Assembly: GCA_964187785.1 (NCBI GenBank)
Contig: OZ076409.1
Coordinates: 17,176,001 to 17,240,000, forward strand
Direction: 5' to 3'
Length of the DNA: 64,000 nt
Source of the DNA: Amphiscolops sp. MND2022
Lineage: Eukaryota
The notes beneath the pieces are model-generated. The model did no database searches, had not been told where the DNA came from, and saw nothing but the letters and a program-made list of their open reading frames with translations. The position numbers and the translations under genes were made by a program. Positions 1 to 64,000 of the stretch are shown in pieces (position 1 is the first letter of the stretch; each line of letters opens with the position of its first letter).

Positions 1-22
1 CGGGTAGTCGCTGAGTTTGATT

Positions 23-2620
23 TTAGTGAACTAGTAGAAGGAGGCAATTTTCTAGTATTGGGTTTGACGAAAGCGAACTGATTATTTGTTTCCGTGGATT
101 GGTCAATGTGTGTGGCAGATAGATTTTCGTCTTGAATTTCTCGTTCGTCTGTGGATTCTGGAAGGACAGGCGTTGTTGGATCCGCTTCCTTCTTTCCTTT
201 ATCGTGACTATCGTGGCTTTCCTGTAAATCGCATCTAGGTGTAACTTACCAGGTGACTCAGCTAAGTTTTCTTGGGTTAGAAGAAGGTCTCTCCTGTTTC
301 GCCTGATCACTTTTCCGTCTTCAAATTTGACAATATACGACCTGGGGGTTACTTCTTTTCTTTTGATTTGATGACTCCCTTTCTGGCCCAGTTGTTTTCG
401 GAGACTCTATAGCGAACTGCGTCTCCTTCTTTTAATTCTGGTAGATCACGGGCTGTCTTGTTATTTTATTCTGATGTCTTATTCCGGCCAGGGGCTTGTT
501 CTTTTTGACCACAGGTCCACTCGCCTCGACTTAAAACTGGTAATCGATTCAGGATATTTTCGCTCGTTGATAAAAATGACGGTGATCTTCCAAATTTGTC
601 AGAGCACAGTGGCGATGTTCTGTACGCAAGTAGCGCAAGATATGGGTCAGTGCTGTCAACATTTGCTTCCTTTAGCAACTGTTTAACGGCTTGAACTGAT
701 CGTTCCCATATACCTTGAGGATGATGTGGACTCGCTGTTTTCAAGGTGAACTCCCATTTATCAGCAAACTCGTGAAACTCGGCACAATTAAACGGCATGT
801 TGACGCCGCAAAATTCCCGAGGTGTACTTCTTTTAGCAAATACAGACTTCCATTGAGCAAAACCGCTTGATGCTGTTTTGTCTGTTAATCGTCTGACTAT
901 TGGAAAGGATGAGAAATAGTCAACTACAAGTAGATAGTCATTGCCTTTTAAATGAAAAATATCCGCCGCTATTTGTTCCCAGCTGCCTCTAACTGAGTCA
1001 ACTTGCGGAATGAGGGTTTCTTTCTGTTGGCGATTCCACTGAACTTGACACGTTTTGCACTGCTTCACATTACTTTCAATCTGTGTATTGAGTCTTGGCG
1101 CGAGCTTTGGATATGTCCATGCCTAAATGCCCTTCGTGTGTACGTGACAAACCTCGGCTCTCATCGACCGTGGAATAACGATTCTTTCACCGTAGAGTAT
1201 AATACCTTCGTGGTGGGTGGGAGGACAGGCTTCGTATATTTTTGAATGTTCGCAAATCGGTGTTAATTTGTTCTGGCCATCCATGAACCATATAATTGAG
1301 TACGTCTATTAATTCTTGATCTGACGCTGTGTGCTCGCGTATTTTGTCTTCTATTTGTTGGTTGGGAAAAACTGATATAACCACGTTTTGTATCCTCAAT
1401 TCCGCTTCTTCATCCTCCGTCAATTTCAATTGCTCATCCATGAGTGGCTTCGTGATAGCGTGTCTGGAACGGGAATACTGTTGCCATGGGCATTACAAAC
1501 GACGAAGTCGTACCGTTGCAGTCGCAAAAGATGTCGCTGAATTCTAGGTGGATTTTCGTGTAAATGTTTCTTGAAGATTGACTTTAGCGGTTGATGATCT
1601 GAATGTACTTCGAGAGTAAGTCCAGAATGGTACTCAAGAAAACGTTCACACGCGATTACACGATGGCTAGCGTTTCTTTTTCAATCTGGGCATATCGTTT
1701 TTCGGTTTCTGTTAGGGCTATAGCTGCGTAGGAGTGGCTTCAACTCCTCCTCCAGTCGCTGCTCTAGCATTGCTCCGAGTGCTCCAGGTCCCATCGACGC
1801 ATCTGGTGTTACCCTCGTCGGTGCTTTGGGATAAAAAAAACGAGAACGGGTGATTGAGTTACCAATTCGACTTGGTGTTGTTGTAGCCAGTCCCAGTCGT
1901 CATCGGATCGGAGCAGATTGCAAAAATTTTCATTTTCTGCTGAAATAGTCTTTATGAATTTGCGCCGGTAATTTACCATGCCTAAAAAGCGTCTCAGCTC
2001 AGCTGTGGCGCTAAGCGGTTTAATTCGTAAGATATCTTTGACTTTTGATGAATCTGCACTGATGCCAGCAGCTGATATAGTGTGTCCCAGAAACGTGATT
2101 TGAGGTATTCTGATTGGGAATGTTTCGTTGTTTAGTTTCGGAAGAGACGAGCAAATTCTGTCTACAACCTTTTCAAACCTTTCGTTGTCTTGAAGCTCAG
2201 AAGTAACAAGAACTACAAAATCGTCCTGCTTATTTTGAACGCCTTCAAGTTTCTCTAGCATTTCTGCTACTACTTTTTGGAAAACCTCGGATGCACGTTT
2301 AAGGCGAAACGGTAATCTTAAGAATTTGTAACGTCCAAATGGGGTGTTGAAAGTGAGAAGGTCGGAATTTTCAGAGTCCACTGCTATTTGCCAATACCCA
2401 ATTGAAGCGTCTAAGTTGGAAAATACAGTAGCTTCTGACATATCTGCAAAGACGGTTTCTTCTGTTGGCATCTCATAGTGATGGCGCTTGATAGCTTTGT
2501 TGAGGTCTTTAGGATCCAGACATAATCGCAATTTTCCATTCGGCTTTTCTACTATTGTCAGACTGTTGACCCAGTCCATTGCAGGATCAACTTTCTGAAT
2601 GACTGTTAGTTATTCAAGCC
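23..2620 (-). mobile_element. Degenerate Ty3/Gypsy LTR-retrotransposon pol remnant (RT - RNase H - integrase)
   Basis: Minus-strand ORF fragments: RT 1809-2579 (LRLCLDPKDLNKAI, LDASIGYWQI, TFNTPFGRYKFLRLPF, KQDD, TFLGH, LRRFLGMVNY), RNase H remnant ~1560-1800, integrase 466-1068 (CKTC zinc knuckle, IAADIFH, LVVDYFS, SPHHPQG..ERSV). The order RT-RH-INT is Gypsy. Many stops and frameshifts. Confidence 0.9.
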
Positions 2621-3450
2621 GTGATATTTCCTCTCGAATCCTCATCAGCATTGGGAATGGAAACAAAATCGAGGTTTGCACTTTGTCACTGTTTTGATCT
2701 GCTTCTGTTGCTGTCATAAATATTTCTAGTTGTTGACGGAAAATTTTCCAAATTTCGCACAAATTTGCGTAAAAGTTCTGTATCGAAGGTGGTTCAACAT
2801 ATCGATTGAGTTATGTTGTTCTGAAACCTTTGAGATCGGGGATTTGTTTATGTCTCCAGATTGGTGCGGCGTACATTATTTGTGGCAGAATTACTCTTTG
2901 GTAAAGTAAGATCAGAGTGGGATGCTGAGACCCCATTGGTCTGCACATTTGCTCCGTATGATGCGCCAGTTTCTTGCTGCTTTGACCGTGGCTGTTTTCA
3001 AGTGTTCATGGTAATTCAGCTTGTCTTCGATAATATCTCCAATAGATTTTGTGCTCGGTACGAGTACATGTAACGTCAAGCTAACAGCTACATTCTAGTG
3101 CTGGGACAAAATCTACTTTGCTTTAACAGTAGACCAATGTCTTACAACAATCTAGACCTTAGTTTTCGGTCCTGAACTTGTCTTCATGGGGACTTTTCCA
3201 CTGGTCTAAGGAAACGCCTCAAATTAGATCTCCATGGCGACGTGCCTCAAAGTCCCGACACGTCCCACAAGCACGTAAAAACGTTCCTAAAGGTTCCTGA
3301 AGTTTTCCCGAAGTCCAAAAGCAAGCGTTTAGCTAAAGTACATTCCAATTAGGTTAATAACGTCGCAAACACAAATATTGGGACATACTGGGATCTAGAA
3401 GATCCAGTTCCATCACAAATCTGCCAAATATCATCGGGTACTAAAAAAAC

Positions 3451-3970
3451 TGTTGGCGCATGACATCACATTGATCGCAGTAATTATCAGTCCACTTAGC
3501 ACAGTGGATCAGTCTTTGCTTTTAAACCGGCCTGCACAAATGCGAATCTGCGACAGTGCTCTTTTTTGTTCCTTTAATCCTCTGACCTTAATATTGGCCT
3601 CAATATCGACCAATCATTTTGCTTGACATTATTAATATTGCTCATGTTATGTATTATATTAACAACCCATTGCTCACTATTGTAAACGCATATGTAAACA
3701 ACCCGTTATGGATCTTTTTGTTGCTTTGAACTGTAAGTGTGCCATTTTGTTATTCAATAACCTGTTATTGACCTGTCATCTATGTCTTACTTCTTGAGAA
3801 CAATTTCATTCATTTATACTATCAATAAGCATTCTCAAACATAGATCTCTTGTCTTGAGTCAAGACCCAAATCACAAGAGTTTGAACTCTATTTTTGAGT
3901 TCCTTCAATCCTTTTAGTTTGAACTCTTTCTTGAGTTCCCTCGTTCTAGCTTGAGAGCTACCCCAAAACA
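3451..3970 (+). repeat. Putative 5' LTR of the BEL/Pao element
   Basis: Starts TGTTGG (3451) and ends AAAACA (3970) just before the PBS. The 3' boundary is well supported. The 5' boundary is inferred from the TG..CA rule only, since no second LTR is visible (gap). Confidence 0.5.
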
Positions 3971-3971
3971 T

Positions 3972-3989
3972 TGGTGACTTCGACGTGAT
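3972..3989 (+). promoter_or_regulatory. Primer-binding site complementary to the tRNA-Trp 3' end
   Basis: TGGTGACTTCGACGTGAT versus the canonical tRNA-Trp PBS TGGTGACCCCGACGTGAT (16/18). It sits 1 nt after the CA LTR end and just before gag. Confidence 0.8.
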
Positions 3990-5390
3990 GTCAACAGCAG
4001 ATGGATCAGGAGGTTCAGACGGCCCTGGTGGTGAGATGAAGTTGCCTCAGCTCAAACGATCAAGAGGGGCTCATTGCGGCGTCTTCACAAGACGGGCAGC
4101 AGCAATCCGGCAAGCTGGTGGACCGCTCGAGGATGTTCAAGCCGCATTGGAGTTCCTGATTGATCGTCGCAAGATGCTGACAGAGTTGGATTCGCAGATC
4201 CAACAACTCATTGATGATGACGATGAACTAGTAGCCGATGTGGAGGAAGCGGCTGACGTGTTCATGGCAGCCGAAAGGGCTGCCAAGTGGAGTCAGGGCA
4301 GAATCAAGGAGTTGCAGCCTCCAGGCCCAAGCGCTGCAGCGACACCATCAAGTGGCAGCCTGACTACAAAGCTCCCCAAGCTGACCCTTCCTTCATTCAG
4401 CGGTGAATACACACAGTGGGTCTCTTTCTGGGACCAATTCACATCTCTGGTTGACAGCAAACGTGACATGACCAACGTTGAGAAGCTATCCTACCTCAAG
4501 TTGTCACTGAAGGGTGATGCAGCTCATAGTTTCATCCCTGTTGGTCACTGATGCAAACTACGACATCGCGAAGCGAAAGCTGGAGGAGCGCTACAACAAC
4601 AAGCGTTCAATCGTGAAGGCGCACTTAGCAGCAATCCATGCCCTACCAGCCGTCAAGAAGGAGTCGAGTGTTGAGCTGCGCAAGCTATTGGAGTCGACGA
4701 ACGAACATGTGCTAGCACTAGAAGCATTGATGTTGCCTGTCAATCATTGGGATGCAATATTGGTGTACTGGCAGTTGGAGAAACTGGATGCCGTGTCGAG
4801 GAAGCAATTTGAATTAGCGCATCCCGGCACAGATGTGTTAACATTCAAAGAGTTAACTACATTCATGGACAGACGAAGTCGTGCATTGGAATCCAGTGGT
4901 GATCAGCCTGAGGTTTCTACCCCCAAGACGACACCCAAGAAGGTGCATCAAGAAGCTTACTCCTCAACTGTTGAGCACTCCGCGAGTTGTCAGATGAAAA
5001 AATGCAGTGAGTCACACTCAATCTCTCAGTGTGATCGCTACAAGCAGCTGGGCACACGTGAGAGAAAGACAGTGGTGAGAAAGCTCAAACTGTGCATGAA
5101 CTGTCTAGGGCGGCATTTCGTGGCTGATTGTCCATCCAAGTTCAGCTGCCGCACTTGCAACGGGAGGCATCACACATCGCTACACTTTGATCGTGCAGTC
5201 GAGCAGCAAAGTGGTGTGACAAGTGGTGCAACGTTCAGTGGTCCATCTGTGCTTCTCTCAACAGCAATGGTTGGCATAGACGACACAGCTGGAAAAACAT
5301 TGATGTTCCGAGCCTTGCTGGACTCTTGGTCTCAAACATCCTTCATCACAGCAGACGCTGCATCGAAACTCAACCTTGCACGTTCAACAG
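3985..5390 (+). mobile_element. BEL/Pao LTR-retrotransposon gag-protease region (frameshifted, truncated by assembly gap)
   Basis: KLPKLTLPSFSGEYTQWVSFWDQF..EKLSYLKLSLKGDA (Pao gag/DUF1759-like), three Cys-His boxes (CQMKKCSESHSISQC, CMNCLGRHFVADC, CRTCNGRHHTSLH), protease RALLDSWSQTSFI. Frameshift near 4523. Confidence 0.9.
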
Positions 5391-5590
5391 NNNNNNNNNN
5401 NNNNNNNNNNNNNNNNNNNNNNNNNNNNNNNNNNNNNNNNNNNNNNNNNNNNNNNNNNNNNNNNNNNNNNNNNNNNNNNNNNNNNNNNNNNNNNNNNNNN
5501 NNNNNNNNNNNNNNNNNNNNNNNNNNNNNNNNNNNNNNNNNNNNNNNNNNNNNNNNNNNNNNNNNNNNNNNNNNNNNNNNNNNNNNNNNN
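5391..5590. other. Assembly gap (200 N)
   Basis: Run of N; the two sides belong to different retroelements. Confidence 1.
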
Positions 5591-8340
5591 GTTTGAGATC
5601 TTTGATAGAAGAAAGTTACGTAGCACCAGTTTGAAATGTTGCAGCGACATACTGAAATCAAGCACTTTTAGACTAATGAGAGCATTTGCTGCTCTGGTGG
5701 ATCTGACAAAGAAGTTGCTTTCAGAGCCAACTTTTTTGGTTTTTGGAACATCAAAAAGCCCCAGAGTGGATGATCTTGTGTTCAGGGTACTCGTGGCAAG
5801 ATTGTGATCGACATCAAGACAGCGATTTTGCAGTTTCCATAGCAGTATGAGGTCGTTTTCCGCAAGCTGAAAACACAAGGGTAGATAGGAATGACTCAAA
5901 AGGGCTGACTTATAACTTTTATCAGAACAAATCCATTTAAAAGCTCGCATTTGAAACTTTTCTAATTTTTTGAGGTAAGTAACTGAAGGCGACCATACAG
6001 GAGATCCATATAGAAGAACAGATACTACCAAAGAATGGTAAAGTAATTTCTTTCTGGGACTAGCGGTAGAAAAAGGGATATTTCGACGCATAAAGTTAAA
6101 AACTCTGGTGCATTTGGCGAGTTTCGTTTCAATATGGTTCGTCCAGTCGAGGTTGGATGTGACAGTAAACCCAAGGTCTTCAATGCTCTTTTCAAATGGC
6201 AATTCATTTGAACCAAGATTCAGCATTAAATCAGGCATTACATCCGAGAATGGAATACATTTACATTTCGAGGGATGAAAACTCAGACCATTTAAAACAG
6301 ACCAATGTAGAAGAGCATCAAGATCGCTTTGAATGAGTTGGAGGATACAGTCAAAATGTACTTTTAAATCATCAGCAAAAGCAAATGGGCATCCATGTTC
6401 AATAGATTCCATCATGTCGTTGATAAACAGAATGAATAACAATGGTCCCAAAACACTTCCCTGAGGAACACCTGAAGGTACAGCAACTGGAGACGAGAGA
6501 CTTTCTCTTACTTTGACAATTTGAAACCTGTTCGAAAGATAAGATTCCATTAGTTTGATGAAACCAGGACATAAACCGAAAAGCTTGAGCTTGGATAATA
6601 GCAAATGATGAGGGACTGAATCGAATGCCTTTTGCACATCAAAATAGATAGACAAAGTGGGAGTATTGGAGTCCATGGCACGATAGACAAGATCTAAATA
6701 TGATATCATTTGAGTTACAGTGCTCCGGGCTTTCATGAAACCGTGTTGTTTCCTGTGAATTAGCTTCAAAACTTTGGGGTACAAAAAGTTGAAAATAATC
6801 CGCTCCAGAATGAGTGAGAGTTTGCAAAGAATACTGATTGGGCGATAATTATCAATGGAAGATTTCGGGCCTTTTTTATGTAGTGGTGTTATGTGCGATA
6901 CTTTCCAAACATCAGGCCAGGTTCGATTTTTAAGTATATGTGTGAATAGTTCCAAAACAAGTGGAGCCAGTATATTTGATGCCTTATGAAGAACAAACGA
7001 AGGCACTTGATCAGGACCCATAGAATTTGAATCATCGCATTTCAGCAGAAGTGTTTCCACTTCAATAAGTGAGACTTGGAGATCATCAATAAAAATAGAG
7101 GGTTTAGTTTCAGTTTCTGATGCTGCGACAAAGTCAACTTTTGAACTAAACACTGAACTAAGGTATTTGTTGAAGGCATTTGCAATATCACTGTCAGTGC
7201 AGTATTTTTGGTCGTTGTAATACATAACAGAGGGAATATGATTGCAAAAACCCAATTTTCGGAGCATACGAAAGCACTCAGTTGAAGAAGATAAGTTGAA
7301 ACTATCCAGAAAGACAAGTTTATCTAATTCGATCGATTGGGATAGTGATAGATCTATTTCACGTTGTTTGAGAGCTAATTGAAACGACCAGAATCTGGAC
7401 ATTTTGCGAATGTTTGTATCTTTTTGATTCAGAAGATGAATCGTATGGGAGGAGTAGTAGATGGGAAAATTCCGACGACGTTTTCTTTTTTGTCTAATAG
7501 AAATGAATAAAGAAGAGGACAAACGTGAATACCATTCAGATACAAAGTCAAAGACAGTGGAGGGCTGCATGAAACAAATCAGATCATATAGAGGAGATAG
7601 AGATTGATTGAAAATTGACTTATCGAAAGACGACTGTGAGTAGGAAGGTACAATAGGTATTTCATTATTCGTGCACTCGAGTGAAAAATAAATAGGATAA
7701 TGATCGGAAAAAAGATTTAGGTCCACCCAACAGTCAAGGTTGCTAGAGTCAGTTAGAATAAGGTCGAGGATATTACCCGCTTTATGAGTAGGTGAATCAA
7801 TAAACTGCGACAGGCAGAGCTCATTTACAGCTTCGAGGAAGGATAGCTCTTTTTCATTACTACTTGTCATAGTGTCCCAGTCAATATCGGGGAAATTGAA
7901 GTCACCAAGAACAAACGTTGAAAAGTCCCATTTGGGGTTTCCAACTTTTTCCACAAGTGTTTTCTGATATGCATGTATACATTCAATAATTTGCGCAACA
8001 TCGACTTTGTAATCAGAGGTAGATGGAGGATTGTATATAAGGATGAAAAGTTTCAACTCAGTCTCCAAAAGACAACAGCCAACAGAAAAAGGATATTGTT
8101 TGAGTGAGATATCCACAAGGGTTGAGCCGCAATGGTTTGATACTGCTATTAATATGCCTCCGTGTTGACCCTGAGGCCTATCGGAACGTGAGATAATGGT
8201 GTAAGAAGAACCAAGAAAAATTTCCGAGTCAGAAACATTCTCATCCAGCCATGTTTCAGTAAGAAATACGAGAAAGAATGAATTTAAAGATAAGAGTTTT
8301 GCAAGTTTATGACGTTTGGATAGACTAAGAGTTGATCTGC
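5591..8340 (-). mobile_element. Non-LTR retrotransposon (LINE, CR1/L2/Jockey-type) ORF2: APE endonuclease + reverse transcriptase, 5'-truncated
   Basis: Uninterrupted ~915-codon frame. APE motifs FLTETWL, HGGILI, YNPP, LGDFNFPDIDW, GNILDLIL, SDH; RT motifs NYRPIS, QHGF, FDVQKAFDSV, GVPQGSVLGPLLF, FADD, DLG. Homology begins at the APE N-terminus next to a (TA)n tract; no ORF1 seen. Confidence 0.93.
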
Positions 8341-8374
8341 ATGTATATATATAATACATGTATATATATAAGCG

Positions 8375-9090
8375 AGGTCGAACAGGAGCAAAGACCTAGC
8401 GGGAACGAAGATCGCGAAGCGATCGTAGTGGGAGCTGGTCTTTGCGACGGTGAGGGCGAGCGTGCATACACCGCATATGCCCCACATTATGATATTTCCG
8501 GGTGTTGACATATTTATTCCTTGAATTGGAATGGAGTTGCCTTAATTTTGTGGTCACTTGGTTTAAATTGGTGGCATTTTGACTCAACGTCATTTTTATT
8601 TTGACCTTGGACTTAACTCGTTTTCGCTTTGGGTACGTCCAGACAGGTAAGAATCAATGAGATGCAGAAATTTTTATCGAAACCGAAGGCGGAATGTTTT
8701 CTTCGAAACCCATCATGGGGAACAAAATCAAAAGCTTGCATGTAAAAGTAGATGGCTATAGATGCCATGTTTTTATTCTGCTACAAGGCGTATAGGGGAT
8801 TTACATGATGTAGAAGCAGCGATGTGATGCTCCGTTTTTGATAAAGCCATGCAGTATAAAATGTGCCCCGGATACGTCCCCTTTTACTCTACTAGCCGCA
8901 GCCCCTTGGCGCCGCATATGTTCCCATCTTGCTAAACTAGGTCAAAGAGGAGCAACGAACTCGCTGATCGAGAAGCGATTGTAGTGGGAGGTGGTTTTTG
9001 CGAGGGCGATCGTGCATCACCGGATATGAAATATCGGCTTTGGAAGTCAAAATGGCAAAAATAGGCATTTTGACTCAAGGTCATTTTTTG
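8375..9090. repeat. Diverged direct repeat pair (~8375-8600 and ~8939-9090)
   Basis: AGGTCGAACAGGAGCAA..GATCGCGAAGCGATCGTAGTGGGAGCTGGTCTTTGCG..CGTGCAT vs AGGTCAAAGAGGAGCAA..GATCGAGAAGCGATTGTAGTGGGAGGTGGTTTTTGCG..CGTGCAT; GGCATTTTGACTCAA(C/G)GTCATTTTT follows in both. Confidence 0.7.
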
Positions 9091-9321
9091 GCATTTTGGT
9101 CCGTAGGCGCTGGTCTCATCGGTCTTTCCTGATAAGACTTAACCTGCTTTCCATTAGTTTGGTTGCACGTCTTTTTTGAAACAGTCACTATTTCTTAGTT
9201 TCTTGCCCCTGGATCCTTTTATCAAGAAAATCCTTGAGAAACTAATTGAAAAATCAATTAATGTCAATACTCGTGTCTTTCAGATTGGCATGGAACATCG
9301 ATTCTAGGCATTAATTCAAGA

Positions 9322-12300
9322 ATGAACAGTGTCAAAGAAACGAGTCCTACTGGACCTTCGCAAGTAGATGCTGGCAAAAACAAACCAGACAGTAAACCTC
9401 AGGAAGTGACGAATGGCATCAAAAGACCAGGACTGACAACTAAGAAAAAAGTAAATGGTACTGCTGCGTCGAGGTTGAGACAAGACTATCTGAGACTTAT
9501 GAAGGATCCGGTGCCTTATATCACAGCAGCTCCATTGCCAACGAATGTTCTTGAGTGGTAAGATTTTCGTAGATCTACAGTTTCGTTTGATTCTATTAGT
9601 ATTTTTCAGTTACCTCTGTGCAGTTGACAGGCATTTCGACTAAAGAGTTACCTTAGATGATTTGTATTAGAATGATTCAAAAGCTTCATTGAAAATCACC
9701 AATTGTGGTGATCACTAAAAAGTTCAGATATCTTCATAAATACGTGCTTTTAAACCTTATTCGTTATCGTTGAATCTTTCCTTGTTTAAAATCACGTTTA
9801 TAATCAATTAAAATTATCCAATAATGCGGTTGTTGAATGAATGAAGGGTAGCTTTTTTTCGTGTTGCTGAAAGACAAAAAATAGCGATATGATATGCATC
9901 TTTTATATACGCTCGTGAAGTTCGCCTAAATATTCAAAAACACTGAATTGGTAAGTTGAATTGGAAGCTTACCGTAATCGGGAATGTCGAAAGGTTCGAG
10001 ATAGGTATACCTTTTCAGTTTCACTTTGGTGTAAAGTTACAGTCGCCTAGGTGCAGTGCAGATATGATTACGGTTTCTTGATTCTGTCAAGCAGTTTCGC
10101 GATGTAACTTGAGGAGTTGTATTTTGTCTTTTTTGGACTTTCCGGAGGGAATTAACTTTGGATATGTTCGAGAGCCAAGCATTTTAAACCATGCACGCGT
10201 TGATTAGTTCTTAGGAAGTTACCGATATCGCTATTTTCTCATGAAATTTGGCTGTATTCAGAGCCTTGCTATTTGTCGTTAGCTTTCTATGGCTTCTTCG
10301 ATCTCAATGGAAGGTTTCTTTGTTGTCCTCAGTGATCATGTTCCTAGTAGTTGGGATCGTTTATAACTTTTATAAGCTGTTGCTTCTACTGCCACACTAA
10401 ACTTGTAACTTATACTGCCACTTGGCACAGAGGTTAATCAGGATTTTTTGAGGTCTGCGAAACAGGACGTGGGTTCGAGTCTCGCATGTGACCAATCTTT
10501 TGTGCTTGTTATTTCGGCTTTGTGAGACTTTTTTCGAAAAAAAATTTCTCCAAAGGGTCCTCCTTCAATGTTTTTGATATTTTGCATCAAATTGGATTTT
10601 CAAATAGCCCAAGGGCCCCCTTTTACAATTTTCGGCTTTGTGAGATTTTCGTGATTTTTCGTCTGAAATTAGGTTTTCTCAGGACGCTATATCCGTGCTG
10701 AGCGGCGGATATCAAGAATTTTTTTCGAGAGCGGCATTTTTTCCATACCACTTTTTTGCAATCTGTTTTTATCGAAACCCCCCTCGATTTTTACTAGGAA
10801 CAATTCCTTAGGATTTTCGGCACTATGCGACTAATAGGAGACTTCGTCAAAAAAGTCAAAAAACGTGGCTTTAGAGTCTTATGCGTATCTCTTGAGGTAT
10901 TTTTGGCACTGTAGAATGAGTGAAATTTAACAAAAGTGTTCTTTTGCGTATGTAAAAAACTTTTTTGAACCTTGAGCCGGCTTGTTTTTCTTTTGTGTGA
11001 TTTAATAGCTGTTCAATTACCAATCGTGATGGGTTAAAATAATTGATTCAAAACGCATCACGCAAACTTTTCCTGGCAAATTTAGGTATTTCTCAATGGG
11101 AGCCTCCTGCAAAAATATGGGCCCTCTTTCATCTGTGAATTTACAGCGAACTTTTAATTCCACCATTGGCTTCGAAAGCGCTCGTTAATTGTATGATTCC
11201 TTGGATAATTGCTGGAAATTATATTATACCGCTTTGCCTTCAATTGATGGTTTGAAATTAAGAAAACTTCGTTCATATGTTTATCTTTGTATTTTGTTTG
11301 TTCAGGCATTATGTGGTTGAAGGACCTGAAGACAGCGTTTATTCAGGTGAATTGAATTTTTTTTCATTTTTCAAGTTTCACTCCGTTAAAGTTTGTTTTA
11401 TTTTTCAAGGTTCACTCCGTAAAAGTTTCTTAATTTTTAGGTGGCTTTTATCACGGGAAACTTGTTTTCCCCAGCGAATACCCGTTCAAACCTCCGTCCA
11501 TTTACATGTGCACACCGAATGGACGGTTCAAAACCAATACCAGACTTTGCTTGTCCATCAGTGATTTTCATCCGGATACGTGGAACCCCGCGTGGTCCGT
11601 GGCTACCATTCTCACAGGTTTACTCAGTTTCATGTTAGAGACATCACCTACCCTTGGAAGCATCGAAACATCAGACCAAACGGTGAGTCATTTCATTCTT
11701 ACTTTTTTACTGACTAAAGAATTCGGTAACGTTTCAAATGTATATTGATGGGCGCTGTTTTCTATATTCTAAAGCTGTTCCTATAAGCGTTTTTTCTGTG
11801 TGATTTTTCTGACAACGGAAAAACTTGTTAGACCAGTGTAGCCACAGTGAGTCAAATTTTTCTAAAGTCCTCCATGAAAACAATATTTATCAACATCCCT
11901 GAGTCATTCTTTGTAGTTTTTGGTCGACGCGACAAAATATTCCTGATTATTATTTTTTGTTCCGAGCGATAATGTGCTGAAAGAATGCGACTAAGCAGAG
12001 CGGAGTGACAGCGATTCTCAAATGCATGAGGCTGATGATACTTCTCAGATCTCATTGGTTTATGCTGCCTCAATCTTAGCCAAAAATGAAGAAATTCGAG
12101 CCTTCACGTATTCCTCGAAAAAAAGAATAGCTGAAAAATATCCTGTTTTTTGTTTCCTGAATTATCCCGGAAAAAATATGCATTCATCAATATTAATTTG
12201 ACATTGCATGTATAAAGATATAAAATTCAAATTCGGTCGTAAAATCGGTTTTTGTAATTCTATTACCACTTATAGAAGAAACACACTTCCTTGTAATCTT

Positions 12301-15300
12301 ATTAAAATTTCAAACTTTAAGCAACATTGTCATTTCTGAATACTGAAATATTGGACAGCGCAAATTGACGTTTTACCCATTTAGGTCGCATTCTGTTGCA
12401 AACCACTGTAGTTTCACTCTGATACGTTCTGATACTACGTCTAAAATCTAAAGGATACTCATGAAAGCCAAATGGGTTCACTTCGTTTTTTGGCACTAAA
12501 ATTTTTCGAATTTTTTTTGTAGTTCTCCTTGTTCGCAAAACTTTTGCTTTGCTGTATTCCTCACTTCCAGTATTCTGTATTCCAGTATGTAAGCAAAAGC
12601 TCCTGCAATGAGGACTTTCATAAGTTCTGGACGCCACAATCGAAGAGGGTCTTCACGTGCGACCGCTCCCCTCCCCTTGCAGATATCAGAAACAAGCCGA
12701 GAACGGCCAAAGTCGGCGCTATATCTAAGGCTCAAAATTGTAAAAGGGGGGACTCTTTGGGTTTTGTGAAACTCCAGCTGGTGGCAAAATATGAAAAAAA
12801 ATGAATTGAACAGTGTCACAGTGTCGAAAAATGTAAAAGGGGGGACCCTTTGGGCTTTGTGAAACTCCAGCTGGTTGCAAAATATGAAAAAAATTGAAGG
12901 GGGGACCCTTTAAGGACTGAAAAAAATTGCCCAAAAAAATTTTAAAATGTGATTTTTGAACAGTGTCACAATGCCGAAAAATGTAAAAGGGGGGACCCTT
13001 TGGAATTTTCTGACATCCATTGTGTTTTAAAATATCGAAACAAATAAAGGGGGGACCCTTTGGTGCAATCCAAAAAGTTTCAAAAAAAGTCGCATAGTGC
13101 CAAAAAAAGTGAGGGGGGGGGGAGGCTTAGGGGAGATCGTTAGTGTGTTGTCGAGGTTCTGTTTGTTTTGTTTTCTTTTTCGTTTTGGACGCGCTTCTTA
13201 GGTTCGCCGAGTTGTTGAAGAAATGAACTGAACAAAGAACAAAAAGAAAAGACACAGAAAGAAAAGTGGAACTTTCGTGTCTAAAAAAAAACTACCCACT
13301 GTAATAGTCGGGCACATTTTCTAAAATGCGCCGACTAAAAAACAAAGAAAAATTGAAACAAGTAGCTGTTCATTTTGTTATTCAGGTACAACTAGCTACC
13401 GCATTTGATCATTAGCGGTAGCGATAGCTGAATTAAGTGGTTTATATCCATTAATCACAGGTACAGTAAAGAAGACTGCTATTTTTCAATCGAGTTGATT
13501 TGTTTAGAAGCGCCAGCTAGCAGTTCAGAGTCTGGAATTCAATATGAAAGAACCTCTTTTCAAGGAAGTTTTTCCCGATGTACATAAAGTTAGTATCATA
13601 ACTGTTCATTCAGATAAGTTGACGTGCCAAAATTAAAATCCGGGTATCTGAAGCTAGTAATACCGAATATTAGCGAATTTTTAGCTGTAAAAACACGTTT
13701 TTTGTAGAAATCCGTGGTTCGCTGTTTGTTTCTCGAGCCTTTCTTGATCCAGACCCTCATCAGTACATTAGTTTAATAACTTTGAGTTCAGTGTGTTGTT
13801 TTTTTTGTAGTTTTACATTCTGTAATATGATCATGATAGAAAAATTTTCCTGTTTTTGATTGGAATGGTCTCGAAAACAAGGCGATACATATATACTCAA
13901 CTACGTTCATAACGATATTCCGGTTACAGCGATAGTTTCACGGTCCCGGCCACGATGCTAGTATATAACGATTTTCGCCTATACCGATATTCGGATATAA
14001 CGATTAAAAAACGCCGGTCCCCGGGCAATCGTTTTAAGCGGAGTTGAGTGTACCCCTAGCGTCATCTTTTACCTATATTAAAACAATTTATTATTATTAT
14101 TATTATGAATTCTGTGGTTTTCACCACACGGGGTTTAACCCCTTCCAGATATATCAAGTGGCACACAGCATAAAGTATTATTGTACAAATTTCAGTGCAA
14201 ATTTGAAACTTCAGTTAGAAGTTATCAAAGTCCAACTCTGTTTTGGAAGCAGTAGTCTGTTACAGAAGTACATAAGAGTCTCGTGTAGAAAAGTCAGGGT
14301 TTCAGTTGTTTAATAGTCTGCAATTTTTTTGTCACACAGTCGCATTTGATTCTCCAAGTGCAAGTGTTCAGCTCATCAAAGGTGTCGTGAAAATCACGCC
14401 ACATCCAGTAGAGTAGCTTCGGTTTTAGAGTATCATATTCACGAATGTCAATTGAAGATGGTAATTGCATGGCTAGACGTTTTGCTCGGAACCAAAAATT
14501 TTGTTCTGCAGTAGCGGGTTGAGGCCTGCTTTCTTGCAAGAAATGATAAGGTTCTAGTCGTGTGTGATAAGTATATTCGTTGTTCATTGAATAGTTAAAT
14601 TTGTCAGAGAGATCATAGTTGATATTTTGTGTCAGTATTTTCGAGAGATACAGGAGATTCAGCAGTTGAAAGTAAAAGGGGACGGGTAGTATATTTAGTT
14701 TGATAAGGCAGTCCTTATAGCTACTATCTGGAATAATCCATTTGCAGACTTTCTTTACTCTTTCGAGGATCCTCATGCATTCCACGTTCAATGGTAGTAC
14801 GATCGATGAGTGTGTGAAAATTGGCAAGATCATGCTCTTGTATAAATTCAGTTTGTGTTGGCTACTTAGGCTGGGAGAGTTTCTCTTGATCATGTAAAAG
14901 ACTGTATGCCTTTTCGGTTCTCGACTTGAAATGTGGAACCCAACTCAGGGATTTCGTGATAAATACACCAAGGTCTATCTCTTGTTCCTTCGATTGTAAT
15001 GGAGCTCCGCCAAAAGTCAACTGATCATGGTTTCCGTTCTTGAAGCAGAGCTGGCCACATTTGTCAAGGTTGAAATTTATAAAATTTTCTACGCTCCAAA
15101 TGAAAATATTGTTCAATTCTTCTTGTTTTTCTAATAATGTTAAGTTCAGACATATGAACTTTGCATTGTCAGCATAAAGGATAGCCCAGGTACACCGACA
15201 TATTTGAGGAAGATCGTTGATAAATATGTTGAAAAATAAGGAAGATAATATGCCACCTTGCGCTACTCCACTGGTTGCAGGAAATAGTTGAGATGTAGCG

Positions 15301-18300
15301 TCGTCCACTTTTACCATTTGAAATCTGTTTTGAAGGTACCAGTCAATTAAACTGAGAAGTTTGCCTCTTATTCCGGCTCGAAACAGTTTTTGCAAAAGAA
15401 GGCCGTGATCTACCCGATCGAACGCTTTTTCAAAGTCTGTGTATACTACACTAATTTGTTGCTTTTCCGTTAAGGCTCTATGAATTTCGTCTAAATAAAC
15501 CAACAGATTTAGGGCACTCGAGCGTCCCTTTCTAAAGCCAAATTGCGAGTTGTGCAGTTGATCTTGATAGTGTTCGTACAGCTTCATGAAGAGAAAACTT
15601 TCCATGATTTTCGAAATTATGCACAGAAGAGAAACTGGGCGAAAATTTGTAACATCACACTTGTTTCCTTTTTTGTGGATAGGACTTACAACGGAAATCT
15701 TCCACGAGGTTGGGAACTTGGCAAGCTGTAGCGACTTTAAAATGAGTTGATAAAGATTTTGAACACTTTGCAAAAACAATCGGTGGTAGGAGGTCAGGTC
15801 CTTTACTTTTACTGATATTCAAACTATCGCATAACTTGCAGATTTCTTCTAAGTTGACTTCAAGTTTTGTAATGATAGGGAGCTGACATTTTGGAATCTC
15901 TTGGTCTGGATTGAATTTTGTGGACTCGAAATAAACACTTGAGAAGAACTTGGCAAATAGCGATGCTTTGCCGAGGTTTGTTGTGTGTGTTTCATTAGCA
16001 AGGATGGCAAGGAGGAGCGATTCATTTGGCGATAAAACTTAAACAAGCGGTTGGTATTTCTGCCATCTGAAAGATGTTCTTCATAGGATTTTTGGTCATT
16101 GACCATGGCCAGTGAGACAACTTTATCAAGTTTTTCTATTTTTGATTTCCCATTCTGTTTTTTCGCAGTGTGAAGTTTCTTAATAAGGTGCGACGTTGAA
16201 GACGTTACCCATGGGGGAAGGTTTGATCGATGTTTAGTTCTAAGAGGTGTTGTTTCTCGTATTATTCCTCTGATCCATTTGTACCACATTTCAACTAAAT
16301 GGTCAATATTCGACCAGCAAAAAGTTTAAAACGGGTTTTGAATGATAAGTTCTTCCATCCAAGGGTAATCTGCTTTTCAGTAGCTTAGGAATTCTGATGA
16401 ATTGTCACGTTTGAACCTATTTTCATGGCCACGTACAGTAAAGACAGATCATATAGGTTTATGATTGGACTTTACTCCGATGATTTCTTCAGCTACGCGT
16501 ATATCCTGTACTTCAATTTTCCTTGAAATGAAAAATAGATCGTATATACCAGAGACAGTTGTGTTAAAGGTTACTTTCTGATCGAGATTCATTTTTTCAG
16601 CGAAGTTCAGGAGAAGTTTCTGTGACTCATTTTTGAACGAAAGATCTCTCCAGTCGATATCAGTGTAGTTAAAATCACCGGTCATGATTAAAGCATCATG
16701 TTTGATAGTGGCAAAAATATTGAAAAGTTCTGTTATAACTGACGGGCTAAGTATATGTTCGCTCTCAGAAGGAGGGAAGTAACAGTTTATGAGTAAAATA
16801 GTTGATGAATTAAACGTAAATGTGCATGCTGTACAGCCACCCAGATACTTTTTTTCTGCCAGTTTAGCGCTTCTTAAGTGCAATCAGTACTCCGCCATGT
16901 AATGAATTTCCATCTTTGTTCGGAAGTCTTTCAGATCTAAATAGATCATATTGTGGAAGGTAAAGTTCTTCGTCGTTGAAGAGTTTGGTTAGCCATGTTT
17001 CGCATATCATTATCATGTCGGGGTCTTTCATGCAAGCGTAATTGGATAGGGAGATTCGTTTATCTTTGTTAATTATACTTTTGGCGTTATATTGTAATAC
17101 AGAAAATAACTGGTCTGAAAGTCTTAGTCAATTAAGATCAACTCTGCGGTCGTTCAAGAATAGTTCAAAACTCCGAATCCGCAGCGTTGAAGGCTGGTTT
17201 CCCTCGTTTATCAGTTCTCTCCTCTTTTTAAGCAACTTGTTCTCTAGTTCTTGTTCTGTTTTGCTGAGTGATTTGCTGATGAACACTTTCTATTTATCTT
17301 GTATTCCATCGCCTTCGTCGAACCTTAATTTGTTGGCTCTTGCAAGGATTTTGTTCACAACTAGCTCGGTTTTAAACTTGACCAGGAGTGTTCGTGGACG
17401 TGTAGTATTCGGTTGATATTTGCCCAGCCGATTGAACGATTTAATGCAATCGTCTTCGCACTCGAGGTATTTTACAATGCTAGCAATGCTCTTTTCTTCG
17501 TAGTCAATTTGTTCACTCCGATTTGATTTGGCGTGGGAGGATTTGAATTCAGGAATTCCTGAAACTCTAAATTCGATGGACCTTTCATTGATGTTTACCT
17601 CGTTGTGAGTTATTTCATTGTTCGTAACTTTTGTGGGTACTGGCTGTTCTTTCAGTTGTTGAACTTCTACTACTTTTGCAAGGGACTGTGTTATTTCACT
17701 GTATGTTGCTTTTGAGGGTGGTGATTGTTCTTTCAGCTGCTGGACTTCTTCGACGACCTTTGCGAGAGACTGTTTCATCTCACCAATCTCGGTTTTGATT
17801 GTTCCGTTGTCACGATATCTGTTGATGAGCTCTTTGAAAAGGCTCACTACATTGCCTTTCACCGTTTTAATCAGGAACTTGTTTATATCATCGTCTGTCG
17901 AAGAGAGCACTTCGTCTAGTGTTGGGTAATACGACGAATCAGCTGAAGCTAACCTGCCGCGTTCTCCCATTTTACTTCAATTGCCAACGATTTTCTGCGG
18001 AAGAACTTATGCACAACCTGATACAGGCCTGCGCAGAAGTTAAAATATAGAAATTTTGAAAATATTCAATGTTAGAGGATTTTTCTTCTTTTGTTCCTAT
18101 AGACAGCTGGCTGCAGCACTTTGAACCAGGTAAGAGAGTATAGGTTGTGGACCACTTGGGGATAGATGTTGAAGGCTCGGGCCGGTTTCTAAAAACCCTT
18201 TTTCAAGGGACACCCATTAGACCGGAACTCAAACACCATATCAAATCTATTTAATAATGTAGAAGTACAGGAACAGTACACAGCATTCAAAAACCTACGA

Positions 18301-19570
18301 GTAATAATTGACAGTTTAGATCAGCAATTTTTTAGTCGTCAAGCGTCTCAGTCGTTGTAAATTATCTTCAGCAAATTAGTTATGAATCATCCCGCAGTCG
18401 CTTTTGCCACAAAATGAGGGCATGGAAGTTGGTTCTGGCAGGGATGTCAGACTGAGCCGATAAAGCTGGGAAAATTCAATACCTTAAGAATGACTTCGAA
18501 ATTCAAAAATTGACAACACTGGGTGCCATTTTGATGCATGGAAGCAATGCAACGTTGTAGGTTGAGTAAATATGGGCTTCATGAAGAACATTGCCAATGG
18601 CAGAAATAATTTCTAGAAAAATCTATGACCATCAATTGGTTGCTTCAATTCGACTGATCTGTTCAAAAGCTTCGTTAGAATGAACTTCAAACATGGCGTC
18701 TCGTGTTTACTGCTTTGATCGAAAAAAAATGTGTATAAAAGTATAAAAGTGTAAAAAAAGATGAGTATAAAAGTATACTACTGTATTTGTTTTGGCTAAT
18801 GTGAACATGAATGTGAAACGAGAATGACATATACATTATTTGGGTCTTGCACTCCGGTTTGTGACAAAAAAGTTGAACGATAGTTGGTCTAACTACTCGA
18901 AACCTACCGCGTTTTTGAGAAAATCATGTCAACAAAGTTGGTTTTCTTTGATTTCTGTAATCATCAGGAAGCTGAAAATCCTGGACTCTGATAACTGAGT
19001 TGTGACCACCTTGACAAACAACAAATAGGAAAATATTGAAGCAAGTTGTATTACCTAAAATGATGAATTTGTATCCTTTGGTGCTAATACATGCGAGTAT
19101 GTCCAGTTTCGTTTTTAGATCAATTCAAAAAAGCACGAATAAGAACTAGATAAATTTCCACGAAACTTCAATAAAGGTTTACCAAAAATCTTAGTAGTTT
19201 TGGAGTATTTACCCGAAATTGTTGCGTCCGAAACAATTTTCACCATCAAGAGTGCGGATGAGTTTTGCCGCTACTGTTCAGGGTTCGGTTTTCTTACTCG
19301 GCGTTTTGTGTTTAGAAAATTAGTGATTTATTGAAGCAACGAGAGGAAGAGTTAAACAGAGCTTTGGCGTCCAAGGCAGTTGGCAAAGACAAGGACAGTG
19401 GAAGCGGCGGTAATAACAATGGACCTAATGCCGTTGTTGGTGCAAACGACGATGGCAATTGGGGCGGAATCGCAGGTCATCTCATGAACTTGGGGGTCAT
19501 TGTGGGTTTCGCCGCTTTTGCTCTGGTTGTGAAATACGTTTGGAAACTAGTTATAAATGAGCAGCTATAA
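9322..19570 (+). CDS. UBE2J2: Ubiquitin-conjugating enzyme E2 J2 (Ubc6 family, tail-anchored). Exons 9322-9557, 11306-11346, 11441-11682, 13508-13588, 19316-19570
   Basis: [90 protein letters not shown] (catalytic Cys)[16 protein letters not shown], then C-terminal [20 protein letters not shown]. All introns are GT-AG with matching phases. Confidence 0.93.
10420..10986 (+). mobile_element. Helentron/HINE-like element copy (partial) with tRNA-like cassette, in UBE2J2 intron 1
   Basis: AAGGGTCCC-type internal motifs, ends GAGCCGGCTTGTT; A-box-like TGGCACAGAGG at 10423 and B-box GGTTCGAGTCT at 10472. Confidence 0.55.
12691..13338 (-). mobile_element. Complete Helentron/HINE-like non-autonomous element in UBE2J2 intron 3
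   Basis: AACAAG-GCCGagaaCGGC hairpin-AGTCGGCGC at the left end; TAGTCGGGC..CATTTTctAAAATG..GCGCCGACTAA at the right end (subterminal inverted repeat); internal GGGGGACCCTTTG minirepeats; A/T-run flanks. Confidence 0.75.
13894..14050. mobile_element. Tc1/mariner-pogo-type MITE (~157 bp)
   Basis: TA-flanked; left TACTCAACTACGTTCATAACGAT vs reverse complement of the right end CACTCAACTCCGCTTAAAACGAT. Confidence 0.7.
14088..17970 (-). mobile_element. Near full-length decayed LINE (ORF1 + APE-RT ORF2), antisense in UBE2J2 intron 4
   Basis: ORF1 17970-~17130 (coiled coil, [23 protein letters not shown]; frameshifted). ORF2 fragments 17100-14294 ([35 protein letters not shown] in place of YADD). 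(TAA)n 3' tail at ~14088-14106. Confidence 0.9.
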
Positions 19571-20706
19571 TGCAGCACAATTATCATATCTCTAAGTGAT
19601 CTAATTTATTTTTAATTGCTGTAAAAACCTTGCACTGTACTGGAGTTGAAAATAAGTTGCATTGGTTGACCTCTAATGTCATCTAGTTGACATCTAATGT
19701 AAGACGGTTTATGTTGAAAGAGCTACCGATAGCAACGTTATCTTTTGAGGGTCACCCAATGATGTGCTAATTGATTTTTTCCTCGTTCAACTAAAGTATT
19801 CCATCTGTCAGTATGCCTGTAGGCCGTCCAATTAAATGTGCATTTTGATAGTCCGTCCATTGGCTGGAAACGTTTACAAACACTCAGTCTTCAGTTGATG
19901 CCAGGGTTTTCAAAATTATGTAGTTCTCTCTCCTACAATCGTTGCTATGATGTTGCTGGCCCGATACTCGACTTCTATTTGTCGAACACATTTTCTCAAA
20001 TTTAACCAATACCTATTGTAGTATAAATTATCCGCTATCGAATACAATATTGTAAAAAAAATTGCGTTTTGTGTGATGAACAATGAAAAACCAAAAGATG
20101 CTCAATAATGAATAACATGTTCAATTGTCGTGAGTTGTATTTTTTCCTAGAGGTCACTAATTTTTTAGCAATCTGTGAATTGCAACGCGATATCATGAAG
20201 ATTTTGTGTTCAGTTAGTATCACTTAATACAGGGAATTTTTTTATGGATCACTTGTCCAGAAGTGGGATTTATAAACCATTTATATAGCACTCAGTATCT
20301 AAAGCTTCAGCACATCCGAGGGGGTTCTCAAATGATTAGCTAGCTGTTTTCCGTCCATATTCCATAAATTCCATAAAATAAACAAAATTTTCATACGGAA
20401 AATTAAGGTTCGGAAGATGAGTGTTTTGAAAGAAAAACGCTTGAAATGACAAGTTTCAAAATGCCCCTAAACGTATCCTGATTTCCATTTTATTTTGAAA
20501 AATTGGCGTCAGTTTTGTAGCTTGATTGTCCTGGAGCTCTAAGAAGAAAGTTGTCGCTAAAATCATTCTGGATGAAAATATTTCAATGGTCAGCTGGTAT
20601 CATGTTTTGAAGTCAATTGAATTGGTCGTGTTTTCAGACGCTGAGAATGAAGTGCACACAAACAATATCCTAGCAAGTGTTCAAAGTCACATCACTGTGG
20701 GAAAGT

Positions 20707-21966
20707 ATGGATGAAATATCAGAAGAGCAAGGCGGATCTGTCCGGTTTTCAGAAGAACAAGATGATTTCATCGAAAGATACGAAGATCTCTTCCCGGAAT
20801 CGACTGAACCCCCGACTGCAGAATTGGACATCCCACTCGTTATGCGCCGAACGCTTCTGGCCAATAGCAAAGAAGCCGAAGAGAAACTCTCGACTGAAGA
20901 AAAAGCCGAGTGGCTCACCCAATCGATGAGTCATTTGCGTCTTGATAGGGAAAACATTGAAGTGATAGAAAATCTGGAATGTTTCAGCGCAAAACTTACG
21001 CATCTATATTTGCAGCATAACCGAATTAAACACATAACTGGACTACTGTGCCTCAGCAAATTAAAGTTTCTATGCCTGTCGTACAATAAAATTGAGTATA
21101 TTGACACGAATGAACTACCGAAATCTATCATGCTTATTTATTTTGATGGTAACCCTTGTGTGAACAACCCAGGATACCCTATGAATCTGATAGCGGAACT
21201 CCCCAAATTGAGGTCCATAGACTACCAACCGGTGACACACGCTCAGAGGAGAAGAGCCGAAGGTAATTTAGATGTAAACCCCGGCGAAACATCATCCGAT
21301 GAAGCGTCTGGAGAGTCAGATGATAACAGCGGTCCTTCCGACACTGAGGGACAAAATGCAAGCAGTTCCAAAACTTTGAATCAAGAGCAGCTGAATTTAT
21401 TAGAAGAATTGAAGCTGAGTGGAACTAATTTAGAAGAATACTCAAATATAGAAGATCTACTGAGCCAAGAACAGCTGCAAATCTGGAGAACTTCTTACGA
21501 GCAGGTAAAAGTTTTGAGTTCCAGTGAGGAATCTGACTCAGCTGGTCCTGCAACAGATTCCGACGATCCAGGAACAAGTAAAGACAAAGCATCGGCTCCT
21601 GAAGAAAGCGGAGGTTCGAAAGAGCCCAAAGGCAAGAAAAAGAAGAAGCGCAAAAAGAAGACAGACGGGCTTCCAAAACTCAAAACGGACAAAGAAAAGA
21701 GGAATCTTCGTAGCCTGGGAATCAATCCGGCCCATTTCAGAGATTTGACTGTGAAGCTGTTGGGACGATCCCGAGCTAGGCAGCAACAAGATGTGGTTAA
21801 ACACAACAAGAAGCAGACCAAAATAGATTCCTATCGCGAAGAACAAACTGAAAGAAATTTGGCCAATTTGCCCCTCAGTGAGCGACCAGTAGTTGATAGA
21901 TCGAATAAAGTTCTAGTTCAAATTGTCCCTGCTTCGCATAGTCAACCGGTCTCGCGTACTTCCTGA
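20707..21966 (+). CDS. LRRC46: Leucine-rich repeat protein, LRRC46-like (single coding exon)
   Basis: SDS22-type LRRs LRLDRENIEVIENLE / LTHLYLQHNRI / LKFLCLSYNKI / IMLIYFDGNPCV plus LRR cap Y..LIAELPKLRSID; acidic/low-complexity middle; C-terminal RSRARQQQD helix. The RLDRE motif recalls LRRC46. Confidence 0.72.
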   Translation: MDEISEEQGGSVRFSEEQDDFIERYEDLFPESTEPPTAELDIPLVMRRTLLANSKEAEEKLSTEEKAEWLTQSMSHLRLDRENIEVIENLECFSAKLTHLYLQHNRIKHITGLLCLSKLKFLCLSYNKIEYIDTNELPKSIMLIYFDGNPCVNNPGYPMNLIAELPKLRSIDYQPVTHAQRRRAEGNLDVNPGETSSDEASGESDDNSGPSDTEGQNASSSKTLNQEQLNLLEELKLSGTNLEEYSNIEDLLSQEQLQIWRTSYEQVKVLSSSEESDSAGPATDSDDPGTSKDKASAPEESGGSKEPKGKKKKKRKKKTDGLPKLKTDKEKRNLRSLGINPAHFRDLTVKLLGRSRARQQQDVVKHNKKQTKIDSYREEQTERNLANLPLSERPVVDRSNKVLVQIVPASHSQPVSRTS

Positions 21967-22289
21967 TGTCACTGTTATATACTTGGTTTGGTTAAAGCGT
22001 TGTATAGTTTTTGGAATTGTATATTGTAAAAATGTTGAATAGATTTTGATTAAACGCTGTGATATATCAATCTATCGGATGTGTTTCTTCAAGGTATGGA
22101 TGTGAATTTTAAAAATTCCAAGTGAATGACAGGAGAAGCCAATTTTAGTTTTACAAATTAGGGAGTAAATCTTTTAGTGCGTAAACTTGTTCACTTCTCA
22201 ATTGCTTTTGTCATTGCAAGACGTTTTCACGAGTTTCACCGTTATCTTGAGTTTTTTTCAGAGGTTTGTTTGAAGACTGTTTCCATTTG

Positions 22290-23240
22290 ATGGATGCTGA
22301 CACGGTCAATGAAGACCAATACTATCGGTGCTTCATTTGCGAAACAGATCAGAACAGTGTCGAAGAGTTTGAGCTGCATCTTCAATGTTTGGAACACCTT
22401 TCCAACCTCTTGAGCCGTCACATGATTGCAGCTGAACATTACGAACTGTTAATTCAGTTGAACAATTTCTCATTGCTGAAAGACAGTCCTCCACTTGAGA
22501 ACAGTCTTTCTTCGGTGTTGTCGTCGTCGGCTCCAAGTTCGGGTATATTCATGGACGATGACTCGCCAACGAAAGAAAAGGTTGCTTCAACTAAGGGTAC
22601 TTTTGTTCCCAGAAGTACCGAAACGCTCAAGGTGAACATGGATTTAAGCAGGAACACGAAAGATTGTGGTATGAACCTCAAAGTAAATGACGTTTCCCCG
22701 AAGTTGCTGCTTGAAAATGGACCTAGAGCTGGACCTAGCCAGCCTCCCAAACCCATTGTCGGAAATTTTTATTGCAATTTGTGCAGTGTTTCTATCCCTG
22801 ACTGCAATGCTGCGGTGCTTCATGAGAAAGGTGCAAAACATCAGAAGAACAAAGATTCATATTCTCTGAAATCTTTTCCAATTTTCAAGTGCAACATTTG
22901 TGGTTTGGGTCTTAGCACAGGTCAAAAAGCCGCTGATCATTTTCAGTCTTCTCATGGTGCTAAACAAAGCCATTCCAACAGTCAGGGCAGTAGTGGTAAG
23001 AAGAAGCGCAGTCCTATGACAGTTCTTGTTTGTCAGCCCTGTGGGAAAATGGGTGCTTCAGTTGGCAATATGAAGCAGCATTTCAGTAGCGACGCCCATA
23101 AAAAAGCCTTGAAGGATTGCGATGGGAAGACTTCTGGTTTTCTACAGTGCAGGCCATGCAAGAGCTATTTCAATTCTTTGGCTGAGCTAACCGAACATGA
23201 GAAACGAGCCGAACATATCACTGCTCTCAGAAATTGGTGA
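22290..23240 (+). CDS. Intronless C2H2 (matrin/U1-like) zinc-finger protein, paralogue 1
   Basis: Fingers CFICE..HLQCLEH, CNLC..HEKGAKH, CNIC..HFQSSH, CQPC..HFSSDAH, CRPC..HEKRAEH; mostly C-x2-C-x12-H-x5-H. Confidence 0.85.
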   Translation: MDADTVNEDQYYRCFICETDQNSVEEFELHLQCLEHLSNLLSRHMIAAEHYELLIQLNNFSLLKDSPPLENSLSSVLSSSAPSSGIFMDDDSPTKEKVASTKGTFVPRSTETLKVNMDLSRNTKDCGMNLKVNDVSPKLLLENGPRAGPSQPPKPIVGNFYCNLCSVSIPDCNAAVLHEKGAKHQKNKDSYSLKSFPIFKCNICGLGLSTGQKAADHFQSSHGAKQSHSNSQGSSGKKKRSPMTVLVCQPCGKMGASVGNMKQHFSSDAHKKALKDCDGKTSGFLQCRPCKSYFNSLAELTEHEKRAEHITALRNW

Positions 23241-23743
23241 TACAAGGGCCACAATCCTTGTGTAATTGAAAACTTCTACAGAGTGCAGTCGATGTAGATG
23301 TTATTTTCATCTTGATTTATTTAAAGAACTAGTTGCTTAACGTTTGCAAGTTAGCTTCTTTTCCTCTAGATCTTTTATATTTCTTTATCAGTTTAATTAA
23401 ACTTATATTTTAACTTCAGATGTCATCAGCAACAGTTTAATTCCAACTCGTTTAGGTTTGAAACATTTGACTAAATGCTTTTCAAAATCATTGTATTCTG
23501 AGATTCAATCAATGGAAAACCTATCTGAAACACCACTGTTAACAGCCCTCCGCTTTCTAAATCCCTTTTTATTTTGCAAATCGTTGATTGTTTGAATTTT
23601 TTGTTGTTGATTAATGCCATCCCTAGGAAGTTTTTCAGTTGTCATGAAATGGTAACCACCCCTGATCAAAAGAGTCAACATGCGATAACTTGTGTATATT
23701 TTTATCCTTAATTTCACCATATCATTTTGTGGAGTTTGCTTTG

Positions 23744-24688
23744 ATGGATTTTTATCGGTGCTTTGTCTGTGAAGTCTCTCTGAACAGCCAGGACGAATTC
23801 GAAGAACATCTTGAGAAGTTGTCTCATTTGCGTTCTCTGGCAGAGCGGAAGTTGATTTCGTCGAAACATCTGGACTTGTTGATGCTTCTTGATAAATTCA
23901 GGCTCCCTGTGGAGATCCAAAATGGCCGACCCACAGCTTCACATATCAATGAAAATGTTGAAAGACTTACGATTCCCTGTAGTTTGAATGCCACCAACTC
24001 AGTAGACAGTTTTCATAGCAATGAGTCGCGCAATGATCTCGTAGATCCTAGTGTTGAATCAAACGAAAGCTTTTTACAGCCTCGTGGTAATAATACAAGC
24101 AAGCCCTTGCTATTCGAGTTTCAGCCACAAACCGTGTCGCTTGAACAGTGCCCTGAAATTTCAAGTTCCAACAAGGAAAATTGCGACCTTGTGTCAGTCG
24201 TATGTTTAGTTTGTTCTAAAAAGTTGCTGACTTTCAATAATCTCAAGATGCATATGATTGATGGGTCTCATGAGAATGCAAAAAAGAAATCATCTGCAAA
24301 TTCGCGCATCTTGAGATGTAAAACTTGTGATGTAGATTTTGTCGAAAAGAAGCTGATCGAGCATCTGATTATTGACCACTTCCATATCCAGCGTGCCTTC
24401 CTGTCAAATAAACAAGAAATAACCAGAAACTTTGAGTGTATTTCTTGTAACAAAACTATGAACAGCATCGCTACAGAACATCTTCAGTCCAAGAAACATG
24501 TTAAGAAGCTGTCAGAAACGCCCATTGAATATTACATGCGGTGTAGGTTCTGCAGTGAAGACTTCAAATTGGTTCAGGATTTTGAAAAACATTCCCATTC
24601 TCAGTTACATGGAGTTCGGGAGAAGCTTTTGAAGTTTTATTATAAAACGTTTCTGGGAAAGAAAAGGAAAAAGACAAAAAGTGGCTGA
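23744..24688 (+). CDS. Intronless C2H2 (matrin/U1-like) zinc-finger protein, paralogue 2
   Basis: MDFYRCFVCE..HLEKLSH, then four fingers (CLVC, CKTC, CISC, CRFC) and a basic KKRKK tail. Confidence 0.85.
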   Translation: MDFYRCFVCEVSLNSQDEFEEHLEKLSHLRSLAERKLISSKHLDLLMLLDKFRLPVEIQNGRPTASHINENVERLTIPCSLNATNSVDSFHSNESRNDLVDPSVESNESFLQPRGNNTSKPLLFEFQPQTVSLEQCPEISSSNKENCDLVSVVCLVCSKKLLTFNNLKMHMIDGSHENAKKKSSANSRILRCKTCDVDFVEKKLIEHLIIDHFHIQRAFLSNKQEITRNFECISCNKTMNSIATEHLQSKKHVKKLSETPIEYYMRCRFCSEDFKLVQDFEKHSHSQLHGVREKLLKFYYKTFLGKKRKKTKSG

Positions 24689-25290
24689 ATGTAATCTAAA
24701 TTGTCCTTTGAAACTTGTAAAATTAATGTATTTCCTAGTGATGAATTCGAGTATGTTCGAATTCCCATGGAGTGTGTAGAACCCAAACGCGGTGGTTTTC
24801 AAACTGTTGGCTTTTCACTCGCCGATACAATAATTAAGATTTCTAATAACTAAGAGAATACGTTTATGAAGAGTATCTTCAACTCCGTTGCCTTGCTTGT
24901 CTTTGATGAAATATAGTAGAATGCTTTTCGCCGACCCTAATTGTAAAAACTTTCTATATTGCAATGCTTGCTATAGTTTTCCATCGATTACTTATCTTTT
25001 CCAATGCAGCTGTAATCAGCGTTGAAGTTGTTTTTCTTCAGTTAGTGTTCATGTGAGGAGGCTGGGGTTGTGGTAGTGTGTTGTGATGGGTTGAGCTTAG
25101 AAGCTTTCTTGGGACTTCACTATTTGTATATCTTCAAGGTTTATGGCAATTGAAGGCTATTGTTACTGTCGTTCACTGATTTTATGGTATCATTTCATTT
25201 TGAGCCTTTAATGACTACACAAACGATCGGCACAAGTTATTCACATAATTTCTATTATATACCGTCTTCTTCTTTACTTGGTCTGATCTG

Positions 25291-27915
25291 ATGGACTTTT
25301 ACCGCTGCTTCGTATGTGAGATTTCATTGACCAGCCAGGTTGAATTTGAGGAACATCTCAAACATATCTCTCATTTGCGTTCGCTATGCGAGCGCAAATT
25401 ATTGTCTCCCGGCCACCTGGACATGCTGATTCGCATTGATTCTTTCCATTTTGGCGATCAACGCTGTAAAATTTCTCGAAATACGAAGAAAACTGTTCAC
25501 GCCGTAGAAACGGATCTTGCCAGTGTAAATTTTGCGGGAGATGGTACACATATGGAGTCTCGCCGTGTATTGGATGACTGCAGTCTTCCCGATGTCATCG
25601 CCGGCGAGTCGATTCAAGTGCTTGGCGCTCAAAGGTCTGAGGAAGAAAATTTTGATGCTCTGTCCATTGTCTGTCTGGTGTGTTCTCAGAAGTTATCAAA
25701 TTTCAATTATTTAAACGATCATCTGATGAAGGATTCACATGGAATAGCGATGTATGAAACGAGTAGAGCTTTGAAAGCATTCGAATGTACCACTTGTCAA
25801 CAATGCTTTGACGATCAGAAGCTAATTGAGCATTTGATTATGGACCACTTCAAAATTCAGCGTTGTGTCGACTTCAGTTCAAGAAGAGATGCGCGTCGCC
25901 ATTTTGAATGCCTGCTTTGTGAGAAGCAATTGCGCACCCCATCTAAAGGACATTTTAATTCCGAAAGACATTTGAAAAAATTATCAGAGGCTCCAATGGA
26001 AAATTACTTCCAGTGCAGAGACTGTGACGAAGTTCTCGATCCAATAAATGATATCAATTATCATTGCACTTTGCTGGCGCATAGACTTCGAGTTACTGCT
26101 TTAGATTTTTACAGCAGCTTGTTTTTGAAAAAGAAGAAAGAGAAACCAAAAGGTGGTGACACAAATTCACATTTGATCTATTCTAATAACGCAAATCTCG
26201 TGAGACCCCGCGAAACAACTGTTACTTCTGTCTTGGAACAAGCAAGCTCGGAAGTTTTTCCTTCTGTTCGTACATCTGATTTGTCAGGGTATCAATCTCT
26301 ATCAACTACTTCCCTAGATTCTGTTCAATTATCTGGACCTCATCTTAACGAAAGTTTGAATATGGGAAAAACTATTGAAACCATTAAAACTGATCTGCCA
26401 AATATGAATTTTGAAAATGCTCGTGATGGAACGTTAACGGATTCTCTGGGTCAATTTGTTGAGTGTAGTTCTCATGATGTTCAAGAATCCACTCAAATAG
26501 TTGACCCTCGAAGCTCTAAAAATGAAAATTTTAGTGCACTGTCCATTACCTGTCTGGTGTGCTCTGAGAGATTATCGAGTTTCAATGATATCAAATGTCA
26601 CCTGCTAGAAGATTCACATAAAAAAGCGAGATGTGAAAACCCTGAAATTGATAAAGCATTCGAATGTACCGCTTGTCAACAATGCTTTGAAGATCAAAGG
26701 CTAATCGAGCATTTGATTGTGGACCACTTCCAGATTCAGCGACGTGTAGATTTTGAATCAAGAAAAGATATATGTGGCCATTTTGAATGCTTGCCGTGTA
26801 AAAAACAATTGAACGAACTATATGAATCGCATGTCATGTGCCAAAAGCATTTGAAAAAAATATTAGATGCCCCAATGGATAATTGCTTTCGATGCCGAGA
26901 CTGTGATGAAGTTTTATACTCAATAAATGATGCTTATCATCACCGCAGCTTGCAGGCGCATCAACTTCGAGCAGATGCTTTAGACTTTTACAGCTGCTTT
27001 TTCAAGCGGAAGAGGAAGAAACGAAAACCAAAACGTCATGACAGAAGTTCATCTTTGACTTTTTCTAATGACGCAAATCTCGTGAGGCCCAACGAATCTG
27101 TAACATCTGTTTCGGAAAATGCAAGCTCGGAAATTGTTGATTTCAACAATACCTCTGATTTGCCCGAGATTCACCTTCAATCATTGAATTCCCCAGATTC
27201 GGTTCAATTATCTAGCCGGTATAATGTTAGTTTGGATCTTGAGAAAACTGTTCACACTATTGCAACTGATCTCGTCAGTATAAATCTTGAAGATGACAAT
27301 GAGGGGACGTCTACGGAGTCTCGCCGTGTATTGGATGAATGCAGTTTTGCCGATATTCAGGGACCGACTCAAATAGTTCGCTCTCAAAATTCCGATGAAA
27401 ATTTTGATGCTCTGTCTATTACCTGTCTGGTGTGCTCTAGGAAATTATCGACTTTCAATGGTTTCAAAAGTCATCTGCTAGAATTTGCACATGAAAAAGC
27501 AAATTGTAAAAATTCTGACATTTCTGAAGCATTCGAATGTACCACTTGTCAAGAATACTTCGATAGTAAGAAGCTAATTGAGCATTTGATTATAGACCAC
27601 TTCAAAATTCAACGTTGTGTCGACTTCAGCTCAAGAAAAGACACACGCCGCCATTTTGAATGCCTGCCTTGTAAGAAGCATGCGCACAAATCTGGGGGAC
27701 ATCGCACTGCCAAGAAACATCTGGAAAACTTATCAAAGGCTCCAATGGAAAATTACTTTCGATGCAGAGAATGTGATGAAGTTTTCAATCCGATAACAAG
27801 TCTTGAATACCATTGCAGTTTGCGGTCGCATACACTTCGAGCTAAAGCCTTAGATTTTTACAGCAGCTTGTTTTTAAAGAAGAAGAAGACGAAGAAAAGC
27901 GAAATTCACATTTGA
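25291..27915 (+). CDS. Intronless zinc-finger protein, paralogue 3, with three tandem copies of a four-finger module (13 fingers)
   Basis: 874 aa. MDFYRCFVCE N-terminal finger, then 3x [CLVC..H..H; CT(T/A)C..LIEHLI.DH; CL(L/P)C..H; CR(D/E)C..H; ALDFYS..KKKK]; DNA repeat period ~870-890 bp. Confidence 0.88.
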   Translation: MDFYRCFVCEISLTSQVEFEEHLKHISHLRSLCERKLLSPGHLDMLIRIDSFHFGDQRCKISRNTKKTVHAVETDLASVNFAGDGTHMESRRVLDDCSLPDVIAGESIQVLGAQRSEEENFDALSIVCLVCSQKLSNFNYLNDHLMKDSHGIAMYETSRALKAFECTTCQQCFDDQKLIEHLIMDHFKIQRCVDFSSRRDARRHFECLLCEKQLRTPSKGHFNSERHLKKLSEAPMENYFQCRDCDEVLDPINDINYHCTLLAHRLRVTALDFYSSLFLKKKKEKPKGGDTNSHLIYSNNANLVRPRETTVTSVLEQASSEVFPSVRTSDLSGYQSLSTTSLDSVQLSGPHLNESLNMGKTIETIKTDLPNMNFENARDGTLTDSLGQFVECSSHDVQESTQIVDPRSSKNENFSALSITCLVCSERLSSFNDIKCHLLEDSHKKARCENPEIDKAFECTACQQCFEDQRLIEHLIVDHFQIQRRVDFESRKDICGHFECLPCKKQLNELYESHVMCQKHLKKILDAPMDNCFRCRDCDEVLYSINDAYHHRSLQAHQLRADALDFYSCFFKRKRKKRKPKRHDRSSSLTFSNDANLVRPNESVTSVSENASSEIVDFNNTSDLPEIHLQSLNSPDSVQLSSRYNVSLDLEKTVHTIATDLVSINLEDDNEGTSTESRRVLDECSFADIQGPTQIVRSQNSDENFDALSITCLVCSRKLSTFNGFKSHLLEFAHEKANCKNSDISEAFECTTCQEYFDSKKLIEHLIIDHFKIQRCVDFSSRKDTRRHFECLPCKKHAHKSGGHRTAKKHLENLSKAPMENYFRCRECDEVFNPITSLEYHCSLRSHTLRAKALDFYSSLFLKKKKTKKSEIHI

Positions 27916-28241
27916 CCTACTCTAATGGTGCATCATTTGCCATGTCACACGAAATTGTTTCCTTTGTCTGGGAACAAACAAGCTCGGGAGTTGTTCCTTT
28001 AGTCGATACATCTGATTTGCCCTAGTATCGATCTCTATCAATAAATTCCCCGGATTTGGGTCAATTATCTGGTCTTCGTTAAAGTTCGGATAAAGTAACA
28101 CAATGTTTGGCTTGTTGCAAGCATCTAGCGAACTTGACTGATCTGAAGTTTCATGTAATTAACGATGTCGCTTCTCATAAACTTGCGAAATTATATCGCC
28201 GGTTGTTCTGTCCTTTCAAAAAAGATTTCGACGGAACAATT

Positions 28242-28839
28242 AACAAGACGGGAACGTCTAAAGTCGGCGCTATATCTAAGGCTCAAAAAAGCGCTAAGTT
28301 TTTAAACTTGTAAAAGGGGGACCCTTTCAGCTTTTTGAAAATCCAGTCTGTTGCAAAATATCAAAAAAATTGAAGGAGACAATAAAAAAATTCGGAAATT
28401 TTTTTGAAAAAACTTTCGAAAAAACGAAAAATGAGAATTTTGAAACAGTCTCACAGTGCCGAAAACTAGAGAGGGGGGACCCTTTGGGCTTTTTGAAACT
28501 TCAGTTTGCTGCAAAATATCAAAAAACTTGAAGGGGGGACCGTTTGGCGACAAAAGAAAATTCGAAAAAAAAGTCGCACAGTGCCGAAAAAAATTCAAAG
28601 GGGGGGGGGGACCCTGTAGTCCCGTCCGGTTTTGTATCTTACGTTAAAAATTGAGTACACGAAAGGGGGGACCCTTTGCAGTAACTCAGATGTGATTCCG
28701 CTTGCCGGTTCAGTACTTTTAGTAGTTCTGTAAAAAGTGTCCACTACGCATACATTCTGTGGTCTGACGAAAAAGAAAAGAAAAAAAAACTTGCCACTGT
28801 AATAGTGGGGCTCATTTTCTTCTAAAATGCGCCGACTAA
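28242..28839 (-). mobile_element. Complete Helentron/HINE-like element
   Basis: AACAAGACGGGAACGTCTAAAGTCGGCGCTATATCTAAGGCTC ... CACTGTAATAGT..AAAATGCGCCGACTAA; GGGGGACCCTT minirepeats. Confidence 0.75.
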
Positions 28840-28980
28840 AAACACTTCTTCACTAGTTACTATTTCGAATTTTGTTTTTGAGACTCCTGATATTTCTCAA
28901 AATATTCAATGTACTTTGCTATTTTGCCAAACTTTTTCCTGAATGTCATCCAATTTCATTTCTGACATTACTGAAAGAAA

Positions 28981-29549
28981 AACAAGACGGGAACGTCTAA
29001 AGTCGGCGCTATATCTAAGGCTCAAAAAGCTCAGAGTTTTCTAAATATGCCCAGGATGTATTCATGAAAAGCTTTGAAAACACTTTCGAGACACCCAAAG
29101 TGTGCCTTTCATGCTCGATATGACTGGAAAATCACTTTTACCGACTCGACTGGAAACAAAAAAAATTTTGAAAAAAAAATTTTTTGAAAAAACTTCGAAA
29201 ACGTCGCATAGTGCCAAAAAATGAAAAGGGGGGACCCTTTGGGATTCATTAACATACTTTTTGTTGCAAAATATCAGAAAATCCGAAGGGGGGACTCTTT
29301 TGAAAAAATTGAAAGGGGGGACCCTTTGGAGTCTTCCGGTTTTGTAGGTTACGTAAAAAAGGTAAAAAACGAAAGGGGGGACCCTTTGCAGTAAGTTTGC
29401 ATTGGTCGAAGTGGCCTGAGTGAACTTATCAGTTTCTGTAAAAAGTGGTACATACGCGATGAGCTCTGTGGTCTGACGAAAAAAAAAAGAAAAAAAACTA
29501 GCCACTGTAATAGTCGGGTTTTTTCCTTAAAGGAAAATGCGCCGACTAA
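28981..29549 (-). mobile_element. Complete Helentron/HINE-like element
   Basis: Same left terminus as the 28242 copy; right end TAGTCGGG-TTTTCCTTAAAGGAAAA-TGCGCCGACTAA. Confidence 0.75.
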
Positions 29550-29989
29550 TAATAAATTCAGAATGGGAGGGTCCTACTGCCAGTTATATTTCCTTCTTGT
29601 AAGTTGGATGCCAGGCAGAGGGTCTGGGGTTTAAACCTTGCTGCTGCCATTTTTAGGAGAGCGTAGCGTAAGCGGAGCGAATCCTTTTTTCACGATTCGC
29701 ACTGAAATTTGACGACTGACTTTTTTTCGATCTTCTCGTCTGAAGTGTGACATCTCTCTACGTTGTTTCAGTCGGCACTTTCGTAGTGACTTTTATTTAA
29801 TTTTTAAGACCAACGAACTGACAATAGTTCTGCCAAAAGTTCTTCAATTTTTGACAGTCCCTTTTGGCCAACTGCATACTACATTTGAGCTGTAAAGTAG
29901 TCCCCTGTGACAATAGCGCAACTCATACCGGATTTAACGCAAACAGGATATAACAAATTCCGGATATAATGTTTTTTTAATGTTTTTTG

Positions 29990-30480
29990 GAGATTTTTTC
30001 AACGTTACAAAGGGGTCATTTCGATTTTTAGGATGTTTAGAGTTGATACAAAATCATTTGAAGGCAAAGGACCCCCTTTGGATTTTTTGGTACTGTGAGA
30101 CCTTGTTTTTCAACTTAACCGAATAGTTGTTTTATTCTCAATACTCATAATACTTCATTTAATTCTCAATACTCATAATACTTCATTTCCAGCTCTGTGC
30201 GTTTTTCCGAAACTTCCATTTGGTCAAAGGGTACCTTCCCGCTTTCATAGCTGATTTTGGCTTAAGAAAATGTAGTTTTGCCAGCTGAGAGACTTCCGAA
30301 AATAATTTTCAAAAAATTGATTCTTTGTAATTCGAGTTGGAGAAAAGTAGTTTCCTAGTAATGTGCGTATCCGTTGGTGTATTTTTCTGCACTGAGAAAC
30401 TGATAAAGGTTTAAAAATAGTGTCCCTTGCATATTCAAGAAACTTAGCGGGGCGCCGACTGGGGCCGTTCCCGTCTTGTT
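29990..30480 (+). mobile_element. Helentron/HINE-like element (partial)
   Basis: Ends GGCGCCGACTGGGGCCGTTCCCGTCTTGTT; degenerate AAGGG..CCC motifs; 5' boundary approximate. Confidence 0.55.
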
Positions 30481-30959
30481 GTTCTTTCTTTGAGAGATTC
30501 GATATATGCATACATTGAGCTACAATAAAGCAACTACTTTGCTTATAAAAAGCAAAATTGAAATATAAATATCTTGAAAATGTTCACAAATGTAAGTTTG
30601 TCTGTTGCGAAGGTTACTTGGAATTTATTGCAGTTTTCTCATTGTAGTTTGGAGTGTTAAAATGTTTATCACTATCCAAAACATTTTTTATTTTAAAAAT
30701 CTAAAACATTTTCTATTTTAATTGTTCGTTTCACTAACGGTGCTTTTCTTTCACAAACGTTTTTACAATTCCACTAACGGTGCTTTTCCTCAAACTTTGT
30801 TACAAACAATTGAAGTATCAGTTATGGCTCAAAAATGATGTGTGAATAGAGAACTGTGTGAAGTCATCTCCGAGAGCGTACACATAGAAAAACCCTCAAT
30901 TGATTCTGATTTTTTATCCACATTTTTGTTCGTCCAATTTTTTACACTTGCGATAAGCA

Positions 30960-31729
30960 AGTGTTATGGGAAAGTGCGGGTGCTTTTTTTTCCGCGCGAC
31001 AACTCTCTCGTTTCAGACCGCAAGTCGCATAATTCAGACTTTTTTAGTCTAGCGGTAAGATGCTTGCTTTTCAACCCAGAGGGTCCGGGTTCGAACCCGT
31101 GCCTATGCGCTAATTTTTTTTTACAAAATTTTCGAAGCAGAAGATTCTCACTTTTTTCGACAATATGAGACCCCCCTCCCCCTTTTCGGCTTTTTGAGAC
31201 TTATTTTCGAAAATTTTTTAATGTCCCCAAAGGGTCCTCCCTTCATTTTTTTTGATATTTTGCAACAGAACGAACGTTAAAAAATTCAAAAGGGTCTTCT
31301 TTCAGATTTTTCGGCACTATGAGTGTTAAAAATTCGCATGTTAAAAATGAAACGTTTTGCGACTCTAAAGGACTCGTCAAGGTTTTCGGCACTATGCGAC
31401 TTCAAAAAAATTGCCGGTAACCTTCAAAAAAATTTTTCGAAAATATTTTGGAAAAATTTTGGAAAATTTTTGAAAAAAATTCAAAAAATTTCCTTCAATT
31501 TTCTGTTTGTTTTTAAGGTTTTCCGTTGAGGAAGATGTTTTTTTTTGCTGTTTTCAGTTGGGGAAGAATGGTTTTCGAGACTTATGCCCATCCCTTCGGG
31601 TATTTTTTGGCGCTGTAAAATTGATGAAATTTTAACATACTCCTTTTACCCTTGGTTCTACGTATGATATTGCTTATTTGGTTTTCAAAACTTCGCAAGT
31701 GTTTGCGAAGCACGGCTTCGCCTCTGTGT
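30960..31729 (+). mobile_element. HINE-related element with tRNA(Glu)-like cassette and a terminal GC hairpin
   Basis: A-box TAGTCTAGCGG at 31045, B-box GGTTCGAACCC at 31088, then a T-run; AAGGGTCC motifs; ends with the perfect stem GCGAAGC-acg-GCTTCGC (31705-31721). Confidence 0.55.
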
Positions 31730-32572
31730 TTTGAAATTGAATGAATCATTCCATAAAGAGTTTTCCGTGAATACTTGAAATTTATCCATTGAAAGAAATA
31801 TAGAAGTTGAGTTTTCTGTTCATTTGAAAGTTTCAGCGAATGTTTTCAACTATATTATTAAAGGTAATATATCTGTCTAACCTATTCATCAAAGTTTCTG
31901 CGTGAGACAAAACAAATTAGAGAAAAGAGTAGCAAGTACCAATTTTTTTTTGAAATTAAATGAATCATATTGAATGAATCGTTCCGTGAATACTTGAATT
32001 TTATCCATTGAAATAAATATAGGGCTCTTTTCTGTTTTCCCCCCACCACCAATTTTTTTTGGAAAATTAGTGAAAATCGTATAACAAAAAGACTTAATTA
32101 CAAACCGGAATGCTTCAAATTTACATTCATTCTTAATGTAACTGTTTAGGATTCAGATACAAATTTTGTTCACACTTTTGATGTCACGCATTTTTGATGA
32201 AAAATCAACAGCTTCCTGTTTTGAGTCATCAATAAATACTTAATACGAACACAATTATAGTCAAAAAGCGTGAACAATGTTTTGTTAAAGCAAAACACTA
32301 TTCCAATAGACGTTAACTTCCCATTATGAAAGAAGGTTTTACTTTAAATTAGGCTAGTTTAACGTTTTTAAGGAAATTTACTTTCAAAAATTTTGGTGGT
32401 GGGGGGGGGGGACAGAAAAGAGCCAAATATAGAAATTGAGTTTTCTGTTCATTTGAAAGTTTCAGCGAATGTTTTCAACTATATTATTAAAGGTAATATA
32501 TCTGTCTAACCTAGAATATTTTCATCAAAGTTTCTGCGTGAGACAAAACAAATTAGAGAAAAGAGTAGCAAG
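31729..32572. repeat. Tandem duplication of a ~220-bp unit (31729-31936; 31949-32572), the second copy interrupted by a MITE
   Basis: Near-identical TTGAGTTTTCTGTTCATTTGAAAGTTTCAGCGAATG...GAGAAAAGAGTAGCAAG in both copies. Confidence 0.85.
32023..32424. mobile_element. MITE with GG-initiated TIRs and 8-bp TSD (Merlin-like)
   Basis: TIR GGCTCTTTTCTGT..CCCCACCACCAA / TTGGTGGTGGGG..ACAGAAAAGAGCC; TSD AAATATAG at 32015-32022 and 32425-32432; single empty site in the upstream duplicate (~31796-31803). Confidence 0.85.
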
Positions 32573-32599
32573 CTCAAAGAGGACTCACTCTGTCAAGGA

Positions 32600-34825
32600 G
32601 ATCGGTCTGGCGCTACACTTAAAGCTCAAAAAGTGCAAAGTTTTGAAAATATGATCAGGACTTTTTTAAATGAAAAACTCACATAAAAGTGTCGAAACAT
32701 CCAAAGGGTGCCTTTCGTGCTCTGAAAACGCTTCAAAAGTTCGGATATCCACATGGGAGCACTTTTCCCGAACCTCGGCCTCCTGGTTAGTAAAGCGCAA
32801 TTTACTTCGGATATAACGTCAAAAGTTCGGATAAAGCGTGCCGAGACAAATGGGGGTGCTTGCTTTCGAATATCCGCCTCTTCCTTAGTAAAACTCAATA
32901 TAGTTCGGATATAACGTCAAACATTCGGAAACAGCGCAATATTTTTGAATCTCACGAAAAAGTGCTGGCTGAAGCAGGGACTCGAACCCGCTCTCGCTGA
33001 GTTCCCCTAAACCGATTAACCTCTACACCAAAAAGTGGTACATGCAGGGTGAGCTCTGTGGTCTCACGAAAAAAAGTAGCCACTGCAAAGTTAAAGACGG
33101 GAACGTCTAAAGTCGGCGCTATATATGAGGCTCAAAAAGCGCAGTTTTTAAACCTGTAAAAGCGGGAGCCTTCGGGTTTTTTGAAAATCCAGATTGTTGC
33201 AAAATGTCAAATAAATTGAAGGGGGGACCCTTTGGAGACAAAAAAAATTTTTAAAATTTTCGAATAAAAAAACGAAAAATGAGAATTTTGAACAGTCTCA
33301 TAGTGCCGAAATACATGAAAAGGGAGACCCTTTGGGCACTTTAGTTTGCTGCAAAATATCAAAAAAATCTTGAAGGTGGGACCCTTAGAAGACGAAAAAA
33401 AATCGAAAAAAAGTCGCAGAGTTCCGAAAAAAATTGCTCGAAAAAGTTTCTAGCCAAGGCAAGGACTCGAACCTGTGACCGCTGGGTTCACCGTAAATCG
33501 AGGAAAGACTGTACTGACGAGTACACGTGAACGAGTAAAGTCTGTAAAAAGTGGTACATACACGATGAGGTCTGTGGTCTGACGAAAACAAGACCGGAAC
33601 GTCTAAAGTCGGCGCTATATCTAAGGCTCAAAAAAGCGCAATTTTTTAAATTGCTTTGATTTGGGACTCTTTGGAGACATTAAAAACATTCGAAAAATTT
33701 TTTGAAAAAAAAATTTCGAAAAAAAACGAAAAATGAGAATTTTGAAACAGTCTCACAGTGCCGAAAACTAGGAGGGGGACCCTTTGGGCTTTTTGAAACT
33801 TCAGTTTGCTGCAGAATATCAAAAAAGTTGAGGGGGACCCTTTGGGGACATTCAAAAAATATAATTTTTTTTGGAAAAATGTTCGAAAAAAAACGAAAAA
33901 TGAGATTTTTGAAACAGTCTCATAGTGCCGAAAAACTAGAAAGGGGGACCCTTTGGGCTTTTTGAAACTTCAGTTTGCTGCAAAATATCAAAGAACTTGA
34001 AGGGGGGACCCTTTGGCGACAAAAAAAATTCGAAAAGTCGCACAGTGCCGAAAAAAACTGAAAGAGTCGCACAGTGTCGAAAAAAAATTGCTCGAAAAAG
34101 TTTCTGGTTAAAGCAAGGACTCGAACCCGTGACCGCTGGGTTCACCGGAAACCGAGTACGGACGAGTACACGTAAGCGAGAGTGAAGTCTGTACATACGC
34201 GATGAGGTCTGTGGTCTGACGAAAAGAAAAAAAAACTAGCCACTGTAATAGTCGGGCTTTTTTCCTTAAAGGAAAAGGCGCCGACTAAAAAAAGAAAAAA
34301 ACTAGTCACTGTAATAGTCGGGCTCTTTTCACTAGAAAAGCGCCGACTAAAAGTTCGAATAGTATTGAAATTATCGGGAAAAAAATGAGAATTTGTAAGT
34401 CTCATAGTTCCGAAAAATGTGAAAGGGGGCCCATTTTGTATTTTTAACATCCATTTTGCTGCAAAATATCACAAAATTGAGGATGGGACCCTTTGGAGAC
34501 ATTGAAAACTTTTCGATAAGTCTCACAGTGACTTAGATGCGTTCCCACTGGCCTATCTTGTAGTTTGGTAGTTTCTGTAAAAGTTTCCACTGCGCATAGG
34601 TGATAGTATCTGACGAATAATACTTGCCACTATAGCAGCCGAGCTCATTTTCTAAAATGCGCGGTCTAAAAATACGAATGCGGAGACCCTGCCGACTACT
34701 TTGCCAATTTGTAGTGGAATTTTGGCATTTATCACAAAATGGTCACTTCGACCGGATTGAAAAAAAAACAATATGAAAAGTCACTATGATAGTCGCCTTT
34801 TATAACATGAAGCGCTGGCTGAAAA
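32600..34825 (-). mobile_element. Head-to-tail cluster of Helentron/HINE-like copies and repeated termini
   Basis: Left termini at 33094 and 33587; right termini (..GCGCCGACTAA or decayed) at ~34288, 34350, 34670, 34823; minus-strand B-boxes (GGACTCGAACC) at ~32979, 33463, 34117. Confidence 0.75.
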
Positions 34826-34906
34826 GCCAAGTAAACAATTATCTGTCTTATATCATAGTTATAGAGCGAATTTTCATGTTTTTTTTCAGATTAGTGGTTA
34901 GATGCA

Positions 34907-37101
34907 ATGAGAAGTTCAGTGGCTCGTATCAATGGAAAATCCTACTCTAAACTATCTGGTGTAATTGCAATCTACAAACCGCAAGGCATATCAACATCCT
35001 ATATGCTGCGAAATTTGAGGTCGAAGCTGCTGCTAGACCTAAACGAGAATTATTTGCATGAAATCCGAACTGTGAAACAATGTTTTCTCGTTAATTGGAC
35101 CTTGGATCGTGACAGCTTGCAAAAGAAGATTTCACAGGATTATTGGGCCATGGAAGCTTCGGATTTAGAGAAACAAGTTATGGATGTTTTGAGCGTAAAT
35201 AAATCGCCCAAGACCAATGAACTAGCGAATAATGGGCAAATTGTTGAGGACAGGAGTGATGCGAGGAACGAAAACTTTCTCCAGACATACACAAATTTGT
35301 CTCTCATGGCGTACTCGTAAGTTCAGTGTCCCTATATGCTCTCACAGAATTTGAATTTGTCATGAATCACAGATTGTGATGAATCAACAAATTTGTCAAC
35401 CAATGAACGTGATGATCTTGGATAAATTTTTTAAAAATTGAATCGTATGAAAGAAGGGGTGTTTTTTGAGAAATCAAAACAAATTTTTAACATTTTCTCC
35501 GTATATCTGTTGCGATTTTTCTGTTCTTTGATTATTTTGGAAATAGATTGGTGATCGATCAAACTACTGTGTGAAATTTTTGCTGGAGTCAAAAACATGG
35601 AAATGTGGTATTAAAAATGAAGTCTTAATACTCACAAAATTTGTCTAGAAAATGAAGTTGAGTGGAGCTGATGTTTTAGGCACCTTGAAGGAAAATCACG
35701 GATTGGTATTGAGCCTCCAAAAATTGAAGCTGTTTCAGATGACGGTAAACTTGCAGTGGTCAGTGTGCCCAGTTTCGCATCACACCCGGCTGTTTGTGGC
35801 CAGCCATACAAAAACTTGTCTGTCAAGTGTGTGAACGTGTTGGACAAGTTCACCTGTGGGGTTCAATTGTATGTCTTAGGACACCATTCACTGGGCGTGG
35901 ACAGGTTATTACGTAATTTGGTCAGAGATAATTTGTGGCAAAAGTTCGAAGTCATCGGAGAGTTCGGATTGGCCAGTGATGATTTTACCATTTATGGGAA
36001 GTTGAGGGAAAAATCAACTTATACTCATATTCGGAAAAAAGCCCTGGAGCAAGTTATTCAAGTTTTCACAAGGGGACAAAGAAAATTGCTGTTTCAACAA
36101 TTAAATGTAAGTTTTAATTATTTAAAATCCACTTCGAACCTTTTCTTCACGGGATTCATCAATCTAACCATCAATTCTTCATTTTCAGTAGAAAGTGTCG
36201 AATTGGACAAACGTTCCATTTTTATTGGTATTCTGTTTTAGGACTTCTCAAAATTTTGAAATTTGTTCATAACTTTTTGTTATTCGGGTTTTTTTGTTTT
36301 CCCCGTTATTTCAGTTGTTTTTGAAACGAAATGTTGTCTTACGAAATTTTAATGAAGACTGTACCAAAGTGGTTTAAGGGCACATGCAACCTTTTGGTGC
36401 ATGCAGGAAGTGCAGGTACCGCCTAGATTTTTCCGCTATATTGGTTTTCCTTGTATGAATCTAGGAAAAATTGTCAACAACAGGTCGTCAGAGTCACTAT
36501 GCGGAAAACTCACTGCTGAAAAGCAGCTCGCCGAAAAATTTATTGAGAGGAAAATTCGTAAGTTACAGGGAAGCAGACAAATATAGTGCTACTTATGGAC
36601 TGACTGTCTTATGGGTTTCAAGTTTCTTTATATAGTAGGCGTTTTCACTGAATTTTTATGATATCAATTACGCACCTCTTTGAAGTTATCCGAGATCTTT
36701 TTTCCTGTTCCGTCACTTCCATTCAACTTGCTTTGTTTCAGACGGACGTAGATACCCAAGACATGTACGACAGGATTGTTGGTGGAGTTGCCATGCCACA
36801 CAGGTTGTTGAAATCTTACATCCACCGGACCTCTATTGAAACTTTGAATCTACCCTTTGTGAAGCTCGAAATGCTTGCCAAGAAATGCAACGGTTTGTTC
36901 TGTCGTCGGGCCTTGCATCAAATAGGTCTGGAGCTCAGAAGCAACGCAGCGGCCCGAAAAGTAAGACTAACTGAAGTTGGGCCCGTCAATGTTGACCATT
37001 CGCTGTTGTTGGAAGAAGTAACAGTAGAAAGAGTAATTGAACAGCTTCCTCTCATTAAACGGTTATTGATTGAGCATCGAAACTCACCCGGAGAAGTTTG
37101 A
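34907..37101 (+). CDS. TRUB2: Mitochondrial pseudouridine synthase TRUB2-like. Exons 34907-35316, 35680-36106, 36742-37101
   Basis: LSGVIAIYKPQG, HPAVCG, VLDKFTCGVQL (TruB catalytic Asp position), GEFGLASDDFTIYGKLREKSTYTHI, DVDTQDMYD, LHQIGLELRSNA..VRLTEVGP. GT-AG introns with phases 2 and 0 consistent. Confidence 0.85.
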
Positions 37102-38319
37102 CCCAAATTGCGACTAACGCAACTAATGCTGTTTGGACGTCTGCAAAGATCAATTTTGCTCTGACGGCAGATCCATACGAGTCAAGTGAAGACTACGGTT
37201 TCGCAATTTCGTGCAAGGAATATGCTACATCATCTGGGCGTGTGTTGAGAATGAATTGTGTCGATCCATCATGACTTTGGAAATTTATGACAATCAAAGA
37301 CTTACTGTTTCCAAAAATAAAGGGCAATTTTGAATTATGCCTCAGTGTCCCTTTTCGCAGGGGATACCAATGCATGGGTTTGTCGATAAAATTGTGGGTA
37401 TCTTCGACTTGGGTGTAAACAATTTGTGGATTACCCATCGCAGCATCGTGAATTGAGGCAGAAATTGAATAGTAGTACTGGATCCTGACAGCAGAGGGGA
37501 CAATGTCGATGAAATTACATGAAACCCTCGAAACATTGGGACACTGGGTAACTTCATTTACAGTTTATTTGGATGAATGTTTTATCGTTTATTTTCCCTT
37601 TTTGTTCTAAAATGAGATTTGGAAGTATTGTGATATTCTGAAGTTTTATTCTGATTTTCGAATAATGATTTCTGCAGAATTGTTTTGAATGATCTTCTAG
37701 AAAAATAAGCCCGAAAATCATTTTTATAGAAATTGTTTGTGTCAAATATTTTTCCCCCTTCATTTAAGTGGGAAACTTGAATTATCATCATCTTTTCCAC
37801 CGTTGTCTCAGTGGACTGGTGTTGGCGGGCGCCCCTGAATTAACTATTGTGTTAAGTGAGAAACTTGAATACTCAACGTTTATATGCTTTCAGTGAAATT
37901 GACAAATATTGGAATACATATGCAAGGTTTGGAAAATTTGTTTACTCTCGATCAATTTGATTTTCGGATGCTTCATGTCCCATGTCAGTAAGTGATTTGA
38001 TAACGACAAAAGCTCGACTTTTAAATTGGCCTGTTTTCAGTCAGCACTTCTTGAAGAAAAAGTGCCAGACTTTTTATTAGCTAGTTTTGTTCGTGAGACA
38101 AGGACCTCACACTGAATGATGCTCCTTCTGGTTACCTGAGTACTTTAGCCTTAGCCTTTCTATCAGACTTGAAGAGATCAGAGGAACTTTCATGGGGGTG
38201 TTCCCCTTTTGAACATTTCCTCATTTTCAAAAAAAAGTTGCAACTACATTCAATGGAAGAAGCAAAGAAGTTTTCATTTCTCAAAAACATGTCTGTCCTT
38301 TGCTGCTTTTTATTTTCCG

Positions 38320-38447
38320 CCCATATTTCATATGGGAAAGGAAAATATTTAAATCAAACGGGTTTTTTTTTTTTTTTTTTTTTTACAAAATTTGCCAAGA
38401 TTTTATTTATATTTAAATTTAAGGGTGTTACCCATAGAATTCAACCC
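38320..38447. repeat. Dispersed repeat, inverted copy at ~59683-59790
   Basis: GGAAAATATTTAAATCAAACGG(T)nACAAAATTTGCCAAG..AAGGGTGTTACCCATAGAATTCAAC matches the reverse complement of 59683-59790. Confidence 0.7.
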
Positions 38448-38640
38448 ACATAAATTTAGCTTCGTGCGATATGTATTTGTAGAGATTTTTGAAGTTTTTT
38501 TAAAAAATGACGAAAATGACGAAAATGACCCCTTAATGACAAAATGACCCCGAAAATGACAAAAATTCCCAAATTTCTCATTTTTAAACATTTTTATGCA
38601 ATTTTTGCCATTTTTTGAGACACCGCGAATTAGAAAAATG

Positions 38641-38780
38641 GACAAGATGAATCGAAGCTTTCTTTTCTTCGAACTTCTCAGCGTTTTTATAGTGCATTAG
38701 TTATTCTTGAGCCTCAAATTTATGTAGTTGTAGAACAGTTCGGGGCGGAAAATATCCCGCTCCTCAGCGGGCGTCTTGTT
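38641..38780 (+). repeat. Terminus of a second CTTGTT-ended element family, inverted copy at 62129-62266
   Basis: TATTCTTGAGCCTCAA..GTAGAACAG..CTCAGCGGGCGTCTTGTT vs AACAAGACGCCCGCTGAG..CTGTTCTACAAC..TTGAGGCTCAAGAATA. Confidence 0.7.
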
Positions 38781-39361
38781 TAGTGGAGTTATCGGACATA
38801 TAAAAAGGAGAGCCTTTCGTCGGATATTTTCTCCCTAAAATGACCATCTTTGCTCTTGTGAGCTTAAAGACATCTATCGTGATTTCCCTGGCTCTAGAAT
38901 ATTTTCTGGCAGATGTTTCTCAGACACTTCCACTGAGCTTTTTTCAAATGACTTGACGCGCTTTTTCTACGCTTGAGCGATGCGATTTCTGAAGCCGTTC
39001 CCGTCTCCTTGGATATATAAAACAAAAATAGCGTTTTAATTCTGATCAAAATCTGAGACTTTTGCATCTGAATTTTTTTTTCAAATGAATGCGTAAAAAC
39101 TTATTGCGCTTTGAAAATTTTCGGTGGCGAAATCGAGTGTCTTCAACTTTTTGGTACCATAGCTAATATTTGTTGAGAGTATCCGTTGCTGTATCGATGG
39201 ACCAACACATCTAAGGATGTTTTCTCGCTGTTTACAGGTTATGCTAGCTTTTGTTCAGTTTTCATCCGATTTTCCATCTAAGGCACCATTATATTTTAGA
39301 TGAGTGAATAGTCTGTTCGTTGTCGTTGATGTAGTACCATCTGCTGAGACTTGTCCAGGAA

Positions 39362-42300
39362 ATGAGAACCGGAAGAGTGGATCAACAGCCAGATGTAATC
39401 GAGTTGTCGCCTTCTAATGCCAGATCGTCGTCATCTACACTCAACTACCGGAGGATCACAGACAACTATTTCTCTTCAGGGCAACTCGTGCGGCCCGTAA
39501 ATCTGCCTGACAAGAGCAAAAGACGCCCGACCACCAATGCTTCACATTCTAGCAGCACCACAGCATCGGTGTCTCAGATGCCAGAAGTCATTGAAATCTT
39601 GAAACCCCCAAGCAATGATGTGTTTCCCAAAAAACGTGCTAGGAGAGACGAGAGATCCAAACAACCGGAAACGTCTCGAAGCTCCTCGGCTTTAACTAAC
39701 CGCACCAATTCTCCTTCGGTTATTAATGTGCCGGCTGGTGATCGTGGATCCGGTATTGCTAGTACTGAGTCTATAATCGCTCAAGGCCACAACAGTTCCA
39801 TAGAGCTTCCATATTCAGCGGTAACTGAAGCAAAAAGTATCACTATTATCAATACCAATGGTGCCAATACTAACTTCTTTTCATCACCATCTTTGACTCT
39901 GACTGACCCCATCTTAGATTCTTTCAGTCTTTCGCAAAGTATGTTGCCTTCTACTTCTATGCCTCAAACACCGCTTTCTGCATCTACATGTGCATCGTGT
40001 TCACGAAAACCGAAAATGGTCAATTCAGAAACGCAGTGCAACCTTTATGAGGAAGTTTCGAAAGAAGCTGTAGACCATATGTCTACAAGCGTGTCGGTTG
40101 GTACCATGACTGAACGTATAGACTTGTGCAGTTCCGAGATGGCAGTACAACCAACTGAAAATGTAAGGGCAGGCCCTTCCGCACCTGTAAGTTGTGTAGA
40201 TTTTCAGCAACCAAGTACAGTGCCTAAACAATCCGAAGGAGTGAGCTTGAAGTCTACTAACGAAGCTATCCAAGAACCCAAAATAGATCCAGAAAACCAG
40301 GTGCCAGAAACCCCAACTTCTGGCGCAGCTCTCACCTGTTTTGATGATTCTGATAGCAGTGACGAAAACGATGATTTCTTTGCTGATTTGTTATTCAAAA
40401 ACATCGATAATCAAAATGGGGCGAGCGATCATTTTGCTGAAACCAATGCCGAGGAAAGGGTCGAACGCTCTGTAATTGACGATAAAGTTATTGGAAATAA
40501 CTCTAATATGGTTGCATCAATAATCAAACCACTTCCAAACAAAACAGATGATGAAGGACACGGCTCAGGTGACTATTTATACGATAATATCAGTGACGTC
40601 AGCTCATCTGAGTCATCCGAACCTGAAGAAATTGTGAACCCTTTGACTTTCAAAATAATTGAGACTAAAAGTCTGGCTCCAGGCCAGGATCAACTTGACC
40701 TTGCTGAAGCAGAAGCAAGTGGAATTCAACAAGGGTCCCTGTCTGACATAGTCCAAACATCTTCCCCAATTTTGGCACCAACTGAAGAAACTGTCAAAGT
40801 TGGTGACATAGAAAAACCACGATTACAGAACTCACCGACCCGAGGATCTGTTGAGATGCCAGCATTTTCTGGCAGTGAAACAAATGAATCTTCTCGCCGT
40901 ATTTGGACAGTTTCAAATCTAGCTGATACTGTTATATCAATCAAAAGTGTCGAATTGTCAAAGATTGCGGGCTCTTCAACAATCGATGAAAATGTCGCTT
41001 CAAAGCCTAGTACAGGTTCAGCTTGTGGGTCAGAGTGCGAAGTTATTAGCAGCACTGTAACCGAAAGTGAAGCGAGATCGGAAGTCGGGCGAACAAGTTC
41101 TAGTGTTAGCCTTTCCCCAGCTGATGAATTCATCAGTGAAAACTTTCCATCCCAGGTGCCTTTCAAATTTGGAGGCCATTTGTTTAGCCATCCAACAATA
41201 TCACCAAAGAAAGTAGAACTGGAAGATTTAGATGGGTTTGCGAAGTTGAGTTATTTGTCTGCGATGAGCAGGTCCGATCAGTCATCTAAATCAGTGACGT
41301 CATCATGTAGTGGAAAAAAGGGCAAGCGATCACATAGTACGATGGTCAAATCCACCCTTTCCTCGTCGTCAGATGAAGAGTTTTCGCGTACACGTTCTTC
41401 TTTGTTTTCGTCCCCATATAGATCTGGGAAACTCAAAACTGCTAAGCGTCGAAAAACAGTTTTGAATTGTGATGACAGTGATCATGAAATGAGGGCTATA
41501 ATGAAGATGCCTAAAATATCAAAGCAGAAAGCTTCAAGCAGTAAAACTAATGGATCGTCTCCTCGTAAAAGTACCACATCGTCAACGTCAAATGTCAGGC
41601 AGATTTCAGTGGGAAATACAGATGACTCTGATAATGTTTCAAATGAAAAACAAAGCCAATCTTTGTTTCCTAAAGTATCCAAAAATAAGAAAAACAAAGA
41701 TGCTCATAGATCGATGCTTTTAGACAGTGACTGTTTCGAGGAAGAAATCAGCCATGCGAGGACTAATTTTGACGATACAACTGACATAGACTCCTTGGAC
41801 GAAGCCAATGCTAACGAGGAGGATTTTGTTCTAGGTGAAGAAGATTTGGATCTTCCTTTGAAAGTTGTTTCTAAAAAGAAGGAAAAAGTGAATGTTCCAA
41901 AACAAGAACTTGACCCCGGCTCTGAAGTCAATGAAGGATCACAGAAAACTATAATTCTATCATCGGGGTCCGAAACGGTTGAGATTGTCCCAAAGGATAA
42001 ACCGTTCGGTATCGAACGACCCAGCTTGTTGAGGAAACTTAATGTCGGGTTAAAAGACGATTGTTCGAAACGTCAGACGACCTTGAATTTGAATCGAATC
42101 TCTAAAAAACCTAAAAAGGAGAAACTGAAGTCGGCACCTCGTGTTCGCAGAGTTCATAATTCATCGAGCTCAGAAATTGATTCTTACGAAATATCCACTG
42201 ACGAAGACAATTCCTATCAACCTTCAGCGGTAAGTACCTCCCGCGCAGCGACCTCATCAGCAGCAGTATCTTCTTACATCGCCTCATCTTCATCTACCTC

Positions 42301-45300
42301 AAAAACCGCTTCCACGCTCATGTCTGAAACAACGTCTGGAGCTTCGTCAAGTCTCAATGGCTTCAATAATTGGAGGAAAAAAGCAGGTTGCAGGAAATTT
42401 GGACTCAAAGCGTTCAAACTGAGCGACTCAGAGGGTAGTAGAGGTGACAGTGGCGATGACCAGCCTATGAAAGATGTTTGCATTGTCAAGAAGACCAAGT
42501 CTCGGTCTCTGAATGAAAGGCAAAAGCGATTGATGACTCAAAACAACTCGGATGAGGACGATGAAGTGATTCATAGCCAGGGACGGAAGTCGGCTCGTAA
42601 ACCTCGCGCTATCTTGAGTGCAAGAGAACTGAACCAACAAACTAGGAAAGCGGCGAAGGAGGAAAAAGACAGAATAGTTCGTGTGAAGTCTATAAACAGG
42701 GAAGGTTTAGATGCTTTCACGGAAACTGAGCAGGGAAAGGTTTATTCGCATGTATGGCTAGAAAAATGTCCCAAAGAAAACCAACCTCTTGTGGATGTGA
42801 ATGAAAATATTGTTGGTAAATTGAAAGAACACCAAGTACAGGGTGTTCATTTCATGTATGATTGCACAGTGGAGTCGGTAAAAAGAGCCAAGAAGTTTGA
42901 AGGTGCCGGATGCATTCTCGCACATTGTATGGGTCTTGGTAAAACATTACAAGTTGTCAGTTTCCTCGATGCAGTGCTCACTTCGCCGAATTTGAAACAG
43001 TTCAAGTCAGCTCTAATCATTGCGCCTTGCAGTACTCTGGATAACTGGAAGAAGGAATTCAAGTTTTGGCTCCTGGGACAGGCTAATTTCAATGTTCTAA
43101 ATTTGGATAAATACAAAAATGAAAAGTCGTTGCAAATGCAGGCGCTGCAATATTGGAGTCTCAACGGCGGTGTAATGATTTGTGGCTATGAAGCATTTGC
43201 TATTCTTGTTCGAAAAGCAACTGAAGACAATGACGAAGTGAAGAAGAATGAATCCTCGCCAAAAATTTCGAAACCCAAGCCCAAGTCAAAACAACCAATG
43301 AGCGAAGAGTACAAAGAAATAGTTATTTCAAGTTTGTTAGACCCGGGTCCTGATTTTGTCATTTGTGATGAAGGACATATGTTGAAAAACGACAAAACCA
43401 TGAAAGCTCAAAGCATCAACAAAATCAGAACCCTCCGGCGTATCATGCTGACAGGAACCCCTCTACAGAACAATTTGGATGAGTATTATGTGATGAGTAA
43501 TTTCGTGAAACCGCATCTCCTTGGGACAAAGAAAGAATTTAGAAATCGCTTTTCTGGTCCCATCACGCGAGGCCAACAGAAAGACGCGAATAGAACTGAA
43601 GTTAAACGTATGCAGAGACAATCTCACGTTTTGCATAAACAGCTTTCTGGTTGCGTGGATCGAAAAGATTTTTCATACATCAAAAAAATGCTGCCACCGA
43701 AATATGAGTACACGTTAGAGATTCGTTTGAGTCAATTGCAGATCGACCTGTATGCGAAGTATCTGGCGCTGTTCATCCAAGCAAGTAGCCAAGTGGGTGT
43801 AGACGTGGATGAGATGGAGCAAGTGGAGATCAAGAAGATAGCAACCACCAAAGGGAACCTGCTCAAAAACTGTCACGCATTCGCCCGTATTTTGGCGCAT
43901 CCAGTGATATTCAAATCGAAGCAGGCTGACAATGCATCTACCAGCAAAAACGACGATGATGATTTCGGGTTCGATAAGTTGGCTGCCGACATTCTCAAAG
44001 TTCCTGGTTGGTTTTAATCTATGCATACTTAATCTATACAGGTTTATAGTTAGTATTGTTCCTTGATTGTTGGAAGCAACTATCCTGGTGATGCGTTAGC
44101 GCAAAAAAAAATCATAATTTATCAATTACGGTGATTGTATATTTCCTTGATTGTCGGGTATTCGTGTCTTAGACCTCTCAGTGAGGAATTTATCGGAAAA
44201 AGGGCCTTTCAAGCCCGAACCCGCTTTCACCCAAACTTGCAACATAGGACAACTCAACATATTTTTTCGAAATACGCACAATGCTGAAACACCCAAAGGA
44301 GGAACTTTTTGAGCGTGTCTACCTTTTCAAACGTAAAAAAATTACAGCAGAGCGGAATTCGAATCCACGATGTGCTCCTCAGGCACGCACACTGTCACAT
44401 TCCGTTCCGCCATCGGCGTGAGCAAAGTCTGTTGAAATGTGGACCATTCAGATTTATTCTGTTGTCTGAAGAAAAAAATGGACACCTATGAAAGTCACTA
44501 AATTTTATTCTGAAATGCGCTGACTAAAAATACTACGAGTGTCCAACTGGACTTTCGGATTCAATTCACGTAAAAACTAGTCAAAGCTCATTTTTGTCAT
44601 TTCGAGAGAAGATGTGAGAATGACTTCATTTACTAATTCTTAGTTCTCAACTGTGATCATTTGTTCAGACAATGCGGAGGATAACACGTCAAATGCAGCC
44701 ACTGGTAGTAACGAAGACTTGGACAAGGAGTGGGTCGAATTCGCCGAGGCTCAGTTGGTGGCCCATTCAGCCGGGTCCAAGAACTTGTTCGATATTAATG
44801 CCAGTGGAAAATTCGTGTTGCTCTGCGAAATCCTGAAGATGTGTCATCAGAAAGGAGACAAACTCTTGCTTTTCAGTCAAAGAATCGACTTTCTGGATTT
44901 GATTGAGAACATGTTCAAGATGTTATCCAGAGCTCAGTCTCAAAAGTGGCAGGTTTGTTTGCGTTTTTTCATAGCCATCAGAATTGCGTTTTTGAGCTGA
45001 AATCGAATTTATTACCAATGCTAGCCCAGAAACCCAAAACGACTTCTTTGTTGGTTTATGATTTTTTGATGGACAGCGAAGATTTGGATATTTTTAGTCG
45101 ACGCTTCATGAAGTGAAACGTGACTTTTTTCAATCCGCAATGACACTTTTTTTCAATCCGCACGAACTGACCACAATAGTTCTTGAAAGTTCTACGAAAT
45201 TTTATGGTCCCAAATTGAATAATTTGACCTAGCGAACTGAACCAAAAAGGTTTTTCCTATTTTTCCGCGTAACATACAAACCTGGGACAGACTAAAGGGT

Positions 45301-48055
45301 CCCCCTTTCAGTTTTTTCCGGCATTATGAGACTTCTTGAAAACAATTTTTCCCCGAAGGGTCCCCTTCAATTTGTTGATGTTTTGCGACAGAATGGATGT
45401 TGAAAAATCCCAAAGGGTCCCTCCTTTTAGTTTTTTCGGCATTGAGACTTTTTTCAATTTTTTTCAAAGGGTCCCTTCAATTTTTTGATGATTTGCGACA
45501 GAATGGATGAAAAATCTCAAAGCGTCCCCCCTGACGCGCCAATTCGGTCCAACTTTTTTGAGTTTTTCAGGTACTGTAGAAGAGAATACTTTGGCACTTT
45601 GAAGTCCTTTTGCTATTTTTGAGCCTTAGATATGGCGCCGACTTGGGCCGATCCTGGCTTGTTTAAACGTCTTTCGAGCTTCAGTTTTTCAGCAAAAATG
45701 TTATGATTTAATTTGTTTTCCTCTTTCAGAAAGGAGTTGCCCGGGAAGATGGTTTTGTGCCCACAATCAATGGACTGGAAGCGGGGGATTGTAAATGGAT
45801 TCGAGATCAACATTATTTCAGGTTAGTGCTCCGCTGTTAATGAAATATCCTTTGGGCCTTAATAAATACACTTCCATTGCCATTCATTTTAAAGTCAGAG
45901 TTCTTCAATTTTTCTGTATTCTATCAATGGTTCATTGTTTTTTGTTCAGACTCGACGGATCAACCAGTACTAAAGAGAGAAAACGAATCTGCAAAAAGTT
46001 CAACAACCCACAGTCCAATGTGAGATTGATGTTGATATCAACTCGAGCTGGAAGTTTGGGCATCAACTTGATCGCAGCTAATCGAGTCATTCTATTCGAT
46101 GCTTCGTGGAACCCAAGCCAAGACATCCAGTCAATGTTCCGTGTTTACAGATTCGGGCAAACCAAACCCTGTTATATCTACCGTTTCATAAGCAAAGGCA
46201 CTTTCGAACAGAAAATTTATTTCCGCCAGGTTTTGAAGGAGTCTTTATCGGAGAGGGTGGTCGATAAAAACGCCAAGGAAAGAAATTTCACCAAAGATGA
46301 TGTAACTGAATTCTATCGTTTCACAGTTTCAATGGATGAAAGCCCAGTACCAACAGTGCCTGCTGACAATCTTCTGGCAGATTTGGTGCTCAAGCATCAG
46401 TATTGGATTGGCAACCATTACGAACATGACACTTTACTACAAGATGACGTTGATGACCTAAACGAAGAAGAAAAGAGAATAGCCTGGGAGGAGTACGAAA
46501 GAGAACGAGAGAGGGCTCATACACCTCCGCCCAATGTAATGAAAGATATTTTGGGTTCCGAAGTGCCTGGACCCAGCGATGCTAGTGCAAGTTCAATTGG
46601 GTTTGCCATTCCTTCATCAGATGTAAGCCATAATACACCAAGCAAGCCCTTTTTGAACCCAATAGTGACACCCACCATGCAACCAGGTACCAGCACATTT
46701 ATTCCATTAGCATCCTCAAATGTGAACACAGGAGGGGGTTTGATGGGAAGTGTGAGCAACTTGAATGACCTGAACAATCAGCAACTTCCGTCTTTGATTA
46801 ATACCAATTTACCTCTACCTCCAATGAAGTGAGTTCTTTACAGTGCTAATTGTCTAAAAACAACACTCCGTGACTTTTTCTGAGTTGTGTTTAGCCAATG
46901 TTGTTTTTAAGGGATAGTGCATTAGTGCATAATAACTTTATCAGCCAGTTCATCCACTCAGAGTTGTTAAGCAAATATTGTTATTGGAGCAAGTGTTATC
47001 CATTCAGCACTGTACTACCAATTCACCAATCGAATAATGTGACAAAAGGTTTTTCTGATTTTAGGCAAACTGGCTCACAAAAGTGTAATAAATGTGAAAC
47101 GGCTCAAGTTGGCATCCCGCTTCGGGCTAAACGAGCGCTATAGCTTTTAAATATGCTTAGAGATTGTTTTCAAGGATATTTTGAAAATCTCAGTGGTAAC
47201 GAGGAATATTTTGAGCGCAAAAAAGACTTCCAACTAAATTAACGGATGCTAACTAAATCAACCTAAAATTTAGACCTAACTAAAATCAAAAGAGGCCTTG
47301 TGAATTGAATTATTTTTCCTTAAAAAATCACTCGTAGTGCCGAAAATTTTAATACCTGTATACACTATAACCTAGCTCGTTCCCGAAAATATATACTCGA
47401 TTTGTAAATTTGTACTTCGTAAAAAAACTTTTCACGCCACTTGGCCCAGTGGATCGAGCGCCTGACTATGAAGCAGGAGAACGTGGCCTGAAACGTTTTG
47501 CGAGCCTGAAAGGACTCAAGTTTTCAGGCATTATGCGACTTTTTGTTCAAAAATGTTTTTTCGCAGGTTATTTTCCGTTACTGGAGAGCGTTTTCGAGTA
47601 TCTAGTTCTCCTTTGTGTAGCTTCTGGGACTGTGAGATTGATAAGTATCATTTCTAATAATTTTCATAATAGTTCCCTCTGCATTTTCAAAAAAAAAACA
47701 TTGCTTTTTGAGCCTTAAGAAGGGTGCCGGCTTGGTCCTTCCCCGCTTGTGAAACGTTACATCAGAAACTGCTCTGGTATAGCTCAATTCGAAATGATTT
47801 GGCGTTTGTTAGAATCGGAGTGGAAAGTGTCTCAGCCATTTTGAAAATTGTTACGGTTTATTCGCATTTGTTTTTAGAGTCGCTGCCACAAACAGTTCAA
47901 AGCAAATGCCTGTTGATTCTACATCCAATGAAAAAATTCTGGAAAGCGTGCGGAAAGAGTTAACACGTCGCAATGAGATACTTAGAAGTCGCCTCACACG
48001 CAACCTTATGATCGCTTCTAAAGCAACAAGCAAAAGAGCCTCAACTCAGTCTTAG
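39362..48055 (+). CDS. ATRX: ATRX/XNP-like SNF2 chromatin-remodelling helicase. Exons 39362-44006, 44669-44952, 45730-45821, 45950-46828, probable last exon 47878-48055
   Basis: GCILAHCMGLGKTLQVVSFL, PGPDFVICDEGHMLKN, LTGTPLQNNL, RKD..LPPKYEY, SGKFVLL..GDKLLLFSQ, W.RDQHYFRLDGST, ISTRAGSLGINL, DASWNPSQDIQSMFRVYRFGQTKP, EEEKRIAWEEYE. These motifs match ATRX rather than ARIP4. Splice phases 1,0,2,2 are consistent. The last exon is less certain (could stop at 46832 or use 50576). Confidence 0.88.
45094..45663 (+). mobile_element. Helentron/HINE-like element in ATRX intron 2
   Basis: TTAGTCGACGC 5' end; AAGGGTCCCC repeats; ends GAGCCTTAGATATGGCGCCGACTTGGGCCGATCCTGGCTTGTT. Confidence 0.75.
47435..47750 (+). 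mobile_element. Decayed HINE-like copy with tRNA-Arg(ACG)-like 5' half
   Basis: TGGCCCAGTGGATCGAGCGCCTGACTATGAAGCAGGAG resembles the tRNA-Arg D and anticodon arms; ends TTTTTGAGCCTTAAGAAGGGTGCCGGCTTGG..CTTGT. Confidence 0.5.
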
Positions 48056-48599
48056 ATTCCCAAAACTTCTCATTTGTTAAAGATACAGGTGAAATGAATC
48101 TAATAACTGGCCAGAAAAGCTGACGGTAGGCTGCTCGAAGGCCCAAAATTGAACTTTGTTCTAGTGAACTTTCCTATTTTGACGGATAGAATTATTATTT
48201 TTGTGTAAAAGTATGTAATCTGATTTGAATGTGGTTGTTACTTCGGTCACATTAGGTTTGTCCATCAATGGGTTTCGTGGACAGTGTGAATGAAGTGTAG
48301 GCAATGCCCGTTCGCTTTGTAATTACTCTTTCGTGAGTCTGTTGAAGAAATTTCCTTCTTCACCCTTAATTGGATTTTTTGTCGCCATAGCTACTGATTT
48401 TGTAACTTGGAACACTTTTGTTACTAGCATCCCCTTCGGTTGGTGGTATTGACGGTTCTGCAAGGAAACGAGCTAATCATATCGGTAGGCTAACCTGTTG
48501 AGGTGTAGGGTTGTTTAACACGACTGTATCTTTTCTTGAAACTGTCTCCTCCCTCGTCGAAAACTAATGTTGATGATAGAAAGTTACCACAAAAATCTA

Positions 48600-49002
48600 T
48601 TTTTAGGAGTCCTTGAGAAATGACCAAAATAGTTCTACCAAAAGTTCTACAAAATTTGAAATTGTACCTGTTGGCCCAGGGAACTGAACCAAAAAGGTTT
48701 CTCTTTTTCCGCGTAACATACAATTCCGGGCGAGACTTAAGGGTCCCCCTTTCAAGTTTTCTTCGGCATTGAGACTATTTTTTTGAAAAAAAATCGAGAG
48801 GGTCCCCCTTCAGTTTTTTTGGAGTTTTGCGACAGAATGGATGTTGAAAATCCCAAAGGGTCCCACTTTCATTTTTCGGCATTGTGAGACTTTTTAAAAA
48901 AAATTTCGGGTTCCGTCGAAGAGAATACTTTGACACCTTGAATTCCTTTTGCTATTTTTGAGCCTTAGATATGGCGCCGACTTGGGCCGGTCCCGGCTTA
49001 TT
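48600..49002 (+). mobile_element. Helentron/HINE-like element (close relative of the 45094 copy)
   Basis: Shares GAACTGAACCAAAAAGG..CCGCGTAACATACAA and the terminus GAGCCTTAGATATGGCGCCGACTTGGGCCGGTCCCGGCTT. Confidence 0.7.
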
Positions 49003-49216
49003 ATTCAAGTTCCGAGTGTTTTCGTTGGCTCACTTACGTTCGTTAGCTACGCTTGTTCCGAAAAATGTTGCTGTCAAAATTATTTTGCTTTAAAAATATC
49101 TCAGGGAACACGGGAGTCTCATTAGTAATTTGTATGGGCATGTTGTAGTCGCCGGAAAAAAATATTAAAATTATCAACTGTACTTGTTTTTTTTTTCAAA
49201 TTAACTTCGGCATGTA

Positions 49217-49899
49217 CAGTGGTGTGAAGAAAAAATGCGACTTAGCTGCTCAAAAAGGCTAATTTTGCAGTCTCATATCTCGAAAACTATTCAAAATGGT
49301 TCAATTTGGTAAAAACAAAAGTTTCTTTAATTTTTGCTATGAATACAATAGTTTTTGTTTGAAATTTCAACCATCATTGTTTCCGAAGTTAGAAACATGT
49401 GATTTTGGGAGGAAAATATTTAAAATATCTAATTTTTGAGAAAATATCAGTGATCCAATAAATATTTTTAAATAAATTTTGCCTTGCAGATACACTCAAA
49501 TCTCCCGAAAACGAAGATGAAATTTGATTTTGGATATATTTTGAAAATGTATGTTGGTGGGAGTTTTACCAAGTTTAAGTCTGAAATTCCTATCTTAATA
49601 CATGAATTATTTCATTCAAATTTTACTGAACGAAAAAGTGCTCCCATTTTTGTTTTCTTGGTGATTTCCACAAACAAAAACTATCATGGGATTGAGAAAA
49701 ATCAGAGAAATTTTTTGGTATAATTTTCATGTAAAAATCATCACCAAAAGACGATAAAATATTGAAAAAACTGATTTTTGCGAGTGATCGAGGCTTGTTA
49801 AACCAATAAGATTTGAGCAGCGAGGCTTTGTGAACCAATCAGATTAGAGAATTCTTTGCATTCTGAGCAACTAAGTCGCATTCTTTCTTCACACCACTG
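49217..49899. mobile_element. Tc1/mariner-type MITE (~683 bp)
   Basis: TA-CAGTGGTGTGAAGAAAAAATGCGACTTAGCTGCTCA ... TGAGCAACTAAGTCGCATTCTTTCTTCACACCACTG-TA; ~36-bp TIR with 2 mismatches, TA TSD, non-coding interior. Confidence 0.88.
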
Positions 49900-50576
49900 T
49901 ATGTAGATCTCAAGATTCAATTGTTCAATCTTTCGAGACGTTTTTGAGAGCGGTTCCCAAAATTGCTGCCATTTTTACGTTCATTTCATTTATTGTTCTC
50001 CCAATGATGAAAACCCTGCAGTTAGTTTACAGTACGAAGTTTTCTGACATTACGTGTTGGACTTGATACATCCAAATCGCTGAAAACATCTAGTACTTTT
50101 TTGTGCACATTATTACATTGTTACTGAGACTCTTAATGAGAGAAATCAATGAATTGATAAATCTATTTTCCCCACTGCATCGGATTGCCGATAGGGTTTT
50201 GAAGTTTTTCTTCAAATTATGCAATATTTGATCTCAAGCATGCTTTACTATGATGACTCAGTTTATTTTTACAAAGTTGAAATTGTTTTTTATTTGAAAT
50301 CCGTTTTGAGTTTCTTAGGACGTTGAGGAAAATCTTGAATTTTTGGATGTTAACTTTTTTAAATCAATTGCCTCTTATATGAATCACTAATCAAATCGCT
50401 GGAAAATTCTCGCGTGGGCGTTTATTCGCTATACCGCAGCGTAGCGGTGTCAAAAACTGATTGTTGCGCACAAATAATATAATTGAAGAGATGGCACCTA
50501 ATACTGATTGTTTGTAATCCTGAATTTTGTTTTGTTCGAAATTGCGTTTCTGTCGCTGATATCGGAATGTTTCAGG

Positions 50577-50930
50577 ATGGGTGATAAATCATCAATAGAT
50601 TCCTCAAACCTAGAGTCAGCCATTCAAAACTTGTCAATTGCCCAAAACAAGGAAGCTACCAACCTAAGCAAGCAACTGATCAATACAAGCACCAATAACA
50701 CCAACGGAGAGAAGTCAATCATCACTCCGGAAATCCTCAACTCAGTGAAAACGGTGATGAGACACCAGTTGCTCAATCAGATGAAGGGCAAAGTCAACAT
50801 AAATGAGTCGAAACGTTATTTAGAGGCCTATTTTGAAGACAATGTGTCAAATGTGAAGTACAAAGACGACCTTTTCAAATTCAAACAAGGCTTTGTTGAC
50901 TACGTGAAAAACCGCTTCCTGAAACAATAG
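50577..50930 (+). CDS. Orphan 117-aa coding exon (alternative ATRX last exon or a small independent gene)
   Basis: TTTCAG acceptor at 50575 immediately before G-ATG; open frame with coding-like composition amid AT-rich DNA; no recognisable domain. Confidence 0.55.
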   Translation: MGDKSSIDSSNLESAIQNLSIAQNKEATNLSKQLINTSTNNTNGEKSIITPEILNSVKTVMRHQLLNQMKGKVNINESKRYLEAYFEDNVSNVKYKDDLFKFKQGFVDYVKNRFLKQ

Positions 50931-51200
50931 TTCGTTCATATCAACTTATGCTACTCTATTACTTATAATAGTGCTGAAAAATTAGACTTTAGTTGAAATT
51001 TCGTGTCATTTGTAACATTATCATCAAATTTCTCGCCGTAAATGTATTCAGTGTGAAATTTGATAATTTGTCTTGGGGTTCTCAACTGGAGAAATAACAG
51101 ATTTAGTCAATTTATATACTTTTCCCACGCTGACATGAAGAAAGATTTTGTAGCAAACCTGTATTTTTTGTTCTCTAAAAATTCTAATTTCATGCCGTTA

Positions 51201-51751
51201 TTAGTCGGCGCCTTTTCCCTTAAGGAAAAAAGCCCGACTCTTACAGTGAGTAGTTTTTTTTTTTTTTTTGTTTTTTTCAGTTGACAATCTCACTCTGAGT
51301 GGTCCACTTTTCTTACAATCTTTGTTCACATTTGTTCACATTTGTTCAACTAACTTTCTGAGAAGCAGGGGATCGTGGGTTCGATTCTCGCACTAAACCA
51401 CAAATTTTTTATGCTTCCAAAAGTAGATGCGAGACCAAAGCTTTGTTTCGTTTCGTTTGATTTTTTTCGTTTTTTTCGGCACTATGCGACTTTTTTTTTC
51501 GAAAATTTTCGGAATCTATCAATTGCATTTTTTTTTGAAGTTTTCGGTTTGTAAAAACGTTTAATGAGCCTGAATGGCCTCTTTTTGAGTTTTTCGGCAT
51601 TGTGCGACTTTCTAAAAAAATACTTTTTTTCGAAAAAAAAATTTCAAATTTTTTTTGAAAAAAATAATTTTTCCAAATGTTTCCAATAGTTGTTCCTTGA
51701 ATATTTTTGAGCCTAAGATATGGCGCCGACTTGGGACGTTCCCGTCTTGTT
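51201..51751 (+). mobile_element. Complete Helentron/HINE-like element with B-box cassette
   Basis: TTAGTCGGCGC-CTTTTCCCTTAAGGAAAAAA-GCCCGACT ... GGCGCCGACT-TGG-GACGttccCGTC-TTGTT; GGTTCGATTCT at ~51378. Confidence 0.78.
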
Positions 51752-51849
51752 AACTTTTACTATTTCTACAAGGTTTTGATGACAAATATGGATAGCTGCA
51801 ATTTTCAAATTCAAGAAGGTGCTTCCATGAATTCTACTTTAAAAACAAT

Positions 51850-52419
51850 GGGTAGTTTACGATGGGCAGTTTTTCAGCCTACAATCTCACTCTGAATGGT
51901 CCACTTTTCTTACAATTCTTACAATCTTACAATTTTTACAATTCTTACTTAGCTTACGAAGTAGTATTCCACCCTTCAATTTTTCGATATTTTCCGACCG
52001 AATGGATGTTGAAAAATCCCAAAGGGTCCCCCTTTCAGTTTTTTTGGCCTTGTGAGACTTTTTTTTCAATTTTATTTTCCTAAAATGGTCCCCAATTCAC
52101 CAATACTTTGACATTTTGAAGTCCTTTTGTTATTTTTGAGCTTTAGATATGGCGCCGACTTGGACCGTTTCCGGCTTGTTCACCATTTTGAAATCAGCGC
52201 TATATGAAATACAGGCTGGTAATTGAGTGGCTTTTTGTCATGGTTAAACTCGACGTAAGTGGCCAAATTTAAGTTCCTAATAAAATTTGAGGCACCAGAG
52301 ATGAGAGATCCACTGAAAAGGTCGCGGGTTCGATCCTTGGTAAATGCCAACCTTTTTGTCCTTTTTTGAATTTTTCAACTTTGAGCGGGGCCGCTGTCTT
52401 TGGCAGTTCCGGGCTTGTT
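51850..52419 (+). mobile_element. Two partial HINE-like copies upstream of RAD50
   Basis: Termini GGCGCCGACTTGGACCGTTTCCGGCTTGTT (52180) and ..CCGGGCTTGTT (52419); B-box GGTTCGATCCT at ~52327. Confidence 0.6.
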
Positions 52420-52493
52420 GAACTTTGTTTTCTATAAAAGGTTTTTCTCTATTAACTTGACGTTACATTTCAGGTGGCTGATGTGTGCTAATT

Positions 52494-55400
52494 ATGTCTT
52501 ATTTCGATAAATTGCTCATTCAGGGCATAAGGTCTTTTGGACCAGGAGAGAATGAACGGCAACAGGTGAGGTTTGACTCGCCTCTGACAATCATCGTTGG
52601 TCGGAATGGATGTGGGAAAACAACAATTATAGAAAGTCTCAGATATGTCACTTGTGGCGAGTTTCCACCTGGCTGTAAAGGTGGCTCCCAGTTCGTACAC
52701 GACCCAAAAATTGCCAATGAGACGGAAACAAAGGCTCAGATCCGGCTGAAGTTCAATGATTTAGCCAGCAAATCAGTATCGGTATGTGAAACACGAACTA
52801 CATAGCTTTGTCCAGTGAACTTTCTCTTATGTGTACTTTTGCTTGAAATAAGGACTGTGTCCTTATTTTGGGAACAAAAGTTGAGATGCAAAAACAGTTT
52901 TTCAATTATTCGAAAAGGGTTTTGTTAATATCCTTTGATATATCCCCACTTTTTTTATTCCGGCGCGTGCTGAATTATCAGTAGGACAGGAGAATCAATC
53001 TTTCCTCCCTCCAAATGGTTCTGTCCTTGCTAGGCGAAATGTATTTCAGAACCAAAAGCGTCGAGCTTTCGAAGAAGTGAATGCAAAAGTTCATTTTGTT
53101 TTTAGCTTTTCCAGTGTGGAGGAATATTGTCTTATATTCTATTAATGAAGCTTGAATTCAGATTTGGATTTTTTCAGTTGAATTTTTTCAGTCTGCATTT
53201 TGGAGAAATTCAGTTTACATTTGCAAACTTAACTAAAGATTTTATGCCAAAAAGTATGGAGAAATGATACGTTTCAACTTTTTGAGGAATCTTGCTATCA
53301 CAGAATTGTTTCTGAGCTCTGAAATGTATATGACACAGCAGCTGTTCAAAATTCAACGATGGGGCATCACAAAGCGTTTCATTAATTTTTTAACCGTTTT
53401 GGCGGGCTATCTCTCACAGTCCGTTAAATAATTCGACCCTCTCTGAAACTGAGCCGTGCAGAGTTTTCGTCTCTTGTACTTCTGTCGCTTTCAAACTTTC
53501 GAATATGCTTTTCAAGTTCTTGACAGGGTTTTCATTTCTACCAACTCAAAGACATGAGGTTTATAGCAAACGTTGTTTAGATAACGAGAAGCATGCAGGT
53601 AGTGCAAAAAGCGAAAAAGCAGGAGTTCAAAACCGTAGAAGGTGTCATCAGTCAGTTGGACGGTACTGGAAAAGCGATCACTTCTGTAAGCAGCAAATGC
53701 GCTGATGTGGATAAGGAAATGGCCATTTTACTTGGAGTGAGCAAAGCCGTCTTGAATAATGTCATTTTTTGTCATCAGGAGGAGTCCAATTGGCCTTTAG
53801 ATGACCCTAGACAAGTGAAGGGCAGGTTCGATGAAATATTCGCTGCTTCTCGGTACATCAAGGCCATTGATGAGTTCAAAAAGGTGAAGAAACATAGAAA
53901 TGCTTTAGCAAAACAATGCCAACTTGAATCCGGATATCTCAAAGTGAATAAAGATAAATTTGAAGAGCTGACTGGTTTGTGTACGAAAAACGAAACCAAA
54001 CTGCAGGATGTGAAAAACCGAATTGACCTCGTTGCAGACGAGCAAAAAGTGAACGACAAAAAATTGGAGGAAATGAAAAAGAAAATGCAAGATGTGAATG
54101 AGATCATTTCACGCAAAGATTCTGCTTCTATTTCGTGTGAAGAGAAAAAGTACCAAATAAAAAATTTAACCAATAATTTGAAGTCCGCCAAAAGTTTGTT
54201 CACGGGTTCGGATGAAGATTTGGAAGAAATTATGGAGAAACATGATAATGTTAACGAAAGTAGGAAAGAGAAAGAACGTGAGCTGGCAAACAAAATTCAG
54301 GAGACAACCAGGAGAATTGATACCTTGACACGAAAGGTGGATGAACATAAAACTGCTGTGAGTGAAATTCGGACAAAATTAGCTCTTCATCAGGAAGACA
54401 AAAAGACTTTGCGTGTCTTAATGACCTCTCTAGCGGATCAACTGGACATTGCTTCAAAAATAACCATACCTTCGAATGAGAGCTCAGTTGATGATTTTAG
54501 TCAACATGTTTCAAATGAAATTGAGACCTTGAATACCAAGAAATCCAAAGAAATGAAAAACTTTCAACTGAAAGAGGAAAGAGCCCAAAAAGAAATAGAC
54601 AAAATTTTGCTGGAATTGAATCGTGTGCAAGATGCTATCAAACGCGACAGTGTTGAAATTACCAACATGGACCGGCAAGTAACAGAAAATGCACATCTTT
54701 TAGAAGAAATTGAGCAGTCGGGTAACAGAATGAAGCAACTTAAGACCCAAATCAGCAACATGAAAGCGAAGTTGCAACAACATGAGAAAACCTTCGACGA
54801 AACTGAGAGCAATGCTGAGCGGGCTGAGTTGAAAAGAAATATTCAAAAGCAAGAACTGGCTTTAGTGAAACTAGGAAATGAACTTACAACTTCTTCCAAA
54901 GCTAATGCCACCATGGAGACAGTGAGACACCTACGCAATACTATAGATGCTAGAAAGTCTGCGAATTCCAGAATTCTTTCTAGGCGAACTGGTGATCTGG
55001 TTCATGTTTTGGGCGAGATGCCGAAAAAAAATCTGAAGGCAACTGCTGGAAAAGTATTGACTGACAAGACACTTGAATTCAACGAAATGTCAAAAATACT
55101 AAACGCAAAAAATGTTGAATTGAAAGGATTTGAATTCAAACGCAAGAGTTTCGCTGACAGCTTGCGAGAGAAAGAAGCTGATAAAACTAGAATAGAAATG
55201 AAGATTGATTGTTCAGTGTCAAGCTATGACAACGAAATTGAGAAAATTTCATCAAGCATTAAAGAACTGCAAGACAAAATTGGATGTTTAAAAGGAAGTT
55301 CCACTTTGTACACACAATATTGTGCGAAGTTGCAAGAACCGGATCCTACATGTCCCGTATGTTTCCGGGGCTTCGAGGGCAAGAAATGTTCTTCAGGTAA

Positions 55401-58400
55401 CCCACAGGAAGCAATCGATAGGTTGATGGAACTCAAAAACCGCATTCCTAGCTCCGTAAAATCTGAAGAGATGAAACTGCAGTCGAGAGAGGAGAAATTG
55501 AAAAAGATGTATGATAGTAGGCACTTGTACATGCAGCATGAAAGTCTGTGTAAAGATATTCCACAATTGAAGGCAGATGTTGATAAATGTGGAAAAGAAG
55601 AAGCGAAGCTAAATGAAGAGGTTGAAGATATTCAACTGCAGATAGATTTGTTTCAAAGTGACATTTCAATCCTGAATGAATCAATGACTGATTTGGCTGA
55701 ATATGATCGCAATGACAAAGACATTTTGGAGTTTACAGGCAATTTAGCTGCAGAGGAAGAAAAACTTGCTGCTTATGGAAATTTCCGTTCTTTGGAGGAT
55801 GTAAACTTGGAGAAAACCAAAATAGAAAAAGATTTGAACGGGTTGAAAACTTCTCTGGAGAAGCTGAATGAGCAGGTTGACATCTATCAGAAAACAAAAT
55901 CGAAACAGCAGGAAGAAATTTTGACATTGGAGCGAAATTTGGTGGATCTTTCTTCGAAGAATCAGCGCGCTGATCAAATATCGGAGAAGATGAAAGAACT
56001 GTCTGATAAGAAAAAGCAGCTTTCAACTTCTGTAGAATTGAATCAAACAAAAATAGGACCTCTTGAAAAACAAGCGGATACAGCTAAACTTCAGAAGGTA
56101 ACTTTTTCACTCTTCGATCTTCGTATTCTGCCAAGAAATTTTTGTACCTGCATTTTTGTGCCAAGTTTCTCCTATTGTAAGGCTTGCGTCATAGTTTGTG
56201 CTTCTGTACCAAATTACGTTTTGAACACTGGGAGGCCTTATATTCTAGAGTGAATTACACATTTCCCAATTGAGAAAATTCATAGTTTCATCTGTTTTTA
56301 GGATCTTTTCTGTTGAAACATACTCTTTATTATTAAACATTATCATATAAAAGCCAGTAGATTTCAATGAAGCAAAAGTAAAATATGCATTTTATTCGGA
56401 CATATCTGATGTTTCCCAATAAAAATTGAGGGTTGTCAGGATGAACACGCTGAATGAAACATACGTGTTTTAAAGCTCAATTTATGATCATTTTTGTTTG
56501 TTACAAAAAATTAATTGTAATGTAAATGATGTACTATTTCAGGCTAGTATAGTTAAGGACCGAGAGAACAAATTGAATGAGATTTCTGGCTTACATTCAA
56601 AAGTGGTTGCCTCATTTGGTCAATTCGAAGCTCTTAAGAATAAAATCAAAGACTTCCAAAACAGCGACAAGTCAGTTAAGCTTGAGAGGTTTGAGAATGC
56701 AATGTCGGATGCAGAAACTGAACTGAAGACCTGCCGAAACTCTCTGACAGCGTTTCAAAATGAACTTTCAACTGTGAAGGAAGAACTAGCCAGTGAAGCT
56801 ATCCAGAAGAGAGTTTACGAAGACAACTTGAACTTGAGACTCCTAATGCAAGAACATGATAAACTCGACAAACTTGTTTCGGAATTGGAAGCAAAAATTG
56901 CGAGCTCACAGGGACCCAAGTTCAAAGCAGAATACCAGTCCATGATAGAAATGCAGGATAAACTCAACAGGGAATACTACCAAGCTACAGGGCAACGGGA
57001 TGAGTTAATCAGCTCAATCAAAGACCTGAAAAAACAGTTGGATGACCCTACATACAAAGACGCACAGGATAAATGGGTGAAAATGGTCACAGAGTGGAAG
57101 ACTAATAAATTGGCTTCTGTTGATATTGGTTAGTTATAATTTTATTATAGCGTCCCAATAAGACCTAAATATTTAGTAGATTTAAGAAGATTGAAATAGC
57201 AGACACATGTCTAGCAAAGATATCGGGCGTCGAAAGCTTGTTTTAAGTTTACGATTGTTTCTTTTTACTGACAATGTTTAATGTGGATAATTCGTTTTGA
57301 AATATTGAATGCACAAATTACAAATGCTGAAATGCTTGTTGAAATGCTTGAAAGACCCCCAAAGTTCGCTTTTTGAAATATGAGAAATTGAATTTTGATT
57401 GAATGATTCTAAAAATTTTTGTCACAGTCATGAATTTGTTACAGTGTTGCTGTTAATCTTACCGAAGTCATGGCGTTTCCACGCTCGTTTTTAACTTGAT
57501 AAGGTTTCGTAGATTTTGATTTTGTGTAGATAAATTCACCAAAGCCCTCGACAGTGCCTTGATGCGATTCCACGGAATGAAGATGCGCGAGATAAATGAC
57601 ATCCTTTCGCAACTGTGGAGAGACGTGTATACTGGCACTGACATCGACACCATTGAGATTCGCACAGAGGAGGGAGAAAACAGCACGGCCACCCGAATGA
57701 CTTACAACTACCGGGTAGTCATGGTCAAGGTTGGTGAGGTGTAGAGTTGACCCGGTATCCAGCTATTTGGTATCCGGTTGGGAAAAAGTGTCCGGATATT
57801 TTACTTAAAGTGGTTCAGAGTTGATTTGAACGTTTTTATTATTTCTGCGATAGCAGGAATATTATTGAAACCTCAAGATGTCTACTTTTTTTCAGTAAAA
57901 TTCGTGGCATTATACTGAGTAATTCAGATATTTTGTTCGGCAGTGACTATAATCGTGAGAATTAAATTTCTCAAGCTATCGACGACATTTCAATTCTCGT
58001 GCGATGGAACGAGCGAGTGGTAATTATGCATTCGTACGCTGATGTCATTGTGATGAAGCGAGCGAATGTTCGTAATTATGCTTTCGTACGTTAAGGAGGT
58101 ATTGAGATGAAGCGAATAAGTGTTACTTATTCGTCCGCCGAGAGGTGTTAAATCGCTCGAAAGGTTTACAAAAAAATATATAAAAATTTCAAAACCAGAC
58201 GATTTTGGATTGTTTGATAAATTGAGTCGTTCTAACTTCTTACATACAAATCGTGAACTTCTTTTTGAAACATTCTGCATGCCTATTTAGAAAGTTTAGA
58301 GTTTTCGAATTTCACGAAATTTTGGTAACTTTCATTAAAAATTCACTAAATTGTCAAACAACTGCCAAAATTTGATTTTTTTCCCGACTATTTTGGGGTC

Positions 58401-60551
58401 ATTTCGAGGCACTTTTCTAACGTGAAACTGCAATTGACCTCAAAAAGCCTACTCGATAACGAATTCGTTCGCTGTTGAACGTTTTCATTCACCAACGATA
58501 ATGTCGAAAAATCCAGAAACTTTGCATAAGAAAAATTGAATTTGGATTTTTTCATTCCCAATTCATCAGGGTCATTTTTGAAGTGTTTTTGAAGCAAAAC
58601 ACTGTAACTCTCCTTCAAAGTAGTATACTACATAGCCGGTTTGTTCGTTTTTGAATGTTTTGAACCTTCTAACTCACAAATTGTTCGAAAAATGTTCACA
58701 AATACTATGAAAAGCAACATAAAGAGGAAATTTTTGGACACTTTTGACAAATTAGAGTTGGTGTCAAATTAGAGCATTTTTTGAATGGTAAAACTTTATC
58801 CCTTCAAAATGCCTATTTGGCATTGAATTCAGTTGTTGTTGAACGGTTTCAGAGTTCTGATCTACGAAAACGCTGACAATTTCACAAAAATGTGGCTAGA
58901 AAATGGAAAATTGTTTTAAAAAAATCAATTTTTGACAGTTTTGGTGTCTTTGTGGCAATTTTTTCGTACAAGTTTCCATTTTACTCCTCCAAGAACCCTA
59001 ATGGACAACCAGTTCATTCGTTGTAGAACGTTATCAACGTTCTGATCCAAGGAATATTTCAAAATACTTGACTGAAGTTGCATCGAAAAATCGGTAAGTT
59101 TTAGAATTTGTCATGTTCGGTCGCAATTTGAGCCTTTTGTTCATTAGAAAACGACGTTTATTTCTTCACACAATCTTCCCGGACAACAAATTCTTTCCTT
59201 GTTAAGCGTTTTCATCATTGTAAACTACCAAGTTTAACGTAAGTTTCACAAAAACTGCAGGAAAACATTTAAAGTCTGAAATTTTTGGATTTTTTTCAAT
59301 TTTAGTTTGAATTTGAGGCGTTTTTTTCATCGAAAAATTGTATTAATTTCTTCGAAAAAGCCTCTTGGAGAACGAATTCTTTTCTTTTTTGAACGTTTTC
59401 AACCTTCTAAGCCATCAAATCTACCGAAAATTTGAAAATCAACGCGTATTGCTAAAAATCGGAAATACAGTTGGGGCTTTTATAACGACCCTTAGGGGCA
59501 GCTGATTTCAATGTCGGTATTAAAACCGTCGTTATATAGATTGTCGTTACAAGCGTGTTATTTGACAGAGGAAATTTGAAAATGGTCGTTATAAAGCACT
59601 CCGTTATAAACGCCCCTACTGTATTTGCCGTTTTTGTCATTTTTGGGGTCAACCAACCATATCGCATGATAATTTTACCTTAGTTGAATTCTTTGGGTGA
59701 AACCCTTCAACTTGGATATAAATTTGGTGCTTGGCAAATTTTGTAAAAAAAAACCGTTTGATTTAAATATTTTCTTTTTCCATAAGAAAGGAAGGGGCTA
59801 CCCCTCGAGGAAGGGGCAATTCCTCATTAACACCCAAATTGATCGAAAACTTTACTGAGGTACCTTTTCCGGACGGGATCCTTGGCAGATGTCTCCCTCT
59901 TTATTTTTATTTGATCTTATGGATTTTACCGCGTTTCATTGATGTATGTATTTCCATAACCTTACTAAACATAATACTGTTGGTTTTAATTATCGGTTTA
60001 GTAATTTTCCATATAAAATATGGACGGAAGATAAGACCGCTTACCCTTTATGTTGCAGGATTATTGCGAATATCCAGCACGATGAGGTTCGTGCTTCAGA
60101 AACAGATTGTCATCAAGCACATGTTTAATGCACAGAGGGTGGTTAAGTATGTTTTGCAAAAACGTTGAAGCCCTTTTTTTTCTTTCAGCAAGGTGTCGAG
60201 TTGGACATGAGAGGACGGTGCAGTGCTGGACAGAAGGTTTTGGCGTCTCTACTAATTCGTCTAGCCCTCGCTGAAACATTCTGCCTGCAATGTGGAGTGT
60301 TCTCTTTAGATGAACCTACCACCAATTTAGACCGGGAAAATATCAATAGTTTAGCGGAAGCACTTGTAAATCTGATTCGAAAACGTCACAAAAACTCGCA
60401 GTTTGTAATAATTACCCATGACATGGAGTTTGTTGAACTTTTGGGCCATGCGGAGTTAGTTGAGTACTACCATGAAGTGACACGAAATGACGTCACCGGC
60501 TTGTCTGTCATTACTCGCAGGAACATTCGTGAGATGGAATCCAATAACTGA
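52494..60551 (+). CDS. RAD50: DNA repair protein RAD50. Exons 52494-52781, 53581-56097, 56543-57128, 57530-57729, 60189-60551
   Basis: QGIRSF, Walker [22 protein letters not shown]-loop [13 protein letters not shown], long coiled coils with zinc hook CPVC, signature [14 protein letters not shown], Walker B/D-loop [10 protein letters not shown]-loop IITHD. All intron phases are consistent. Confidence 0.96.
58300..59450. repeat. Degenerate ~178-bp tandem array in RAD50 intron 4
   Basis: Recurrent TT(G)GGGTCA(A)TTTGAGGC-like anchor at ~58391, 58566, 58758, 58940, 59115, 59303, with AAAAGCCT..GTTGAACGTTT segments. Confidence 0.6.
59468..59621. mobile_element. Pogo/Tigger-type MITE (~154 bp)
   Basis: TA-CAGTTGGGGCTTTTATAACG ... 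CGTTATAAACGCCCCTACTG-TA; internal GTCGTTATA subrepeats. Confidence 0.82.
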
Positions 60552-61609
60552 TGAACCTTGAACTTTAATTTGTTTTCGTTAATGCCTTTTGAAAAATGTT
60601 TGTATGCTGAGTTTGAAGTTTTTGCTGGCTGTGCCAGAGTTTTGTACTTGAATTTGCAATAATTAGAATGAAAGAAGCATTAATTCGACTACAATTTTTA
60701 GTATTTTTACGACGGTATTATCGTTTGACTTGGAGCTCCATTTTTGATCACATGGAGCATAGTATGTCCCGAATAGTCGAGTTACATGTTTTTTTCTGAT
60801 GTCAGGGTTTCTCGTTTGAATTTTTAACTGTGCCCTTAGCGGAAAGAGGAAAGCCAAATCATGCATTTTTTCTTCGGTTTTTACTTTCCAGAATAATTCC
60901 TTGGAAGGTCTTTTTGAACGTTATTTCCTCCAACCTTTTGAGAATTGCTCGACTACTGAGGTTTTAATCGGCGTTTTATGCAATGACGGGCGACTATAGT
61001 CAGAATTTTAATTGGCACTATATCAAATATAGACAGGCTTTTATTGTGCGTTTTTAGACTTCAGTGAGGCGCCCATTTGAGATGTACCTGTCTTGTTGAT
61101 AAATTCAGTCAAGAAAATGTTTTTTTTGTGTTCAAAGGGTTCTCCCTTCGGTAATTTTTTGGTTCCTGCTCCTGGGCGTTTTAAAAAATTTCGAGCTTTA
61201 AGCGGGGCGTGTCGAAATGACCAGATTAATGAAGGTCAATTTATATCACTGGACAAGAATTTCCTGTGTTCGTTAAGTGTTGAGATGCTAAAGTTGGAAC
61301 CACTAGGTTCCAGTATCGAATCCTGCTAGGGGCGGAATTCCAGAGTTTACCCAACTTTTGACTGGGGAGACTGCGGACTGATTGACTTCTTGGGGTTTTG
61401 AGCACTGACTTTTTTGAGAAAAACATGCCATGTTGTATGTAGCAGTGATATTTTGTTTCAAAATTCATCCAAAACATTACTTAGCAATTTAGAGGTACTA
61501 GTCGCTTTTTGAGAATGGAGTGTGTATTGACTTGGGCCGTTCCGTTTGTTCGGTACAATATTGGAATGCTCTCATGATTGAAATCATTATTAGTGCTTCT
61601 TCAGATGTT

Positions 61610-61912
61610 ATGAGATCAGGTTGCAGCAAAATGACAGCCGAAATTGCATCCCCTGAAGAATCAAGTGAGGAGACAGGCGATGACTCATCCGGTGAAGATG
61701 AAGAACAGAACGAGATCCTTTCTGGAGATGAAGTTGTCTATGACGAGGACGACGACGAAGACATGGATGATGATAGTGAAGACGACGACGATGACGACGA
61801 CGAAGATTCTGATGATTCCATGCACGAAGATGACGTCATTGTACCTGCAGCTAATGATCAGGAAGTTAAAGTTGAATTCGAGGCATTTCCACCCTCTGAC
61901 TCTGACTTGGAG
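61610..61912 (+). CDS. BCCIP: First coding exon of a BCCIP/Bcp1-like protein (gene continues beyond the window)
   Basis: Highly acidic N-terminus followed by EVKVEFEAFPPSDSD, recalling the BCCIP EV.(I/V)EFEA....D.D motif; donor AG|GTACGT at 61912. Start could be 61610 or 61631. Confidence 0.68.
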
Positions 61913-62383
61913 GTACGTTAACTTCCAAAACTTAAGTTATGGATATCTGACTGAGAATGTTACTTGTAGAGAGCTCGTGCGAACGTGTACATCATTGGCG
62001 AATGCTTCTGTAGTTTTTGAAACAGCACCTATTTTTGTGGACTTCAAATAACGACTTTTGGTTGTTGGATTTTTTGTTAAAATATAAATGTTTGAAACTT
62101 AGTTTAGTCACATTAGAGAAATTCCTTGAACAAGACGCCCGCTGAGCAGCGAGATAATTTCCACCCCCAAACTGTTCTACAACTAAATAAACTTGAGGCT
62201 CAAGAATAGCCTATGCAATACAAAATCAGGAAGTTCGAAGCAAGGAAAGCTTTGATTCATTTGGTCAAAGAGTACCCCCTTGCTTTGATAGCTGATTTCG
62301 GCTTGAGAAAGTAGTGTTGTGAGCTGAAATCGTTTCACCATCATAGAACTTTACCGGAAAAATCAAAAAATGGATTTTTGTGA

Positions 62384-62541
62384 TTCCTGTTGGGCAAAAA
62401 GTGGTTACCTAATGTCAGGCGTATGTCTTGAGGTATGTTTTGGCACTGAGAAAATGTTAAATTTTCCTGTTGGGCAAAAAGTGGTTACCTAATGTCAGGC
62501 GTATGTCTTGAGGTAAGTTTTGGCACTTAGAAAATGTTAAA
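62384..62541. repeat. Near-perfect 80-bp tandem duplication
   Basis: TTCCTGTTGGGCAAAAAGTGGTTACCTAATGTCAGGCG...GAAAATGTTAAA at 62384 and 62464, 2 mismatches. Confidence 0.9.
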
Positions 62542-62639
62542 AGCTTGAAACTAGGTCCTTTGCAAATGTAGGAAAGTTGAGCGATCCCAGTTTGTTATAA
62601 TATTGCACATAGTTTCACCAGAAGTGTCAAAAGTTGGAA

Positions 62640-64000
62640 ATAGTTTTGACAAGCTTGGGGTCAATTTGAGGAACTTTTCTAACATGAATCTACAGATGTC
62701 TCTTCAAAATTACGCCAACTGGACGCCGAGTTTAGCTGTCGTTGAATGTCTACACCTTTACACCATTCTAACTCACGAAGTAGGTCGAAACATCTTCCTT
62801 TGGAAGGTGTACTCCATATCTAGTGATTTTGCTTGGAGGTTTTTGAATATTAAATATCGGGTAAATGAGGTCGAAATTTACGTTTTCGAGTAAAGTTTTT
62901 GAAAGTTGGGCAAATAAACTTGTCTGATATTTTTTCAGAACACTGCCCGTAGCTACACGTTTCAATCATGAGCCTATGGTGTTTCTGATTGAACTAAATT
63001 TTCGGAAAGGTCCAAAATTGGGACTATGTTGTTGAAAATGAAAGTTCGGAAACTTTGACACCTTTGTTGTAAACTAAATGAACTTCATCCCACTTTTTCC
63101 CCAATTGCGTTTTGGATACCCTATTGTTTTAACTTTCAGGTCATTGGAAATTCTATTCTTCAAAAACTTTTGTGGTTTGAACAGAAATTGTGATTAGTTT
63201 GTCAAACAACGTGCTTTTTTGTTGTTTCATGTATTTTTGGGTGTTTTTAGGCCAATTCCAACAATCATGCAGTTATCTCTTCAAAATTGCCTACTGGAGA
63301 TTCCCGGATGATTAGTCATTGTTGAGTTATTTAAACCATTTTATGCAAGAAAGTAGCTCAAAACTTGTACAAAAAACTGCCTGAAATTGTAGTTTCAGTT
63401 TTTCCAATATTTTGTTCATTCTGAGGAATCTTTCGACCATAAATTAGGCTTTTTTTGAAAAAACGTGCTTCTGACTTAGTTTTGTAATCTGGAGCTTTTT
63501 GAAGCTTTTGTTTCACCGAAACGTTCCAATCTCAAAAAAAATTCCCTGAAAATGTCGGAAATCGATACAAATTTCGATATTTTCGACTTTTTGCGGTCAA
63601 TTTTGAGCCATTCTCCAACCGAAGTCTACAAATATTCCATTGAAAGCCTACTGGATTATCAGTTCAGTCTTTGTTGAATGTTTGCCATTTTTTTTAACTC
63701 CAAAACGATTCAAAAAGAAAACAAGATGCACAAAAACGAAGATGTTGAAATTTTTCGACTCCTTTGGAGTCATTCTGAAGTGTTTTTGAAGCAAAACGCT
63801 GCAACGTTTTCTTCAAAAAAATGTAATGCAAAGCTCGTTCTTTTGTTGTTGAGTTGATTTTGTTGGAACTTAGAACGAACTCTCTGGGAAAAGTACAGCA
63901 ATTGCAGCAAAAACGTCAAAACTTCGAATTTTTTGACAGTTCAGGGTCAATTTGAGGCATTTTTCTTTAGGAAAATGCAATAAACTCTTCGGAAAAGCCT
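62640..64000. repeat. Second degenerate ~178-bp tandem array, same family as 58300-59450
   Basis: Anchors at ~63238, 63413, 63590, 63762, 63941; GAAGTGTTTTTGAAGCAAAAC is shared with 58580. Confidence 0.6.

What the first reader, a model, noticed from the sequence alone, without database searches (positions are those of the whole stretch)
10420..52419. Rolling-circle-type (HINE-like) elements carrying interchangeable tRNA-like Pol III cassettes
Seen: at least 9 copies of the family carry a tRNA-like segment, near the 5' subterminal end where that end is visible. Examples: A-box + B-box at 10423-10482; Glu-like 31045-31098; Arg(ACG)-like 47442-47479; B-boxes at ~51378 and ~52327 on +; B-boxes on - at ~32979, 33463, 34117, 44354. 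Cassette strand tracks element orientation, the cassettes differ from each other as if from different tRNAs, and four + copies are followed by T-runs (10497, 31114, 51405, 52354). Known: A/B boxes recruit TFIIIC/Pol III, T-runs terminate Pol III, and Helitron-class elements capture host sequence. Inference: this may be a hybrid system in which a DNA-transposon shell repeatedly acquires tRNA-derived promoters, spreading Pol III transcription units or TFIIIC insulator sites through the genome.
Basis: partly seen in the sequence, partly recalled or inferred. Interest (0 to 1): 0.78.

Follow-up and report, generated by a model that had tools for sequence, protein, structure and literature searches.

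The report
Rolling-circle transposons carrying tRNA-type promoters
Some of the short rolling-circle jumping genes in this animal genome carry a worn-down transfer-RNA gene that has lost its shape but often kept its promoter signals and stop signal, so these elements likely scatter thousands of landing sites for the host's tRNA-reading machinery, probably inherited from a few old captures rather than freshly swapped.

Summary
All nine sites exist. Eight have a B box with a T-run 24-28 nt behind it, four of those also have an A box, and 47442 has lost its B box. They sit at a fixed place and in the element's orientation inside HINEs (non-autonomous Helentrons): subterminal inverted repeats, 3' hairpin, T-rich target, no target duplication. 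An intact Helentron has an identical 5' end. They are not SINE insertions.

Corrections: the 31045 copy belongs to a second terminus family; about 86% of family-1 copies, and the autonomous partner, have no B box; 'Glu-like' is not supported.

'Interchangeable cassettes from different tRNAs' is not shown. Nine family-1 lineages form one clade, and a single origin for four terminus families is not rejected (p-AU 0.42).

The system is wider than reported. Four HINE terminus families carry such cassettes, one in antisense. A and B boxes are better kept than the tRNA stems. One HINE 5' end is fused in register to a real tRNA-Gly gene.

Best reading: an optional, inherited Pol III/TFIIIC promoter module spread by rolling-circle copying. 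No transcription or binding data. I found no such case in print.

The parts
10416..10501 (+). Family-1 cassette: A box 10423, B box 10472, T-run 10498. The host HINE has an eroded 5' end and a degenerate 3' end near 10968-10987.
   Evidence: 1614 first-look candidates; most relatives have a family-1 5' end upstream
12690..13341 (-). Complete family-1 HINE without a B box
28241..28842 (-). Complete family-1 HINE without a B box
28980..29552 (-). Complete family-1 HINE without a B box
30942..31730 (+). Family-2 HINE: other subterminal repeats and hairpins, same core repeats; young, internally deleted against the 1.05-kb form
   Evidence: 756 first-look candidates, top 40 at 97-100%
31038..31123 (+). 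Family-2 cassette: A box 31045, B box 31088, T-run 31114; Pro/Gly-like
32600..33090 (-). Outer body of a nested family-1 stack; cassette with A box at 33030, B box 32978-32988 and T-run
33093..33586 (-). Middle body of the nested stack; B box 33463-33473, no A box
33586..34352 (-). Complete inner family-1 HINE (5' end 34291, B box 34117-34127, no A box), plus an outer 5' end at 34352
38311..38780 (+). Family-3 HINE; no cassette hit in this copy, while short members elsewhere carry one or two
44335..44529 (-). Old family-1 copy: 5' end 44527, degenerate A box 44412, B box 44356-44365
45091..45664 (+). Family-1 HINE without a B box
47436..47752 (+). Old family-1 copy: A box and anticodon arm 47442-47479, B box deleted, 3' end 47710-47752
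51200..51751 (+). Complete family-1 HINE; B box 51378, T-run 51405, no A box; 5' end identical to the autonomous Helentron
52190..52420 (+). Short degenerate family-1 copy; B box 52327, T-run 52353

Best explanation
These are non-autonomous rolling-circle transposons (HINEs) with an intact Helentron partner, and a minority of their subfamilies carry a tRNA-derived segment that likely works as an optional Pol III/TFIIIC promoter module, probably inherited from one or a few old captures. Shown: the termini, the T-rich target without duplication, the partner, the fixed position, decayed stems with kept A/B boxes and T-run. Inferred: the Helentron RepHel-endonuclease copies the whole element as DNA, so the cassette needs no RNA step. 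New cassette types likely arise by divergence and deletion in source copies, by nested insertion into the T-tract behind another copy's 5' hairpin followed by end bypass (which would hand a body to new termini), and now and then by recombination with real tRNA genes. Inferred and untested: TFIIIC bound at the B box about 150-225 nt inside the 5' end would keep source copies open or shielded from silencing, which would explain why the boxes outlast the stems while most subfamilies do without them.
For: HINE anatomy in 29 distinct top loci. TSD of 5 nt or more in 4 of 95 family-1 copies against a shuffled mean of 2.3, and in 1 of 36, 0 of 9 and 0 of 7 in families 2-4. Two Helentron copies 98.4% identical, with a 2304-codon frame holding JAB (below cut-off), DUF6570, Rep, PIF1 and a weak endonuclease match; their 5' end matches 112 of 112 aligned bases of window 51201-51320. 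Nine family-1 lineages form one clade. A family-1 variant and old family 2 share 25 of 30 bases at tRNA positions 8-38 (non-cognate host pairs: median 0.55, 95th percentile 0.74, maximum 0.84), and the two families share core repeats. Pairwise identity is 0.77 in the A box and 0.81 in the B box against 0.49-0.59 elsewhere; stems pair 0.48-0.71 against 0.93-0.99 in 14 host tRNAs; across 11 lineages the B box (0.84) is as well kept as the subterminal repeat (0.83). A profile without the B box still finds it in 8 of 11 lineages. 11 of 95 copies sit just behind another 5' hairpin. One family-2 5' end runs in register into a tRNA-Gly gene.
Against: The lineages were first found through B boxes, so box conservation is inflated, and the profile was trained on such lineages. 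63 of 73 unselected 5' ends have no B box, nor does the autonomous partner near its 5' end, so any benefit is modest. The tree has 73 columns and holds only one window copy (31045); cassettes with altered spacing were left out. In that tree family 2 groups with host Gly/Pro (87/97), apart from family 1, and family 4 is antisense; both fit separate captures. Only 14 host tRNA types from 7 amino acids were compared. There is no evidence of transcription or binding.
Confidence: 0.55

Rival explanations
1. Repeated fresh capture: shells keep picking up or swapping cassettes from different host tRNA genes, and the module is convergently selected.
For: Four terminus families carry cassettes, in different positions and one in antisense. 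Family 2 groups with Gly/Pro and family 1 with Arg/Thr/Trp. Window cassettes fall into two look-alike groups. One in-register HINE/tRNA-Gly junction exists. In a separate, non-HINE repeat family the same site is Lys/Phe-like in some copies (28 of 31) and Gly-like in others (25-26 of 30).
Against: Family 1 is one clade and a single origin is not rejected. No HINE cassette is close to a host gene: the best match at positions 8-38 is 23 of 30 or 23 of 31, inside the range of non-cognate host pairs. The junction is a single case.
Confidence: 0.22
2. Neutral passenger: an old captured tRNA gene or SINE head rides along without function, and the kept boxes reflect how the copies were found.
For: Most subfamilies and the autonomous partner lack the B box. 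The A box is lost in large subfamilies. Some non-box columns are also well kept. Several old copies have lost the B box.
Against: The B box is as conserved as the subterminal repeat while bases 62-73 fall to 0.47. A-B spacing stays tRNA-like in many lineages of four families. The B-box-free profile still recovers B boxes in 8 of 11 lineages.
Confidence: 0.2
3. Independent SINE insertions into HINEs.
For: An A box, B box and decayed stems are what a SINE head looks like (general knowledge).
Against: Position and orientation are fixed within subfamilies. The flanks are the shared shell and no tail is seen. The T-run terminator lies directly behind the head. 17 of 19 tRNA-like hits in 600 kb of evenly spaced samples lie in HINE-type elements, and the other 2 in one other repeat family.
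Confidence: 0.03

Closest known systems
HINE / DINE-1 and Helentrons (Thomas et al. 2014, PMC4067079; abstract, background, section 7 and passages read)
   Same: Subterminal inverted repeats, short 5' inverted repeat, 3' stem-loop, central repeats, T-rich target without modification, autonomous Rep/helicase/endonuclease partner.
   Different: The words tRNA, SINE and polymerase III do not occur in its main text; the cargo it describes is protein-gene fragments. Here thousands of copies carry a tRNA-derived A/B-box segment.
HLE2 group (HELIANO paper, PMC11417382; passages read)
   Same: T^T insertion, short terminal inverted repeats, 3' stem-loop; DUF6570 as an HLE2 marker, present in the partner.
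   Different: No mention of tRNA in the main text.
Arabidopsis tRNA-Cys cluster overlapping annotated Helitrons (PMC10701932; abstract and passages read)
   Same: Links Helitrons to tRNA genes.
   Different: [quoted passage not shown] Here the segment is a family-wide, decayed promoter module.
pearl / DTC84 elements of bivalves (PMC3879986; passages read)
   Same: HINE-like anatomy with core repeats.
   Different: Complete Pol III A and B boxes were not found in them.
tRNA-derived SINE heads (recalled)
   Same: A and B boxes kept, cloverleaf lost.
   Different: The segment is internal, followed at once by a terminator, and moves inside a DNA shell without target duplication or tail.

Membership tests
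HINE (non-autonomous Helentron) | Subterminal inverted repeats at both ends | tested here: met
   Family 1; families 2-4 have their own pairs
HINE (non-autonomous Helentron) | [quoted passage not shown] | tested here: met
   Read directly from the sequences; the hairpins were not folded with a tool
HINE (non-autonomous Helentron) | T-rich target, no target-site duplication | tested here: met
   T at both flanks in 93 of 95 family-1 copies; TSD 4 of 95 against null mean 2.3; 1 of 36, 0 of 9, 0 of 7. Empty-site matches for 15 of 95 and 17 of 52 differ only in T number; six of these are tandem or same-locus self-matches
HINE (non-autonomous Helentron) | Autonomous partner with the same termini encoding Rep, PIF1 helicase and endonuclease | tested here: met
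   Family 1: (endonuclease E 3e-4, under the Pfam cut-off; Y-x-x-R signature present, G-S-P-H signature reads G-M-A-H)
HINE (non-autonomous Helentron) | Autonomous partner for families 2, 3 and 4 | tested here: inconclusive
   None among the 10 Rep loci fetched with long flanks, of 152 matches
tRNA gene | Cloverleaf with paired stems | tested here: not met
   ARAGORN 0 in the window; stem pairing 0.25-1.0 by arm, acceptor 0.46-0.57 in families 1-3, against 0.93-0.99 in host genes
Pol III type 2 promoter | A box, B box at workable spacing, T-run | tested here: met
   4 of 9 window sites; 8 of 19 hits in 600 kb. The others have a B box only or an A box only
Pol III type 2 promoter | TFIIIC binding and transcription | not testable with these tools
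   One contig-only RNA run that covers repeats but no host exon
SINE | tRNA head at the 5' end, tail, own target duplication, random position | tested here: not met
   Internal fixed position and no duplication

The most novel reading that the evidence does not exclude
Non-autonomous rolling-circle elements use host tRNA promoters as a DNA-level aid. Several unrelated terminus families recruited A/B-box modules from different tRNA genes and refresh them by recombination with the host's tandem tRNA arrays. That makes them 'DNA SINEs' and the main source of more than ten thousand dispersed TFIIIC/Pol III sites in this genome.
Probability: 0.3. Interest if true: 0.8.

Novelty: new variant of a known kind. 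Interest (0 to 1): 0.6.

Why it matters
Dispersed Pol III promoters and TFIIIC sites are normally credited to SINEs, which need the promoter to make their RNA intermediate. Here a DNA-copied element keeps the same signals with no RNA step to explain them. That points to a chromatin role for TFIIIC at the transposon itself and gives a ready natural test: cassette-bearing against cassette-free subfamilies in the same shell. Scaling 8 complete A+B+T-run units and 19 tRNA-like hits per 600 kb gives roughly 14,000 and 34,000 genome-wide, a crude estimate from small counts. It also matters for annotation, because such copies would be filed as SINEs or tRNA pseudogenes.

Tried and rejected
ARAGORN at a relaxed threshold with introns gave mostly noise. 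Folding of six cassettes showed no cloverleaf, but the two host tRNA controls scored only z -1.5 to -1.8, so the test is weak. In one search two queries contained the B box by a slicing error; those rows (31 and 4) were dropped, and within-subfamily divergence from that call is not used because copies were picked by similarity. In one search the row for 47442 was cut wrongly and is not used. My first idea that the autonomous Helentron itself carries the cassette was rejected: the cassette body behind its 3' end is only 90% identical between the two copies against 99% inside, so it is an outer HINE. The idea that the tRNA-Gly array is the expanded interior of a HINE was rejected: one worn unit precedes the 5' end and no family-2 3' end follows the array. 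No HINE ends were seen in 20 stretches around other tRNA hits and arrays. A search for a host Glu gene found nothing. RNA: one run with a share of 0.04; 814 contigs lay on repeats and none on host exons, so it is no evidence either way. A paper search on a recalled, unverified guess of the animal group gave nothing relevant. Look-ups of earlier findings by sequence and by the full word set gave nothing. The share of cassette copies with a 5' end upstream rests on the classification alone.

Full report
Setting. The window is G000:C1:17,176,001-17,240,000 of a 1.07-Gb genome with intron-containing genes. It holds many copies of a 550-1,050-nt repeat with asymmetric ends.

Observation. All nine sites are present. 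Eight have a B box and a T-run 24-28 nt behind it; four also have an A box 42-49 nt upstream; 47442 keeps the A box and anticodon arm but lost the B box. B-box words are enriched: 11 against a shuffled mean of 3.3 in the window, and 20 against 4-9 in 600 kb of evenly spaced samples. None is a tRNA gene.

The shell is a HINE. Family 1 has a 9-nt subterminal inverted repeat, a 5' hairpin followed by a T-tract, core repeats and a 3' hairpin. Flanks are T in 93 of 95 complete copies, target duplications are at chance level, and empty sites differ only in T number (some matches are self-matches). These are the features given for HINE/DINE-1 in PMC4067079 and for HLE2 in PMC11417382. Of 152 Rep matches I fetched 10 with long flanks. 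Two, on C1 and C10, are 98.4% identical, carry a 2304-codon frame with DUF6570, Rep, PIF1 and weak JAB and endonuclease matches, and end in family-1 termini. Their 5' end equals that of window 51200 at 112 of 112 aligned bases. The partner has no B box near its 5' end; the cassette behind its 3' end belongs to an outer HINE (90% against 99% identity). Nesting into the T-tract behind another 5' hairpin is common (11 of 95) and explains the stack at 32600-34352.

How common the cassette is. In 864 kb not chosen for cassettes (window, 60 spaced stretches, 20 neighbouring ones), 10 of 73 family-1 5' ends have a sense B box 149-225 nt inside (two rows are one nested site), against 0.9% of random windows; none is antisense-only. 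The cassette therefore marks a minority of subfamilies. These are large: 1614 and 756 first-look candidates for two cassette-centred queries and 2776 for a query that also holds the 5' end. Within a subfamily the cassette is the same.

More families than reported. The 31045 copy belongs to family 2, with other termini but the same core; 48 of 55 members of its cluster have the family-2 5' end upstream. Family 3 (222-309 nt in six short members, no core) carries one or two sense cassettes. Family 4 (about 290 nt, 7 copies held) carries a complete A+B+T-run unit in antisense (in one search the lower-case flanks of family 4 were printed reversed without complementing, and one search gives the true strand). 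In the 600 kb, 17 of 19 tRNA-like hits lie in HINE-type elements and 8 of 19 are complete A+B+T-run units. The profile was seeded from HINE cassettes, which favours them, and some family-1 calls rest on downstream core repeats alone.

One donor or many. I collected 14 host tRNA types of normal length (Arg x4, Lys, Gly x2, Pro x2, Thr x3, Phe, one Trp-like). A tree of 24 cassettes with tRNA-like spacing and these 14 genes (73 columns) puts nine family-1 lineages in one clade (88/99) among Arg/Thr/Trp, and family 2 with Gly/Pro (87/97). One origin is not rejected for families 1+2 (p-AU 0.26) or 1-4 (0.42). Five cassettes with altered spacing or shifted register, and those lacking an A box, were left out, so only one window copy (31045) is in the tree. 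A family-1 variant shares 25 of 30 bases at positions 8-38 with old family 2, which points to hand-over between shells or a common donor. No HINE cassette exceeds 23 of 30 or 23 of 31 to a host gene there. On the other side, the window's cassettes differ as much as unrelated tRNAs, family 4 is antisense, and one family-2 5' end crosses in register into a real tRNA-Gly gene at the edge of an array. That junction shows that cassette and gene can recombine, if the assembly is right. My reading is a few old captures, then divergence, deletion and shuffling; frequent fresh swapping remains possible but unproven.

Are the boxes selected? Across nine lineages the A and B boxes keep 0.77 and 0.81 pairwise identity against 0.49-0.59 for other columns, and the stems have decayed; across 11 lineages the B box equals the subterminal repeat (0.84 against 0.83). 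A profile lacking the B box hits 34 of 201 elements in sense and none in antisense, and 8 of its 11 lineages keep the box. Both tests are biased by how lineages were first found, and lineages are not independent. Several large subfamilies keep only the B box, which fits a TFIIIC site better than a transcription unit (inference from the known roles of the A and B boxes). The only RNA run found was uninformative.

Mechanism. Shown: anatomy, partner, fixed cargo, decayed stems with kept boxes. Inferred: DNA-level copying by the Helentron protein; cargo passed on by nesting and end bypass (end bypass is proposed for HINEs in PMC4067079); and a benefit of TFIIIC or Pol III binding near the 5' end of source copies. 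The last step is untested.

Relation to what is known. Ten searches of the paper library found no report of HINEs or Helentrons with tRNA-derived A/B boxes; no paper holds Helitron, TFIIIC and B-box together. For most hits I saw only the listing and the start of the abstract. PMC7492417 has no mention of tRNA, SINE or polymerase III (word search only). PMC5139131 means the CENP-B box (passages). PMC3845634 notes that a HINE-like silkworm element lacks a Pol III promoter (passages). PMC3879986 says pearl and DTC84 lack complete boxes (passages). PMC10701932 speculates on Helitron capture of tRNA-Cys at one locus. No supplements were read, subscription papers and Repbase/Dfam were not searchable, and an annotation of these families as SINEs may exist there. 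Three earlier AI notes of this scan describe B-box or tRNA-promoter cargo in rolling-circle elements of other genomes. They are unchecked leads, not support, but they suggest the pattern recurs.

Verdict. A real feature and a new variant of a known kind: HINEs bearing an optional tRNA-derived Pol III promoter module. Interest 0.6.

Noticed in passing
L244:5750-6659, L245, L081, L249, L255, L267, L275, L276: An older repeat family, lying behind a DUF5641 domain in L244 (BEL/Pao-type by recall), holds a tRNA-like unit that is Lys/Phe-like in some copies (28 of 31 at positions 8-38) and Gly-TCC-like in others (25-26 of 30), with only 14-17 of 30 shared between the types. This is the clearest sign of different tRNA donors at one site. 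One origin is not rejected (p-AU 0.65).
   Followed up: partly
L268:164-330 (G000:C8 near 36,023,660): A family-2 HINE 5' end joins in register to the second unit of a tRNA-Gly(TCC) array about 95 kb long; no matching 3' end was found. Single case.
   Followed up: partly
G000:C6:35.0 Mb and 54.9 Mb, C7:5.2, 25.4 and 48.06 Mb, C8:36.02 and 47.9 Mb, C9:57.55 Mb: Host tRNA genes lie in long single-type tandem arrays with many anticodon variants.
   Followed up: partly
L141-L144; L133-L136 and many rows: Other young Rep-bearing families with open frames of 2,370-2,600 codons; one pair is 99.6% identical over 14 kb and its ends are not HINE-like.
   Followed up: no
L137:4692-5819: A 376-codon frame ahead of the Helentron RepHel frame, with no Pfam match.
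   Followed up: no
L167:86-180, L160:1959-2050, L265:1489-1800, L179, L295:4482-4580: Further tRNA-like units outside the families defined here.
   Followed up: no
window 9325-11700, 44670-46830, 52557 onward, 24300-28080: Host genes around the elements: a ubiquitin-conjugating-enzyme-like gene (by eye), a helicase-C gene and an SMC/Rad50-type ATPase start, and a coding-like repeat of about 875 nt in three to four copies.
   Followed up: no
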